A stretch of DNA of 64,000 nucleotides from Alphaproteobacteria bacterium (GTDB lineage: Bacteria; Pseudomonadota; Alphaproteobacteria; SP197). The translations under genes and the position numbers were made by a program. Below the pieces are notes generated by a model. That model did no database searches and was not told the DNA's origin. It worked only from the letters and a program-made list of their open reading frames with translations. This document shows, in pieces, positions 1 to 64,000 of the stretch (positions within the stretch are counted from its first letter, which is position 1; the number at the start of each line of letters is the position of its first letter). The stretch covers positions 928,001 through 992,000 of the forward strand of contig OZ219747.1 of NCBI GenBank assembly GCA_964291265.2, given 5' to 3'.

Positions 1-1362
1 CGGAAGAAGAAGGAAGGCACCGGGAACAAGCGGGGTCAGCAACCCGGCAAGAGCGGCCACGGGCGCACTCCGCGTCCGAAGCTCAAGGAGAAGCACGAAC
101 GCCATGATCCACCGGCATCGCAGCGCACGTGCCCGTGTTGCGGCGAGCCCTATGTGGCCAACGGCAGCCACGAGACCTCGATCATGGAGGTCCATGTCAA
201 GGCTCATATCCGGCGGATTGAACGTGGGCGTTGGCGCCGTGGTTGTCAGTGTTCGTCGGCGCCTGCGGAGATCATCGCGCCGCCACCTTTGCGCTTGCTT
301 GCGAATACCCCCTTCGGCATCAGTGTCTGGGAATGCGTGCTCTATGAGCGCTTCGCCTGCTTGCGTCCCCTGCGCCGGGTCTCGCGATGGCTGGAAGACC
401 AGGGACTGCCGATGGCGCCGGGAACGATCGCTGGCGGCATGAAGAAGATGACGCCGATGTTCGCGCCTCTCGCGCAGGCCATCCTCGATCATCAGAACCG
501 GCTGACGGTGCGCCACGGCGACGAGACCAGCTGGCGCATCCAGTCCCTCAAGGCCTCGGGGCGCTCGCAGAAGGCCTGGCTGTGGACCGCGGTCAGCGCC
601 GACTCCGTCTTCTTCCTCATCGATCCGTCACGCAGCGCCCGGGTGGCCATGGTGCTGTTCGCCTCCACCAAAGGTGTCGTCTTCCTTGTTTGCGACCGTC
701 ACGCGGCCTACAAGAAACTGGAGCGCGTGCTCGATGGCAAGGTGATCCTCTGCTTTTGCTGGGTGCACTCCAGGCGCGATGTGATCGAGGCTGCGGCAGG
801 CCAAGAGGGGCTGGAAGAGTGGTGCGACAAGTGGCTCGACAGGATCGCGCTGATCTACACACTGAATGGGCAACGGCTGAAGCACTACGATCCCGCACGC
901 AAGCGTCAGTCAGCGAGGTTCAATGCCCTGCAGAAGGACCTTCGTGCGGCTGTCGAGGCGCTGTTCAGGCAGGCTCAGGAGGAACTCGACGCCTTGCCCG
1001 AGGGTGCACGCGAAGCGAAGCCCTTGCGTTCCCTGATCCGTCACCGCGAGGGACTGTGCGTCTTTGTCGACCATCCCCAGGTGCCCATGGACAACAACTT
1101 TGCCGAGAGAGCCCTCCGGGGTGCGGTGACCGCGAGAAAGCTGAACTTCGGCTCCGACAGCGAGGAAGGCGCCGCCTTCACCGCCATCATGTACTCGGTC
1201 ATCGGCACCCTTGCCATGAACAACATCAATGTTCGGCGCTGGCTTCATGAGTGGCTTGAGGCCTGCGCGCAGAACGGCGGCAAGCCGCCGGATGACCTCG
1301 ACCCGTGGCTGCCATGGTCGATGACCCCGGAGCGTCGAAGGGACCTCATGGAACCGGGGTGA
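1..1362 (+). CDS. IS66-family transposase (TnpC), 5' end beyond window
   Basis: Motifs CPCCG, HGDETSW, CDRHAAY, CWVHSRR, DNNFAERALR. Near-identical to the split copy at 7227-8054/26705-27661. Confidence 0.93.
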   Translation, partial: RKKKEGTGNKRGQQPGKSGHGRTPRPKLKEKHERHDPPASQRTCPCCGEPYVANGSHETSIMEVHVKAHIRRIERGRWRRGCQCSSAPAEIIAPPPLRLLANTPFGISVWECVLYERFACLRPLRRVSRWLEDQGLPMAPGTIAGGMKKMTPMFAPLAQAILDHQNRLTVRHGDETSWRIQSLKASGRSQKAWLWTAVSADSVFFLIDPSRSARVAMVLFASTKGVVFLVCDRHAAYKKLERVLDGKVILCFCWVHSRRDVIEAAAGQEGLEEWCDKWLDRIALIYTLNGQRLKHYDPARKRQSARFNALQKDLRAAVEALFRQAQEELDALPEGAREAKPLRSLIRHREGLCVFVDHPQVPMDNNFAERALRGAVTARKLNFGSDSEEGAAFTAIMYSVIGTLAMNNINVRRWLHEWLEACAQNGGKPPDDLDPWLPWSMTPERRRDLMEPG

Positions 1363-1667
1363 TCGAGTGCCGTTACGACGGCCGTGACTTCACCGCGCAC
1401 GAGATGGCGCTGTTGCGCTCCCTGATCACCCAGCACCCCACCCGTGCGGCCATCGCCCGCGCCTTCTGCCGCAAGACCGGCTGGTACAAGCCCGACGGCG
1501 GCCTCAAGAACATGATGGCGAGTGTCACCTTCCTGGCCATGCACCGCGACGGCCTCATCACCCTGCCGCCACCCCAACGACGAGCAACCCGACCCGGACC
1601 CATCGTCTTCGGACCCAACAGCGAACCGCCACGTGGTGCGCCTCCCAAACGCATCCTCAACCGGTGA
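1359..1667 (+). pseudogene. Internally deleted DUF4338 (DruA-like) passenger gene of IS66
   Basis: GTGA overlap with tnp stop. N-terminus RYxGRDFT...WYKPDGGLKNM...HRDGLITLPPP is joined directly to the C-terminal KRILNR. Confidence 0.6.
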
Positions 1668-1703
1668 ATATCACCAACAATCACCGCGTGGCCGAACGCT
1701 TAC

Positions 1704-2172
1704 CCTGGGCCTGGGTCGCCACCTGCAGCGCCACCCGGCGCCAGCCCGCCAGAAGATCGTCATAGAGCGCAGACGGGTGGCCCGAGACCATCACCTGGCA
1801 GGGCAGGCCCTTGAGCAGTTCAAGGAGCGCAACATGGTCCGCCTCCTCGTACTCGAAGCGGTAGCGCCGCGACGAACGCCGCGTCGCGTGCAGCCAGGGC
1901 GGATCGCTGTAGACCAGCTCCGGACCCAGAAACGGGAACGAAGCCAGGAAGGAGTGAGCACAGCCGTGCACCAACTCCACCGGATAAGCGCACTCAAAGG
2001 CCTCAAGCGCACGCTCATCACGGTCAATCCCGATCGAGCGCACAGACGCAGGCTTGCGCTTCATCAGCGCGCCGCCCCCCAGATGGCTCTCAATGTAGAC
2101 AGAGTGCGGCGGCATCAGCGCAATCAGCGCCTGGCACAAACCCGGCGTCGCCTTCGATCCGAAATACCCCAA
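1704..2172 (-). pseudogene. Dam/D12-class DNA adenine methyltransferase, 3'-truncated by IS66 insertion
   Basis: GSKA, ESHLGGGA (motif I), DPPW (motif IV). Homologous to 20366-21040 up to the IS end at 1703. A probable IS66 end (GGGGAGTTAC) lies at 2295-2304. Confidence 0.8.
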
Positions 2173-2390
2173 CGGCCGCTCCCCTCATGACAAAGAGCAA
2201 CTCATAGACTCACGTGTCTATCAAGTCAAACCGCGCAGAATCAACAAACTAACGATACCAACGTCACCACAGACTCAGACATGACAGGGTACCCGGGGAG
2301 TTACCTCCGGCGTACTATCTTGGTCAGGAATGGTGGATTAGCGATACTGATCAAGCGTTGAGAGGCACCGTTGCGGATGTTGAGTGAAAG

Positions 2391-2663
2391 CAGACTCAGA
2401 CATCCTGACCTCGTCCAACGTCAATGAGACGATTTTGTTGTGTTGCGCCGTCGATGTCGTAGACGATGGTGTGGCATGGGCGGGCTGGAGCGGTAGGGAG
2501 GGTGCCATGGGGAGCTAAAATTGGAACATGCGATATTGGACGTATTTATCGCCACATGTCAAGCAGAATCCGCGCTGAAACAGGCAGAAACACAGGAAAA
2601 CCGTGGGTTTCCTGAGCGGTGCGATATGCCCCTCAGAAGAGCAGGTCAGGATGTCTGAGACTA
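2391..2663. mobile_element. MITE-like or internally deleted IS bounded by 17-bp perfect inverted repeats
   Basis: CTCAGACATCCTGACCT (2395-2411) and AGGTCAGGATGTCTGAG (2643-2659). No convincing ORF inside and no clear TSD. Confidence 0.5.
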
Positions 2664-2707
2664 TAGAGGATTGGGGCTGTGACAAGTGTTGACTTGTTTG
2701 TTGGTGC

Positions 2708-3217
2708 GTGAAGGGCAAGGCCGGTGTGCCGGTGGAACTCGGTGTGCCGGTCGCCGTGCTGGAGGATCAGCACGGCTTTCTCCTGCACCACCGGATCCTG
2801 TGGGAAGGCAGTGACGTGGACCATGCCGTACCCATGATCCGGGAAGCGCAGGCCCGCTTCCCGGATCTGCGCCTGTGCAGTTTCGATAAGGGGTTCCACA
2901 GCCCTTCCAACCGGGTCGCACTGGACGCACTGCTGGATCACAACGTGCTTCCGAAGAAGGGGAAGCTCTCTCGGGCGGACCGGGAACGGGAAGCTGAGAC
3001 GACGTTCCGGGAGATGCGCCAGCAGCATCCGGCCGTGGAGTCCGCGATCAACAATCTCGAGCAACGCGGCATGGACCGGGTTCTGTCCTATGGAGCGGAC
3101 GGCTTTGCGCGGATGGTGGCGCTGTCCATGGTGGCCTTCAATGTCCACCGCATCGGGCTGCTGCTGCACAGGGAAGCCCGGGCCCGGGCCCGACGACGAC
3201 GAAGACGCGCCGCCTGA
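2708..3217 (+). pseudogene. C-terminal fragment of an ISNCY/IS5-like DDE transposase
   Basis: KGKAGVPVELG, SFDKGFHS, RQQHPAVESAINNLE, NVHRIG motifs. N-terminus missing. Likely right end TTTCCGGGCGCGCAC at ~3432. Confidence 0.75.
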
Positions 3218-3615
3218 CGGCAGCTCCCAAGACCCTATCCGCAACGAAACCCGCTCAAGCGGGAACGGAGCCGCTTGCCCTGATGTCTGGATTCTTGCCT
3301 GGGATAGCCCTGATGCCGCCATGAATCGGCAGGAACAAGCCTCGAAAACGGAGCGCTCGGCGGCTCCGGAGGGCGATCAAACCCGAAGATTTGCCGAAAG
3401 GTCAGCCGAAACGGGCATTTCCGGGCGCGCACTAGTTACGAACTTCTTTGCCTTCATCTGCGACCAACCTCCCTCTGCTGTCCTGTATGCGGTCAAGATA
3501 GAATGGAACAAAAAGCGAACAATCTCAACATCTGAACGCGGAAAACGCGCAGGAGTGCAGAATCACAGGCCGCGTGAGGCATCCTCCATGTGATCTTGCG
3601 AACCAGTATGACGCC

Positions 3616-4536
3616 TCACCTCCACGGACCGCCCGCGTTCCATGTCCCATCGAAGGGCTTACCAGCCACAAGAGCATGGACGGGCGGTAGAACGAACGCG
3701 GCCACCGTGGCCTGCAACTCGGCAAAGGGACCAGGGGCCATGGCGATCGCGGTCCGGCGCAGGAACCCCTGCCACTGCGCCTGTTTCGCGGCGTCATCGG
3801 CAAAGGCCGGCGTCAGGGCGATAGGCGTATCCGTGGGGATGTCCGTGCGGCGGCGATCGAAGGTCACGGCGATAGCTTGCGCGAGGATCGGTCCGCTGAA
3901 GGAAAACGTCTCCGAGATCGCCCAGAGGTCGAAGAAATCCTTCATACGGCTGTTGAGCATGCCGAGTGCGACCAGCGCCTGGAACTTCTCGGCCACGACC
4001 GTCTCGGGCGGATAGGCACGTAGCCGGGGCGCGGGCATGTCGAGCAGCGAGGGATGGTCGATTTCCTGCACGGCCGGAGTCACAGCATCGCCAAATCCGA
4101 TGTCGATCTGAATGGGCAGGCGCGCGCCGGCGATCTCGGCGGTCATGGTGATCCGGACGCCGCTATATTCGTCTTCAGCCCGAGCCGGCTCGGCCCGCAG
4201 GGTATCCGGCTTGAAGACCACGCCATCGTCCTCGACGTCGATCCCGCAAATTTCGCGGAAGACCGCAGCGATCCGCTCCGGCGCCGCGTCGCCGTACCCT
4301 AGAAGATCGAGATCGCCGGTGGCCCGATAAGGCGTGGGCGTCCAGAGGCTGAACAGCATGGCGCCCTTCAGCACGAATTGATCTTTGTGGGGCGACAGAC
4401 TCAGCCGGTAGAGAAGCCGCTCGATGGCGAAGCGGGTAAGCGCAAGCTGGACGTTCTCCTTGCGCTCGCTTGCGCGCCGGGTGAGTCGAGCCCGGACCGA
4501 GGCGCCGACATTCTTCAGGGGCGGTTTCGGGGTCAT
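3616..4536 (-). CDS. AbiEii-family nucleotidyltransferase toxin (type IV TA)
   Basis: ASVRARL, ERLLYRLS, FVLKGAML, RATGDLDLLG, IDIGFGD, AEKFQA, NSRMKDFFD. ATGA-coupled to the upstream antitoxin. Confidence 0.9.
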   Translation of the reverse strand: MTPKPPLKNVGASVRARLTRRASERKENVQLALTRFAIERLLYRLSLSPHKDQFVLKGAMLFSLWTPTPYRATGDLDLLGYGDAAPERIAAVFREICGIDVEDDGVVFKPDTLRAEPARAEDEYSGVRITMTAEIAGARLPIQIDIGFGDAVTPAVQEIDHPSLLDMPAPRLRAYPPETVVAEKFQALVALGMLNSRMKDFFDLWAISETFSFSGPILAQAIAVTFDRRRTDIPTDTPIALTPAFADDAAKQAQWQGFLRRTAIAMAPGPFAELQATVAAFVLPPVHALVAGKPFDGTWNAGGPWR

Positions 4537-5147
4537 ACCGTGGCCTCGATATAGGGCCGCATGACGTTCTGCACGCGGTCGATGGCGGCGAACCGCCAGA
4601 GGTCGTCGACCGTGGCGCGGCGGCTTCGGAGACAGTCTCTCAGCGCCTCGATGGCGACATCGAGACCGACTTGGCTGCGGTATTTGAAACAATCAGCGAC
4701 CGTCTTGGCCGGATTGGTGATAGGCACTTCCACCTGCTCGATTGTGTGCCGCTCCACCCCGGCGGTCAGGGCGTCGCCGGTGGCGCGGATGATGCGCAGG
4801 GACACTGGAGGATTCTTGGGCGCCCACTTTTTGTGACCGATCAGCATCCAGACCTGATGCGGCAGTTGGGTGGTGAGTTCGTGGAATCTGAGCGCGGAGA
4901 GCAGGCAGATAACACCGTGGGGCACGGCCCGAGCGGCTTCGGCAAGGCTGTGGGACTCGGACCATTCCGCATCGGCAAGCTGATAGAGGCCGCGCCCCAT
5001 ACGCACCAGAAGCCCTTCGTCCTGCAGTCTCCGCAGGTAGGTGCGCGGAATGCCCGCCGCATCGAAATCGCGCGCGCGCACGATACCGCGCTCCCTGGCG
5101 ACGGTGATCGCACGATCCTTCAGCGTTCCTTGAGCCGTTCCTGCCAT
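4533..5147 (-). CDS. AbiEi-family antitoxin (type IV TA)
   Basis: N-terminal wHTH with GRGLY; CLLSALRFHELTTQLP; KTVADCFKYRSQVGLDVAIEALR. Confidence 0.9.
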   Translation of the reverse strand: MAGTAQGTLKDRAITVARERGIVRARDFDAAGIPRTYLRRLQDEGLLVRMGRGLYQLADAEWSESHSLAEAARAVPHGVICLLSALRFHELTTQLPHQVWMLIGHKKWAPKNPPVSLRIIRATGDALTAGVERHTIEQVEVPITNPAKTVADCFKYRSQVGLDVAIEALRDCLRSRRATVDDLWRFAAIDRVQNVMRPYIEATV

Positions 5148-5256
5148 GTTCCATATGCTCGGCAATAGTACACAAATGCCGAGACTTTGTATCGCGTCCC
5201 CTGACCCCCTGCAACCGGAACTAAACAACTTGACCACGAGTATGGCGCTCATGCTG

Positions 5257-5440
5257 CTACTGTTCCCGCCGCCTGTTCCAGACGAGCTGCGCCCGATCAC
5301 CCTCCTCGGAGGGGAACAGGGCCGCGGTGAAGGGCTCGGGAAGGCTCGGATCGTCGAGACGGACGCGGAGATAGTATTTCGGGTTGTCGCCATTCGTCCG
5401 AGCATCCCAGGCGTCACCGATGCGGGCGTTGCCGACACTG
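5257..5440 (-). pseudogene. C-terminal remnant of a DUF736-family protein (plasmid/ICE-associated)
   Basis: A frame not in the ORF track reads VGNARIGDAWDARTNGDNPKYYLRVRLDDPSLPEPFTAALFPSEEGDRAQLVWNRRREQ*. The 5' part is lost at the junction with the MTase-IS66 remnant. Confidence 0.6.
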
Positions 5441-5594
5441 GCATACGTGTGCGGGCAGGAATTCGATCGACCGCCAGCGCATCAAGCGCCTCGCAGAGAG
5501 CTGGGCGCGGCGCTATCGGACGATGCCCGAAGGCGAGCGGCTCGCCGTGCTGGCGGCTGTCATGGCGGTGGAGGCGTCGTCATGGCGAGCGTGA
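5436..5594 (+). pseudogene. 3' remnant of the IS66-borne DNA methyltransferase
   Basis: HWHTCAGRNSIDRQRIKRLAESWARRY...EASSWRA*, near-identical to the end of 20366-21040. Confidence 0.8.
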
Positions 5595-6846
5595 ACGGCA
5601 CGTCTGTGCGCCAGGAGACCGACGCCCTCCAGAAGCAGTTCCAGGATCTCCGCAAGCAAGGCAAGGTCAACCAGGAGTGCGAGGCGCTCATCCGCAGCCT
5701 GCTGATGCTGGTACAGCTGTTGCTGACCGTGCTCATGGAGAAGATCACACGCAAGCCGGAACTCCGGTCTGCCGCCATCGCAGACTGACAAGGACGAGAG
5801 CGCGAGGCGCACCGGGAGCAACGGCAAGGGCCCGAAGCCGAACCAGCAGACGGGCGACAACCTGCGCACGACCACCATCGAGGAGACGATCACCGTCGAT
5901 GCCTGCGACGCCTGCGGCGCCGACCTCCACGATGTCGACCCCGTCGACCGGGAGTGCCGCGTCCTCTACGACATCGTGTTCGAAGTCGTCGAGCGCCGCG
6001 TCGAAGCCGAGATCAAGGAATGCCCGAAGTGCCGGACCCGGACCAAGGGCCGGTTCCCAGACAACATGCCGGGGCCCCTGCAGTACGGCGTCAGCATCCA
6101 GGCCCTCGTCATCAACCTGCTGATCGCCCAGATGCTGTCCCTGCGTCGTGCCGTCTCGCTCGTGCACGCGATCTCCGGCATCAAGCTCTCCGAGGCGACC
6201 TGCCTCGGCTATGTCCGGCGCTTTCACGATGCGCTCGCATCATGGGAGGAGGCCGCCGTGGCCCATCTCCTGCAACAACCGGCCCTGCATGTCGACGAGA
6301 CCGGCTTCCGGGTCGCCGGCAAGACCCAATGGCTCCATGTCGTCACCGACGGCACCCTGACGTGCAAGTTCCCGCACCCCAAGCGCGGCCGGGAGGCGAT
6401 CGAAGAGATCGGCATCATCCCGCGCTACAAGGGCGTCCTGATCCACGACTGCTGGGCTGCCTACATGGGCTACGATCAGTGCCGCCACCAACTGTGCGGC
6501 AGCCACCTGCTGCGCGAACTGACCTTCGTCGTCGAGTCCAACGGCTACCGCTGGGCGCGACTGATGAAAAGCCTGCTGCGCGAGGTCTCCCGCAGGGTCA
6601 ACAAGAGCGCATCCAAGACCTTGAACGAGGCCGACCGCCGGGCGCAAGCGCTACCGCACCATCCTCACCCAGGGCGCCAGGGAACTGCCCGACATCCCGC
6701 CACGGACGAAGGGAAAACGGGGACGCATCGCAAAGTCCGACGCGCACAACCTGCATGAACGTCTCGTGAAACACGAGAAGTCCGTCCTGCGCTTCATGAA
6801 GGACCCCAACGTCAGCTTCACAAATAATACCGGAGAGCAGAAGATC
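5582..6846 (+). pseudogene. IS66 transposase (type A), N-terminal part; frameshifted and interrupted by IS66 type B
   Basis: Near-identical to 18900-20378 but with 5-bp deletions at ~5751 and ~6641. Continues at 27760-27971 after the TSD AGAAGATC. Confidence 0.88.
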
Positions 6847-6882
6847 GTAAGCGTTCGGTCGCGCAGTGATTGTTGGTGATAT

Positions 6883-7230
6883 TCACCGGTTGAGGATGAG
6901 TTTCCAGTCTTTGCGGAGAGGCCTCAGCCAGATGTCCTTTTTTTGGTTTGTCGAGTTTCCTGTGCGTATCGTAGCGTCCGCGCCCCTTGGTGGTGCCGAC
7001 ATGGATCCAACCCGACGCCTTGTAGACGGCGCCTGTGTAGCGCGGTGCGTGGCCAGGAAGGTGACACTCGCCATCATGTTCTTGAGGCCGCCGTCGGGCT
7101 TGTACCAGCCGGTCTCGCGGCAGAAGGCGCGGGCGATGGCCGCACGGGTGGGGTGCTGGGTGATCAGGGAGCGCAACAGCTCCATCTCGTGCGCGGTGAA
7201 GTCACGGCCGTAGTAACGGCACTCGATCAC
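6883..7230 (-). pseudogene. Internally deleted DUF4338-like passenger gene
   Basis: Same N-terminus as 1359-1667 but a different deletion. Retains the C-terminal KKDIWLRPLRKDWKLILNR. Confidence 0.6.
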
Positions 7231-8054
7231 CCCGGTTCCGTGAGGTCCCGTCGGCGCTCCGGGGTCATCGACCATGGCAGCCACGGGTCGAGGTCATCCG
7301 GCGGCTTGCCGCCGTTCTGCGCGCAGGCCTCAAGCCACTCATGAAGCCAGCGCCGAACATTGATGTTGTTCATGGCAAGGGTGCCGATGACCGAGTACAT
7401 GATGGCGGTGAAGGCGGCGCCCTCCTCACTGTCGGAGCCGAAGTTCAGCTTTCTCGCGGTCACCGCACCCCGGAGGGTTCTCTCGGCCAGGTTGTTGTCC
7501 ATGGGCACCTGGGGATGATCGACGAAGACACACAGTCCCTCGCGGTGACGGATCAGGGAGCGCAAGGGCTTCGCTTCGCGTGCACCCTCGGGCAAGGCGT
7601 CGAGTTCCTCCTGAGCCTGCCTGAACAGCGCCTCGACAGCCGCACGAAGGTCTTTCTGCAGGGCATTGAACCTCGCTGACTGACGCTTCCGTGCGGGATC
7701 GTAGTGCTTCAGCCGTTGCCCATTCAGTGTGTAGATCAGCGCGATCCTGTCGAGCCACCTGTCGCACCACTCTTCCAGCCCCTCCTGGCCTGCCGCAGCC
7801 TCGATCACATCGCGCCTGGAGTGCGCCCAGCAAAGGCAGAGGATCACCTTGCCATCAAGCTCGCGCTCCAGTTTCCTGTAGACCACGTAGCGGTCGCAAA
7901 CAAGGAAGACGACACCTTTGGTGGAGGCGAACAGCACCATGGCCACCCGGGCGCTGCGTGACGGATCGATAAGGAAGAAGACGGAGTCGGCGCTGACCGC
8001 GGTCCACAGCCAGGCCTTTTGCGAGCGCCCCGAGGCCTTGAGGGACTGGATGCG
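7227..8054 (-). pseudogene. IS66 type B transposase, C-terminal half (after intron)
   Basis: Starts at RIQSLKAS and matches copy 1 from position 535 onward. Confidence 0.9.
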
Positions 8055-8294
8055 GTGTGCCAGGCGAACTGGCGGAAGGTAGGGGGTGAAAGTCCCCTGA
8101 AACGAAGGAGTAACCAAACCACGTTTCTCCGCGAGCCGTGCGTCGGTTCCCGCGAGGGGGCAGGCGAAGCGTCGGTAGCGGTACGGATGGGCAGGGCTAA
8201 TGAGCACCGAAAAGCCCGTTGTTCGGGGTGCCGAGGCTTTCGCATCGGTCGAAGGCAACATCGCAGGCATCGATTTGGTGAGATGTCGGCGAGC

Positions 8295-8304
8295 CCCGCG
8301 GTGT
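8295..8304 (+). repeat. attL core (10-bp direct repeat CCCGCGGTGT)
   Basis: Identical to 25026-25035; marks the end of the 5' intron segment. Confidence 0.8.
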
Positions 8305-8650
8305 AACGCCAAAATCCGGTTAACAAGCCTGTACTACAATACTGCCCCACGACGCGTCTCTCTTTATCCACGTGTAACTAGACCGGAATAACCGGCATGT
8401 CAAGCCCCTCCCGCGACATAGCGTGTGTGCTAACCCAACGTTCAATGACAGCACAGTTGCATTCGAGGAAGTAATCGATAACATTCACGGCATGCACCAG
8501 AAGTCGAGGAACACCGATGATCTATGCAGAACACCAACAACTGACACACATGAGGACCATGGGGTTTTGTGTGATGGCGTTCGATGAGTCAACGGCTGAA
8601 TCACGTCATCGCCAGGCCCTTCTGTCGTCCCAGCCCCAGGGACTGAACCC

Positions 8651-9004
8651 ATGATGGAGGCGGAGGACACGAGACGCAAGGCACGCACCATCATGGCCTC
8701 CGACTCCGAGTGGGCACGGATCCGCGAGCGTGCGAAGGCTCTCGACATGCCCATCTCGCGTTTCGTCGTGCACCATCTTCTCGGCGCCACGGACGTATCT
8801 CGGCACGACACCGGAACGACACCGCCGGACCTTCCGGCCGACCTGCAGTGGCGTCTTGCCCACCACGTCATGGTGCTGGCCCGCCTCGAACGGTACCGCT
8901 TCGAGAGCGCCGGCCACGGCGAGGCCTGGGAGGCGATCGAGGAGGAGATCGACGCCCTGCTCGAGGCGGAGGGGCTGCTGGCCGGGAGGGGAGGACGGCG
9001 ATGA
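8651..9004 (+). CDS. Ribbon-helix-helix protein 1 (CopG/MobC-like)
   Basis: TIMASDSEWARIRERAKALDMPISRFVV; first of three ATGA-coupled paralogs. Confidence 0.7.
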   Translation: MMEAEDTRRKARTIMASDSEWARIRERAKALDMPISRFVVHHLLGATDVSRHDTGTTPPDLPADLQWRLAHHVMVLARLERYRFESAGHGEAWEAIEEEIDALLEAEGLLAGRGGRR

Positions 9005-9318
9005 GGCGCAACCAGCAGTTCAGCGTCAGCTGCCGTCCCAGCGACTGGGAGGCGATCCGTCAGCGTGCGGAGGAGGCCGGGATGTCGATCTCGCGCTTCA
9101 TCGTCGCCTGCGCCCTGGAGGACGAGGACGACATGCGCCTCGTGATCTCGGAGACCGAGCAGCGCGATCTCCTCAACCGGGTGAACCGGATCCTTCTGGT
9201 TCTCGAGGACCTGGCGGCGCCGCTGCCGGGCAGCGACGTCACGGCCATGGAGGCCCTGTCGTTCCTCCATCTCGCGGCCTTGGAGTTTCGCAGCGGGCGC
9301 CGGGAGTCTGAGCGATGA
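9001..9318 (+). CDS. Ribbon-helix-helix protein 2
   Basis: FSVSCRPSDWEAIRQRAEEAGMSISRFIV; RBS GGAGG and ATGA overlap. Confidence 0.7.
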   Translation: MRRNQQFSVSCRPSDWEAIRQRAEEAGMSISRFIVACALEDEDDMRLVISETEQRDLLNRVNRILLVLEDLAAPLPGSDVTAMEALSFLHLAALEFRSGRRESER

Positions 9319-9755
9319 CCGGCCGCCGCGTCGACGAGAGGGTCACCATGCACTCGATCTCGTGCAGCCGCCTGGAGAGGGAGCGCATCCGCGCCTGTGC
9401 GGAACGCGAGGGCGTGTCGATGTCGCAGTTTCTCGTCGACCGGGCCCTGAAGCGCAATCCGCCGGCGAAAGTGAAGAACCCGCCGCGCCTCGTCATCACG
9501 CCGGAGGAACAGCGGACCCTGGTGGAGACGGTCCGGGCCGTGGCCGAGACCGTGCGGACCCTGGAGGGGACGGATGAGACGCCGGGCTTCGTCGAGGCCC
9601 TGCGGGTGCTCTTCGAGGTCAGGCTCGACGCCATGACCCGCAGCGGGCATCACGGCGCCATGACCCGCTGGCTGGAGACGGTGCTGCAGGACAGCCGTGC
9701 GGCCCGCATGGAGGAGGAGGTCTACCGGCGCACCCGGTCTACAGGCGCCAGCTGA
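9315..9755 (+). CDS. Ribbon-helix-helix protein 3
   Basis: HSISCSRLERERIRACAEREGVSMSQFLV; ATGA overlap. Confidence 0.7.
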   Translation: MTGRRVDERVTMHSISCSRLERERIRACAEREGVSMSQFLVDRALKRNPPAKVKNPPRLVITPEEQRTLVETVRAVAETVRTLEGTDETPGFVEALRVLFEVRLDAMTRSGHHGAMTRWLETVLQDSRAARMEEEVYRRTRSTGAS

Positions 9756-12700
9756 TCCTGCGGTCGGGACGGGTCCACCTGACCTGCCGCTCGTCGTGGC
9801 GCGCCACGACATCCTTCATGAACTGCCGTTCGGCTTCGGTGACGCCGATGCTCTCCAGGTTCTCCCGGAACCACGTCACCATGTCGCCGGCCTGGTGCAG
9901 ACCGAGCGGGTCCTTCCCCTCGGCCTCGGCCCTCGCCACCAGGCGCCTCCACGCGGTGCGTCGTTCGAGGAAGGCCCTGCGGGCCTCCGCCATGTCGGCA
10001 TGGTCGGCAAGCCAGGATGCCACCGCCTGGCGGGAGGGAGCACGCAGGCTCGCGGTGTTTGCCAGCCGGCGTGCCTCTTTCACGAGGTCCTCGTGGCCGG
10101 GCTGGTCCGTCACGTGGCGGCCCCTCGATGCGGCGTCAACCGCATGGTTCCGGCAGGCCGTCTGCCAGTCGCCGAAGGTCTCATGGGCGGCGAGACGCTG
10201 GCGGGCAAGGCGAACCGCCTCCTCCAGGCGACGGCGGGCGGGGGCTGCGAGATGGGGATCTCTCGCCGCCTCGTCCGCATCGACGATTCCGTGGCCCAGC
10301 CGGCCACGGGCGAGGTGCGCCTCCCAGTCCTCCAGCCGGCGATGGGCGGCCTCGGCCCTCTGGCGTGCCTGGTTTGCGTCCTCGCGGGCCTTTTCGCGCC
10401 GCGCCTCGCGTTCCCTCTCGTCCTCTGCCGACAGCGCAGGCGCGGCGGGGGTTGGCTCAACCGGCCGCTCGGGCGCCACCGGGTTGGCCGGTGTTGCATC
10501 CCTGATGGCAGCCCTTCTGGTGGCAGCCCTTGTCGTCTCCGGGGCGACGGTCGCAGGCGCCACCCGTGTCAGGCGGTCGTGGCGGTCGATGGCCAGCGTG
10601 AGGCGGGATGTCATCGCCGACGGCAGGGCCGGATCGGCGACGAGCGCCCGGGCTTCCCCGATCGCGGCCTCGGCGGCGGCGCCCGAGGGCTGGCGTTCCT
10701 CCCACGAGGCGAGCCACGCTTGAGCCTTTCTCCGGGCCTCGGCGCGGGCCTCGAAGGCCCCGACCAGGCCCGCGATCCGCTGCCGGTGGTCCTCTCCCAG
10801 GTCCGGGTCCCGAAGGAGCCTCCGGGCGTTCTGCATGAGCCCGGCCGCGTCACCGTGATCGTGGACCGGCAGGCCCGCCTCGCCGGCGTCACCCTCCAGG
10901 CTCGACCAGCGCGCCTCCCAGGCCTCGGCATGATCCGCGGTCGCCTGCTGAGCAAGGACACGATCATCCTCGGCCAGGATGGCCTCGGCGCGTTGCACCA
11001 GTTCCATAAGGTCCGGCGCCCAGGCCAGGTCCACCAACGCCCGTGCCGCGGTGAGGCTTGAATCTACCTGGAAGCGCCAGCCCGCGTCGTCGTCCGGATC
11101 GACGCTCTCGCCCACCCTGCGAAGATCCGGCCGGCGTTCAAGCACATCCATGAGGCGTGTCTCGACGTGGCGGACCGCACGGGCGCTCTCGCCGGTCCAC
11201 TCGGCAGAAGCCCACTCCGCGGTCCGCCGGTCGGACGACCCCGTCATGACGGCAAGCGCCTCGAGATGCTCGATGGCCTCGGGCTCGTCGGGCGCCAGGT
11301 CGGGCTTTCTCGCGCGTTTCCAGCGCCCGACCTCCAGGGGCTCGACGGCGAGATCGCCGACGTTCTCCTTTTCCGGAATGGCGGCGGTGATCTCCGCCGC
11401 ATCGAGGCGCTCGTCCACCGCCTCCAGGGCGGTGAGGACCTCGCCGGTGTTCTCCTCCAGGGTCTCGGCCAACTGCTCCCGGTTGTCGGTGATGATGATC
11501 GCCTCGTCGCGGGCCCGGCTGATCTCGACGTAGAAGGTCTGCTGGTTGGCCAGCGGCCCGTGGCCCGAATCGAGAACCGCGATCACCTTGTCCCGGGTGA
11601 GGCCCTGGGCCGCATGCACCGTCGTCGCGTAGGCATGCGCGATGTGGCGCAGCCGGGGATCGTCGAGATCCATCTTCAGCCGACGATCGTCGTCGGTGAC
11701 GAGAACGAGTGACGTCGTCCCGATCGTCTCGATTACCGCGGTGGCCCCGTTGACGAGGTGGCTCGGGTTGTGGTTGCGCGTCCAGCGGATGCGGTCGCCG
11801 GCCCGCAGGTCGATCGAGTCGGTCTCGAAGACATCGTAGCGGAAGCGCACGTCGCTGTCGGGCTTGACATGACGCGGCTTGCCGTCGTGGTGTCCGAGGG
11901 CAAGGCGCTCGCCGTCGATGCCCGTGATGGGACAGGCGTCTCCAGACTTCACCCGGTAGTGGTAGAGGTCGTTGTGGAAGACGACGACATCTCCCTCGCG
12001 GTAGTTGCGGATCTCGCGCTTCTGGGCCCGCGTCATGGAGAGGTTGACGAGAACCGGCAGGGTGACGCTGCGCCCGTGAAGGGCGCCCTCGGCCTCGAGG
12101 CCCTCCCTCACTCGTGCGTTGATCTCCCGGCGCAGGACATGGGTGGGCGCCATCAGCGCCGTCTCCTCGCGGTCCTCCGCCTCGAGGGCAAGCCAGATGC
12201 GGGCCGCGCTGTTGCCGAGGTCCGCGTGGTCCACCTCGAGGACATCGGCGCCCAGCCGCGTCAGGGCCGCGGCAGGCTTGCCGGCGATGGCGTCGAGAAC
12301 GGCCGCCTTGAGACCCGGATTGCGCTGGCGGCGGATGTCGTCCATGACCGCCGTCGCCATCCCGGCCTGCTGCAGCTGGCGGAAGGGCTGACCCGCATCG
12401 ACCGCACGCAGCTGCCGGCTGTCGCCCACCATCACAAGACGCGCCACGCCCAGGTGCTCGGCGCTTCGCATGAGGGACCTCACCTGCTCGGTGCTGGCAA
12501 GCGACATCTCGTCCACCACCAGCACCTTGCCGGCGAAGGAGCCGGCCGTCTGGGGCGAAGGCTCCCCATGACGCGTCAGGAACCACTGCAGGGTCCGCGT
12601 CGCGATGTTGGCCTCGCGGCCCAGCGTGCGGGCCGCGCTCGACGAGGGCGCAAGGCCGATGATGGCGTCGGCCCCGGCAAGCTCCACCACCTGGCGCAGC

Positions 12701-14049
12701 ATCGTCGTCTTGCCCGTGCCGGCGAACCCCTGCACGCCGATGACCGCATCGCCTTCGCCGAGAATGAGACTGAGCGCCGCCTGCTGGCCCGCCGTGAGAG
12801 TGGCGCCCGCGAGCTTCTCGCGGACAGCCGAAGCCGGCACGATCGCCCGCGTCCGGCCCACACCCTCCTTCATGCGGCGGATGACCTCGCGCTCGGCCCG
12901 CAAGGCCCTGTCCGTGACGATCGAGGGACCGCCGCGCGAACGGATGGCGTCGACGAGGTGGCCGTCCCGGCGCAGCTGGTTAATGGCCGCGTGAATGTCC
13001 TCGAGGCCGTGGCGTCCCGGCGCATGGGCCAGGGCGCCCGCCACAAGATCGCGCACCGCGATGACCGACTGGCGTTCCTCGAGGTGCTCGGCAACGCGCG
13101 ACACGATGTCGAGCGCCGAGGGCGCCGGGCGCGGCGTCACACGCTTCGGCCGGCGGCGGGTGAGGTCGATGCCCATCTCGCTGGCGCGCTCGCGCCACAT
13201 GCCGGTCAGCACCTCGCGGTGGGGCTCGCTCTTGCGCCGCCGCGTGGCGAGCGCCGCCGCCTGGGCCGCCGCCGCATTGTAATCCCAGCCCTTTGCGTCG
13301 ACATGATCGACGATCTCCTGACGCCGCGTCGAGAAGGCGTCCAGCGTCGCCTTCGACCAGCCGGCAATCTCGAACCCTTGCACCGGTCCGATCATCGTCT
13401 CTTCGAGTTCGTAACCGAGATCAAGCAGGCGCTTCGCCAGTTCGTTGCGGTAGTGGGCGCCGATCAGCAGGCGATGGGAATGCAGCCGGCCCGTGTCGAG
13501 GCTGCGCCAGGAGCCGTCAGGACCCCGGGTCATGTTGGCGACCACACTGTGGGTGTGAAGCTGCGGGTCGAGATTGCGGCTGGCGAGATGCCGGAAGGTG
13601 CCGGCCACCATGCCCTGCGCCCGCCGCCGCTCGCGCTTGCCCGTCGCCGGGTTGTGGACCCGCGTGACGAGAAGATCCCGCTCGATCATGTCGAGCGTCG
13701 CCCGCACCGCCTCGTCGTGGGCCCTGATCACCCGCTCGTCGCCCCTCACAAGGGCCTGGAGCGACACCGACTTCGGCGCCGAGAAGGTGATGTCGACGCC
13801 CGGGCGATGCTGGTGCTCGCCGCCGCGCGCCCGGCCCAGGCGCTGGTCGGCGCCGGGGACATGGCCGGCAAGGATGGATTCGAAGACCTTCGGCTTGACG
13901 TGGCGGCCAAGACCGAGATCCCGGGCTGCCTTGCCGTGCCAGAAGCTCGCCTGGCGGTGCTCCGGTGCGTTCTTCGCGTAGTATCCGTCCTTCTCGAAGT
14001 AGCGCACCGTCCCCGAGGCGGACGTGATGGCGGTGACCGTGGCGACCAT
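9739..14049 (-). CDS. MOBF (TrwC/TraI-like) relaxase-helicase, 1436 aa
   Basis: N-terminal YFEKDGYY, DITFSAPKSVS, HUH motif DPQLHTHSVVAN, Walker A GFAGTGKTT, VVDEMS, HAYATTVHAAQG. Confidence 0.93.
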   Translation of the reverse strand: MVATVTAITSASGTVRYFEKDGYYAKNAPEHRQASFWHGKAARDLGLGRHVKPKVFESILAGHVPGADQRLGRARGGEHQHRPGVDITFSAPKSVSLQALVRGDERVIRAHDEAVRATLDMIERDLLVTRVHNPATGKRERRRAQGMVAGTFRHLASRNLDPQLHTHSVVANMTRGPDGSWRSLDTGRLHSHRLLIGAHYRNELAKRLLDLGYELEETMIGPVQGFEIAGWSKATLDAFSTRRQEIVDHVDAKGWDYNAAAAQAAALATRRRKSEPHREVLTGMWRERASEMGIDLTRRRPKRVTPRPAPSALDIVSRVAEHLEERQSVIAVRDLVAGALAHAPGRHGLEDIHAAINQLRRDGHLVDAIRSRGGPSIVTDRALRAEREVIRRMKEGVGRTRAIVPASAVREKLAGATLTAGQQAALSLILGEGDAVIGVQGFAGTGKTTMLRQVVELAGADAIIGLAPSSSAARTLGREANIATRTLQWFLTRHGEPSPQTAGSFAGKVLVVDEMSLASTEQVRSLMRSAEHLGVARLVMVGDSRQLRAVDAGQPFRQLQQAGMATAVMDDIRRQRNPGLKAAVLDAIAGKPAAALTRLGADVLEVDHADLGNSAARIWLALEAEDREETALMAPTHVLRREINARVREGLEAEGALHGRSVTLPVLVNLSMTRAQKREIRNYREGDVVVFHNDLYHYRVKSGDACPITGIDGERLALGHHDGKPRHVKPDSDVRFRYDVFETDSIDLRAGDRIRWTRNHNPSHLVNGATAVIETIGTTSLVLVTDDDRRLKMDLDDPRLRHIAHAYATTVHAAQGLTRDKVIAVLDSGHGPLANQQTFYVEISRARDEAIIITDNREQLAETLEENTGEVLTALEAVDERLDAAEITAAIPEKENVGDLAVEPLEVGRWKRARKPDLAPDEPEAIEHLEALAVMTGSSDRRTAEWASAEWTGESARAVRHVETRLMDVLERRPDLRRVGESVDPDDDAGWRFQVDSSLTAARALVDLAWAPDLMELVQRAEAILAEDDRVLAQQATADHAEAWEARWSSLEGDAGEAGLPVHDHGDAAGLMQNARRLLRDPDLGEDHRQRIAGLVGAFEARAEARRKAQAWLASWEERQPSGAAAEAAIGEARALVADPALPSAMTSRLTLAIDRHDRLTRVAPATVAPETTRAATRRAAIRDATPANPVAPERPVEPTPAAPALSAEDEREREARREKAREDANQARQRAEAAHRRLEDWEAHLARGRLGHGIVDADEAARDPHLAAPARRRLEEAVRLARQRLAAHETFGDWQTACRNHAVDAASRGRHVTDQPGHEDLVKEARRLANTASLRAPSRQAVASWLADHADMAEARRAFLERRTAWRRLVARAEAEGKDPLGLHQAGDMVTWFRENLESIGVTEAERQFMKDVVARHDERQVRWTRPDRRISWRL

Positions 14050-14116
14050 GATGGCCGAGTGTAGCGCAACATCGAGGCCACGGGCATCGTCCCGCAGACG
14101 TGATCAGGAGGCATCG

Positions 14117-15010
14117 ATGACACCTGAAGATCCCGAATCCCGGCGCATCGCCGACGAACTGAAGCGCCGCGAACGCCAGCGCCCCGCGACCGGGGCGTCG
14201 GTGGACCCCGACACCCTCAAGGCCATGCTCGAACAGTACACGGACGCTGTCGTGAAGCTCGTCGGACCGATCGAGAAGACCCTGGCGAAGAAGATCGACA
14301 CCCTCGCGGAAGCCCAGGGGGGCGTCGCCGAAAGCCTGCGCCACGAGATCAAACAGGTCCGCAAGGGTGGCGATACGGACAAGGCCGCGGCGCTGGAACG
14401 GCAGTTGTGGAAAGAGCAGCGTGCCGCCATGGAGGGGTTGTCGAACGAATTGAAGCAGAAGCTGGATACCCTGACAGAATCCCTCGACAAACGGGAGGGC
14501 GGGGTCTTCGCCGGAATTGACGACGTCGCCGAGAGCGTCAGGCCGGCAGCGCACGCACTCAAGGAGTTGCAAGAGGCCGTTGCCAGCACAGCCGCAGTCG
14601 CCGGTGATGTCGCGGCCATCCGCAAGGTGCTGGCCGGTGGAGTCCGTGTGCTCGACGATGTGGCGACCATCAGGGAGACCGTCACCCGCAACAGCAACAC
14701 CATCAATGACGTGGTGAAGATGAAGCCGGTGCTCGACGGGATTCAGACGAGCATCGGCACCTGGTCCAGGAGCATGCGCAGGCTGCGCTGGCTTGGATGG
14801 GTCGGGCTCATCCTCATCGCCCTCCTGTTCTCTGCCGGCGGAGTCGCACTGCAGAGGGAAACCGGCATCTGGACGCCGCTGGCCGACGTGGAGAACCGGG
14901 ACCGCGACGAAGTCTGGGAACGCTACGGCGAGCAGATCATCACCTGCCGCGACGCAGCACGCAAACGCAAACGGGCCATGGCCTGCACGATCGTGGACAT
15001 GGATCCCTGA
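14117..15010 (+). CDS. Coiled-coil membrane-anchored protein divergent from relaxase (C-terminus DUF6118-like)
   Basis: RBS AGGAGG, long coiled coil, one TM helix, C-terminal CRDAARKRKRAMACTIV. Confidence 0.6.
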   Translation: MTPEDPESRRIADELKRRERQRPATGASVDPDTLKAMLEQYTDAVVKLVGPIEKTLAKKIDTLAEAQGGVAESLRHEIKQVRKGGDTDKAAALERQLWKEQRAAMEGLSNELKQKLDTLTESLDKREGGVFAGIDDVAESVRPAAHALKELQEAVASTAAVAGDVAAIRKVLAGGVRVLDDVATIRETVTRNSNTINDVVKMKPVLDGIQTSIGTWSRSMRRLRWLGWVGLILIALLFSAGGVALQRETGIWTPLADVENRDRDEVWERYGEQIITCRDAARKRKRAMACTIVDMDP

Positions 15011-15033
15011 TGAAGGAGGAACGTCCGAAAGCG

Positions 15034-15528
15034 TCAGGGGGCGTCCGGAAAGAAAGGCCACGGCGCCAGGGCGCCATCGACGTGCTTGCCTTTCCAGTAG
15101 ATGAGGACGCCAAGCGGCGTGCCATTCCTGGCGACGCTGACCTCGCCGTGGACCTCGTCATCCACGTACGGTACCAACGCCTCGACGCCATTGGGCCACG
15201 AGATGGTCACGATCCCGTCAAACACGCCATCTCTGACAGGACCCGCCATCCGGTAGCCGTTGCCATCCCGACGTTCCCATGGACCGTGCAGGCTTCCGTC
15301 CTCAAACGTCACGACATAGAACCGGTCGTCCGCCAGATCGAAGGTCCATCGCCCATGAAAGACGCCACCAACATGGCTCTCCACGATGACACTGCCATCG
15401 GCAAGGGTTGCCTCCCACCGTCCCTCCTTCAGACCTTCAACGAGGCGTCCTTCGGCGCGGTTGCCCCGGTCGTCAGACAGGACACCGTCCCCATGCGCCG
15501 TGCCGCCCCAACAGTCGCCCGTCGTCAT
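15034..15528 (-). CDS. MORN-like repeat protein (start uncertain)
   Basis: Repeated G..HG.W / DG.. units (EGLKEGRW, GVFHGRW, GSLHGPW, GVFDGIV). Confidence 0.5.
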   Translation of the reverse strand: MTTGDCWGGTAHGDGVLSDDRGNRAEGRLVEGLKEGRWEATLADGSVIVESHVGGVFHGRWTFDLADDRFYVVTFEDGSLHGPWERRDGNGYRMAGPVRDGVFDGIVTISWPNGVEALVPYVDDEVHGEVSVARNGTPLGVLIYWKGKHVDGALAPWPFFPDAP

Positions 15529-15857
15529 CCAGGATTGTCATCGACATCGACCTGCTGTCCTCCGGTTACGTGATCATGCTCTGTTTGTGTCAAAACCTGC
15601 GTCATGCCTCGAGCACCAGACGCTACTTCATTCATTCCCAGCACGAAGGCCGGAGAATTTAAGGACCACATACTTGACTTAAAAATCCATGTGTCCGATC
15701 ACTTGTCATGTTTCCTTATGTTCCGTCTTTTCAAGCTTGTCGATGCGATGTCGTGTGAGTGCGAGGGCCACCTGTTCGGGTGTCGCGCCCTCGTAGCGGG
15801 TGTTGCGAACTCTGATGTCGGGTGGTCGCGGGACTTGGCGCTTGTGCTTGTCTTCGG

Positions 15858-16469
15858 TCATGGTGCGACTCCGATTAGGACCAAGGGGACGGCAGGCACC
15901 CCACGCCCCTGCCGAATGACGTTCAGCAAATCGCGTTCGTAATACGGAACCCCGGAAGACATCTCTCGTTCAAGTTCCTTCATCGGCAGTATCTCTATCC
16001 CCACGTCGATGATGTCAGACACGTAGAAGCTCAAGTGCTTGACGAATAAGTCATGTGCCACAAAAGCATATTTGCCGAACTGAACTTCGACGGCCACTCG
16101 ATCCTTCACAAAATCTGTTTGGTTGTAGGACATGATCGGCTCATGCCCTGCCTCCTGGATTGCGGTCTTTTGTTCCTGTTCGGACCTTCCGTATATTGTG
16201 CGGAGCAGTTTTTCGTCAGATGTAACCCAGAAAGTGTGTCGGCGTTGTTCCCACCCATAGAACTCGAAATGTCTCTTGAAATCGGTGTTCATGTCGGTGG
16301 GCGAGAACAGGGCGGCGCCCTTCATGTTTCGCTCTTTGGACACCTTGGTCCTATTCACGTGTGCATCCACCTTCTCGATAACACGGCGCACTTCTTCCCA
16401 CAAGTTCGGCTTGTGAACCAGAAGGTACTCTTCGCCATTCAGGTGTGAGTATCGGGCCTCAATTCGCAT
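15858..16469 (-). CDS. BglII/BstYI-family type II restriction endonuclease
   Basis: QTDFVKDRVAVEVQFGKY (D...ExQ catalytic motif), IIDVGIEILPMK, MSSGVPYYE. Confidence 0.85.
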   Translation of the reverse strand: MRIEARYSHLNGEEYLLVHKPNLWEEVRRVIEKVDAHVNRTKVSKERNMKGAALFSPTDMNTDFKRHFEFYGWEQRRHTFWVTSDEKLLRTIYGRSEQEQKTAIQEAGHEPIMSYNQTDFVKDRVAVEVQFGKYAFVAHDLFVKHLSFYVSDIIDVGIEILPMKELEREMSSGVPYYERDLLNVIRQGRGVPAVPLVLIGVAP

Positions 16470-17302
16470 CAGTGTCCTCCATTTGGCAACGCCGGATCAT
16501 AAATTGGCTTTCCCATTGGCCGGGTTTTCAACGTGCCGTCACGGAGCTTCTGGAGGCGCTCGTGGGCAATGTCCACGTAGTCTTGCACGGTATCGCATCC
16601 GAAGACATTGCGACCATGCCTCACCGCCGCGATCGCGGATGATCCGACGCCCATGTGTGGATCCAGAACTGCGTCTCCCTCGTCCGTCATAGACAGCACA
16701 AGCCTTTCGACCAACTCAACGGGGAACTGGCACGGATGGTCTGTTTTCTCGGGGTGGTTGTTCTTGACGTTCGGAAACACCCACACATCGGATGGGTTCT
16801 TGCCGTTCGGGTTGCCGGACAACTGTCCCGCCTTCGGACCCTTGAAGTGCTTCTTGCCGGGGTATTTTGCGGGCACACGGATGGCGTCCAGGTGCCAAGT
16901 GTAATTTTCATTTTTAGTCCACCAACTGATCGTCTCGTAGCGGCCTGACAGGCGTTTCGTGCAGTGCAAGCCGTGCCCGAAGTGCCAGACAATCCGATTG
17001 CGAAGTTTCAAGCCATGCGCACGAAAGACCGGATATAGGATCGTGTCCAGCGGAACGATCTCGCCGTTATCGACGTAATTCCCCACTTGCCAGCAAATCG
17101 AGCCTTGAGGATGCAGAAGGCGGACACAATCGGCAATGACCTTTTCCTGCCATTGTAGATAGTCATCCAATGATGACCGCGATTCGTAGTCCTTGCCGAG
17201 ATTGTAGGGCGGCGACGTGACGATCAATTTGAACGCGCCGTCTTTGTGCTTTGACATGAATGCAAGATTGTCCTCGCACTCGATAACGGAACGCGACATC
17301 AC
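16469..17302 (-). CDS. Site-specific DNA methyltransferase (N4C/N6A, beta class)
   Basis: TSPPYN (motif IV), HPCQFP, VLDPHMGVGSS (motif I). Coupled to the endonuclease. Confidence 0.9.
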   Translation of the reverse strand: MMSRSVIECEDNLAFMSKHKDGAFKLIVTSPPYNLGKDYESRSSLDDYLQWQEKVIADCVRLLHPQGSICWQVGNYVDNGEIVPLDTILYPVFRAHGLKLRNRIVWHFGHGLHCTKRLSGRYETISWWTKNENYTWHLDAIRVPAKYPGKKHFKGPKAGQLSGNPNGKNPSDVWVFPNVKNNHPEKTDHPCQFPVELVERLVLSMTDEGDAVLDPHMGVGSSAIAAVRHGRNVFGCDTVQDYVDIAHERLQKLRDGTLKTRPMGKPIYDPALPNGGH

Positions 17303-18297
17303 CGCGCACCACTATCGAGATCGTTCGACGCGAACAGGTCCTGATACATCAGGGATCTCCCGGCTATGCCCGCAACCGCGGCGCCCATCTGTTCGATGGC
17401 GTCCAGTTCACGGACGTTGTGACGCCCTGCAAACTCGTGGACGTCACGATCAAAATGCTTGGCACTGATCTTGTGATAGACGCCCTTGCGGGCCCGCTGG
17501 AGCATCGACCAGAAGGATTCGATTCCGTTGGTGTACGCCATGCTGCGCACGTACTCTCCGACGCCTTGGTTGACCGCTTCGCGTCCGAAGTCGCCTGCCA
17601 GTCCTCGGTAGCCGTAAGCCTCGTTTGTGTAGACTATCGCGCCTGTTTCCGTGTTCTCCCTCACGAAGCCTTGCAGGGTCGGTGCCGTGGTGTCACTGAA
17701 AACCTTCGCCAGAACGCTGTTTGATCCACGATCCTTCACGTCGTCAACCACAGTCTTGCCCACTGAACCACGCCCTGAAAGCTCTTTCCGGATCGATTTG
17801 GGCATGTTCTTGCGGAGACCGCCCATGTAGGTCTCGTCGGCCTCGACCGGGCCGGTGAAGGACGCGGCCTCGATCTTCCATGCCTCGCGGATGCGGTGAA
17901 GCATGAACCACGCCGTCTTCTGCGTGACCTTGATATCCCGATGAAGCTTCATCGAGGACACACCCTTCAGGTTTGTCATTTCGAGGTAGATGGCCAAGAC
18001 CCACTTGCGGAACGAGACCTTGGACCGTTGAAGCGCGGTGCCGGTCCTGACTGAAAAGGTCTTCCGGCAACCCCTACAGTAGTAGGGCAGGCCCGACGTG
18101 GCAGATGCCTGCATGGTCTCCGTGGAGCCACAACGGGGGCAATGACGGCCTTCCGGCCAGATCACCGCCTCGAACCACGCCGCCGCGCCGTCTTCATCAG
18201 GGAAGATGTCCCCAAGCTCCAAGATGGAGATGCCCTCGCGATGTGACTTGCCCGGTTCCTTCTGTGCCACTTCCGAATCCAATTCGTTGTTTCCCAC
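17299..18297 (-). CDS. IS1595-family (ISXO2-like) transposase
   Basis: CPRCG/CRGC zinc ribbon, KTAWFMLHRIR, VEADETYMGG, TNGIESFWS. The second catalytic Asp region reads YTNE, so it may be inactive. Confidence 0.88.
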   Translation of the reverse strand: MGNNELDSEVAQKEPGKSHREGISILELGDIFPDEDGAAAWFEAVIWPEGRHCPRCGSTETMQASATSGLPYYCRGCRKTFSVRTGTALQRSKVSFRKWVLAIYLEMTNLKGVSSMKLHRDIKVTQKTAWFMLHRIREAWKIEAASFTGPVEADETYMGGLRKNMPKSIRKELSGRGSVGKTVVDDVKDRGSNSVLAKVFSDTTAPTLQGFVRENTETGAIVYTNEAYGYRGLAGDFGREAVNQGVGEYVRSMAYTNGIESFWSMLQRARKGVYHKISAKHFDRDVHEFAGRHNVRELDAIEQMGAAVAGIAGRSLMYQDLFASNDLDSGAR

Positions 18298-18341
18298 TGA
18301 ACATGATCGATGTCCTGATTTCCGTCAAGTATATAGCCCCA

Positions 18342-18867
18342 AGAATCTGGAAGACCTCCGACGACACCGGCGCCGTGACCGTGGCGCAAGCGCGTCAACG
18401 GGCACGCGCCATGCTGGCGGCGTACAGGAACTGTGGCTCCGCAGAGCCCGGGATCGAGAATGACGCACTCTTCGAGACCGTCGCACGGGAAGTCCTTGTC
18501 CACCACGAACGGCTCTGGAAACCCGGCACCCTCGAGGTCAACCGGAAACATCTTCGCAGACAGACCCTGCCCTTCTTTGCCGGCCGCATGATCAGCGCCA
18601 CTACCCGGCAGGATGTCGCAGCATGGTTCCGCTCCCTCCATGCAACGGCGGCGGCGGCAAACCGGTCTGCGCCGGTCCTTTCTGTCATCACGCAGAAGGC
18701 CGAGGCCTGGGCTTACAGGCCGGAGAACAGCAACCTCTGTGCCGGTATCCGCCGCTACCGCGAGACCAGGCGCGAACGGATCCTCCTGCCGGAGGAGTAT
18801 CGCATTCTTGCAGATGTTCTGGCACCCCACCAGTCAAGGTGTCCCTTGCAAACTGATGCCATGCTGA
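18342..18867 (+). pseudogene. Tyrosine integrase remnant (5' piece at ~15600-15660)
   Basis: RRYFIHSQHEGRRI | WKTSDD...LFETVARE...WFRSLHAT..ANRSAPVLS..NLCAGIRRY aligns with 23778-24905. Catalytic domain absent. Confidence 0.8.
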
Positions 18868-18899
18868 TGTCAGTCTCGCGGAAAAGGAATTGCAACTAC

Positions 18900-20378
18900 T
18901 CACCCCTTGTTGGGGTCTGGTTGTCCGTAGTGCTCGTTGAGGATGTCTGCGGCCTTTCCGTCGAGGGCGATGTGGATGGCGACGTGAGGGTTGTAGCCGA
19001 GTGCGTCCATGGTGGTGAGGTAGCTTGAGCCTCGGCACCATGCCTTGGCGTGGGGCATGGTGCGGAAACATCCGGACACCTTGATCTTGACCTTTGTCAT
19101 CCTGATCTTCTGCTCTCCGGTATTATTTGTGAAACTGACATTGGGGTCCTTCATGAAGCGCAGGACGGACTTCTCGTGTTTCACGAGACGTTCATGCAGG
19201 TTGTGCGCGTCGGACTTTGCGATGCGTCCCCGTTTTCCTTTCGTCCGTGGCGGGATGTCGGGCAGTTCCTTGGCGCCCTGGGTGAGGATGGTGCGGTAGC
19301 GCTTGCGCACGGCCCGGCGGTCGGCCTCGTTCAAGGTCTTGGATGCGCTCTTGTTGACCCTGCGGGAGACCTCGCGCAGCAGGCTTTTCATCAGTCGCGC
19401 CCAGCGGTAGCCGTTGGACTCGACGACGAAGGTCATCTTGCGCAGCAGGTGGCTGCCGCACAGTTGGTGGCGGCACTGATCGTAGCCCATGTAGGCAGCC
19501 CAGCAGTCGTGGATCAGGACGCCCTTGTAGCGCGGGATGATGCCGATATCTTCGATCGCCTCCCGGCCGCGCTTGGGGTGCGGGAACTTGCACGTCAGGG
19601 TGCCGTCGGTGACGACATGGAGCCATTGGGTCTTGCCGGCGACCCGGAAGCCGGTCTCGTCGACATGCAGGGCCGGTTGTTGCAGGAGATGGGCCACGGC
19701 GGCCTCCTCCCATGATGCGAGGGCATCGTGAAAGCGCCGGACATAGCCGAGGCAGGTCGCCTCGGAGAGCTTGATGCCGGAGATCGCGTGCACGAGCGAG
19801 ACGGCACGACGCAGGGACAGCATCTGGGCGATCAGCAGGTTGATGACGAGGGCCTGGATGCTGACGCCGTACTGCAGGGGGCCCGGCATGTTGTCTGGGA
19901 ACCGGCCCTTGGTCCGGGCCCGGCACTTCGGGCATTCCTTGATCTCGGCTTCGACGCGGTGCTCGACGACTTCGAACACGATGTCGTAGAGGACGCGGCA
20001 CTCCCGGTCGACGGGGTCGACATCGTGGAGGTCGGCGCCGCAGGCGTTGCAGGCATCGACGGTGATCGTCTCCTCGATGGTGGTCGTGCGCAGGTTGTCG
20101 CCCGTCTGCTGGTTCGGCTTCGGGCCCTTGCCGTGGCTCCCGGTGCGCCTCGCGCTCTCGTCCTTGTCAGTCTGCGATGGCGGCAGACCGGAGTTCCGGC
20201 TTGTCTTACGTGTGATCTTCTCCATGAGCACGGTCAGCAACAGCTTTATCAGCATCAGCATGCCGCGGAAGAGCTCCTCGCACTCCTGGTTGACCTTGCC
20301 CTGCTTGCGGAGATCCTGGAACTGCTTCTGGAAGATGTCGGCCTCCTGGCGCACAGACGTGCCGTTCACGCTCGCCAT
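18900..20378 (-). CDS. IS66-family transposase (type A, open frame)
   Basis: KTSRNSGLPPS, CNACG/CPKC, LHVDETG, IHDCW, HQLCGSHLLR, FTNNTGEQKIR, KVSGCFR. Confidence 0.92.
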   Translation of the reverse strand: MASVNGTSVRQEADIFQKQFQDLRKQGKVNQECEELFRGMLMLIKLLLTVLMEKITRKTSRNSGLPPSQTDKDESARRTGSHGKGPKPNQQTGDNLRTTTIEETITVDACNACGADLHDVDPVDRECRVLYDIVFEVVEHRVEAEIKECPKCRARTKGRFPDNMPGPLQYGVSIQALVINLLIAQMLSLRRAVSLVHAISGIKLSEATCLGYVRRFHDALASWEEAAVAHLLQQPALHVDETGFRVAGKTQWLHVVTDGTLTCKFPHPKRGREAIEDIGIIPRYKGVLIHDCWAAYMGYDQCRHQLCGSHLLRKMTFVVESNGYRWARLMKSLLREVSRRVNKSASKTLNEADRRAVRKRYRTILTQGAKELPDIPPRTKGKRGRIAKSDAHNLHERLVKHEKSVLRFMKDPNVSFTNNTGEQKIRMTKVKIKVSGCFRTMPHAKAWCRGSSYLTTMDALGYNPHVAIHIALDGKAADILNEHYGQPDPNKG

Positions 20379-21040
20379 GACGACGCCTCCACCGCCATGA
20401 CTGCCGCCAGCACGGCGAGCCGCTCGCCTTCGGGCATCGTCCGGTAGCGCCGCGCCCAGCTCTCTGCGAGGCGCTTGATGCGCTGGCGGTCGATCGAGTT
20501 CCTGCCCGCACACGTATGCCAGTGCGGTCGGCCCGGTGCGAAGTTGAACCACAGCTTCTCGGTGACAACGCAGGCCTGGTTGTTGACCTGGACCTCGGCC
20601 GAGCGCCAGCCGGCGAGGTGCGTGTCGTAGAGCCGCGAGGGATAGCCGGAGATCATCACCTGGCAGGGCAGCGACGTCAGGATGTCGAGGAGCGCAACAT
20701 GGTCATCGTCCGTGCAGTCGAAGCGGTAGCGGCGCTGCGACCGGCGCGTCGACTGCACGTAAGGCGGGTCGCAGTAGACCAGCTCGCGGCCCTGGAAGGC
20801 GAAGGTCTCGAGAAAACGCAGGGCGCAGCCTTGGTGAAGCTCCACCGGATAGTCACAGCGGAAGGTGTCGATCGCCCGGCGGTTGAGGTCAATGCCGATG
20901 CTGCGTAGCGCCGGAGGCTTGCGCTTCATGATCGCGCCGCCCCCAAGGAACGCCTCGATGTACACGTCATGCGGCGGCATGGCCGCGACAATCGCCTGGC
21001 TCAGACCCGTCGTCGCCTTCGATCCATACCATGCCGCCAT
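20366..21040 (-). CDS. Dam/D12-class DNA adenine methyltransferase (IS passenger)
   Basis: YGSK, YIEAFLGGGA, YCDPPY, MISGY, TEKLWFNF. Stop codon overlaps the transposase start region. Confidence 0.88.
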   Translation of the reverse strand: MAAWYGSKATTGLSQAIVAAMPPHDVYIEAFLGGGAIMKRKPPALRSIGIDLNRRAIDTFRCDYPVELHQGCALRFLETFAFQGRELVYCDPPYVQSTRRSQRRYRFDCTDDDHVALLDILTSLPCQVMISGYPSRLYDTHLAGWRSAEVQVNNQACVVTEKLWFNFAPGRPHWHTCAGRNSIDRQRIKRLAESWARRYRTMPEGERLAVLAAVMAVEASSWRA

Positions 21041-21383
21041 CAATATCTCCGACGCAATCCGCCCCGATGGCCTGCATGTAGAGCGCCCCTCCTACAATGT
21101 CAAGCGCATATCTCCAGAGGATTGGAAAGGCAGCCAACGGAACACGCTCCACCGGACAGAACGGTTGACACGCAACCTCGGCGCGGGGTGCCGGATCACG
21201 TCGCAGCCCCCTCCCCATAAGGCCGGAACGTGGAGCTGAAGCCGAAGATCGATCCGCTTCTTGTCAGTCGGAACACGCACATCCGATCATCGGCAGCGAG
21301 CCAGTGAAGGCGGCAAGAGAAAATGCCGGATCCGAACTCGTCAGGAAAAACCATTCGTCATCAGTAGGGGGGTGAGTAGTTAC

Positions 21384-22139
21384 AAGGAATCTTCACAAGG
21401 GCACGACCAGAATAATCGCTCCACAGCACACCATCAAAGCCGCACAAACTTGGTTGATTAAGAACAATCTGATACAGCATCTCCCGCACTTCAGAACACT
21501 CAACAGGGGGATAGCAGTTCAACAACAGCAACCACCGTTCAACGAAGTTTCCGTCCTCCCAAGGGAACTTCTTGCACTTGGTCTCCAAAGCTCGTTCCAA
21601 CATGCTTGAAGTCGCCGAGAGGATCTCCGATACTCCAGGGCTGGTGTAAATTTTCCAGGAACATTCTGGACCACCTGGTTTGAGCATAATGCCAGGACGC
21701 TTCAGCGTTTTATCACCATTTCTTTCAATATGTTGGCAAACAAGTGCCCTCGTTTTAGTCTTCCATTTTTATCGAAAAGTACTGCATTTTGATTCAGGGG
21801 ATCATCTGGCTCAGGCCCGAGAAGGCCGAGAAATAAGATGTAGTCACGCGTACGCTGATTGCGTGTTATTCTATCAAGTTCTTCCCCGTATTGGCGAAGC
21901 GGAACAATCAAGTCTTTTGATGACATGATCTTTTCTTTATTATAACCCATGGCCTCTTGGTAAACCCTGGTTACCTCAACACCCCATCGATCACCATTTT
22001 TCATTTTTACCACAATATCCGGTGGATCATTCGGGTGCACTCGCACTTGAAATCCGGACAATTCTTGGGCCTCCAGGTATTTGCGCAACAACTCGCAGGA
22101 AAATTCTTCGTCCGAAATACCTTCTTCTTCGTCCGACAT
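21384..22139 (-). pseudogene. Low-GC hypothetical gene, PD-(D/E)XK-like, frameshifted and clipped by IS66
   Basis: DPPDIVV...WGVEVT motif. Split into ORFs 21702-22139 and 21361-21687. The last codons lie beyond the IS at ~18870-18891. Confidence 0.45.
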
Positions 22140-22517
22140 ACCTTCGTATCCTCCTCGTAATTAGTAACCCTTGCTCTCCGACAATCCATGCCACGGCACT
22201 CTGGTAGGATCAACCGGTTGTCACCACTTCCATACCATGAAGACTTGCCTTTGGTCAATAGGATGCGATGAATAGTGTTCAAGCAAGGAGAATTTCATCC
22301 AACGTGACGTTCTTCCGCTCTGCCAGAATACAGGCCAAGTGACGTAGTGCCCGTGTCGTCGACACTTTGAAGTGGGTGCGGGTCTCGTACAGGATAATGT
22401 GTTTTTCGGTAATGCCCTTGTGTCTTGCAATGTTCGCAGTTTGTTAGGAATCCACCCACCTTTTTTCGTGCACCCCGCCGGTTGGCGCCTGACGATCCGA
22501 CAACACGGTTTCCGTCG

Positions 22518-22622
22518 TGCTCTGTGCGCTTCAGTTTCGGTCGATACTCGACAGACACGGAAATCGAGCAAGAAGCTGACATGGCCCTCGGGGTGCTCGA
22601 GTCCCTGGCAGACCGGACTTGA
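22518..22622 (+). pseudogene. C-terminal remnant of a cysteine desulfurase (IscS/DndA-like)
   Basis: SVRFSFGRYSTDTEIE resembles the conserved IscS C-terminus; nothing upstream matches. Confidence 0.5.
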
Positions 22623-22644
22623 CGATGGCGCAGCCCCATGACTG

Positions 22645-23781
22645 TCAGGCAGTCGCGTCCAACCCGAGCATGTCCGAGATTGCCGTTGCGATCCGCTCGG
22701 CAGCGGCTTCGGTTTCCCGGTCGCCCGTGTGGGCGTAGCGCAGGGTCATGGTCGTCTGCGCGTGACCGAGGAGCCTTGCGACGACGGGAAGCGGCGTTCC
22801 CTGCATGACGGCATGGCTGGCGAATGTATGGCGCAGATCATGGAGCCTGACATCCTCGATGCCGGCCTCCCTGCGGACGACGTACCACAGTGGGAGATCG
22901 TCGTTGAGCGGCCGTCCGGGATCGCGGGGGGACGGGAAGACGAATGCGCTGTCGCCGGGAAGACGGCGCTCGATGATGGCCTGGGCCGGGGCATTCAGGA
23001 CGACCGTGCGCGGACCGACCTTGCTGTTCCGGAGCCGGAGACTGTTGCCGAGCACCTCCTGCTTCTGCAGGCGGACGATCTCGTTCTTGCGACACCCGGT
23101 AAGCATGAGAAGCCGGATGATGTCGATCTGCATTCGCCGTGATCGACTGATCCCCTGGAGATTGTCGTGGCGGTCCAGCACGTCATGCAGCCGATGAAGT
23201 TCCTCGCGCGAGAGGAAGCGGGTGAGTTTCCTGCGCGGGTTGGGTTTCACCGACCTTGCCGGGTTCGCTGTGATGTGGCCGCAGGCCATGGCGTGATTGA
23301 GGATGTGTCGAAGGACCTTCAGGCATGAATTGGCCCCGCCGGGCGCCGTTCTGCTGTAGTCGTCGAACCAGCGGTGCACCATGGCGGGCGTGATCTGGTC
23401 CAGGCATCGGGAACCGAATGTCGGCAACAGGCGGGCTTGAAGGCACCTGTCGCGCCACTGGATCGTTCCGGGCTTGCACCGACGGACCCAGGAATCGCGC
23501 CATGCGACAGCAAAGTCCCTGAACAACGGGACCGAAGCCCTGTCGTCGTGACCGGCTGCCAGTCTTTCGAGGCTCTCCTTGCGGGCCACCTTGACCGTCT
23601 TGAAGGCGACCGGACCAAGCGATGTCCTTCTTCCGCCGTCGATGTGAACGAAGCCGCGGCCTCCCGACGGGTGGACCCGAACCCCGAGAGAGGGAACGAA
23701 GGTATCGCGAAGCGTGTACTCCCGGGATCGCGGCTTGAGGTTGCGCACGAGGGTATCTGTCAGCTTCTTCCTGCGGTTCAT
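22645..23781 (-). CDS. Tyrosine recombinase/integrase 2
   Basis: Arm-binding N-terminus; TGCRKNE, SKVG, HDLRHTFAS, LLGH, RYAH. Confidence 0.93.
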   Translation of the reverse strand: MNRRKKLTDTLVRNLKPRSREYTLRDTFVPSLGVRVHPSGGRGFVHIDGGRRTSLGPVAFKTVKVARKESLERLAAGHDDRASVPLFRDFAVAWRDSWVRRCKPGTIQWRDRCLQARLLPTFGSRCLDQITPAMVHRWFDDYSRTAPGGANSCLKVLRHILNHAMACGHITANPARSVKPNPRRKLTRFLSREELHRLHDVLDRHDNLQGISRSRRMQIDIIRLLMLTGCRKNEIVRLQKQEVLGNSLRLRNSKVGPRTVVLNAPAQAIIERRLPGDSAFVFPSPRDPGRPLNDDLPLWYVVRREAGIEDVRLHDLRHTFASHAVMQGTPLPVVARLLGHAQTTMTLRYAHTGDRETEAAAERIATAISDMLGLDATA

Positions 23782-24905
23782 GCATCAGTCCTTCCGAGAA
23801 CGGAGCCCACGGCCTCTGCCGCTTCGGCCATCATGCCGTCGGCGAGATGCGTGTACTTGAGAGTGGTGGCGGGATCGTTGTGACCGAGCAGTCGACCGAC
23901 GGTGAGAATGTTCTCTCCGTGCATGACGGCAAGGGAGGCGTAGGTGTGACGCAGGTCGTGAAGGCGCACATCCTCCAGGCCCGCTTCGGAGCGCACACGC
24001 ATCCAGAAGTATCCGATGGCGCCTTGCGAGATGGACCTGGCTGTGGTCCTTGGCGATGGAAACATCCAAGGCGAACGACGAGGCAACGTTGTCAGGATCT
24101 TCCGGGCGGGAGCCGACAGCCAGACCATGCGTGGCCCCGTCTTGGAATCCGCGAGATGGAGATGGCCCTCGCGGTAGTCCGCCCAGCGCAGCGACAGGAT
24201 CTCCTGGCTTCGGCACCCGGTGAGGAGCAGGAGGCGGATGATCGCCACCTGTGCCGGAAAGTGCGCTTCATGGTCCTGCAGCACGCGCCCGAGCCGGCGG
24301 ACCTCCTCCACGCAACAGAAGCGCTCCCGTCCCTGCCGTCGATAGCGCCTGATGCCCCGGCACGGATTGCTGCCTTCAGGCCGGTATCCGTAGTCCTCGG
24401 CACGGGCCATGATGACCGAGAGAACCGGCGCCGACCGGTCGGCTGCGACCGGCGTCGCGTACAGGGAGGCGAACCACTCCTGAACGTCACCGCGCACGAT
24501 CTCCGCGATCTGGCGTCCACGGAACCACGGCAGGATCTGATTGCGGTAGTAGTTCCGGTTGACCTCGAGTGTGCTGGACTTCCATGTTCGCCCGTACCGG
24601 CGAAAGACCTCCTCGGCGACCGTTTCGAACAGGGTTTCGTCGGATGAAGCGGGAGCGTCGCTTCTGATGGCGGTCAGCATGGCTTGTGCGCGTTGTCTGG
24701 CCTCGGCGAGACCGATCCCGGCAGCGTCACCGACGATCTTCCAGATCCTCTGTCCATCATGCTGGGTATGGATGAAGTAGCGCTTGCGCCCCGATGGGTA
24801 GACACGGATGCCGAATCCCTTGAGATGGGCGTCACGGGTGTCCCGGGCAGCCCTGCGCGGACGAAGGGCCTTGATGCGGCTCTCGGTGAGATGTTTTGCA
24901 GCCAT
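23778..24905 (-). CDS. Tyrosine recombinase/integrase 1
   Basis: Arm-binding N-terminus; TGCRSQE, SKTG, HDLRHTYAS, LLGH, KYTH. ATGA-coupled to integrase 2; starts ~120 bp from attR. Confidence 0.93.
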   Translation of the reverse strand: MAAKHLTESRIKALRPRRAARDTRDAHLKGFGIRVYPSGRKRYFIHTQHDGQRIWKIVGDAAGIGLAEARQRAQAMLTAIRSDAPASSDETLFETVAEEVFRRYGRTWKSSTLEVNRNYYRNQILPWFRGRQIAEIVRGDVQEWFASLYATPVAADRSAPVLSVIMARAEDYGYRPEGSNPCRGIRRYRRQGRERFCCVEEVRRLGRVLQDHEAHFPAQVAIIRLLLLTGCRSQEILSLRWADYREGHLHLADSKTGPRMVWLSAPARKILTTLPRRSPWMFPSPRTTARSISQGAIGYFWMRVRSEAGLEDVRLHDLRHTYASLAVMHGENILTVGRLLGHNDPATTLKYTHLADGMMAEAAEAVGSVLGRTDA

Positions 24906-25025
24906 GGAGTCTCCCTCGAATGCGAGTTGCAGGAACGGGAGATTCCGTTCGCGCAATCGCCCGCAGTTGCAGGATCGAGAGAGAAAATACAGCGTTAGTT
25001 CAGTTGTTTAGCACCACAGGTGCGT

Positions 25026-25035
25026 CCCGCGGTGT
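25026..25035 (+). repeat. attR core (CCCGCGGTGT)
   Basis: Identical to 8295-8304; intron domain I sequence resumes here. Confidence 0.8.
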
Positions 25036-25144
25036 CGGAGAACCCATGCACGTCCGCACGCCTTCTGTTGGGACCCTGGGAGGTCTTCGAACTATCCCGC
25101 CTGTCGTGGCGGGACCGTGTAGGGAAAGGAGAAAGCCGAAGCCT

Positions 25145-26632
25145 ATGAGGAACGGTTTGAAGAAGTCGGATGGGGCCGTAAGACCGGTGAAGGCGGCGAA
25201 CAAGGGAGCGTCAGCTTCTGCGGAGTCGCTGGAGGAAAGGGCCTCAACCAAGGGGAATCCGGGACGCCAAAGCACGCACCGAACGCAGTGTCGGGCAAGT
25301 GTGCCACAGGCGGCGGACCGGATACGGGAAGCTGCAGAGAGGAACCCGAAGGAGCGTCTCACTGCACTCTTCCATCACATTACGCCGGACGCGCTCCGGG
25401 CGGCCTACTTCGGTTTGAAGAAGGAAGCCTCGGCAGGTGTCGACGGCGTGACGTGGGCGGCGTATGGCGAGGGTCTGGACGAGCGCTTGCTTGATCTGCA
25501 CTCGCGCCTGCATCGTGGGGGAGCGTACCGGGCGCCGCCGGTTCGGCGGGTTGAGATACCCAAGCCGGACGGCGGGACACGACCGCTCGGGATTGCCGCA
25601 CTGGAGGACAAGATCGTCCAGAAGGCGGTTGTGGATGTGATCCTGACACCGATTTATGAGGTGGAGTTCCTTGGCTTCAGCTACGGGTTCCGACCGGGCC
25701 GAGGGGCGCATGACGCTCTCGACGCCCTGGCGTTCGGGATCGAGCGGCGCAAGGTCAACTGGATAGTCGACGCGGACATTCAGGGGTACTTCGACACAAT
25801 CCCGAGGGATTGGTTGATCAAGTTCCTGGAGCATCGCATTGGCGACAGGCGGGTGATCCGTCTGATCCGCAAGTGGCTGAACGCTGGCGTCATGACCGAC
25901 GGATCATGGAGCGACACCGGTGCGGGCACGCCTCAGGGCGCCATTGTCAGCCCCTGCCTGGCGAACGTGTTTCTGCACTACGTGCTCGATCTGTGGTTTC
26001 ACAAGGCATGGCGTCCGAAGGTTCCGAACGGTAAAGCGATCATTGTCCGCTACGCGGACGATATTGTGGTCGGGTTCCAGCATAAGCGGGATGCGGAGAC
26101 ATACCTTCGCGACGTTCGGGAGAGGCTGGACCGCTTTGGTCTCACCCTTCACCCGGACAAGACCCGTCTCGTTGAGTTTGGACGGTTTGCCAAGGCGAAC
26201 CGGCGATCTCGCGGGGCGGGCAGGCCGGAGACGTTCGACTTCCTGGGCTTCACGCACTTCTGCACGGAGACCCGGAGAGGACGCTTCAGGCTTGGTCGCA
26301 AGCCGGTCGCAAAACGGGTCGCAAGGACCCTGGCGCGCATCGAGGAGGTGCTTCGCAATCGACGGCATCACGACATATGGGAGGTCGGCATGTGGCTTGG
26401 GCGAGTTGTCAATGGCTGGTCCAACTACTTCGCCGTTCCGGGGTCGACCCGATGGCTGCGCACGTTCCGCCAAAGGCTGCAACGCCTATGGCTGCGAGCG
26501 ATCCGCCGCCGCTCCCAGCGCCACTGCTTTGACTGGAAGCGATTGGAGCGCATGACCGAGCTTCTTTGGCCGCGCGTCTCCATCCGCCACCCATGGCCGG
26601 ACCAGCGGTTTACCGTCAAGCACCCGAGGTAG
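25145..26632 (+). CDS. ltrA: Group II intron reverse transcriptase/maturase (no En domain; start uncertain)
   Basis: AGVDGVT, IPKPDGGTRPLGI, SYGFRPGR, DADIQGYFD, GTPQG, RYADD, FDFLGF, domain X. Followed directly by DV/DVI. Confidence 0.95.
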   Translation: MRNGLKKSDGAVRPVKAANKGASASAESLEERASTKGNPGRQSTHRTQCRASVPQAADRIREAAERNPKERLTALFHHITPDALRAAYFGLKKEASAGVDGVTWAAYGEGLDERLLDLHSRLHRGGAYRAPPVRRVEIPKPDGGTRPLGIAALEDKIVQKAVVDVILTPIYEVEFLGFSYGFRPGRGAHDALDALAFGIERRKVNWIVDADIQGYFDTIPRDWLIKFLEHRIGDRRVIRLIRKWLNAGVMTDGSWSDTGAGTPQGAIVSPCLANVFLHYVLDLWFHKAWRPKVPNGKAIIVRYADDIVVGFQHKRDAETYLRDVRERLDRFGLTLHPDKTRLVEFGRFAKANRRSRGAGRPETFDFLGFTHFCTETRRGRFRLGRKPVAKRVARTLARIEEVLRNRRHHDIWEVGMWLGRVVNGWSNYFAVPGSTRWLRTFRQRLQRLWLRAIRRRSQRHCFDWKRLERMTELLWPRVSIRHPWPDQRFTVKHPR

Positions 26633-26704
26633 GAGCCGGATGGATTAACGTCCATGTCCGGATCTGTGCGGGGGGTGCGCAGCAATGCGCATCCCTACCG
26701 CGAC
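26633..26704 (+). ncRNA. Group II intron domains V and VI
   Basis: GAGCCGGATGGATTAACGTCCATGTCCGGATCT with AGC triad, then the GGGGGGTGCGC-AGCAAT-GCGCATCCCTACC hairpin with bulged A; ends in AC. Confidence 0.9.
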
Positions 26705-27661
26705 CCAGCTGGTCTCGTCGCCGTGGCGCACCGTCAGCCGGTTCTGATGATCGAGGATGGCCTGAGCGAGAGGCGCGAACATCGGCGTCATCTTCTTCAT
26801 GCCGCCAGCGATCGTTCCCGGCGCCATCGGCAGTCCCTGGTCTTCCAGCCATCGCGAGACCCGGCGCAGGGGACGCAAGCAGGCGAAGCGCTCATAGAGC
26901 ACGCATTCCCAGACACTGATGCCGAAGGGGGTATTCGCAAGCAAGCGCAAAGGTGGCGGCGCGATGATCTCCGCAGGCGCCGACGAACACTGACAACCAC
27001 GGCGCCAACGCCCACGTTCAATCCGCCGGATATGAGCCTTGACATGGACCTCCATGATCGAGGTCTCGTGGCTGCCGTTGGCCACATAGGGCTCGCCGCA
27101 ACACGGGCACGTGCGCTGCGATGCCGGTGGATCATGGCGCTCGTGCTTCTCCTCGAGCTTCGGACGCGGGGTGCGCCCGTGGCCGCTCTTGCCAGGTTGC
27201 TGACCCCGCTTGTTCCCTGTGCCTGCCTTCTTCTTCCGCTTCTCGCTCTTCGACCCGAAGCGCGCCTTCGCGTGCTTTTCACGCGTCTCGCGCAGCTTCG
27301 ACAGCTCGTTCTCCTGTTCAGCGTTCTTACGCTTCAGAGCGTTCCTTTCCCGCTCCAGCGCCTCCGCCAGGTCCTGTACCCGCTTCACCTCCCGGCGAGC
27401 CTTCTTGAGCTGATCACGAGTGCGGTCGAGATGAAACTTGAATGTGCCCGCACGGGCACGGGCAGAATTCTTCGCACGGCGCAGGTCACGCATGCTCGCT
27501 TCCGCCGCATCCGCACGAACCCGCTCCGCCTCATAGAGCGCACGCCAGTCAGGCGCCTCGCATGACAAGGCCGCTGACGCCCGACATAGGCCGTCACCAC
27601 CTCCCGTCAGCTGCTGTGTCGCTCCGCGCGTCTCGGCAAAAGTCTTCATGGCCTCGACCAT
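26705..27661 (-). pseudogene. IS66 type B transposase, N-terminal half (before intron)
   Basis: Coiled coil, FGSKSEK, CPCCG, ending at HGDETSW exactly at the intron boundary. Confidence 0.9.
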
Positions 27662-27759
27662 AATCGAGACCAAACGAGTTTACCAGCTCTTTCTCAGACG
27701 ATAGTCAGCAAGACCCAAACCAACCAAAATCAGCCATCACCGCACGGCCGAACGCTTAC

Positions 27760-27979
27760 AGAAGATCAGGATGACAAAGGTCAAGATCAAGGTGTCCGGA
27801 TGTTTCCGCACCATGCCCCACGCCAAAGCATGGTGCCGAGGCTCAAGCTACCTCACCACCATGGACGCACTCGGCTACAACCCTCACGTCGCCATCCACA
27901 TCGCCCTCGACGGAAAGGCCGTAGACATCCTCAACCAGCACTACGGACAACCAGACCCCAACAAGGGGTGAGTAGATAC
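27760..27979 (+). pseudogene. C-terminal end and right TIR of the IS66 type A copy that begins at 5582
   Basis: KIRMTKVKIKVSGCFR...PDPNKG* followed by GGGGTGAGTAGATAC. Confidence 0.88.
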
Positions 27980-28023
27980 ATTTGAGACTGGTAACGCGAT
28001 CTGACATGCGCTAGCTTCCGCGC

Positions 28024-29690
28024 ATGACGAATCGCGGACACGCCGTTCGGGCGCACCTGTCGTTGGTCGAAGGACCGGATGGTCCATCGTCTGTTCCTCC
28101 TGACACAGAGCCTTGCGAGGCGCCGGATTGGCCGTCGCTGCTTGAACGTGAGCGCGCTCGGGCCGAAGCGGCCGAAGCGCGCGTAGAAGAGCTGCGGCTG
28201 GCGGAAATCGATGCCCGTTCCCGGGCCGGCAGCCTGCAGTGGCAGCTCGACGCGAGCCGGACCAGGTTGAAGGCGGCCGTCGAGGAGACGAAGCAGGTCC
28301 GCCGCACGGCGAAGGACGCCCTCTCCCTGGAGACCGAGGTCGCCCGTCTGACGAAGTTGCTTGCCGAGGCCGGCGTCGAGACCGGCAAGCGAGGTTCGGC
28401 CATCTCCCTGCGCCAGGACGTCCGCCGGCTGCGCAGGGACATCGATGCGCTGCGCGAGGAAAACAAGCGGCTGGGCAAGGAGGCCGCCCGGCTGGGCAGG
28501 GCGGAACGGAAGACCGAAACCCTGACGGCGACGGTCGCGTTGCTCCGCGAAGAGAACGCCGGATTGCGCAAGGCGGCACGGGCGGCGGAGGCCGGGAAGG
28601 CCACCATCGCAACGCTGCGCGACAAGAACACCGCGCTGCGGCTGCTTCGCAGGGCACAGACCGCGCTGGAGAAGGAGCTGGGGACGCTTCGCAACGCGCA
28701 GGCTGCCAAGCACATCATCGCGTCGGTAAGCGAGGAGAACGCCCGGCTTCGCACCGAGGCCCGGGACCTGAGGGCGGAAAGAACCGAGCTCGCCTCCCGC
28801 GTCGAGACGCTGGAGAAAACGGTTGCCGAGCTTCGCGCGACCCGCGCCGTCCTGTCGAAGGCGCTGTTCGGCAGCAAGAGCGAGCAGCAGGAGAAGCCGC
28901 GATCCAGACGTCAGCGCGGCCAGCAGCCCGGCGCCGCCGGCCATGGCCGGACCGACCGGCCCGAACTCGAGGAACGCACGGAAGAGCGCAATCCGCCGGC
29001 CGATGCCTGCGTCTGCGGAGAGTGCGGGCAGCCCTATGTGCAGAATGGCGCCGAGGAATCCACCCTCCTTGAGATCGAAGTCTGCGCCCACAAGCGCGTC
29101 ATCCGCCGCCCGCGCTGGCGCCGGACCTGCCAATGCGCGTCCTCGCCCAAGGAGGTGTCGGCGCCCCCGGCGCCGCGCCTGTTCCCCAGAACCCCCTACG
29201 GAACCACCGTGTGGGCGCGCTTCCTGTTCGAGCGCTACGCCTGCCTGCGGCCCATGAACCGGGTCGCGGTATGGCTGTCGGACCAGGGATTGCCGATCGC
29301 GGCCGGGACCCTGGGAGACAGCGTGCATCGCTTCGTGCCGCTGTTCGACCCGGTGACGCAGGCAATCATCGACCACCAGAACGAGGCCGCCGTGCGCCAT
29401 GGCGACGAGACGGGCTGGCGCATCCAGTCGCTGAGCGAGGCAGGCCGCTCCACCCGCGCCTGGCTGTGGACCTCGGTCAGCGCGGACGCGGTCTACTTCC
29501 ACATCGATCCCTCGCGCAGCGCCGAGGTCGCGAAGACGCTGTTCGGCGACGCCGGTTGCACCCTGTTCCTGGTCTGCGACCGCCACAGCGCCTACAAGAA
29601 GATGGCGCGCGAACTCGACGGCGCGGTCGTCCTCGCTTTGTGCTGGGTGCATCAGCGCCGCGACTTCATCAAGTGCGCCGCCGGCCATGT
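28024..29690 (+). pseudogene. IS66 transposase (third variant, long coiled-coil N-terminus), 3'-truncated
   Basis: LFGSKSE, CGECG, HGDETGW, CDRHSAY, CWVHQRR, then fused to an ISKra4 remnant. Confidence 0.85.
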
Positions 29691-30736
29691 GCCGGCACGC
29701 CGGTACCATCGAGACCGAGGTAGAGGGTGGGGGTATCGCCGAACTCGGGTTCGATGACGCGGTGTTCGTCGCCTGCTCTCTCACGTCCGAGAGCCTCGGC
29801 GTGGCGTTCCACCGTCTTCGGTGCGACGGCGAGGCCGGCCAACTCGCGCAACAGGGCGCTGGAGCCCTCGAAGCTGATCCTGGCGGCAGCGATGCCGATC
29901 ATGCGCAGCGACGCCGGCGACAGGAAGGTGTTCTCCATGCCAAGAGCGCGGTCGCGCGGGCTGAAGCCTGAGTGACAGCCGTCGCAGTGATACCAGGCCC
30001 GTTCCAGCGTCATCGGGCCCAAGGCGGTGATGAAGGTCTTGGGCCGGCGGCCGGCGAAGCGAGCTTTGCCGCCGCACCCGCACAGGCAGGGGCCCTGATC
30101 GTCGGAATGATCGGCGTTGAGCTTCGCGGCGACCGCCTGCCCCATGATCTGCCATGCCACCCGCCGGGCCTCAGTCTCGATCGCCTGGAAGTCGTCAAGC
30201 ACGCCGACACCGATCAGGCTCGCCGCTTCGCTGACGATCTCGTGGCGGACTTCCGGTTCGAGCGCCGCGACGAAGTGTTTTTTGGAATCGCCTTGATGGC
30301 GTCGAGTTGTGCGTCGCACATCCGGGTGCTGACCTCGAACAGTTCACGCATAAGAGCACGGGCGCGCTGATACTCGGCAATCTGCGCCTGGGTTTCCTCG
30401 ACCGCCTCGGCGGGGATGATCCGGGTTTGGGTCTTGCCCTCGACAGACCAGGTCAACGACCAGCTCGGTCCGTGACCGGGGTCTCCCTGGGCGGCACAGT
30501 GGCAGGTGGGCTTGCCGCACTTGCGGAAACGCGGCGTCAGCGAGCCGGGGCGCAGGTCGCCAAGGTCGGCAAGCTGGTTCTGGATGTCGCGGCGCCTGAG
30601 GTTGAGCTCGGACAATTCGGGGGGGCAGTGTCATCGGGGCCTCCATACTGACTGCCTAATACACTGTCAGAACAATACCTAAAAACGACCGCAGACCGCA
30701 CGCTTTGTTCAAATCTCACAATCCCGACGTACACCC
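29690..30736 (-). mobile_element. ISKra4-family element, left part only
   Basis: Terminus GGGTGTACGTCGGGATTGTGAGAT at 30736. Transposase fragment (CGCG, RAWYHC..C, LYLGLDGTGVP) truncated at ~29690. Confidence 0.75.
30214..30615 (-). CDS. DUF6788-like accessory protein of ISKra4
   Basis: LRPGSL...RKCGKPTCHC...HGP motif upstream of the transposase. Confidence 0.65.
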   Translation of the reverse strand: MSELNLRRRDIQNQLADLGDLRPGSLTPRFRKCGKPTCHCAAQGDPGHGPSWSLTWSVEGKTQTRIIPAEAVEETQAQIAEYQRARALMRELFEVSTRMCDAQLDAIKAIPKNTSSRRSNRKSATRSSAKRRA

Positions 30737-31285
30737 GACGCCGATCCGCCGCTTGAGGGCTGCAATGAGATCTTCGAGATTCTGCGTGCGATGTCCTTCT
30801 ACAACAACTTCATTGACCATTACGAGAACCGGCCCGAGTTGCTCGGACCCAACCTGGTCGCCAACATGGAACAGGCGTTCGGCTATTCCTTCGCTGATGC
30901 AGCCTTCGCGCTGGCCCGGCAGACCCGGCTCTACCGCGATTTCCTCGACTTCATGGAGGAGTTCGACATCCTCCTGTCTCCGACCGCGGCCGTGCCGCCT
31001 TTCCCCGTCGAACAACTCTACCCGACCCACATCGACGGCGAGGAACTGAGGAGCTATTTCCACTGGCTGGGCCTCACCTACGGCGTTACCCTGACCGCGC
31101 ATCCGGCAGTGACGTTGCCATGTGGTCTCGACCCGACCGGCGCGCCCTTCGGGTTGCAGATCTCGGGCAAACGTCATGGCGACCGCCAGTTGCTCGGCGT
31201 TGCTGCGGCGCTTGAGCGCCACATGGCCGACAACCTGCCCGGCCGGCGCAGGCCGCATCCGAGACTCGTGGACCTGATGGCATAG
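30737..31285 (+). pseudogene. Amidase, C-terminal part, truncated by ISKra4
   Basis: DILLSPT, HPAVTLPCG, PFGLQI, DRQLL amidase C-terminal motifs; frame open back to the IS end. Confidence 0.8.
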
Positions 31286-31664
31286 CGACAGCGCCGGAAG
31301 AGGCGTCCGGGCGCCTCCCTTCGTGCCGGTCGTGCAGGCGTTGACGCGCGCTTCCCGCCGGACATGGCGCTTGTCGCGGGTTTCGCTGCCGATAACTCAT
31401 ACCAATACCGTCACCGGTACGACGAAGACCGTTGTCGGAATGCATGCGGCAGAAGGGCTCAAGCGGCGTTGCCGAACAAGAGATCGGACAATGGTCGAGG
31501 CCAGTGGTCGGCTGCCTGAAGCAGGTGTTCCCTTGCGGCCGAAACACCTGTGGGGCATGGGCAGCCCTGCCGGTCGCCACCCGAATGCCGCTTGTGATCG
31601 CAGTGTCGTCGGTGAAGGGTCTCACCCTGCCGTTCGAGCCATTGCTGCGTCCGGCTGTGCCGGC

Positions 31665-32899
31665 CTACAGCAGCGCCGTCTCGAACGGCATGTCGGAGAG
31701 GAGCTCGATGCCGTCCTCTTTCACCAGAACCTGCTGTTCGAGCTTGACGCCCTCCTTCCCCCGGGCTTGCCGGCGTAGCTTTCGATGCAGAGGACCATGC
31801 CCGCCTCGACCATGCCCTCGTGTCCTCTCTCCCCGTGGCGGGAGGCATGGAGGACGATCGGGTACTCGTTGACGAGGCCGACGCCGTGGGCGACAGCCGG
31901 TATCTGGTACTCCGAGAACCCCCCGGCAGGGCGAAGGCCCTGCCGGCGATCTCGCCGAAGGTCGTCCCTGGACGGAAGAGCTCCTGATTGCGCATCACCT
32001 GTTCGAAGGCAAGGCCGTAGAGAGTCCTTTGCTCTCCCGATGGCGGCTTGCCGTCGACGATCCAGCTGCGCGAGATGTCCGCCGAATAGCCCATCGGACC
32101 GACGAGGTCGGAATCCAGGCTCACCATGTCGCCAGCCTCGACGCGTCGGTTCGATGCTTCCTGGTACCAGAGGTTGGTGCGTGGGCCGGAACTGAAGAGC
32201 CTCGTCTCGATCCACTCCCCACCCAGGCGGATGTTGGTTTCGTGAAGGACTGACCGGATCGCGTTCTCGGTCATGCCTGACCGTGTGGCTTCCATCATGC
32301 GGGCGATGCCGGTCTGGCAGACCGCAACCGCATCGCGCAGGGCGTCGACCTCTTCAGGTGTCTTGATGCGGCGCGCACGCTCCGCCACCTCGCGGCCGTC
32401 AACCACCGGGCATCCCGTTTCCCGAAGGCGATCCAGGTCCCTGGGGGTCCACACGGTCAATGGCCATTCGCCCGTTGCCGCCACCGTGGATCGCCACCAG
32501 GTCGAGCATTTCCGCTGCCCAGAGACCGGCCGCGTCACCGGTCGTCGGGCCCGAGACGCTGAAGTACCACGGGACGGCATCGCGAACCTCGTTCACGGCA
32601 ACGCAGTTCCTCGAAAGATGCCCGCACCCCCTGAACTCGAAGAGCACCACGGGCCCCTCCACGGGCACGATGACATACCGGCAGGGATTGTGAAGGGCCT
32701 AGACCTGCATGTTCGAGGTGCCGGTGGCATAGCGGATGTTGACCGGGTCATAGAAGAGACCGGCCCCGCAATCGGCCCGTGCGATCTCGCTTCTCAAGCG
32801 GGCGAGCCTGCCGAGATCCAGGCGCTCGCGCCATTCCTGTCCCCGGTCCGGCAAAGGGTCGGCGCCCGTCGCCGGGACGGTTGTCGGGGTGTCGTTCAT
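31665..32899 (-). pseudogene. M24 peptidase-fold protein, DddP (DMSP lyase)-like; disrupted
   Basis: DPVNIRYATGTSNMQV*ALHN (TAG at 32699), GGEWIETRL, SGPRTN, DSDLVG, ADISR, HGVG. Several frameshifts. Confidence 0.72.
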
Positions 32900-33062
32900 G
32901 GCGACCATCAAGCATGTCCCGGGCCGTCGCGCAACTCTGCTTCGTGTCCGGCTGCGCCGGCGCCGGGTCCGGGGTGGCGGGAGACCGTCAACCGGTGCTA
33001 TGGAGACCGTGCCTCCGGGGATGTCCGGAGCGTGTCCTGGAGAACAAGGGAGACCTGAAGCC

Positions 33063-34367
33063 ATGGCTGACACAAGGGACGCCATCGTGATCGGAGCGGG
33101 GATCATCGGCGCCAGCACGGCGCGTGAACTTGCCGCGCGGGACATGGATGTCCTGTCCATCGACCGGTTGCCGGCGGCCAGCTACGGCTCGACGGCCAAC
33201 TCCTGCGCCATCGTCCGCCCCTACTATTCCACGGTGCACGGATCGGCCATCGCCTACGAGAGCCATTTCTACTGGTCCGACTGGGAGAACTACTGCGGGG
33301 TGGTCGATGAACGCGGCATGGCGCGATACCACGATGTCGGCTGCATGATCATGAAGACGCGGCAGAACGACTTTCTCCAGAACATCCTCAAGGTCATGGA
33401 CGAGATCGGCTGCCCCTACCAGGAACTCACGCCCGAGGAGGTCTGCCAGCGCATGCCGTCCGTGTCGACGGCGTGTTTCGGTGAACCGCGCCGCACCGAT
33501 GATCCGGAATTCGGCGAGTCCCTTGGCCGCGAGATCGTCGGCGCCGCCTATTTCCCGCGCGGCGGCTATATCTCGGACCCGCAACTTGCCGGACACAACG
33601 TCCAGAGAGCCGCGGAAATGCGCGGCGCATCGTTCCGCTTCAATGCCACCGTCGCCGCCATCCGCCGCGACAACGGACGCGTGAAGGGCGTCACCCTCGA
33701 CAATGGCGAGGAGATCGATGCCCCCGTGGTGGTCAACGTCGCCGGCCCGCACTCGTCGAAGGTCAACGAGATGGCGGGTCTTGCCGGCACCATGCGCATC
33801 ACGACGCGCGCCCTGCGCCACGAGGTCGCCCACGTTCCGGCGCCGGACGACTACGATTCCCGTGTCAGTCATGTCTTTTCGGATAGCGAGATCGGCACCT
33901 ATTGCCGCCCCGAGACGGGCCACCACATCCTCATCGGCAGCGAGGATCCGGCCTGCGACGACAGGGAATGGGTTGACCCCGATGACTATCTCCAGGAATT
34001 CACGGGCATGTGGACAACCCTTGTCATGCGCCAGGCGCAACGCTTTCCGGGACTGAAGATTCCGGGTTCCGCGGCGCGGGGCGCGGTCGACCTCTATGAT
34101 GTCACCGAGGACTGGGGCCCCATCTACGACAGGTCGGACCTTGGCGGCTTCTACCTGGCGATCGGCACCAGCGGCAACCAGTTCAAGAACGCACCCATCG
34201 CCGGCGAGATGATGGCGACCCTGATCGCCGCCTGCGAGGGAGGCCAGGATCATGATGTCGAGCCGGTGAGCTTCCATCTGCCGCACATCGATCGCGACAT
34301 CGACATGTCCTTCTTCTCGCGCAATCGGGAGATCAACCAGGACAGTTCCTTCTCCGTTCTGGGATAG
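33063..34367 (+). CDS. FAD-dependent oxidoreductase (DAO/sarcosine oxidase beta-like)
   Basis: IGAGIIG, VNVAGP, YDVTEDWGPIYD, GTSGNQFK. Confidence 0.85.
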   Translation: MADTRDAIVIGAGIIGASTARELAARDMDVLSIDRLPAASYGSTANSCAIVRPYYSTVHGSAIAYESHFYWSDWENYCGVVDERGMARYHDVGCMIMKTRQNDFLQNILKVMDEIGCPYQELTPEEVCQRMPSVSTACFGEPRRTDDPEFGESLGREIVGAAYFPRGGYISDPQLAGHNVQRAAEMRGASFRFNATVAAIRRDNGRVKGVTLDNGEEIDAPVVVNVAGPHSSKVNEMAGLAGTMRITTRALRHEVAHVPAPDDYDSRVSHVFSDSEIGTYCRPETGHHILIGSEDPACDDREWVDPDDYLQEFTGMWTTLVMRQAQRFPGLKIPGSAARGAVDLYDVTEDWGPIYDRSDLGGFYLAIGTSGNQFKNAPIAGEMMATLIAACEGGQDHDVEPVSFHLPHIDRDIDMSFFSRNREINQDSSFSVLG

Positions 34368-34374
34368 CAGCGCG

Positions 34375-36789
34375 ATGCGCTCCCACGTGCGTGTGGCCGT
34401 CATCGGCGGCGGCGTTGTCGGATGCAGTGTCCTCTACCACCTGACGAAGTTCGGCTGGACCGATGTCATGCTCATCGAGCGCTCGGACCTGACATCGGGC
34501 TCGACGTGGCATGCGGCGGGCGGCTTCCACACGTTGAACGCCGATCCCAACATCGCGGCCCTGCAGGGCTACACCATCCGCCTCTATCGCGAACTCGAGG
34601 AGATCACGGGCCTGTCCTGCGGTCTTCACCATGTCGGCGGCCTGACCATTGCCGAAACACCCGACAGGATGGACTTCCTCAAGGCCGAACGGGCCAGGCA
34701 CCGTCACATGGGGCTCGAAACCGAGATCGTCGGCCCGGGCGACATTGCTCAATTCACCCCCATCATCAATGCGAAGGGTCTCCTCGGCGCACTCTGGGAC
34801 CCTCTCGACGGACACCTTGACCCTTCCGGAACCACCCATGCCTATGCCCGCGCGGCGCGCATGGCCGGGGCCGACATCTCGCTCCACAACCGCGTGCTCG
34901 AACTGCACCGGAAGAGAGATGGCAGGTGGGATGTCGTCACCGAGAAGGGGTCCGTCGTTGCCGAGCATGTCGTCAACGCCGCCGGACTGTGGGCCCGCGA
35001 AGTGGGCATGATGGCGGGTGTCCGCCTGCCTCTCCACCCGCTCGAGCACCAGTACCTCGTCACCGGCGACATTCCGGAAGTCCACGGGCATGGGAAGGAA
35101 CTTCCCCATGTCATGGACCCCGCCGGTGAAAGCTACCTCAGGCAGGAGGGCCGGGGTCTCGTCATCGGCATCTACGAGCAGGCGTGCCGGCACTGGGCCG
35201 TCGACGGCACGTCCTGGGACTTCGGGCACGAACTCCTTGCCGACGATGTCGACCGCATTGCCGGACCGCTGGAAACCGCCTACCGGCGTTATCCCGTGCT
35301 GCAGTCTGCCGGAATCAAGCGCATCATCAACGGTCCCTTCACCTTCGCTCCCGATGGCAATCCACTTGTGGGGAGGGTTCCGGGCCTGGACGGGTACTGG
35401 GCCTGCTGCGCCGTCATGGCCGGGTTCAGCCAGGCCGGAGGCGTCGGACTGGCCCTCGCCGAATGGATGATCGAGGGCGAGCCGTCACGGGACATCTTCG
35501 CCATGGACGTGGCGCGTTTCGGAGACTGGACGACGCCGGCCTGGACCCGTGCGAAGACACGCGAGAACTACCAGAGGCGCTTCGCCATCGCCTATCCCAA
35601 CGAGGAACTTCCTGCCGGGCGCCCCTTCCACACGACGCCGGCCCATGCCGTATGGCAGGAGCGCCGCGCCGTCTTTGGCAGCGCCTTCGGCATGGAACAT
35701 GTCAACTACTTCGCACTGCCGGGTGAGCCGCTCTGGGAGACACCGAGTTTTCGCCGCTCCAATGCCTTTGCCGCGACGGCCCGTGAGTGCCGGGGCGTTC
35801 GCGAGGGCGTGGGCATCAACGAGATCCACAATTTCTCGAAGTTCCGCATCGAGGGGGAGGGCGCCGCGGCCTGGCTCGACGGCATCATGGCCGGGCGCGT
35901 ACCGAAGGAGGGACGACTCACGCTGTCGCCGCTTCTCAACAAGCGTGGCCGCCTGGCGGGAGACTTCACCATCGCGAGCGACGGGCCGGAGAGTTTCAGG
36001 GTGCAGGCGAGCTACGTGGCGCAGGATGCCCACATGCGCCTCTTTCTCGATCTCCTGCCCGGGAACGGGGTGACGGTCACCAACATCTCGCGGGCTCTCG
36101 TCGGATTCCAGATTGCCGGACCACGCGCCCGCGACCTTCTTCAGCGCACCACGGATGCCGATGTGTCTGGAAACGCCATGCCCTTCCGCGCTGTCCGCCA
36201 CATCACCGTCGGCGAGGTCGCGGCCACCGTGCAGAGAGTGAGCTACACCGGGGATCTCGGCTACGAGATCTACGTGCCCATCGCCTTGCAGAATGCCCTC
36301 TTCGAGACACTCCTGGGCGAAGGCGCCGGTCTCGGTCTGGCGCCCTTCGGCATGCGCGCCATGATGAGTCTGCGCCTGGAGAAATCCTTCGGTTCGTGGC
36401 TGCGCGAATACCGGCCCGACTACACCGCCGCCGAGACCGGGCTCGATCGCTTCATCGCCTTCGACAAGCAGGACTTCCCTGGCCGTGACGTGGCCTTGAG
36501 GGAGGCGGCGGAAGGAACCGGCAGGCGCCTTGTGACGTTCGTCGTCGATGCCGCCGATGCCGACTGCGTCGCCGATGAACCGGTGTGGAGGGACGGGGAA
36601 GTCGTCGGTTTCGTCACGTCGGGGGGATACGCCCACCACGTGGAGAAGTCCGTGGCCCTGGGTTTCGTGCCGGTCGACATGACGGAGGCGGGCGGCGAAT
36701 TCCTGATCGAGATCCTGGGCGACAGGCGCCGTGCCGTCATCGTTGAGGCGCCGCTCTTCGATCCGTCCGGTTCACGCATGCGCATGTAG
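34375..36789 (+). CDS. Dimethylglycine/sarcosine dehydrogenase-like (FAD plus GcvT domains)
   Basis: IGGGVVG, LTSGSTWHAAG, NGPFTFAPDG, SYTGDLGYE, SLRLEK. Confidence 0.9.
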   Translation: MRSHVRVAVIGGGVVGCSVLYHLTKFGWTDVMLIERSDLTSGSTWHAAGGFHTLNADPNIAALQGYTIRLYRELEEITGLSCGLHHVGGLTIAETPDRMDFLKAERARHRHMGLETEIVGPGDIAQFTPIINAKGLLGALWDPLDGHLDPSGTTHAYARAARMAGADISLHNRVLELHRKRDGRWDVVTEKGSVVAEHVVNAAGLWAREVGMMAGVRLPLHPLEHQYLVTGDIPEVHGHGKELPHVMDPAGESYLRQEGRGLVIGIYEQACRHWAVDGTSWDFGHELLADDVDRIAGPLETAYRRYPVLQSAGIKRIINGPFTFAPDGNPLVGRVPGLDGYWACCAVMAGFSQAGGVGLALAEWMIEGEPSRDIFAMDVARFGDWTTPAWTRAKTRENYQRRFAIAYPNEELPAGRPFHTTPAHAVWQERRAVFGSAFGMEHVNYFALPGEPLWETPSFRRSNAFAATARECRGVREGVGINEIHNFSKFRIEGEGAAAWLDGIMAGRVPKEGRLTLSPLLNKRGRLAGDFTIASDGPESFRVQASYVAQDAHMRLFLDLLPGNGVTVTNISRALVGFQIAGPRARDLLQRTTDADVSGNAMPFRAVRHITVGEVAATVQRVSYTGDLGYEIYVPIALQNALFETLLGEGAGLGLAPFGMRAMMSLRLEKSFGSWLREYRPDYTAAETGLDRFIAFDKQDFPGRDVALREAAEGTGRRLVTFVVDAADADCVADEPVWRDGEVVGFVTSGGYAHHVEKSVALGFVPVDMTEAGGEFLIEILGDRRRAVIVEAPLFDPSGSRMRM

Positions 36790-36881
36790 GCCTTCCCGGC
36801 AATACAACTTTACACAAGGGCAACAGTCGGGACATGGACGGCGTTCACGATGAGTCCCCTCACCGGAACAGGGATCGATCC

Positions 36882-37340
36882 ATGACCGACATGTCTCACA
36901 AGCCCCGTCACCGCCGCTGGTGGATCGCCGGAGGCATTGCCCTTGCCGTCATCGTGGCCGCGTGCATCGTCTCCTTCGCGTTCCATGGCCATGGCCACGG
37001 CATTGAACGGTTTGCGGAGAAACGCATTGATCGCATGCTGGACAGGGTCGATGCGAGCGATGATCAGCGCGCGGAGATCGCCGGAATCGTCCAGGAGGCG
37101 GTTGCCGACATGAAGGAACTGCGAGGCCTCGTCCGCGAGACCCGGCAGACGCTCATCACGACTCTCGCAGAGGCGAACGTCGACCGCCGGGCGCTGGAGG
37201 AGCTGCGCCGGCAGAGACTGAAAACCATGGATCAGGTGAGCGGGCGTCTCCTCATCGCCCTTGCCGACGTGGCGGAGGTCCTGACCCCCGAACAGCGCCG
37301 CATGCTGGCCGAGCACATGCAGCGCCACGAGCGCCGATGA
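36882..37340 (+). CDS. Spy/CpxP-family periplasmic protein
   Basis: N-terminal hydrophobic segment; SDDQR and LTPEQR (LTxxQ) motifs. Confidence 0.8.
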   Translation: MTDMSHKPRHRRWWIAGGIALAVIVAACIVSFAFHGHGHGIERFAEKRIDRMLDRVDASDDQRAEIAGIVQEAVADMKELRGLVRETRQTLITTLAEANVDRRALEELRRQRLKTMDQVSGRLLIALADVAEVLTPEQRRMLAEHMQRHERR

Positions 37341-38023
37341 CCCACCTGCTGATGATCGAGGATGACCGGGACCTCGCCGGGATGGTGACGGTCTATCTTG
37401 ACCGGGTGGGCATGACCCTGGAGCACCAGGCCAGCGCTGCCGGGGGCCTTGCCGCCGCAGCAAGGGGCGGGTTCGATGTGGTCATCCTCGATCTCATGCT
37501 TCCCGATGGCGACGGACTCGACGTGTGCCGGGCCATCCGGGCGCGTTCGGACGTTCCCCTCCTGATGCTGACAGCCCGTGGCGCCGAAGAGGACCGTATC
37601 GTCGGCCTCGAGATCGGCGCCGATGACTACCTCGCCAAGCCCTTCAATCCGCGCGAACTCCTGGCGCGCTTGCGCGCCATCCTTCGCCGGCGCACGTCGG
37701 CTCCCGACATCATGCGGTTTGGCCGCCTGGTGATCGACCGGTCGATGCGCCGGGTGACCCTCGACGGCGAGGAGCGGACCCTGACGGGCCACCAGTTCGA
37801 CCTGCTCCTCGCCCTGGCAGAGAATGCGGGACGCGTTCTCAGCCGTGATCAGCTCATGGAAAGGGTGCGAGGTACCTCTCTCGAGGCCTTTGACCGGAGC
37901 ATCGACGTGCACGTCTCGAGAATCAGGGCGGTGATCGAGGATGATCCGGGGGACCCGCGGCGAATCGTCACCCTGCGGGGCGCCGGGTATCTCTTCACCG
38001 GCCGGCGGGACGAAGCGGGGTGA
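37337..38023 (+). CDS. OmpR-family response regulator
   Basis: IEDD, LDLMLP, GADDYLAKPF, RSIDVHVSRIR. Confidence 0.93.
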   Translation: MTHLLMIEDDRDLAGMVTVYLDRVGMTLEHQASAAGGLAAAARGGFDVVILDLMLPDGDGLDVCRAIRARSDVPLLMLTARGAEEDRIVGLEIGADDYLAKPFNPRELLARLRAILRRRTSAPDIMRFGRLVIDRSMRRVTLDGEERTLTGHQFDLLLALAENAGRVLSRDQLMERVRGTSLEAFDRSIDVHVSRIRAVIEDDPGDPRRIVTLRGAGYLFTGRRDEAG

Positions 38024-39261
38024 GGCGGCGCCTCTTCTTCCAGGTCTATCTCACGTTCCTTGCCATCATCGTTCTCTTCGGCGTGCTGACGGCGCTTGCA
38101 TGGTGGTTCATCCCCGGCGATCGCCGGTCGGGCGAACTGGTCCGGAGCATGGGCGCCTATCTCGGGGAGGTCCTGCCGCAGGCCGGCGCGCCGCGGGACC
38201 GGGTCGATGCGCACCTTGCCAGGCTGGCAGGACACTTCGATGCCCGCTTTACCCTGCTTGCACCCGACGGCCGTATCCTGGGGAGTTCCGATCCCGGTCA
38301 TCCGGGGGAGACAGGTTGGCGCCACTCTCATGCCATCATGCTTCCCGACGGCCGGACCATCGAGGTCGACCGGGTGAGAGGAGATGGCATCGCCGGAGCC
38401 GGATTCCTCCTGGTCCCTGGACTTCTCGCCCTGGTTGCCGCCATCGGCGCCTGGCCCCTGTCACGCCGCCTCTCCGGGCGTCTCGAGCGGCTGAAATCGA
38501 GGGTCGAGGTTCTGGGTTCGGGCGACCTCTCTGCGCGTGTCAGGGTCGAGGGCCGGGACGAGATCGCCGCTCTGGCGACGAGCTTCAACCGGGCGGCGGG
38601 CCGTATCGAGGACCTGGTCGAGGCCCAGCGCAACACCCTTGCGGCGGCGTCCCATGAACTGCGCTCCCCATTGGCGAGGATCGCCGTGGCCGCAGGGCTG
38701 CTGGCCGACCATGCGGATCCTCGTCTTGTCGTCGGAATCGAGCGCGACATAGCGGAGCTCGATCATCTGATCGACGAGATTCTGCTCTGCAGCCGCCTCG
38801 AGATCGAGGAGGGTCAGGCCCGCCTCGACCAGATCGATCTCGGCGCGCTCGCCGCCGATGAGGCGGCCCGCTTCGAGGCCGCGTTCACCGGTGGCTCGGC
38901 CGTCATCGCCGCCGAGGAGCACCTGGTCCGTCATCTCGTGCGCATTCTCCTCGGCAACGCGCGGCGTCACGCCGCGGCAAGTCCGGTGAGCGTCGACGTG
39001 GCGTCTGACGGCCCATGGGTGCGCCTTCGTGTTGCCGACAGGGGTCCCGGAGTCAGCGAATCCAGGAGGGAGAGCATCTTCGAGCCGTTTCGCTCCTTCG
39101 CCGGCGAGGGCAAGGGAGCCGGTCTCGGTCTCTATCTGGTGCGGCGCATTGCGAGACGCTACGGTGGTGACGCAGTCTGCCTCGAGAGGTCAGGCGGCGG
39201 TGCGCTCTTCGAGGTGAGCATACCCCGGCCGGCTGTCGGGAGAGGGGAGCAGGGTCGATGA
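38020..39261 (+). CDS. HAMP-domain sensor histidine kinase
   Basis: Two TM helices, HAMP, SHELRSPL, NARRH, DRGPG, GLGL. Confidence 0.92.
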   Translation: MRRRLFFQVYLTFLAIIVLFGVLTALAWWFIPGDRRSGELVRSMGAYLGEVLPQAGAPRDRVDAHLARLAGHFDARFTLLAPDGRILGSSDPGHPGETGWRHSHAIMLPDGRTIEVDRVRGDGIAGAGFLLVPGLLALVAAIGAWPLSRRLSGRLERLKSRVEVLGSGDLSARVRVEGRDEIAALATSFNRAAGRIEDLVEAQRNTLAAASHELRSPLARIAVAAGLLADHADPRLVVGIERDIAELDHLIDEILLCSRLEIEEGQARLDQIDLGALAADEAARFEAAFTGGSAVIAAEEHLVRHLVRILLGNARRHAAASPVSVDVASDGPWVRLRVADRGPGVSESRRESIFEPFRSFAGEGKGAGLGLYLVRRIARRYGGDAVCLERSGGGALFEVSIPRPAVGRGEQGR

Positions 39262-40385
39262 CAAGCACACTCGATGCCGGTGGCTTTGGTGTCCGTGCCG
39301 AGGATTCCACCACGCTGCCCTCGAGCTGGTACCGGGATCCAGACATCTGGCGCCTCGAGCACGCGGCGATCTTCTACCGTAGCTGGTGGTACCTGGGGCA
39401 TGTCAGCGACCTGCCCCGGTGCGGCGATTATCTCACCGGCAGGATCGTCGATCAGAACGTCGTTGTCATCAGGGGCCACGACGAGGTGTTGCGCGCCTTT
39501 CACAACGTATGCAGTCACCGCGCCCATCCGTTGCTCGAGGGCTGCGGCAACACGGTCTTCATCACCTGCCCCTACCATCAGTGGACCTACGGCACCGACG
39601 GCCGCTTTCGAAACGGCCGGGGATGCGCGCTCCTGGAGGACTGGACAGCGGAGAACGCCGACCTCAAGCCCGTGCGCCTCGAGGACTACGGCGGCTTCCT
39701 TTTCGTCAATCTCGACACTGAAGCGATCCCGCTCGTCAACCAGGCGGGGCGCTTTCTCGAAGACATGCACCGCGCCTGTCCGCGGTTGCCGGACCTGGTG
39801 CGCGCCTGTCGCTGGGAAGTCGACGTGGCAGCGAACTGGAAGACGGTGATCGACAACAACCACGAATGCTATCACTGCGATGCCAATCACCGTTCACTGA
39901 TGGAACTCGTCGACTATGATGGCCAGGCCGTGTGGTCCGATGACGGCATCACCTTCAGCCACAGGATCGCCGCCAGGGACCTCGACAACAGCGCCTACCG
40001 CCTCGATGCGGCGGATGTCGAACAGCAGGAAGCCCTGTTTGGCTACATCTGGCCCACGGCCATCCCCCTCATGTATCCCGGAAGCCCCCACCTGGCGATG
40101 TTCCAGGTTCTGCCCACCGGCCCCGAAACCGCCCGCGAGCGCTGGGATTTCTACTTCACGTCCCGGGAACCCTCCGACCTCGAGATGCGGTTCATGGACT
40201 ACATTCGCGTCGTGCTGGTGGAAGAGGATGTCCGGCTCTGCGAAAATGTCCAGCAGGGTCTGCACTCGCTTGGCTATCATCAGGGGCGGTTCGTCGTGGA
40301 CCGGGATCATCCCGAGTACAGTGAACACCACGTGCACTTCTTCCAGTCCAAGGTGCTCGACTCGCTGAAGTCCGTCACGGGGTGA
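39258..40385 (+). CDS. Rieske oxygenase alpha subunit (choline/carnitine/betaine monooxygenase-like)
   Basis: CSH...CPYH Rieske motif; NWK..DN..ECYHC...H; ED..CE.VQ.G. Confidence 0.88.
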   Translation: MTSTLDAGGFGVRAEDSTTLPSSWYRDPDIWRLEHAAIFYRSWWYLGHVSDLPRCGDYLTGRIVDQNVVVIRGHDEVLRAFHNVCSHRAHPLLEGCGNTVFITCPYHQWTYGTDGRFRNGRGCALLEDWTAENADLKPVRLEDYGGFLFVNLDTEAIPLVNQAGRFLEDMHRACPRLPDLVRACRWEVDVAANWKTVIDNNHECYHCDANHRSLMELVDYDGQAVWSDDGITFSHRIAARDLDNSAYRLDAADVEQQEALFGYIWPTAIPLMYPGSPHLAMFQVLPTGPETARERWDFYFTSREPSDLEMRFMDYIRVVLVEEDVRLCENVQQGLHSLGYHQGRFVVDRDHPEYSEHHVHFFQSKVLDSLKSVTG

Positions 40386-41283
40386 CCGGGACGAGACGGC
40401 CGAGGACGAATCCGGCAAGGACCAGGAGGCCGATCCGGTTGTTGGCGACGAAGCCCCTGTGGCACGAGGCCGGGTCGTCGAGATCGACGGTGACGAGCTG
40501 CCTTGCCAGATCGGCGGCGGCCATGGCGAGGAGCACCAGGAAGGGCCACCCGGTCCCTGCCAGACAACCGGTCACGGCCACCCCGACAACGAAGACGGCA
40601 TAGAAGAGACCGGTGAGGGGCTTCGTGTTCTCGCCGAAGGCAAGGGCTGTCGACTTCACGCCGACCTCGATGTCATCCGCCTTGTCCTGGTGGGCATAGA
40701 TCGTGTCGTAACCGATCGTCCATGCGACGGCGGCCAGGTAGAGCACAAGGGGCTCCGGCGACAGGGCGCCTCTCACCGCGACCCAGCCCACCAGGGCCCC
40801 CCAGCCGAAGGCGAGACCCAGAAAGAGCTGCGGCCAGTATGTGATGCGTTTCATGAACGGATAGATGACCACGAGGCCAAGGGAGGCGATGCCCGTGATG
40901 ATCGTTGCCTGGTTGAACTGGAGGAGCACGACCAGGCCCGCCGCAAGCAGGAGGCCAAGGAACACGAGGGCGCCCGGCAGCGTGATGGCGCCGCTGGCCA
41001 ACGGTCGATCGCGGGTCCGTTCCACCCTGGCGTCGATGCGCCGGTCGGCGATGTCGTTGACGATGCAGCCGGCGGATCGCATCACCACGGCCCCGGCGGC
41101 GAAGAGGCCGAGGAGAGTCCAGTCCGGCCATCCCGGCGACGCCATGGCAACCGCCCACCAGCAGGGCCACGCCAGGAGCCAGAAACCGGCAGGCCTGTCG
41201 ACGCGCGCCAGGCGCAACCATGGTTGCCATGATGCGGGTGCCCGCGTGTAGACCCACTTCCAGGAGAACGGACGCCGGTTCAT
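40375..41283 (-). CDS. ubiA: 4-hydroxybenzoate polyprenyltransferase
   Basis: RVDRPAG, MRSAGCIVNDIADRRID, ERTRDRPLASG, YDTIYAHQD. Confidence 0.95.
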   Translation of the reverse strand: MNRRPFSWKWVYTRAPASWQPWLRLARVDRPAGFWLLAWPCWWAVAMASPGWPDWTLLGLFAAGAVVMRSAGCIVNDIADRRIDARVERTRDRPLASGAITLPGALVFLGLLLAAGLVVLLQFNQATIITGIASLGLVVIYPFMKRITYWPQLFLGLAFGWGALVGWVAVRGALSPEPLVLYLAAVAWTIGYDTIYAHQDKADDIEVGVKSTALAFGENTKPLTGLFYAVFVVGVAVTGCLAGTGWPFLVLLAMAAADLARQLVTVDLDDPASCHRGFVANNRIGLLVLAGFVLGRLVPVTP

Positions 41284-41407
41284 TCAGGCAACTCCCGGGA
41301 TGGCGCACGGCAGTGCCCTGCCTTCGACATTGTCCGCCCACCGGCCTTCTTTGCAAGGGCCCTGAACGCGGGATATCGTGTGCGCCGCCCGGGGAGCTCT
41401 GTCGACC

Positions 41408-42769
41408 GTGTCCATACCTTCCGCACAGAACACCACGCAGGTCACGTCCCGCAGTCAGCTCGTCGAGCATCTGGAATCGGGATGCAAGCCGCCCGAGGAG
41501 TGGCGGGTCGGCACCGAACACGAGAAATTCGCCTACGACGCCGCCACCCGCGCGCCGCTGTCCTACGATGCTCCCAATGGTATCCGCGTCATCCTCGAGG
41601 AGCTGCAGCGCTTCGGCTGGCAGCCGCTCATGGAGGAAGACCGCGTCATCGGGCTGAAGAAGGACAGGCAGCACGTTTCCCTGGAACCGGGCGGACAGGT
41701 GGAACTCTCCGGCGCGCCCCTGAAGACACTCCATGAAGCCTGTCGCGAGGTGAATGCCCACCTGGACCAGTGCCAGGAGATCGCCGAGGAACTCGGCATC
41801 GTCTTCCTCGGCCTGGGGCTGAGGCCTCTCGACCGCCGACAGGACGTGCCATGGATGCCCAAGGGGCGCTACCGGATCATGCGGGAGTACATGCAGAAGG
41901 TCGGGACCATGGGCCTCGACATGATGATCGGCACTTGCACCATCCAGGCCAACCTGGATTTCGGCTCCGAGGCGGACATGGTGAAGAAGTTCAGGGTCGC
42001 CCAGGCGCTGCAGGCGGTGACCACCGCGCTCTTCGCCAACTCGCCCTTCAGCGAGGGCAGGCCGAACGGCTACCTGTCGATGCGCGCCCACATCTGGACC
42101 GACACCGACAATGACCGCAGCGGTCTGCTGAAGTTCGTCACCGAGGACGGGTTCGGATTCGAGCGCTACGTCGACTACGCTCTCGATGTGCCGATGTACT
42201 TCGTGCTGCGCGACGGACGCTACATCGACGCCTCGGGCCAGTCGTTCCGTGATTTCATGGAGGGCCGCCTGCCCGCCCTGCCGGGCGAGATCCCGACGCT
42301 CTCCGACTGGGAAGACCACCTGACCACGCTGTTCCCCGACGTCAGGATCAAGCGATATATGGAAGTGCGCGGCGCCGACGGCGCCAGCTGGCGACGCATC
42401 TGTGCCCTGCCCGCCCTGTGGACCGGTCTGTTCTACGTGGAATCGCAACTCGACGCGGCCTGGGAGATGGTGCGGGACTGGACCTGGGAAGAACAGGTGC
42501 GGATGAAGGCGGATGTGCCGCGGCTCGGCCTGAAGGCGCCGTTCCGGTCGGGAACCGTCCAGGATGTCGCCCGCGAGATGCTGGAGATTTCCTGCGAGGG
42601 ACTCTACCGGAGGCGCTGCTACGACGGCAGCCTCGACGAGGTGCACTTTCTCGACTCGCTGATGGACATCGCGCTGTCGGGGAGGACCCCGGCAGACATC
42701 CTTCTGGATCGATGGGAGAACGCCTGGGGAAGCAGCGTCGACCCGGTGTTCAGCGAATTCTCGTTCTAG
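41408..42769 (+). CDS. gshA: Glutamate-cysteine ligase (alphaproteobacterial/plant type; start approximate)
   Basis: GTEHEKF, SLEPGGQVELSGAP, MPKGRY, QANLDF, EVRGAD. Confidence 0.93.
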   Translation: MSIPSAQNTTQVTSRSQLVEHLESGCKPPEEWRVGTEHEKFAYDAATRAPLSYDAPNGIRVILEELQRFGWQPLMEEDRVIGLKKDRQHVSLEPGGQVELSGAPLKTLHEACREVNAHLDQCQEIAEELGIVFLGLGLRPLDRRQDVPWMPKGRYRIMREYMQKVGTMGLDMMIGTCTIQANLDFGSEADMVKKFRVAQALQAVTTALFANSPFSEGRPNGYLSMRAHIWTDTDNDRSGLLKFVTEDGFGFERYVDYALDVPMYFVLRDGRYIDASGQSFRDFMEGRLPALPGEIPTLSDWEDHLTTLFPDVRIKRYMEVRGADGASWRRICALPALWTGLFYVESQLDAAWEMVRDWTWEEQVRMKADVPRLGLKAPFRSGTVQDVAREMLEISCEGLYRRRCYDGSLDEVHFLDSLMDIALSGRTPADILLDRWENAWGSSVDPVFSEFSF

Positions 42770-42773
42770 ACCC

Positions 42774-43188
42774 GTGCAGGAAGGGAGCGCTCCAGCCATA
42801 CCGAGACGATTCAATCCCGATGGTGTTTCGCCACCCCTGTCGAACTACAGCCACGGCGTCGTGGTCCCGGATGGCATGAAGCAGCTGCATGTCTCGGGGC
42901 AGATCGGAATCACGCCGGACGGCGCCGTTCCCGAGGATGTCGGTGAACAGGCTTGACTGGTGCTTCGCGAATGTCCTCGCGATCCTCGCGGCGGAAGGCA
43001 TGACGGCGGACGATCTCGTGTCGCTGACGACCTACGTTGTCGGCGAGGACAATCTCGCGGCGGTGCGCCAGGCGCGCGAGGCGGCTCTCGGAGAGGTGGC
43101 GCCGGCCTCGACACTGGTCTTCGTCCCGGCCCTTGCCAGTCCGGCGCTCAAGGTCGAGGTCCAGGCGGTCGCCGCCTCGGTGGTCTGA
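42774..43188 (+). pseudogene. RidA/YjgF-family protein with a frameshift at ~42950
   Basis: YSHG..VSGQIG in one frame; PASTLV..L..P.LKVEV in another. Confidence 0.75.
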
Positions 43189-43201
43189 CGGCGGGAGCGG
43201 T

Positions 43202-44629
43202 CTATCCGGCCTGTGTGCCGCCGACGGTCAGGCCTTCGATCAGCATGGTTGGCTGACCGACCCCGACCGGCACGCTCTGGCCGTTCTTGCCGCATGTCCC
43301 CACGCCCGGGTCGAGCTGCATGTCGTTGCCGACCGCCTTGACGTGCTTGAGGGCGGACGGTCCGTCGCCGATCAGTGTCGCGCCCTTGACCGAGGGGCCC
43401 ACCTTGCCGTTCTCGATGAGGTAGGCCTCCGACGCGGTGAAGACAAAGGTGCCGTTGACGATGTCGACCTGCCCGCCGGAAAAGTTGACCGCATAGAGCC
43501 CGTTGGGAACCGACTCGATGATCTCTTCCGGGTCGCTGGCGCCCGACAGCATGCAGGTGTTGGTCATCCTCGGCATGGGCTGGTGGGCGTGGCTTTCGCG
43601 CCGTCCGTTGCCGGTTTTCGCCGTCCCCATCAGGTGGGCGTTCATGCGGTCCGTCATGTAGTTCTTCAGAATACCGTCCTCGATCAGCACCGTCCGTTCG
43701 CTGGGTGTGCCCTCGTCATCGATGGTGAGTGAGCCCCGTCTTCCGGCCATGGTTCCGTCGTCGATCACCGTGACTCCCGGGGCAGCCACCCGTTCGCCCA
43801 TGAGACCGGAGAATGCCGACGTCTTCTTGCGGTTGAAATCGCCCTCGAGGCCGTGTCCGACGGCCTCGTGCAGCATGACGGCCGGCCAGCCCGGACCGAG
43901 GACGACCGGCATCTCGCCGGCCGGGGCATCCACGGACTCGAGGTTGACAAGGGCGATGCGCAGGGCCTCGTCGGCATGGTTCTTCCACTGCTGGCGGCCG
44001 ATGAACTCGGCATAGGGCAGGCGGCCGCCGGTGCCATGGGAGCCCGCTTCCATGCGCTCGCCCGACTGCACGACGCAACTGATCCTGACCGAAACGAGGG
44101 GGCGGACATCCGTCACCATGCTGCCGTCGGCGCGCAGGATGGAGACCACCTGCCAGCTCGCCAGCAGGGCTGCCGTCACCTGGTGGACCCTTTCGTCCCT
44201 TGAGCGAAGCCAGGCGTCGATGTCCTCGAGCAACGCCACCTTGTCGGCGAAGGGCATCTCCGAGACGGGGTTGTCCTCGCCGTAGCGATGATGGTTGGTT
44301 CGTGCCGGCGCCAGGGCGATGTCGGCCTCGCGTCCATCGATCTGGCGCACGGTCCTGGCGGCGCGCTCGAGGGCGGCCTCGGAGAGTTCCGAGGTGTGGG
44401 CATAGGCGGTCACGTCGTCGACGATGCGCCGCAGTCCCATGCCCTGGACGACGTCGTAGCCGGCCTGCCTGAGGCGCCCGTCATCGAACACGAGGGTTTC
44501 GGACTGGCCGAACTCCATGAAGAGTTCACCGTCGTCGGCGCCCGTCAGGGCATCTCCCACGATACCGGTGACGCGTCCTTTCTCCATGCCGCTTCGCTGG
44601 AAGAAGAGGTCATCGGCTGACACGTTCAT
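43202..44629 (-). CDS. tldD: Metalloprotease TldD
   Basis: HEAVGHGLEGDFNRK, DDEGTP, TGNGRRES, PRMTNT, CGKNGQSVPVGVGQP. Confidence 0.95.
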   Translation of the reverse strand: MNVSADDLFFQRSGMEKGRVTGIVGDALTGADDGELFMEFGQSETLVFDDGRLRQAGYDVVQGMGLRRIVDDVTAYAHTSELSEAALERAARTVRQIDGREADIALAPARTNHHRYGEDNPVSEMPFADKVALLEDIDAWLRSRDERVHQVTAALLASWQVVSILRADGSMVTDVRPLVSVRISCVVQSGERMEAGSHGTGGRLPYAEFIGRQQWKNHADEALRIALVNLESVDAPAGEMPVVLGPGWPAVMLHEAVGHGLEGDFNRKKTSAFSGLMGERVAAPGVTVIDDGTMAGRRGSLTIDDEGTPSERTVLIEDGILKNYMTDRMNAHLMGTAKTGNGRRESHAHQPMPRMTNTCMLSGASDPEEIIESVPNGLYAVNFSGGQVDIVNGTFVFTASEAYLIENGKVGPSVKGATLIGDGPSALKHVKAVGNDMQLDPGVGTCGKNGQSVPVGVGQPTMLIEGLTVGGTQAG

Positions 44630-45234
44630 CCCTGGGGGTCTCCACCGGCAGACGTCACTTATAGCGGCTGCGCCCCGACTCCGCCAACCTTGTCGTCCGA
44701 GGGCCAAGCCAGGCCGTGAACCCGCGGCAACTGCCGTTCCCGGCCGACACCATTCGCCGCCGGGGACGCAACACCCGGCCGGCCGGTACGAAGGGGACGC
44801 CGCCCGGCACGCCGTGCTCCGAGGTGACCGGACAGCGGACCCTGTCGTCCGTCGCCCTCCGTGACCCGCTCCAGCGACATGTCCGGATCAACCCGGTCCG
44901 CTGCGGAAACGGAACCGCATCCCCCGGCCGAACCGGACCTCGCCTCGAAGCCGGCAGGCGCAATCGCCCCACCAAGGAACGCAAGGCGGCGGGACAGCTT
45001 GCGGTCTGCAGGGCCCCGGTAGCATCCCGGCAATCGAATCCAGGCAGCCCCGGGCGTGCGATCTCGGAACGCAGCCCGCTGCCTTCTGCTTCGAGCATGC
45101 GCGGACCGGTGCAGCCGGCTCGCGTTCACCGCGACCTGACGCGGGATTTCCTGAAGCCGTAAAACAGTGCATTGCGTGACGGCACGCACCGGGCTATGGT
45201 TCCACACAATTTCGTTGCAACGGTGAATTTGCAC

Positions 45235-45265
45235 TTGACTTCCCGCCCTGAATACGGCGTAAAAT
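45235..45265 (+). promoter_or_regulatory. Possible sigma70 promoter
   Basis: TTGACT-N19-TAAAAT directly before the heptamer repeat; spacer is longer than optimal. Confidence 0.35.
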
Positions 45266-45302
45266 TCGCGCCTCGCGCCTCGCGCCTCGCGCCTCGCGCC
45301 TC
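45266..45302 (+). repeat. Tandem heptamer (TCGCGCC)x5
   Basis: Five perfect units plus TC. Confidence 0.95.
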
Positions 45303-45656
45303 ATATATGTATCGGCCTCACGATGCGAGCGGGCAGCACGGCGCTTCCTGACTGAGATTCGGTTGCCGGCAGCGCTGGCGGCCTGTCCATCCCCCGACGC
45401 GTGCGGCCCGGGCGCCCGGGCGCGCCGTCATAGCCCGTGGCCTCACGCGCTCTCCCCGACTCGTTTTCCGCTGCAACATCCGTTCGACAAGGCTTGTCCC
45501 GATCCCGCCCGATTTCGGCGCCGTCCGCCTGGCTGCACGGCGCGTTCCGCGTTGGGGCAGGGACCTGATATCGCCGTCGGCCGCCGGGTCCGTGGCGCAC
45601 CTGGCTCCGCCAACATTCCCCTACCCTTACCGACTGTCTGGAAAACTGGAGACTCG

Positions 45657-46589
45657 ATGATGAATGCTGTCCCGCTCTTCAAGATCACCGCTGCCCTGCC
45701 GATTGCGGCCATGCTGGCGCTGTCCGGGTGCGGCGGCGGGGGAGGAAGCGCTTCCGGCGCGCCGAAATCACCCGGCGGCAACCCGACTCCGACGCTGGCT
45801 GAGATCCGAACACTGACCGATGCGGCGGCGCCGACGGAAACGGATGTGGCTCAGGCAGCCCGTTCTCCCGGCATTGTCTCGCGCGCCGACTCCCTGCTCA
45901 TTACCACGGTCCACGGAGAATCGTCCTTGAGCGAGCTTCCCATCTTCACTCTTCGGGCCTCGTGTTCGGGAACGGTCTGCACTTTGAGCGAACCGAGAAC
46001 CGGAGTTTCGGAGACGATCCGCCTGTCCGATCTTGAGTCAGTATCCGGCGGCAACCACCAGCCGGTTGGCACGAAGCACGGCGTGACACTTGTCCGCTCA
46101 TCTGGGCGACATGAGGGAACGGATTACTTCAGTCTCGGCGCATGGATGCAGCACAGCGCCTTTGGCGTGCAGATGGAGCGGGGCACTGTTGAGGGTGTCC
46201 GGGTGGATATCCGATACGGCATTGCCGGGGGCGATCTGACGGGATCGCAGCCAAGCGGCAGCGCGACATGGCGAGGTTTGATGACCGGCACGCCGGCAAC
46301 GGGTGCGGGCCGCGGCGACAGGCTCCAGGGCGATGCGAGTCTGATCTACGACATGGGATCCCGGATGCTCGATGCTGCGTTCACGAACATCCAGAACATC
46401 GACCGGCTCCGTGCGCACTCCGTTTCCTCTGTCCGCTTCACGGGCGTTCCTGTCAACGCGCGCGGCGCGTTTCAGGCCGGCCTGACGGGCAACCGCATTG
46501 AGGGAGGATTCTACGGTCCCGATCATGCCGAAGCGGCTGGAGTTTTCGAACAGCAGAACATCGTCGGAGCCTTCGGCGCTCGCCAGTAG
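45657..46589 (+). CDS. Surface lipoprotein with TbpB/HphA-like C-terminal beta-barrel
   Basis: Lipobox LSGC plus GGGGGS linker; ATWRG.M.G; IEGGFYGPDHAEAAGVF...GAFGA. Confidence 0.8.
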   Translation: MMNAVPLFKITAALPIAAMLALSGCGGGGGSASGAPKSPGGNPTPTLAEIRTLTDAAAPTETDVAQAARSPGIVSRADSLLITTVHGESSLSELPIFTLRASCSGTVCTLSEPRTGVSETIRLSDLESVSGGNHQPVGTKHGVTLVRSSGRHEGTDYFSLGAWMQHSAFGVQMERGTVEGVRVDIRYGIAGGDLTGSQPSGSATWRGLMTGTPATGAGRGDRLQGDASLIYDMGSRMLDAAFTNIQNIDRLRAHSVSSVRFTGVPVNARGAFQAGLTGNRIEGGFYGPDHAEAAGVFEQQNIVGAFGARQ

Positions 46590-46862
46590 GGAGCTGCAAT
46601 GCGCTTTCCAGCATTGATCGCGCCGCTGGCGTTGCTGCTTTCCGGCTGCTCGTCAACTGCCGAGGACCCACAACCGGTCTTGCTGCTCAACGCCCCGAGA
46701 ACCCGTTGTATTCCGGCATCGACATGATCGAAAGAACCACCAGGGGGCGGTCCATGTGGTGCAGGAAGCGCAGCCACATAGGCGCTCGGTTTCCGGAACC
46801 ACAGACTCTGGAAAACAGACTTCACATTTGGCCCACGTAGTCCAGGGGACACTGCCATCGCA

Positions 46863-47507
46863 ATGACTTCGCAAGAAATCTGCTCGACTGTCCATGAACT
46901 CTTGCGCCCGCTCCCGTTATTCGAGCGGCCAGAGCAAGTCCCGATCACCGATGGCCTTTGCTTCTTCTACGAACAGGGCGAGACCAGCCGACACGCGCCT
47001 GAGGGTCGAATCGTCCGGGTCGGCAATCACCCTCAATCCGCCGGAAACCTCGTGCCCCGCCTCCGGTACCATTACACACAATCCAAGAACAGCAGTGTCT
47101 TTCGCAGATATCTGGGCGGCGCGTTGATGCGAGCGGAGGATCCGCATCATCCGTGCCTCGCACCGGCGCCCGGAAAGGGGCACTGGGAGAAACAGAAGGG
47201 GAAGTGCTGTCATCTCTGCCAACCCGTTGAGCAGAGCGTATCTTGCCTGTTGAAGGCGCGTTTCCGGTTTCGCTGCGTCTCCATTGCCGACCGGACGAAA
47301 CGCAACCGCTTCGAGAAAGCCTTGATAGCAAGTCTTGCGGGCTGCCCTGTCTGCCGGCCGTCGCATGCGTGGTTGGGCCTCCACGCATACCCGGATGCGG
47401 TACGCTGCACCGGTATGTGGAACGTCCGTGGCGTGGGGTCCGAACCGATGTCGGGCACCGATCTTCGGCAGTTCGAGGCCGCCGCCGCTTCAACTCCGCG
47501 CGCGTGA
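46863..47507 (+). CDS. Hypothetical protein, possible GIY-YIG-like nuclease
   Basis: GLCFFYE...IVRVGNH...PRLRYH...SSVFR...E..LIA pattern. Confidence 0.5.
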   Translation: MTSQEICSTVHELLRPLPLFERPEQVPITDGLCFFYEQGETSRHAPEGRIVRVGNHPQSAGNLVPRLRYHYTQSKNSSVFRRYLGGALMRAEDPHHPCLAPAPGKGHWEKQKGKCCHLCQPVEQSVSCLLKARFRFRCVSIADRTKRNRFEKALIASLAGCPVCRPSHAWLGLHAYPDAVRCTGMWNVRGVGSEPMSGTDLRQFEAAAASTPRA

Positions 47508-47594
47508 CGAAAGCAATGCCGATGCACTGTCTTCGTTCCCTGCTGCAAGGGAAGACCGCTGCTGCAGGCGGGTGGTTCGGGTTGCGCAGCCCTG

Positions 47595-48707
47595 TCACGC
47601 GCTGGAGGAGGCGCCCAGGGACGTGGCATCCACGCCGAGGCCCAGGATCCAGGCTTCCTCGGTCTCGACAATCCGCCGCTCTTCGGGGGTGAGGAAGGAG
47701 GGACCCGCAAAGCAGGACGCCAGCCTGCCTTCGGCGTCCAGGACGGCAAGGTGCCCGGCGGTCACCCGCACCTGGGCGCAGTCGAGAATCTCGTCCTTGC
47801 CTCTCTGCGCGTTGATGTTGTCCTTGAGCAACGAGGGATAGACTTCTGCGAACACGGCCTGCGCCTGGGGCGTCCGCAAGCCGGTCTCCAGCGGCCAGAC
47901 CTTTGCGCGGCCCGCAATACCGGGAGCCGACTTCAACCGCTTGAGGGCAGGCAGCCCCATCAACACCTGGGAGCCGACGGCACCGGCACCCCATAACTGC
48001 CAGACCGTCTTGGCGCCTTTCGCGCAACGGTCAGTGATGCGGCGCTCCTTCGGATCGGGTTCCCGGCATGTGCGTTGCGTTTCCTTCGACGGAATCCCTG
48101 GGCAATTCCACCCGGGCGGATGACCCCAGCAGGGGCCGATGACACCCGAATACTCATCGTTGATCGCCGCCGCAACGCAGAAGCGGTTGTTCTTGTTGTC
48201 AGGCGCGTCCTTGATTCTCTCCGCGAGCCAGTCCCACAAGGTCAGGGCGCATGTCTTGCCAGTCAGATGCTCCGCGACACCCGCCGGATAGCCGAAGGGA
48301 AAGTCGAAACCCGCCAGCACCCGCCGGCCCTGGTCCATTTCGCAGGATATCAATCCGGCAAGCCCTTCGAGGGCTGCATGGCGTGTGCGGGCGTACCGGG
48401 GTTCCTCCATCCTGACACCGTCTTCGATACGGGCGACGGCCCACCAGATCCCGTCCTTGGTTGGTTTCTTCGGACCCGGTTCGGCCTTCGCTGACCAGTC
48501 GACGACAATATGGGTGTGGAAGAGGGGCGCGGTTCCCTGAGAGGCCGAGGCGGAGCGATTCGGCACGGCAGGTTTCAATTCGGTTCCGGCCTGCCGGGTC
48601 AGCACGAAACGCAGGTAGTCCTCCAGTGATTGCCGGTCTGCCTCAGCCTGTGCCTTCAATGCGGCAATCGCCCGATCGTCGAGGTTTCCGATGGTCACAG
48701 TCCCCAT
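47595..48707 (-). CDS. FitA-like RHH domain fused to a predicted RNase H-fold (DUF429-like) domain
   Basis: N-terminus TVTIGNLDD...LKAQA...SLE; then VVDWSA, GFDFPFGYP, GAVGSQ, EVYPS, DCAQV. Confidence 0.6.
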   Translation of the reverse strand: MGTVTIGNLDDRAIAALKAQAEADRQSLEDYLRFVLTRQAGTELKPAVPNRSASASQGTAPLFHTHIVVDWSAKAEPGPKKPTKDGIWWAVARIEDGVRMEEPRYARTRHAALEGLAGLISCEMDQGRRVLAGFDFPFGYPAGVAEHLTGKTCALTLWDWLAERIKDAPDNKNNRFCVAAAINDEYSGVIGPCWGHPPGWNCPGIPSKETQRTCREPDPKERRITDRCAKGAKTVWQLWGAGAVGSQVLMGLPALKRLKSAPGIAGRAKVWPLETGLRTPQAQAVFAEVYPSLLKDNINAQRGKDEILDCAQVRVTAGHLAVLDAEGRLASCFAGPSFLTPEERRIVETEEAWILGLGVDATSLGASSSA

Positions 48708-49158
48708 GATCTTCCCTTTCTTGCCGCTGTTCCGTTCCGGCATCCCGGCTGACACTCACCTGTTCTCCGACCACGCGCCCTTCAGCGTTACGCCGACAGC
48801 AGCTGGCCACCCTGCTGATTGAGCATGGCGCAAACGGTTCGTGCCGCCTCGCGGCATTTTCGGCCTGGTTGGGGACGGACTCGATGTTGAGGACCATGCC
48901 GATCATCTGTTGCGGGAATTTCCTGTGCGCAGCAACACTCGATTTGTCCATGACGTTGAGAGAAATCTTCGAGGAAACCCGCGCCGAAGAGGAGTTTCCT
49001 CTGGACGGTCCGCCGGGCGTGCCGGGAACGGTGGCGGCATCATTATGGGAACATCTATCCAGTACGGACATCTTGAAACGGTGAATTTTCATTTCAAATC
49101 AAAGGGCTGTATGCAAAAATGCCGGGTGAAGTTCCGCTTGGAATACGGCGTTGTTTGT

Positions 49159-49302
49159 TCGCCTGCGAAGGATGTGCGCAACTGGTTCGACGATCTTTCC
49201 ATCACGCGGGCGGGGTCGGTGAACCGGTCGCTGGCGGTGCTGTCGTCGATGATGAGGCACGGCGAGACGCTCGGGCTGCGGCGCGAGGACTCCAACCCGT
49301 GC
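49159..49302 (+). pseudogene. Tyrosine integrase internal fragment (second copy at 51020-51136)
   Basis: DVRNWFDDLS..GSVNRSLAVLSSMMRHGETLGLRREDSNPC aligns with the core-binding region of 23778-24905. Confidence 0.65.
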
Positions 49303-49320
49303 AATCTGCATGGGTCCCGC

Positions 49321-50892
49321 TCATGCGGCCTCGGCGCGGATGTCGAGGAGGTTGCGCGCCTCGCGCCCGCAGGCCACGCCGACGAGGTGGACCGGGCCGG
49401 CGTGGTCGCGGTAGGTCTCGGCATAGCCCCGCTCGCGCATCTGCGCCATCGCCGCATCCAGCGCCGCGCCGCCCTTCTCCTCGCCCTCGGCCATCTTGAA
49501 CTCCAGCACGAAGACCTGCCCGCCGAGGCGCACCACCATGTCCGCACGGCCGCGGTGCGAAGCCTCCTCCACGTCGAAATCCACCCCGACCGAACGCAGG
49601 CACATATAGAGGAGGCTCGCGTACCAGGCCTCGTAGCGCGCCAGGTCGCCCTTCGCATGCCACTGGTAGGGAATGCCCGCAAGCCAGGCGCGGAGCTTCT
49701 CGCCGAAGCCGGCGAAATCGTTCGCTTCCAGCAGCGCGCAGAACTCGCGGCCCCGCTCCAGCGGCTCGACCCCCTTCCTGCTCAGCCAGGCAAGCAGTTC
49801 GTCGTTGAGGCTGAGCCTGACCTCGAGGTTGGGATAGTCCAGCCGGTAGAGGGTCCTGTGACCCTGCTTCTCTTCCCCCGCGATGGTCAGGTAGCCGGTC
49901 TGGAAGAGCAGGGCCTCGATGGCGATGTCGCCGACATCGAACTTCGAGACCAGCGACGTGTCCGCCAGCCGCCCCTCCAGCTCCATCGGGCTCACCGACT
50001 TCTCCATCAGCATGCGGAACAGGAAGTCCGGAGACCCGGTCTCGAACCAGTAGGAGCGGAACTCGCGGCTGTCGAGCAGCAGGAGCACGTCATAGGGGTT
50101 GTAGACCCGTTCCCCGCCCCGCCAGTGGTAGCCGTTGTACCAGGTGCGAATCTCCTCGCGGTCCAGCCCGACCATCTCAGGGCCGAACACCCGGTCTAGG
50201 TCCTCCTCGCGGTAGCCGCAGATCGTGGCGAAGCGCGGATCGAGGCTGATGTCCTTCAGATTGTTGAGGCCCGAGAACAGGCTGACCTTGGAGAACATGC
50301 TGACACCGGTGACGAAGACGAAGCGGACATGCCTGGCGCTGTCCTTGACGATGCCGTAGAAGCCGCGCAGGTAGTCCCGGTTGGCCCTCGCAAGCCCGGG
50401 ATCGTGGAGCACGTCGAGGATCGGCTTGTCGTACTCGTCCACCAGCACCACCACCTGCCGGCCGGTGGCGCCGTGAAGGCGGTCGAGAAGGTTCCGCAGG
50501 CGCCTCGGACCGGTATCGGATGTCCGGGCTGGCGGGAGATCGTACCCGCGCTCCACGCCCTCCAGTTGCTCGATGATGTCCCCTTCGATCTCGCCCGGTT
50601 CGTTGTACTTCCCGCCGAAGCTCAGCCGCACCACCGGATGCGGCGCCGACCAGTCCCAGTGGGGGTGGATGTCCAGTCCCCGGAACAGGGGTTCGTCACA
50701 GGCGAACAGCGATCGCAGGGTGTCGAGCAGCAGGCTCTTGCCGAAACGGCGCGGACGCGACAGGAAGTAGTGGCGCCCCTCGTCCACCAGACGCCGGACG
50801 AGCGACGTCTTGTCGACGTAGTAGAAATCCTCGCCCTCGCTGCGGATCGTCGGAAAGTCCTGGATCCCGATCGGAAGACGGCGGCGGGTCAT
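49321..50892 (-). CDS. AAA-ATPase-like plus PD-(D/E)XK nuclease protein, copy 1
   Basis: LPIGIQDF, YYVDKT, RPRRFGKS (Walker A), LVDEYD (Walker B), GRAD...VLEFK, AQ...GY. Confidence 0.9.
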   Translation of the reverse strand: MTRRRLPIGIQDFPTIRSEGEDFYYVDKTSLVRRLVDEGRHYFLSRPRRFGKSLLLDTLRSLFACDEPLFRGLDIHPHWDWSAPHPVVRLSFGGKYNEPGEIEGDIIEQLEGVERGYDLPPARTSDTGPRRLRNLLDRLHGATGRQVVVLVDEYDKPILDVLHDPGLARANRDYLRGFYGIVKDSARHVRFVFVTGVSMFSKVSLFSGLNNLKDISLDPRFATICGYREEDLDRVFGPEMVGLDREEIRTWYNGYHWRGGERVYNPYDVLLLLDSREFRSYWFETGSPDFLFRMLMEKSVSPMELEGRLADTSLVSKFDVGDIAIEALLFQTGYLTIAGEEKQGHRTLYRLDYPNLEVRLSLNDELLAWLSRKGVEPLERGREFCALLEANDFAGFGEKLRAWLAGIPYQWHAKGDLARYEAWYASLLYMCLRSVGVDFDVEEASHRGRADMVVRLGGQVFVLEFKMAEGEEKGGAALDAAMAQMRERGYAETYRDHAGPVHLVGVACGREARNLLDIRAEAA

Positions 50893-51154
50893 CGGTCTCT
50901 CCCTCGCGGCGCTGGAACCTGCGGTTGATGCGGGGTGCTTAAGCCTCCCCTGTCATGGCTCCGAATGTCCCGTAACTCCACGCTATCCGCCTGCCTGCCC
51001 ATGAGCAAGAGACAGATACTTCGACGATCTTTCCATCACGCGGGCGGGGTCGGTGAACCGGTCGCTGGCGGTGCTGTCGTCGATGATGAGGCACGGCGAG
51101 ACGCTCGGGTTGCGGCGCGAGGACTCCAACCCGTGCAATCTGCATGGGTCCCGC

Positions 51155-52720
51155 TCATGCGGCCTCGGCGCGGATGTCGAGGAGGTTGCGCGCCTCGCGC
51201 CCGCAGGCCACGCCGATGAGGTGGACCGGGCCGGCGTGGTCGCGGTAGGTCTCGGCATAGCCCCGCTCGCGCATCTGCGCCAGCGCCGCATCCAGCGCCG
51301 CAGCGCCGTCCCCCTCGCCCTCGGCCATCTTGAACTCCAGCACGAAGACCTGACCGCCGAGGCGCACCATCATGTCCGCACGGCCGCGATGCGAGGCCTC
51401 CTCCACATCGAAGTCCACCCCGACCGAACGCAGGCACATGTAGAGAAGGCTCGCATACCAGGCCTCGTAGCGCGCCAGGTCGCCCTTCGCGTGCCACTGG
51501 TAGGGAATGCCCGCAAGCCAGGCGCGGAGCTTCTCGCCGAAGCCAGCGAAGTCGTTCGCCTCCAGCAGGGCGCAGAACTCGCGGCCCCGCTCCAGCGGCT
51601 CGACGCCCTTCCTGCTCAGCCAGGCAAGCAGTCCGCGGTTCAGGCTGATGCGGACCTCGAGGTTGGGATAGTCCAGCCGGTAGAGAGCGTCGAACTCGTC
51701 CTGCACTTCCTCGGCGATGGTCAGGTAGCCGGTCTGGAAGAGCAGCGCCTCAATGGCGATGTCGTCGACATCGAACTTGGAGACCAGGGACGTGCCCGCC
51801 AACCGCCCCTCCAGTTCCATCGGGCTCACCGACTTCTCCATCAGCATGCGGAACAGGAAGTCAGGAGACCCGGTCTCGAACCAGTAGGGGCGGAACTCGC
51901 GGCGCCGCAGAAACAGCAACACATCGTAGGGGTTGTAGACCCGCTCCCCGCTCCGCCAGTGGTAGCCGTTGTACCAGGTGCGGATCTTCCCGCGGTCCAG
52001 TCCGACAAGCTCAGGCCCGAACACACGGTCGAGGTCCTCCTCGCGGTAACCGCAGATCGTGGCGAAGCGCGGATCGAGACTGATGTCCTCGAGATTGTTG
52101 AGCCCCGAGAACAGGCTGACTTTGGAGAACATGCTGACGCCGGTGACGAAGGCGAAACGGACGTGCTTGGCGCTGCCCTTGACGATGCCGTAGAAGCCGC
52201 GCAGGTAGTCCCGGTTGGCCCTCGCGAGCTCGGGATCGTGGAGCACATCGAGGATCGGCTTGTCGTACTCGTCCACCAGCACCACCACCTGCCGGCCGGT
52301 GACGCAACGCAGGTGATAGAGGACATTCTGCAGACGCTCCGGACCCGTGTTGGCGACCGGTACTTTGTCGAGGCCGGCGCCATGTTCGATGATCGCCAGC
52401 TGGTTGAGGATGTTGCGCTCGATGTCTTCGGGTTCGTTGTACTTTCCGTCGAAGCTCAGCCGCACCACCGGATGCGGCGCCGACCAGTCCCAGTGGGGGT
52501 GGATGTCCAGGCCCCGGAACAGGGGTTCGTGGCAGGCAAACAGCGATCCCAGGGTGTCAAGCAGCAGGCTCTTGCCGAAACGGCGCGGACGCGACAGGAA
52601 GTAGTGGCGCCCCTCGTCCACCAGACGCCGGACGAGCGAGGTCTTGTCGACGTAGTAGAAGTCCTCGCTGCGGATCGTCGGAAAGTCCTGGATCCCGATC
52701 GGCAGACGGCGGCGGCTCAT
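51155..52720 (-). CDS. AAA-ATPase-like plus PD-(D/E)XK nuclease protein, copy 2
   Basis: Same motifs as copy 1; 521 aa. Confidence 0.9.
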   Translation of the reverse strand: MSRRRLPIGIQDFPTIRSEDFYYVDKTSLVRRLVDEGRHYFLSRPRRFGKSLLLDTLGSLFACHEPLFRGLDIHPHWDWSAPHPVVRLSFDGKYNEPEDIERNILNQLAIIEHGAGLDKVPVANTGPERLQNVLYHLRCVTGRQVVVLVDEYDKPILDVLHDPELARANRDYLRGFYGIVKGSAKHVRFAFVTGVSMFSKVSLFSGLNNLEDISLDPRFATICGYREEDLDRVFGPELVGLDRGKIRTWYNGYHWRSGERVYNPYDVLLFLRRREFRPYWFETGSPDFLFRMLMEKSVSPMELEGRLAGTSLVSKFDVDDIAIEALLFQTGYLTIAEEVQDEFDALYRLDYPNLEVRISLNRGLLAWLSRKGVEPLERGREFCALLEANDFAGFGEKLRAWLAGIPYQWHAKGDLARYEAWYASLLYMCLRSVGVDFDVEEASHRGRADMMVRLGGQVFVLEFKMAEGEGDGAAALDAALAQMRERGYAETYRDHAGPVHLIGVACGREARNLLDIRAEAA

Positions 52721-53091
52721 CGGTCTCTCCCTTCGCGGCGCCGGAACCTGCGGCTGAGGCGGGGGCGCGGGACCTCCCGTGTCGTGGCTCAGAATGTCCC
52801 GGAACGGCAACGCCTGAACACAACGGCCACGCTATCCGCCCGCCTGTTCATGAGCAAGGGAGAGGTACGACCAGGGCCAACATGAAGGGCAACCCGCAGC
52901 CGTTGAAGGCACCGTTCAGCTTGGCAACCCGGAGGCTCATGCTGCGAAGCGGCGCCGAGCATCGAAAGGCGCCTTGCAGCGTGAGCCGTTCGGCCCTGTC
53001 CTTCGAGAATGCCGTATCGGCCGGGAGAGGTTCGGCGGAAGGATCCGGAATGGGTCGCTTCGTGGTGTGGGCAGGCGTTCGCGGGTCCCGT

Positions 53092-54657
53092 TCATGCGGT
53101 CTCGGCGCGGATGTCGAGGAGGTTGCGCGCCTCGCGCCCGCAGGCCACGCCGACGAGGTGGACCGGGCCGGCGTGGTCGCGGTAGGTCTCGGCATAGCCC
53201 CGCTCGCGCATCTGCGCCAGCGCCGCATCCAGCGCCGCAGCGCCGTCCCCCTCGCCCTCGGCCATCTTGAACTCCAGCACGAAGACCTGACCGCCGAGGC
53301 GCACCACCATGTCCGCACGGCCGCGGTGCGAGGCCTCCTCCACGTCGAAGTCCACCCCGACCGAACGCAGACACATATAGAGAAGACCCGCATACCAGGC
53401 CTCGTAGCGCGCCAGGTCGCCCTTCGCATGCCACTGGTAGGGAATGCCCGCAAGCCAGGCGCGGAGCTTCTCGCCGAAGCCGGCGAAGTCGTTCGTCTCC
53501 AGCAGGGCGCAGAACTCGCGGCCCCGCTCCAGCGGCTCGACGCCCTTGCTGCCCAGCCAGGCAAGCAGTTCGTCGTTGAGGCTGAGCCGGACCTCGAGGT
53601 TGGGATAGTCCAGCCGGTAGAGGGTCCTGTGGCCCTGCTTCTCCTCCCCCGCAATGGTCAGGTAGCCGGTCTGGAAGAGCAGGGCCTCGATGGCGATGTC
53701 GTCGACATCGAACTTCGAGACCAGGGACGTGCCCGCCAGCCGCCCCTCCAGTTCCATCGGACTCACCGACTTCTCCATCAGCATGCGGAACAGGAAGTTC
53801 GGCGACCCGGTCTCGAACCAGTAGGGACGAAACTCACGGCTGTCGAGCAGCAGGAGCACGTCATAGGGATTGTAGACCCGCTCCCCGCCCCGCCAGTGGT
53901 AGCCGTTGTACCAGGTGCGGATCTCCTCGCGGTCCAGTCCGGCAAGCTCAGGCCCGAACACACGGTCGAGATCCTCCTCGCGGTAGCCGCAGATCGTGGC
54001 GAAGCGCGAATCAAGACTGATGTCCTTCAGGTTGTTGAGACCCGAGAACAGGCTGACTTTCGAGAACATGCTGACGCCGGTGACGAAGACGAAGCGGACA
54101 TGTTCGGCGCTGTCCTTGACGATGCCGTAGAAGCCGCGCAGGTAGTCCCGGTTGGCCCTCGCGAGTTCGGGATCGTGGAGCACGTCAAGGATCGGCTTGT
54201 CGTACTCGTCCACCAGCACCACCACCTGCCGGCCGGTGGCGCAACGCAGGTGATAGAGGACATTCTGCAAACGCTCCGGACCCGTGTTGGCGACCGGCAC
54301 CTCGTCGAGGCCGGCGCCATGTTCGATGATCGCCAGCTGGTTGAGAATGTTGCGCTCGATGTCCCCGGGTTCGTTGTACTTGCCGCCGAAGCTCAGCCGC
54401 ACCACCGGATGCGGCGCCGACCAGTCCCAGTGGGGATGGATGTCCAGGCCCCGGAACAGGGGTTCGTGGCAGGCAAAGAGCGACCGCAGGGTGTCGAGCA
54501 ACAGGCTCTTGCCGAAGCGGCGCGGGCGGGACAGGAAGTAGTGGCGCCCCTCGTCCACCAGACGCCGGACGAGCGAGGTCTTGTCGACGTAGTAGAAGTC
54601 CTCGCTGCGGATCGTCGGAAAGTCCTGGATCCCGATCGGAAGACGGCGACGGCTCAT
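53092..54657 (-). CDS. AAA-ATPase-like plus PD-(D/E)XK nuclease protein, copy 3
   Basis: Same motifs as copy 1; 521 aa. Confidence 0.9.
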   Translation of the reverse strand: MSRRRLPIGIQDFPTIRSEDFYYVDKTSLVRRLVDEGRHYFLSRPRRFGKSLLLDTLRSLFACHEPLFRGLDIHPHWDWSAPHPVVRLSFGGKYNEPGDIERNILNQLAIIEHGAGLDEVPVANTGPERLQNVLYHLRCATGRQVVVLVDEYDKPILDVLHDPELARANRDYLRGFYGIVKDSAEHVRFVFVTGVSMFSKVSLFSGLNNLKDISLDSRFATICGYREEDLDRVFGPELAGLDREEIRTWYNGYHWRGGERVYNPYDVLLLLDSREFRPYWFETGSPNFLFRMLMEKSVSPMELEGRLAGTSLVSKFDVDDIAIEALLFQTGYLTIAGEEKQGHRTLYRLDYPNLEVRLSLNDELLAWLGSKGVEPLERGREFCALLETNDFAGFGEKLRAWLAGIPYQWHAKGDLARYEAWYAGLLYMCLRSVGVDFDVEEASHRGRADMVVRLGGQVFVLEFKMAEGEGDGAAALDAALAQMRERGYAETYRDHAGPVHLVGVACGREARNLLDIRAETA

Positions 54658-55027
54658 CGGTCTCTCCCTTCGCGGCGCCGGAACCTGCGGCTGAGGCGGG
54701 GGCGCGGAACCTCCCCTGTCATGGCTCCGAATGTCCCGGAACGGTCACGCCTGAACACAACGGCCACGCTATCTGCCCGCCTGTCCATGAGCAAGGGAGA
54801 GGTACGACCAGGGCGAACATGAAGGGCAACCCGCAGCGGTTGAAGCACTGTTCAGCTTGGCAACCCGGAGGCTCATGCTGCGAAGCGGCGCCGAGCATCG
54901 AAAGGCGCCTTGCAGCGTGAGCCGTTCGGCCCTGTCCTTCGAGAATGCCGTATCGGCCGGGAGAGGTTCGGTGCAAGGATCCGGTATGGGGCGCGTCGTG
55001 GTGCGGATAGGCGTTCACGGGTCCCGC

Positions 55028-56593
55028 TCATGCGATCTCGGCGCGGATGTCGAGGAGGTTGCGCGCCTCGCGTCCGCAGGCCACGCCGACGAGGTGGACC
55101 GGGCCGGCGTGATCGCGGTAGGTCTCGGCATAGCCACGCTCGCGCATCTGCGCCAGCGCCGCATCCAGCGCCGCAGCGTCGTCCCCCTCGCCCTCGGCCA
55201 TCTTGAACTCCAGCACGAAGACCTGACCGCCGAGGCGCACCACCATGTCCGCACGGCCGCGGTGCGAGGCCTCCTCCACGTCGAAGTCCACCCCGACCGA
55301 ACGCAGGCACATGTAGAGAAGGCTCGCATACCAGGCCTCGTAGCGCGCCAGGTCGCCCTTCGCATGCCACTGGTAGGGAATGCCCGCAAGCCAGGCGCGG
55401 AGCTTCTCGCCGAAGCCGGCGAAGTCGTTCGTCTCCAGCAGGGCGCAGAACTCGCGGCCCCGCTCCAGCGGCTCGACCCCCTTCCTGCTCAGCCAGGCAA
55501 GCAGTTCGTCGTTGAGGCTGAGCCGGACCTCGAGGTTGGGATAGTCCAGCCGGTAGAGGGTCCTGTGGCCCTGCTTCTCCTCCCCCGCAATGGTCAGGTA
55601 GCCGGTCTGGAAGAGCAGGGCCTCGATGGCGATGTCGTCGACATCGAACTTCGAGACCAGGGACGTGCCCGCCAGCCGTCCCTCCAGTTCCATCGGACTC
55701 ACCGACTTCTCCATCAGCATGCGGAACAGGAAGTTCGGCGACCCGGTCTCGAACCAGTAGGGGCGAAACTCGCGGTGCCGCAGGAACAGCAGCACGTCAT
55801 AGGGATTGTAGACCCGCTCCCCGCCCCGCCAGTGGTAGCCGTTGTACCAGGTGCGGATCTCCTCGCGGTCCAGTCCGACAAGCTCAGGCCCGAACACACG
55901 GTCAAGATCCTCCTCGCGGTAGCCGCAGATCGTGGCGAAGCGCCGATCGAGGCTGATGTCCTTCAGGTTGTTGAGCCCCGAGAACAGGCTGACTTTCGAG
56001 AACATGCTGACACCGGTGACGAAGACGAAGCGGACATGTTCGGCGCTGTCCTTGACGATGCCGTAGAAGCCGCGCAGGTAGTCCCGGTTGGCCGTCGCAA
56101 GACCGGGATCGTGGAGCACGTCGAGGATCGGCTTGTCGTACTCGTCCACCAGCACCACCACCTGCCGGCCGGTGGCGCAACGCAGGTGATAGAGGACATT
56201 CTGCAAACGCTCCGGACCCGTGTTGGCGACCGGCACCTCGTCGAGGCCGGCGCCATGTTCGATGATCGCCAGCTGGTTGAGAATGTTGCGCTCGATGTCC
56301 CCGGGTTCGTTGTATTTGCCGCCGAAGCTCAGCCGCACCACCGGATGCGGCGCCGACCAGTCCCAGTGGGGGTGGATGGCGAGTCCCCGGAACAGGGGTT
56401 CGTGGCAGGCAAACAGCGACCGCAGGGTGTCGAGCAGCAGGCTCTTGCCGAAACGGCGCGGACGCGACAGGAAGTAGTGGTCACCCTGCTCGACCAAGTC
56501 CCGGATGAGAGGGGTCTTGTCGACATAGTAGCTGCCGGTCTCCCGGAGGCGCCGGAAGTCCTGGATCCCGATCGGAAGACGGTGGCGGCTCAT
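55028..56593 (-). CDS. AAA-ATPase-like plus PD-(D/E)XK nuclease protein, copy 4
   Basis: Same motifs as copy 1; 521 aa; distinct N-terminal block. Confidence 0.9.
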   Translation of the reverse strand: MSRHRLPIGIQDFRRLRETGSYYVDKTPLIRDLVEQGDHYFLSRPRRFGKSLLLDTLRSLFACHEPLFRGLAIHPHWDWSAPHPVVRLSFGGKYNEPGDIERNILNQLAIIEHGAGLDEVPVANTGPERLQNVLYHLRCATGRQVVVLVDEYDKPILDVLHDPGLATANRDYLRGFYGIVKDSAEHVRFVFVTGVSMFSKVSLFSGLNNLKDISLDRRFATICGYREEDLDRVFGPELVGLDREEIRTWYNGYHWRGGERVYNPYDVLLFLRHREFRPYWFETGSPNFLFRMLMEKSVSPMELEGRLAGTSLVSKFDVDDIAIEALLFQTGYLTIAGEEKQGHRTLYRLDYPNLEVRLSLNDELLAWLSRKGVEPLERGREFCALLETNDFAGFGEKLRAWLAGIPYQWHAKGDLARYEAWYASLLYMCLRSVGVDFDVEEASHRGRADMVVRLGGQVFVLEFKMAEGEGDDAAALDAALAQMRERGYAETYRDHAGPVHLVGVACGREARNLLDIRAEIA

Positions 56594-57648
56594 CGGTCTC
56601 TCCCCTCGCGGCGCCGGGACCTGTGGCCAGGCGGGATGCGCGGAACCTCCCCTGTCGTGGCTCCGAACGTCACGGAACGGCCGCGCCTGAACACAACGCC
56701 CACGCTATCCGCCTGCCTGTCCATGGGCAAGGGACAGATACGACCAGGACGAAGATGAAGGGCAACCCGTAGTCGCCAGAACCGTTCAGCTTCGATCGAG
56801 ATCTGGAAACCCATGTCGGGGAACAGCGCCGCGGGTCGAAAGGCGCCTTGCAGCGTGAGCCGTTCGGCCCCGCAGGGCCTTATCCGTTGTCGTCCCGGCG
56901 ATCGACGCATGCTGATTTGGCTGAACATTCAGTTCTCGCTGCGGCAGTGTGCCGGCCATGACGACGCTTGCGACCCCGGATTCCTCCATCGACCTTGGCG
57001 AGGTGACGGTGCGCCTGAACCGCGGCGCACGTGAGCACCGGCTCCGGGTCCGTGGCTGAACGTGTGTGATCGAGGCTGGAAGCCGATCAGGGCGACGTCA
57101 GTGAAGGGAGGGAAACCGGTAGCAGGAATCAGCATGCCCGCGCCCTCCGGTTCTTCGTGTTGCGCCATGGCGACGAGGCCAGGCAGAGAGCGTCCCGTCA
57201 ACACGACGATCGGCAACCAGCCAGAGGCAGTGACGATCAAGGTGATCATGACGTCACTCCGTGCTTCATTGCCATGCGGTCACGGCGATGTCCGCTTCTC
57301 CGCACAGGGGGCATGTCGGTATCGACGGCAGGCCTGCGGGTGACACCCGACAAGTGACCGACCGGAGCCATGACGCGGGTATGCGGATGGTCGGACTCAA
57401 TGACCGACCCTGCTCCAGAACAACGGGTCGGGAAAGTGCATCACGTGGCAGGGACAGGCAACGGAGAATCAGGGGGTGCCGCGTCCGGCAACGGGACAAT
57501 CGCTCCATTGAACGGGCTCGTGCCGGCAGGGGAGATTCGGGTCCAGCGGACTTGTGAAGCGGAATGCGGGTCGTGTATGGTCCGGCTCGCCCGAACCGGT
57601 GGACCGGACCGGTCCGCCTGCGGGGTGAATGTCCGGAGGAGAGTCACA

Positions 57649-58482
57649 TTGACACCGTTCCTCATGGTGGTCGTCCTGATGGCCGCCGTTCATGCAGCAC
57701 CGGCCCTGGCCCAGGAAACAGTGGGCATGCCGGAGGACTGGCAGTGGGGTTTCCAGCCGGCGGCGTCGCCGAGCATGGACGATGTCCACTGGTTCTACGA
57801 TGTCTTCCTGTTTCCGGTGATGATGGTCATCTCGGTCTTCGTGCTGCTGCTCATGGCCTACATCCTCTTCCGCTACCGGCGTGCCGCCAGTCCGCAACCT
57901 TCCGGCACCACCCACAACAGTCTTCTCGAGGTGGTCTGGACGGGGATTCCGGCGCTCATCCTGATCGTCATCGCCATTCCCTCCCTGCGCCTTCTCCATG
58001 ACCAGGAAACCCTGCCGGTGGCGGAACCGGATCTCACCATCAAGATCACGGGTCACCAGTGGTACTGGTCCTACGAGTACCCGGATTTCGATGGGCTGGA
58101 GTTCGATGCCTACATTCTGGGTGATGACGAACTCGCGGAGGGCCAGCCGCGGCTGCTTGCCACCGACTCGACGGTGATGGTGCCGGTCGACAGGTACATC
58201 AGGCTTCAGATCACGTCCGACGATGTCATCCATGCCTGGGCCCTGCCGGCGGCCGGGGTCAAGATGGATGCCGTTCCGGGTCGCCTCAACGAGATCTGGA
58301 TGAAGATCGACCAGCCGGGCATGTACTACGGACAGTGTTCGGAACTGTGCGGTCTCAACCACGGCTACATGCCGATCATGGTCGAGGCCGTGTCCGAAGC
58401 CGAGTTCGGGACATGGGCGAACGAGCAGCTGGCACGTCGCGGGACGGCTGATGAGGCGGTCGTGACTGTCGCGCAGAACTGA
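57649..58482 (+). CDS. coxB: Cytochrome c oxidase subunit II
   Basis: [16 protein letters not shown], CuA motif [15 protein letters not shown] start after GGAGGAG. Confidence 0.95.
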
Positions 58483-58522
58483 ACATTCCGACGAGGCGAA
58501 GCCCTGCAAGGACACCGAAGAG

Positions 58523-60139
58523 ATGAGTCAAGCCCACGCGATCGAAGACGACCACGCGCACCAGCCCACGGGGTTCCTGCGCTACCTCTACTCCACGAAC
58601 CACAAGGACATCGGGACGATGTACATCGTCTACGGGTTCGTGTTCGGCCTGATCGGCTTCCTGATGTCGATGCTCATCCGCATCGAACTGGCCCATCCCG
58701 GCGACGGCATCCTGGGTGGCGACTATCACCTCTACAACGTGCTCATCACGAGCCACGGACTGATCATGATCTTCTTCATGATCATGCCGGTGTTCATCGG
58801 TGGATTCGGCAACTGGATGGTGCCGATGATGATCGGCGCTCCCGACATGGCCTTCCCGCGGATGAACAACATCAGTTTCTGGCTGCTCATCCCGTCAGGG
58901 ATCCTGCTCGTGGGGTCGGTGTTCATCGGTGGAGGCACAGGTGTCGGCTGGACGATCTATGCGCCGCTGTCGACCTACGGCAACCAGGGGAACCTGGCGA
59001 TCGACTGCCTGATCCTGTCGATCCACCTTGCCGGTGCATCGTCGATTCTGGGAGCGGTCAACTTCATCACCACCATCTTCAACATGCGTGCGCCGGGCAT
59101 GACGCTTCACCGCATGCCGCTCTTCGTGTGGGCGGTTCTCGTGACTGCCTTCCTGCTGGTGCTGTCGCTGCCGGTGCTGGCCGGCGCCATCACCATGCTG
59201 CTGACGGACCGCAATTTCGGCACCGGCTTCTTCGACCCGGCCCTGGGCGGTGACCCCGTTCTCTATCAGCACCTCTTCTGGTTCTTCGGCCATCCGGAGG
59301 TCTACATCCTCATCCTTCCGGGGTTCGGCATCGTCAGCCACATCATCTCGACCTTCTCGCGCAAGCCGATCTTCGGCTATCTCGGCATGGCCTACGCCAT
59401 GGTCGCCATCGGCTTCGTCGGATTCGTCGTCTGGGCCCATCACATGTACACGGTGGGCATGGGGGTGGACACCAAGGCCTATTTCATCATTGCGACAATG
59501 ATCATCGCCGTGCCCACGGGCATCAAGATCTTCAGCTGGCTTGCCACCATGTGGGGCGGTTCCATCGAGTTCAGGACACCGATGCTGTGGGCCCTGGGCT
59601 TCATCTTCCTGTTCACGGTGGGTGGCGTGACAGGCGTCCTGCTGGCCAATGCCGGTATCGACACGGCCATGCACGATACCTATTACGTGGTGGCGCACTT
59701 CCACTACGTGCTGTCGCTCGGCGCCGTCTTCGCCCTCTTTGGCGGCTTCTATTACTGGATCGGCAAGATGAGCGGATACCAGTACCCCGAATGGGCCGGC
59801 CAGTTGCATTTCTGGACCACCCTGATCGGCGTCAACGTCACCTTCTTCCCGCAGCATTTTCTCGGAATGGCGGGCATGCCGCGGAGAATTCCCGACTATC
59901 CGGACGCCTATGCCGGGTGGAATCTGGTGTCTTCCATCGGTTCCTACATCACGGCTGCCGGCATGCTGGTGTTCCTCTACGTGCTCTACAGCGTCTTCGT
60001 GGCCAGCCGTGTGCGCTGTCCCGCCAATCCCTGGGGCGAAGGGGCCACGACACTGGAATGGACGGTGTCCTCGCCTCCACCCTTCCATACGTTCGAGGAC
60101 CCTCCCTACATGGGCGCCCAGGCCAGGGCGGGCCACTGA
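58523..60139 (+). CDS. ctaD: Cytochrome c oxidase subunit I
   Basis: [28 protein letters not shown]. Confidence 0.97.
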
Positions 60140-60154
60140 CGAGGGGGACTGACC

Positions 60155-61060
60155 CTGACCACGGATACCCGGGCAGCGTACCCGGCTGACACGCTCGCCG
60201 CGTCTCCGGGCGACTATCTTGCGCTCCTCAAGCCGAGGGTGATGTCGCTGGTGGTGTTCACCGGCGCCATCGGTCTCGTCGTTGCCGAGGGAAGCCTCCA
60301 TCCGTTCCTTGCCGTGGTGGCGCTCCTGTGCATTGCCCTGGGCGCCGGCGCCGCCGGGTGCATCAACATGTGGTACGAGCGCGATCTCGACGCCCTCATG
60401 CACAGAACGTGGCATCGACCCATCCCTGCGGGCCGGATTGCCGGGACCAGCGCCCTGGAGTTCGGCGCGACACTGGCCATGGCATCGGTCATGATGATGG
60501 GTGTGGCGGTCAACTGGATGGCCGCCGGCCTGCTGACCCTCGCCATTGCCTTCTATGTCTTCGTCTACACGGTGTGGCTCAAGCGCCGGACACCCTGGAA
60601 CATCGTCATCGGGGGCGCCGCCGGCGCCTTTCCCCCGGTGATCGGCGAAGCCGCCGTGACCGGAAGCGTGTCGGCCGCATCAATTGCCCTCTTTGCCATC
60701 ATCTTCATGTGGACTCCGCCGCACTTCTGGTCGCTCGCCCTCTATCGATCGGACGATTACCGCCGCGCCGGCATTCCGATGCTGCCGGTGGTCGCCGGGC
60801 CCGGGGCGACGCGCTGGCAGATCCTCGCCTACAGCGCTCTCATGATTCCGGTGTCGATGACCCCCTGGTTCATGGGCAGTGCCGGCGTCCTCTATGGCGC
60901 GGGGGCGGCCATTCTCTCGGTCATCTTCACGTGCGGCGCCATTGCCGTCCTTGTACACCGCAGCGAGATGTCCGCGCGCTGGATGTTCAGATACTCGATC
61001 TTCTATCTTGCGCTCGTCTTCGCACTCCTTGGCATCGATCACGGGGTCCGCTGGTCATGA
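60155..61060 (+). CDS. ctaB: Protoheme IX farnesyltransferase (probable CTG start)
   Basis: LLKPRVMSLVVFT, LKRRTPWNIVIGGAAGA, WTPPHFW. Confidence 0.93.
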   Translation: MTTDTRAAYPADTLAASPGDYLALLKPRVMSLVVFTGAIGLVVAEGSLHPFLAVVALLCIALGAGAAGCINMWYERDLDALMHRTWHRPIPAGRIAGTSALEFGATLAMASVMMMGVAVNWMAAGLLTLAIAFYVFVYTVWLKRRTPWNIVIGGAAGAFPPVIGEAAVTGSVSAASIALFAIIFMWTPPHFWSLALYRSDDYRRAGIPMLPVVAGPGATRWQILAYSALMIPVSMTPWFMGSAGVLYGAGAAILSVIFTCGAIAVLVHRSEMSARWMFRYSIFYLALVFALLGIDHGVRWS

Positions 61061-61176
61061 CCGATTCCGAACGCATCAGGACACAGCGCCGCCGCCGGAG
61101 CGTCGTGATTGCCCTCGTGCTCGCCGCGTTCATCCTCGTCATCTACGGCGTCTCGATCATCAGGATGGGCGGCTGA
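61057..61176 (+). CDS. Small membrane protein of the cox operon (CoxF-like)
   Basis: MTDSERIRTQRRRRSVVIALVLAAFILVIYGVSIIRMGG; ATGA overlap; usual position between ctaB and ctaG. Confidence 0.7.
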   Translation: MTDSERIRTQRRRRSVVIALVLAAFILVIYGVSIIRMGG

Positions 61177-61179
61177 GCC

Positions 61180-61782
61180 ATGAGCAAGCGGACCACCGTT
61201 GCAGGGATCGTCGCCTGCATCTCCCTGATGACGGCGCTGACCGTGGCAGCGGTGCCTCTTTACCGCCTGTTCTGTCAGGTCACCGGATTCGGCGGGACGC
61301 CCGCAACGGCGAGTGCCGCCCCCGGGTTCAGCGGGGATCCGACACTCGTCACGGTACGGTTCAATGCTGATACGGCTCGCGGACTCTTCTGGGAGTTTCG
61401 CCCGCTGCTGAAGGAAGTCCGGACACCGACGGGGGAACAGGTCACGGTCTTCTACGAGGCGTACAACCCCACGGGCAGGGAAATCAGCGGTGTGTCGACC
61501 TTCAACGTGACGCCTTTGAAGGTCGGCGAGTACTTTGCCAAGATCGATTGCTTCTGCTTCGTCGAGCAGACGCTCGGACCCGGTGAACGTGTGGCCATGC
61601 CGGTCACGTTCTTCGTCGATCCGGACATGCTGAAGGACCCGCTGACCGAGGAGGTCCGCAGCATCACGTTGTCCTATACGTTCTTTGCCAGCGACAGGAT
61701 GGCCGGGATTCCGGGCCGGCTGGCTATGCATACCATGGAGGACGGCCGCACCGCGACCGCACCGTTGCAAGGAGAGACCTGA
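61180..61782 (+). CDS. ctaG: Cytochrome c oxidase assembly protein CtaG/Cox11
   Basis: PLYRLFCQVTGFGGT, KIDCFCF, ITLSYTF. Confidence 0.95.
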   Translation: MSKRTTVAGIVACISLMTALTVAAVPLYRLFCQVTGFGGTPATASAAPGFSGDPTLVTVRFNADTARGLFWEFRPLLKEVRTPTGEQVTVFYEAYNPTGREISGVSTFNVTPLKVGEYFAKIDCFCFVEQTLGPGERVAMPVTFFVDPDMLKDPLTEEVRSITLSYTFFASDRMAGIPGRLAMHTMEDGRTATAPLQGET

Positions 61783-62594
61783 TGGCCGATCATTCATCCA
61801 CGCATCCCTACCATCTGGTCAATCCCAGTCCATGGCCCGCACTCGGCGCCTTTTCCGCCTTCGTGCTGGCCGCCGGGATGATCGGCATGTTCGACGACCC
61901 GGGACGATGGTGGATGATCTTTCCGGGACTGGCCCTTGCCCTGTCGACCATGTTCTTCTGGTGGCGCGACGTGGTGAGCGAGGCCGAAGTCGAGAAGGCG
62001 CACACGCCGGTGGTGCAGATCGGACTGCGCTACGGAATGGCGCTCTTCATCGCCTCCGAGGTGATGTTCTTCCTTGCCTGGTTCTGGGCCTACTTCAACG
62101 CCGCCCTCTTTCCGACCGTCCAGATGGGCGGCATATGGCCGCCGGAAGGTATTCTCACGTTCGATCCCTGGGATCTTCCCTTCATCAACACGCTGGTGCT
62201 GCTGACCTCGGGGACCACCGTCACGTGGGCTCACCATGCCCTGAGGGAAGGCAAGCGCGATCAGCTGATCGCCGGACTGTGGGTCACGGTGGTGCTCGGC
62301 ATCACCTTCACGGCCTTCCAGATCGTCGAGTATGTCGAGGCGCCATTCTCCTTCACCGGCGGGATCTATGGTTCCACCTTCTACATGGCCACCGGATTCC
62401 ACGGGTTCCACGTCATCGTCGGCACCATCTTCCTCGGCGTATGCCTGGTCAGGGCCTGCAAGGGCCACTTCACCCCGCAGCAGCACTTCGGGTTCGAGGC
62501 GGCCGCGTGGTACTGGCACTTCGTCGATGTCGTCTGGCTCTTCCTGTTCTGCTGCATCTACTGGTGGGGCGCTGGCGAAATCGCCCCGCACTGA
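61782..62594 (+). CDS. coxC: Cytochrome c oxidase subunit III
   Basis: HPYHLVNPSPWP, FIASEVMFF, TGFHGFHV, WYWHFVDVVW. Confidence 0.96.
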   Translation: MADHSSTHPYHLVNPSPWPALGAFSAFVLAAGMIGMFDDPGRWWMIFPGLALALSTMFFWWRDVVSEAEVEKAHTPVVQIGLRYGMALFIASEVMFFLAWFWAYFNAALFPTVQMGGIWPPEGILTFDPWDLPFINTLVLLTSGTTVTWAHHALREGKRDQLIAGLWVTVVLGITFTAFQIVEYVEAPFSFTGGIYGSTFYMATGFHGFHVIVGTIFLGVCLVRACKGHFTPQQHFGFEAAAWYWHFVDVVWLFLFCCIYWWGAGEIAPH

Positions 62595-62657
62595 AACGGC
62601 GCCGGCGGCCTCGGGTCTCAGGCATGAGCCCCGTTGTGCTGAACCGGACGGCGCCGG

Positions 62658-63380
62658 TCAGGCCATGTAGGCGCCGCCGTTGATGGCGAGAGTCGAGCCG
62701 GTGATGAAACCGGCTTCGTCGGCGGCGAGAAAGAGGACGCAACGGGCCACTTCTTCCGGCTGTGCCACCCGGCCCACGGGGATACCGGAGATGATGCGCT
62801 GCATCATCGCTTCGCTGACATGAGAGATGAGATCGGTGTCGACATAGCCCGGCGCGACGGCATTGACGGTAATCCCCTTCGAGGCATTCTCGAGGGCGAG
62901 GGCCTTGGTCAGGCCGAGCATGCCGGCCTTGGCGGCCGAATAGTTCGACAGTCCCAGCATGCCGGACTGGCCATTGATGGAGCTGATGTTGATGATCCGC
63001 CCGAACCCGCGGCTGCGCATGCCGCCGATGACCGCGCGGCACATGTGAAAACATGAATTGAGGTTGACGTCCACGACCCTCGACCAGTCCTCGTTCGCCA
63101 TCTTGTGCAGGAATCCGTCGCGCGACGTGCCTGCATTGTTGACGAGGACATCGATGCCGCCGATCTGTTCCTCGACAAGCGCCGCACCCCGCTGGCAGCC
63201 ATCGTGGTCCGAGACATCCCAGCGGAAGGATGGAATGTTCGTCCGCGAGGTGAATTCCCGGGCAGCCTCGGCATTGCCGGAATAGGTCACGGCGACCGTG
63301 TAGCCGGCGGCGGCGAGGGCTTCCGCGATGGCGGCGCCGATACCGCGGGTGCCGCCGGTGACGAGAGCGCTCCTGGTCAT
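62658..63380 (-). CDS. phaB: Acetoacetyl-CoA reductase
   Basis: TGGTRGIG, NNAG, ISSING, NYSAAKAG; downstream of thiolase. Confidence 0.88.
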   Translation of the reverse strand: MTRSALVTGGTRGIGAAIAEALAAAGYTVAVTYSGNAEAAREFTSRTNIPSFRWDVSDHDGCQRGAALVEEQIGGIDVLVNNAGTSRDGFLHKMANEDWSRVVDVNLNSCFHMCRAVIGGMRSRGFGRIINISSINGQSGMLGLSNYSAAKAGMLGLTKALALENASKGITVNAVAPGYVDTDLISHVSEAMMQRIISGIPVGRVAQPEEVARCVLFLAADEAGFITGSTLAINGGAYMA

Positions 63381-63412
63381 GATGGCGTCACCCCCCCCCG
63401 ATCCGTCGCGCT

Positions 63413-64000
<588 letters not shown>

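Follow-up and report, generated by a model that had tools for sequence, protein, structure and literature searches.

The window (the whole stretch of 64,000 nt that was analysed) contains a 16,741-bp element that interrupts domain I of a group II intron at CCCGCGGTGT; the genome carrying it is termed G000. The 10-mer is present at 8295–8304 and at 25026–25035, as a repeat that cannot be extended on either side. The intron lies antisense in an IS66 transposase gene, of which the 3′ part (7227–8054, − strand) and the 5′ part (26705–27673, − strand) were recognised by Pfam (DDE_Tnp_IS66) and by empty IS66 sites in the genome. The 5′ part of the intron (8055–8304, + strand) comprises domain I up to the insertion, with the core at intron nt 241–250, and the 3′ part (25036–26704, + strand) comprises a reverse transcriptase (RT)/maturase frame open to 26632 and domains V and VI (DV/DVI, 26631–26704); both parts are 100% identical to intact copies. 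Once the insert is removed, the resulting 1,921-nt query finds 13 uninterrupted copies in G000, with 99.7–99.9% identity, and it is because these empty copies exist that both junctions are exactly fixed, a 10-bp repeat alone being weak. In both attL at the RHH end (8295–8304, + strand; geometry common to the family) and attR at the integrase end (25026–25035, + strand; empty intron copies), the 6-bp overlap CCCGCG is followed by GTGT.

The Rfam model RF02005 (group-II-D1D4-6), which matches 8089–8317 with 152 bits, assigns the 10-mer to the 3′ strand that closes a stem, where it pairs with CGGGG (8224) and CACCG (8205), as an earlier note on this DNA had proposed. Precise insertion in a conserved stem of domain I, also described there, is found in two different intron copies of G000, a sibling element occupying the same spot in the second. 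The RT ORF and DV/DVI had been taken to be intact: the 5′ GUGYG, domain I, RT/maturase, DV/DVI and 3′ AY of the host intron are all present, and the RT frame is indeed open (TIGR04416, 355.6 against 300 bits), whereas DV/DVI scores 34.7 bits with RF00029, which is under the gathering score of 40.

The left arm (8305–8650, + strand) contains CTCTC (8358), TGTCAA (8398) and GTTGCA (8456), which are kept across the family according to motif counts in its left ends, the GTTG-type and CTCTC-type motifs each being present in 26 of 27; judging from the sequence, these motifs are probably arm-type sites. Three genes on the + strand follow. The first (8651–9004) has no Pfam or NCBIfam match, although homologues are found at the same position across the family, and is RHH-like by our own reading only; the second (9001–9318) and third (9315–9755) are NikA-like RHH genes (PF21983, E 1.6e-10 and 2.9e-6). 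A MOBF relaxase-helicase of 1436 aa (9739–14049, − strand; TrwC and AAA_30) is above the cut-off of NF041492 (MobF relaxase, 276.6 bits against the NCBIfam cut-off of 100). Beyond it lie a coiled-coil protein without assigned family (14024–15010, + strand; sub-threshold matches only), type II restriction-modification cargo consisting of a BglII-like REase and an N4/N6 MTase (15858–17302, − strand; profile matches), and an IS1595-family transposase as a passenger (17299–18297, − strand; NF033547 above cut-off). A decayed fragment of another family integrase (18282–18851, + strand; 49% identity to int1 over 190 aa) precedes a multicopy IS66-like passenger (18884–21383), a later insertion that contigs assembled from two runs, X2 and X3, lack (joint 18883–21384).

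Two tyrosine recombinases matching Phage_integrase, int2 (22645–23781, − strand, 378 aa) and int1 (23778–24905, − strand, 375 aa), occupy 22645–24905, and the R-H-R-H-Y residues are intact in both; int1 has an Arm-DNA-bind_3 domain (PF13356, 35 bits against a cut-off of 27), which finds no match in int2. The right arm (24906–25025, + strand), delimited by motif counts and by its likeness to R388 IR2, carries GTTGCA, GAGAG and an oriT-like hairpin, GCACC-ACA-GGTGC (25011–25023). GTTGCA occurs in 115 of 126 right ends of the family, compared with 4.5 in shuffled sequence. Profile matches thus uphold the gene content given in the earlier note as regards the two integrases, the MOBF relaxase, two RHH genes of NikA type and the defence cargo, which is the REase/MTase pair; the remaining gene of the three (8651–9004) is RHH-like by our own reading. 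With its own integrase genes, its precise ends with a direct repeat and an empty allele, and a relaxase unaccompanied by a mating-pair system, the element is a probable integrative mobilisable element (IME). No T4SS genes were found among the ORFs scanned by profiles, nor was a VirB4 or TrwB-like gene found in G000.

The element belongs to a family with a common layout of the right end: a conserved hairpin, then six free bases, then GTGT, at more than 100 unrelated sites. The 126 ends have 116 distinct 6-mers; the host sequence 5′ to the 6-mer has no clear motif, and a preference at position −1 follows the clade. In G000, eight family right ends have seven different 6-mers, and for six of them the 10 bp are repeated perfectly at the far end. 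In congeners, a perfect repeat is found upstream of 20 of 55 ends compared with 2.1 expected, and precedes the first RHH gene, wherever this gene was found, by 324–533 bp; for the other 35, the stretch searched (24 bp to 38 kb) contained none. When the far end was located via the RHH gene (28 elements), the repeat was perfect in 23, had a one-base mismatch in two and a three-base mismatch in one, and received no call in two, so that mismatched 6-mers make up 3 of 26 resolved cases. For 12 of the 26 joined flanks, a homologue with a single core spans the junction. An end swap between L045 and L087 was considered and rejected, there being no reciprocal support.

The family is large, with no fewer than 4,118 protein clusters at E ≤ 1e-50 (some of which may be second-position paralogues) and up to 15 copies per genome. 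A metagenome scan with int1 gave only six loci (32–65% identity), and a viral collection gave no motif matches. We could not find a description of this twin-recombinase family in the literature outside subscription papers, although TIGER/Islander may list these islands; the same coverage yielded no description of tyrosine-recombinase elements in intron RNA domains.

The earlier note considered the element to be specialised on introns and proposed a survey of homologues for repeated targeting of domain I. The GTDB scan gave at least 120 stretches from 26 of 64 parts; of 160 motif sites, 126 were kept (18 with less than 1 kb of downstream flank) and 34 without an int1 homologue upstream, owing to a short flank or a chance match, were dropped. 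Only two of the 126 ends are in this intron; the other 124, at unrelated sites, have no intron or RT downstream, as judged by blastn to this intron and tblastn to the RT, a test that distant or oppositely oriented introns would escape. A sibling with a 99%-identical integrase, E3, lies just downstream of hutU; its far end is not recognisable within 200 kb, and its empty site is unseen in congeners because their sequence diverges after hutU. All five close intron homologues in three congeners contain the same 10-mer and are uninterrupted, and these congeners hold 15, 10 and 1 family ends at other sites. The outcome that the earlier note had named as its refutation, close homologues at unrelated sites, is thus the one observed; the specialisation is not borne out, and of the idea of a multicopy landing pad, the general form (any repeat matching the carried 6-mer) is retained and the intron-specific form is not. 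In G000, 27 of 39 free CCCGCGGTGT sites are intron-derived. Rather than being a dedicated target, the intron is likely to be the site that most often matches the element's six-letter tag.

The insertion, the N6-GTGT geometry, the almost invariable agreement between the 6-mers of the two ends and the repeated presence of siblings in one repeat are all seen directly. A fairly probable explanation is that the recombinases need no more than GTGT and a sequence matching a 6-bp overlap that the element brings from its previous site, and that the intron is occupied because, being multicopy, it supplies most of the matches to 6-mer plus GTGT in G000. Excision would produce a circle with the order hairpin-N6-GTGT-left arm. 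Bound to arm-type sites in the left and right arms, the two recombinases would then carry out the crossover at the 5′ boundary of the 6-mer, with an exact match strongly preferred and a mismatch sometimes tolerated. For this class of enzymes, it is an established rule that the overlaps must be identical, their sequence being free (mv4 Int preprint, 10.1101/2023.11.06.565760). After integration with a mismatch, the RHH end would show the carried 6-mer and the integrase end that of the host, so that the tag would drift over time and a lineage would keep to a repeat only as long as its tag matches. The junction may also serve as the oriT of the relaxase, the transfer machinery being borrowed from a helper. 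Insertion would block the splicing of the occupied copy, and exact excision would restore it. Assembled contigs show the empty intron joint, as expected from a multicopy intron, and the RHH-end junction is present in the contigs of runs X1 and X3, the X3 strain being about 3% diverged; no circle joint is among the 15 of 71 joints listed (assembled contigs of four runs, on 7900–25900).

Such a memory of the tag can be sought in relatives. Fourteen independent pairs with at least 90% identity have 29 bases in common at positions −6 to −2, against 18.6 by permutation (p 0.006, a value that overstates the significance because kin are not independent). Three of these pairs are within one mismatch, compared with 0.26 expected, although one of the three, L136/L206, may represent the same host site. 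The 6-mers of E1, E2 and E3 in G000 are CCCGCG, CCCGCG and CCCGTG, and two siblings in another genome, G186, have the same GCAGAG at unrelated sites. In G330, five ends with TGAGTG lie in the left inverted repeat of one IS256-like element and two ends with GACGTG lie in its right inverted repeat; two of the five are short fragments, and IS-driven rearrangement therefore contributes there. Siblings L135, L160 and L211, with about 96% identity, differ at three of the six tag positions, and in most pairs at 90–95% identity the 6-mers differ at a near-random level, so the tag must drift fast. As to the direction of the drift, in L089 the 6-mer at the integrase end is that of the host and the one at the RHH end is foreign (the homologue reads AQNYGV), and it is from this one strong case that we infer that the carried 6-mer stays at the RHH end. 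E8 agrees weakly with this polarity, and two left ends in G330 have GCCT or GCGT where the IS has GTGT; L079 is polymorphic as a polarity case, and the TGAGGG case in G330 can be read in two ways, since the variant also occurs in an IS tip.

Another possibility is that homology is not needed at first entry, in the style of Tn916, CTnDOT or the SEs, and that perfect repeats form later through re-excision with the local 6-mer and re-entry at the same site. The three-mismatch footprint in L089 and the frequency of unrelated 6-mers in close siblings are in its favour, as is the 6-bp footprint of SEs and Tn554 (PMC10214605); it is nevertheless unlikely, since repeated hits on the copies of one repeat are not expected without matching, given about 30 intron cores among 10,319 GGTGT sites in G000, and since mismatched ends are limited to 3 of 26 resolved cases. 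Tn916/Tn1549 and CTnDOT (PMC2817482; PMC12084037) resemble the family in having tyrosine recombinases, many chromosomal sites and a short variable crossover region, but they have a single integrase, encode conjugation and as a rule tolerate heterology, with unlike coupling sequences. An assignment to this type was rejected because such unlike sequences are the exception here.

A true target-site duplication, in which each insertion copies the 6-mer of its target and the likeness of siblings reflects a clade-specific sequence preference of the proteins, would account for 23 perfect repeats in 28, for 116 different 6-mers and for the way in which the preference at position −1 tracks the clade. 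Standard tyrosine-recombinase chemistry, however, fills no gaps, and the RHH ends in L089 and G330 bear a 6-mer or 4-mer of foreign origin, which makes this explanation very unlikely.

The reading based on a carried overlap places the family among several known systems without making it identical to any of them. Tyrosine-integrase IMEs, including the streptococcal IMEs in the oriT of ICEs (PMC5357655), likewise have an integrase, their own relaxase, no mating-pair genes and a flanking direct repeat; here, by comparison, there are two full tandem recombinases and no fixed attB gene, only GTGT being constant and the overlap being free between members. Heterobivalent integrases of the lambda type, such as mv4 Int (10.1101/2023.11.06.565760), have in common with it an arm-binding domain, arm-type motifs on both arms and what looks like a requirement that the overlap, though free in sequence, be identical, but the family has a one-sided target motif of 4–5 bp rather than two inverted core sites, more than 100 natural overlap sequences, and two recombinases. 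The IntSXT subgroup is defined by a DUF4102 arm domain (PMC8138268), and int1, with its N-terminal DUF4102 (Arm-DNA-bind_3), would fall in it by this definition. SEs, GInts, RITs and Tn554 also have more than one tyrosine recombinase, and a 6-bp spacer may stay as a one-sided footprint; they need three or four proteins, are reported to be non-mobilisable and have few target sites (PMC10214605), whereas this family has two recombinases of similar size, a MOBF module and, in most cases, the same 6-mer at either end. An SE or GInt, which would have four core genes including Tfp/GinC and Srap/GinD, was rejected because the two complete recombinases are adjacent, with no Tfp/GinC- or Srap/GinD-type ORF between or beside them (ORF list and Pfam), and because an unlike 6-bp footprint at one end and no mobilisation genes would be expected; a RIT element was rejected because three recombinases and terminal inverted repeats of about 34 bp would be expected, and here the ends are asymmetric.

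The hairpin end resembles the R388 oriT (IR2-nic; PMC4814116 Table 1). Both have a hairpin GCACC-loop-GGTGCG(T) followed by a GT-T-type tetramer, and both come with a MOBF relaxase and RHH helpers (PMC4814116 and PMC3264647), but in the family 10–11 nt, not 8, separate the hairpin from the end of the tetramer, the spacer is unconstrained, and the oriT-like site doubles as the recombination junction. The GTGT 3′ of the hairpin thus resembles a nick site and is a putative one for the MOBF relaxase. Distant relatives in Shewanella, which have no relaxase gene inside, sit in the putative nic site of a plasmid with the same repeat geometry, and so appear to target the oriT of another mobile element, as streptococcal IMEs do (PMC5357655). 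In the V. europaeus and Sphingobium pairs, GTGT is absent at the expected distance, and in four non-Shewanella plasmid pairs with GTGT, a matching far repeat was not found.

It might be supposed from this likeness, and from the Shewanella relatives, that insertion is the work of the relaxase rather than of the recombinases, through strand transfer at a GTGT resembling nic, in the way that TrwC can integrate transferred DNA at nic-like targets (PMC3264647). This is highly improbable: if the cut were 3′ of GTGT, the RHH end should consist of host sequence, which is the opposite of what L089 and the GCCT/GCGT ends show; the right end tracks the integrase clade, E1 and E2 sharing it with relaxase domains that are 61% identical; the Shewanella elements lack a relaxase; and the identity of the 6-mers is left unexplained. 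A wider proposal, which is possible but tentative, is that this undescribed family descends from parasites of plasmid oriTs. GGTGT would then be the nic motif and attP the oriT; the freed 6-bp overlap of the main clade would be an inherited, self-rewriting address; the pair would be retargetable via six donor bases beside a PAM-like GTGT; and lineages would lock onto a matching multicopy element, be it an intron, IS256 inverted repeats or a plasmid oriT.

The idea that the integrase pair evolved to recognise domain I of group II introns is the least credible and, at the level of the family, largely refuted, for although the same base is occupied in two intron copies, the 10-mer is conserved in related introns and the junction recurs in the diverged strain of run X3, an almost identical integrase is at a non-intron site, ends in the intron are rare, congener copies are empty, and intron and element have nothing in common beyond the 10-mer.

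A general rule thus replaces the story of a one-off intron parasite. This rule would explain how elements of low specificity nest repeatedly in other mobile elements without acquiring a new specificity, and it concerns a family that interrupts genes and moves restriction-modification cargo. If the mechanism is true, it would link the parasitism of oriT to promiscuous integration, and it would provide a recombinase pair with a target set by six donor bases and a four-base anchor.

The window's 16.7-kb element (E1) lies in a group II intron (8055–26704), which is itself antisense inside an IS66 transposase gene; the same site free of the intron is present elsewhere in this genome (G000). The 10-mer CCCGCGGTGT stands at both junctions (8295–8304 and 25026–25035), identity ending at 10 bp, and the intron minus its insert has 13 uninterrupted copies at 99.7–99.9% identity, which confirms the precise insertion into domain I described in the earlier note. 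The 10-mer is also, as claimed there, the closing strand of a paired domain I helix, in agreement with the RF02005 alignment (Rfam; 8089–8317, 152 bits). The reverse transcriptase (RT) frame of the intron is open and DV/DVI are recognisable. At its integrase (right) end, the insert has genes for a tandem pair of tyrosine recombinases, int1 and int2, whose catalytic residues are intact; its other genes encode a MOBF relaxase-helicase (1436 aa), two NikA-like RHH proteins, a third RHH-like protein without a family match and, as cargo, a type II REase/MTase pair, with IS1595 and IS66-like passengers. The RHH-end (left) junction is crossed by contigs of two sequencing runs, X1 and X3, which belong to one study and one of which may be the source of the window; the X3 version is ~3% diverged and is without the IS66-like passenger.

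The region 7227–27673 comprises four nested layers: IS66, intron, integrative element and passengers. The IS66-like passenger (18884–21383) has an ORF resembling a D12-class adenine methyltransferase, and this repeat is also where another element, E4, has inserted. Most intron copies lie antisense at a single site of the IS66 transposase gene. The joined-intron query also matched 15 ORF-less derivatives (~650 nt, ~94% identity, RT deleted) scattered in the genome, for example L259 (857514–858171, G000:C2), which are likely mobilised in trans by the RT of the intact intron. At G000:C2 3954004–3954247 and 3567918–3568259 lie an intron 5' fragment that ends just past GCGGTGT, with no family element behind, and a more distant intron (~69% identity).

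Ten tandem recombinase pairs occur in G000, eight of which end in AGCACC-RMA-GGTGCG(+0/1 nt), then six free bases (CCCGCG in E1), then GTGT. E2, whose int1 is 96% identical to that of E1 and whose cargo and left end differ, interrupts another copy of the intron at the identical base. With 17 flank differences and 2 intron differences between them, the two host copies did not arise by recent duplication. E3 (99% identical) follows hutU with the 6-mer CCCGTG, and no recognisable far end was found for it. E4–E8 each have their own 6-mer and occupy the methylase gene of the IS66-like repeat, a presumed helicase gene, a transposase repeat, a short repeat and a single-copy gene. The 10-bp repeats are perfect in E1, E2 and E4–E7 and have one mismatch in E8. 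Five of nine elements are in sequence present at least 3 times, versus 13.5% of GGTGT sites in G000 (p 0.004; 4/8 and p 0.015 with E1/E2 counted once), an excess that could also come from selection for dispensable sites. Family elements nest in one another, since E7 (52 kb, G000:C2 2108116–2160239) contains the intron-borne E2. An AbiEi-like gene and low-GC genes (window 4533–5444 and L001 beyond 920312) between the E3 integrase pair and the window intron may be E3 cargo, in which case IS insertions would have removed the far end of E3. E10 (G000:C2 3749633–3751821), a more distant pair (~42% identity) without the hairpin-GTGT end, suggests a sister family with other ends.

Of 22 congeners, 11 have the end motif, against none of 38 other relatives (0 matches for the reversed control), and in the part of GTDB covered it also occurs in other Alpha- and Gammaproteobacteria MAGs. 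An int1 homologue lies upstream at 126 of 160 distinct motif sites, and these 126 ends carry 116 different 6-mers, the last position being G in 106. A perfect upstream repeat was found in 20 of 55 congener ends versus 2.1 expected. When the far end was located independently by the first RHH gene (n = 28), 26 cases had both ends read: 23 identical 10-mers, two differing at one base and one at three. Of 26 joined flanks, 12 have a homologue that crosses the junction with a single core; no clear motif was seen in the host DNA flanking the 10-mer. GTTGCA and CTCTC/GAGAG motifs lie on both element arms (115/126 right ends, 26/27 left ends), as would be expected of arm-binding recombinases. The family is large: with a cut-off of E ≤ 1e-50, at least 4,118 of the 8,000 scored clusters belong to it, a number in which second-position paralogues may be included. 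At L241 a family end is followed by sequence resembling a tRNA gene start, as is the motif site L052, which has no integrase.

Identical yet freely varying 6-mers at both ends would result from crossover over a 6-bp overlap in which donor and target must match, the element carrying the 6-mer of its last site. An experimental demonstration of such a rule for mv4 Int is reported in 10.1101/2023.11.06.565760. Siblings keep the 6-mer more often than expected by chance: pairs at least 90% identical (n = 14) have 29 matching bases in the 6-mer versus 18.6 expected (p 0.006), and three pairs are within one mismatch versus 0.26 expected, although one of these three may have a common host site and three siblings at 96% identity differ at three positions. 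Two siblings (86%) in genome G186 have GCAGAG at unrelated sites. In genome G330, five ends, two of them fragments, have TGAGTG in the left inverted repeat of an IS256-like element, and two have GACGTG in its right one; among the three left-repeat pairs that are complete, int1 identity is 100% and 93%. Family members occupy this multicopy element in both of its terminal inverted repeats (G330:C2 and C4; L290–L298, L300–L314).

The crossover point would lie 5' of the 6-mer. At locus L089, comparison with the homologue of the interrupted gene (AQNYGV) assigns the 6-mer of the integrase end to the host, the 6-mer of the RHH end being foreign and different at three bases. In two left ends of G330, GCCT or GCGT stands in place of the IS's GTGT. 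Both observations point to this polarity; E8 gives weak agreement, and L079 and a case in G330 are ambiguous. The same observations argue against insertion of the element after GTGT by the relaxase, which we keep as a rival since TrwC is able to insert DNA into nic-like sites (PMC3264647). They argue likewise against target duplication as the source of the repeats. Under the carried-overlap reading, excision, a circle and transfer would follow; a search of G000 for VirB4 and TrwB-like genes gave nothing.

The right end bears a close likeness to R388 IR2-nic, GCGCACCGAAAGGTGCGTATTGTCT/ATAG (PMC4814116, Table 1). In the present family the commonest hairpin loop is GAA (61/126 ends). Among eight distant tandem pairs examined (35–41% identity) on plasmids of cultured strains, six have N6-GTGT 142–170 bp ahead of the first integrase, several of them behind a hairpin of different sequence. 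An exact CGTGGGGTGT repeat bounds the pair and its cargo on plasmids of Shewanella baltica BA175 and S. oneidensis MR-1 (6.8 and 11 kb). The empty site, a hairpin and then CGTGGGGTGT, lies near traI in three MOBF plasmids of S. baltica. This site is a putative nic site, from its likeness to the F-type motif. These elements, in the putative oriT of a MOBF plasmid, carry restriction-modification or other cargo, sister plasmids have empty alleles, and the element end copies the upstream motif of the host oriT (L385 19833–26676; L392, L393 and L394 near 2866). We infer that the family descends from oriT parasites; the circle junction would act as both attP and oriT.

The element has the sequence features of an IME and would work as one that combines a lambda-type overlap rule with a Tn916-like breadth of sites. 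It lacks those of SE, GInt, RIT and Tn554, as summarised in PMC10214605, and the coupling of Tn916/CTnDOT, as outlined in PMC2817482. Streptococcal IMEs targeting oriT are known (PMC5357655), and int1 has the arm domain that marks the IntSXT subgroup (PMC8138268). Site-promiscuous clades are mentioned in portions of PMC12884075 and PMC12424338 that do not describe the present family, and no account of it was found in the literature, supplements and the TIGER database being outside our scope. A family with GTGT-anchored, carried-overlap targeting, as read from sequence, is apparently undescribed.

The proposal that the element is specialised on introns was not supported: only E1 and E2 of the 126 ends (at least 1 kb of flank in 108) have this intron or an RT downstream, and the 99% relative E3 sits after hutU. 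Nor does the intron appear to be a dedicated target, five close homologues in congeners G005, G010 and G012 being uninterrupted despite an identical 10-mer. Introns are the source of 27 free CCCGCGGTGT sites out of 39 in G000, so a CCCGCG-tagged element would hit an intron ~70% of the time without intron recognition. Intron insertion is one predictable outcome of GTGT-anchored, carried-overlap targeting.
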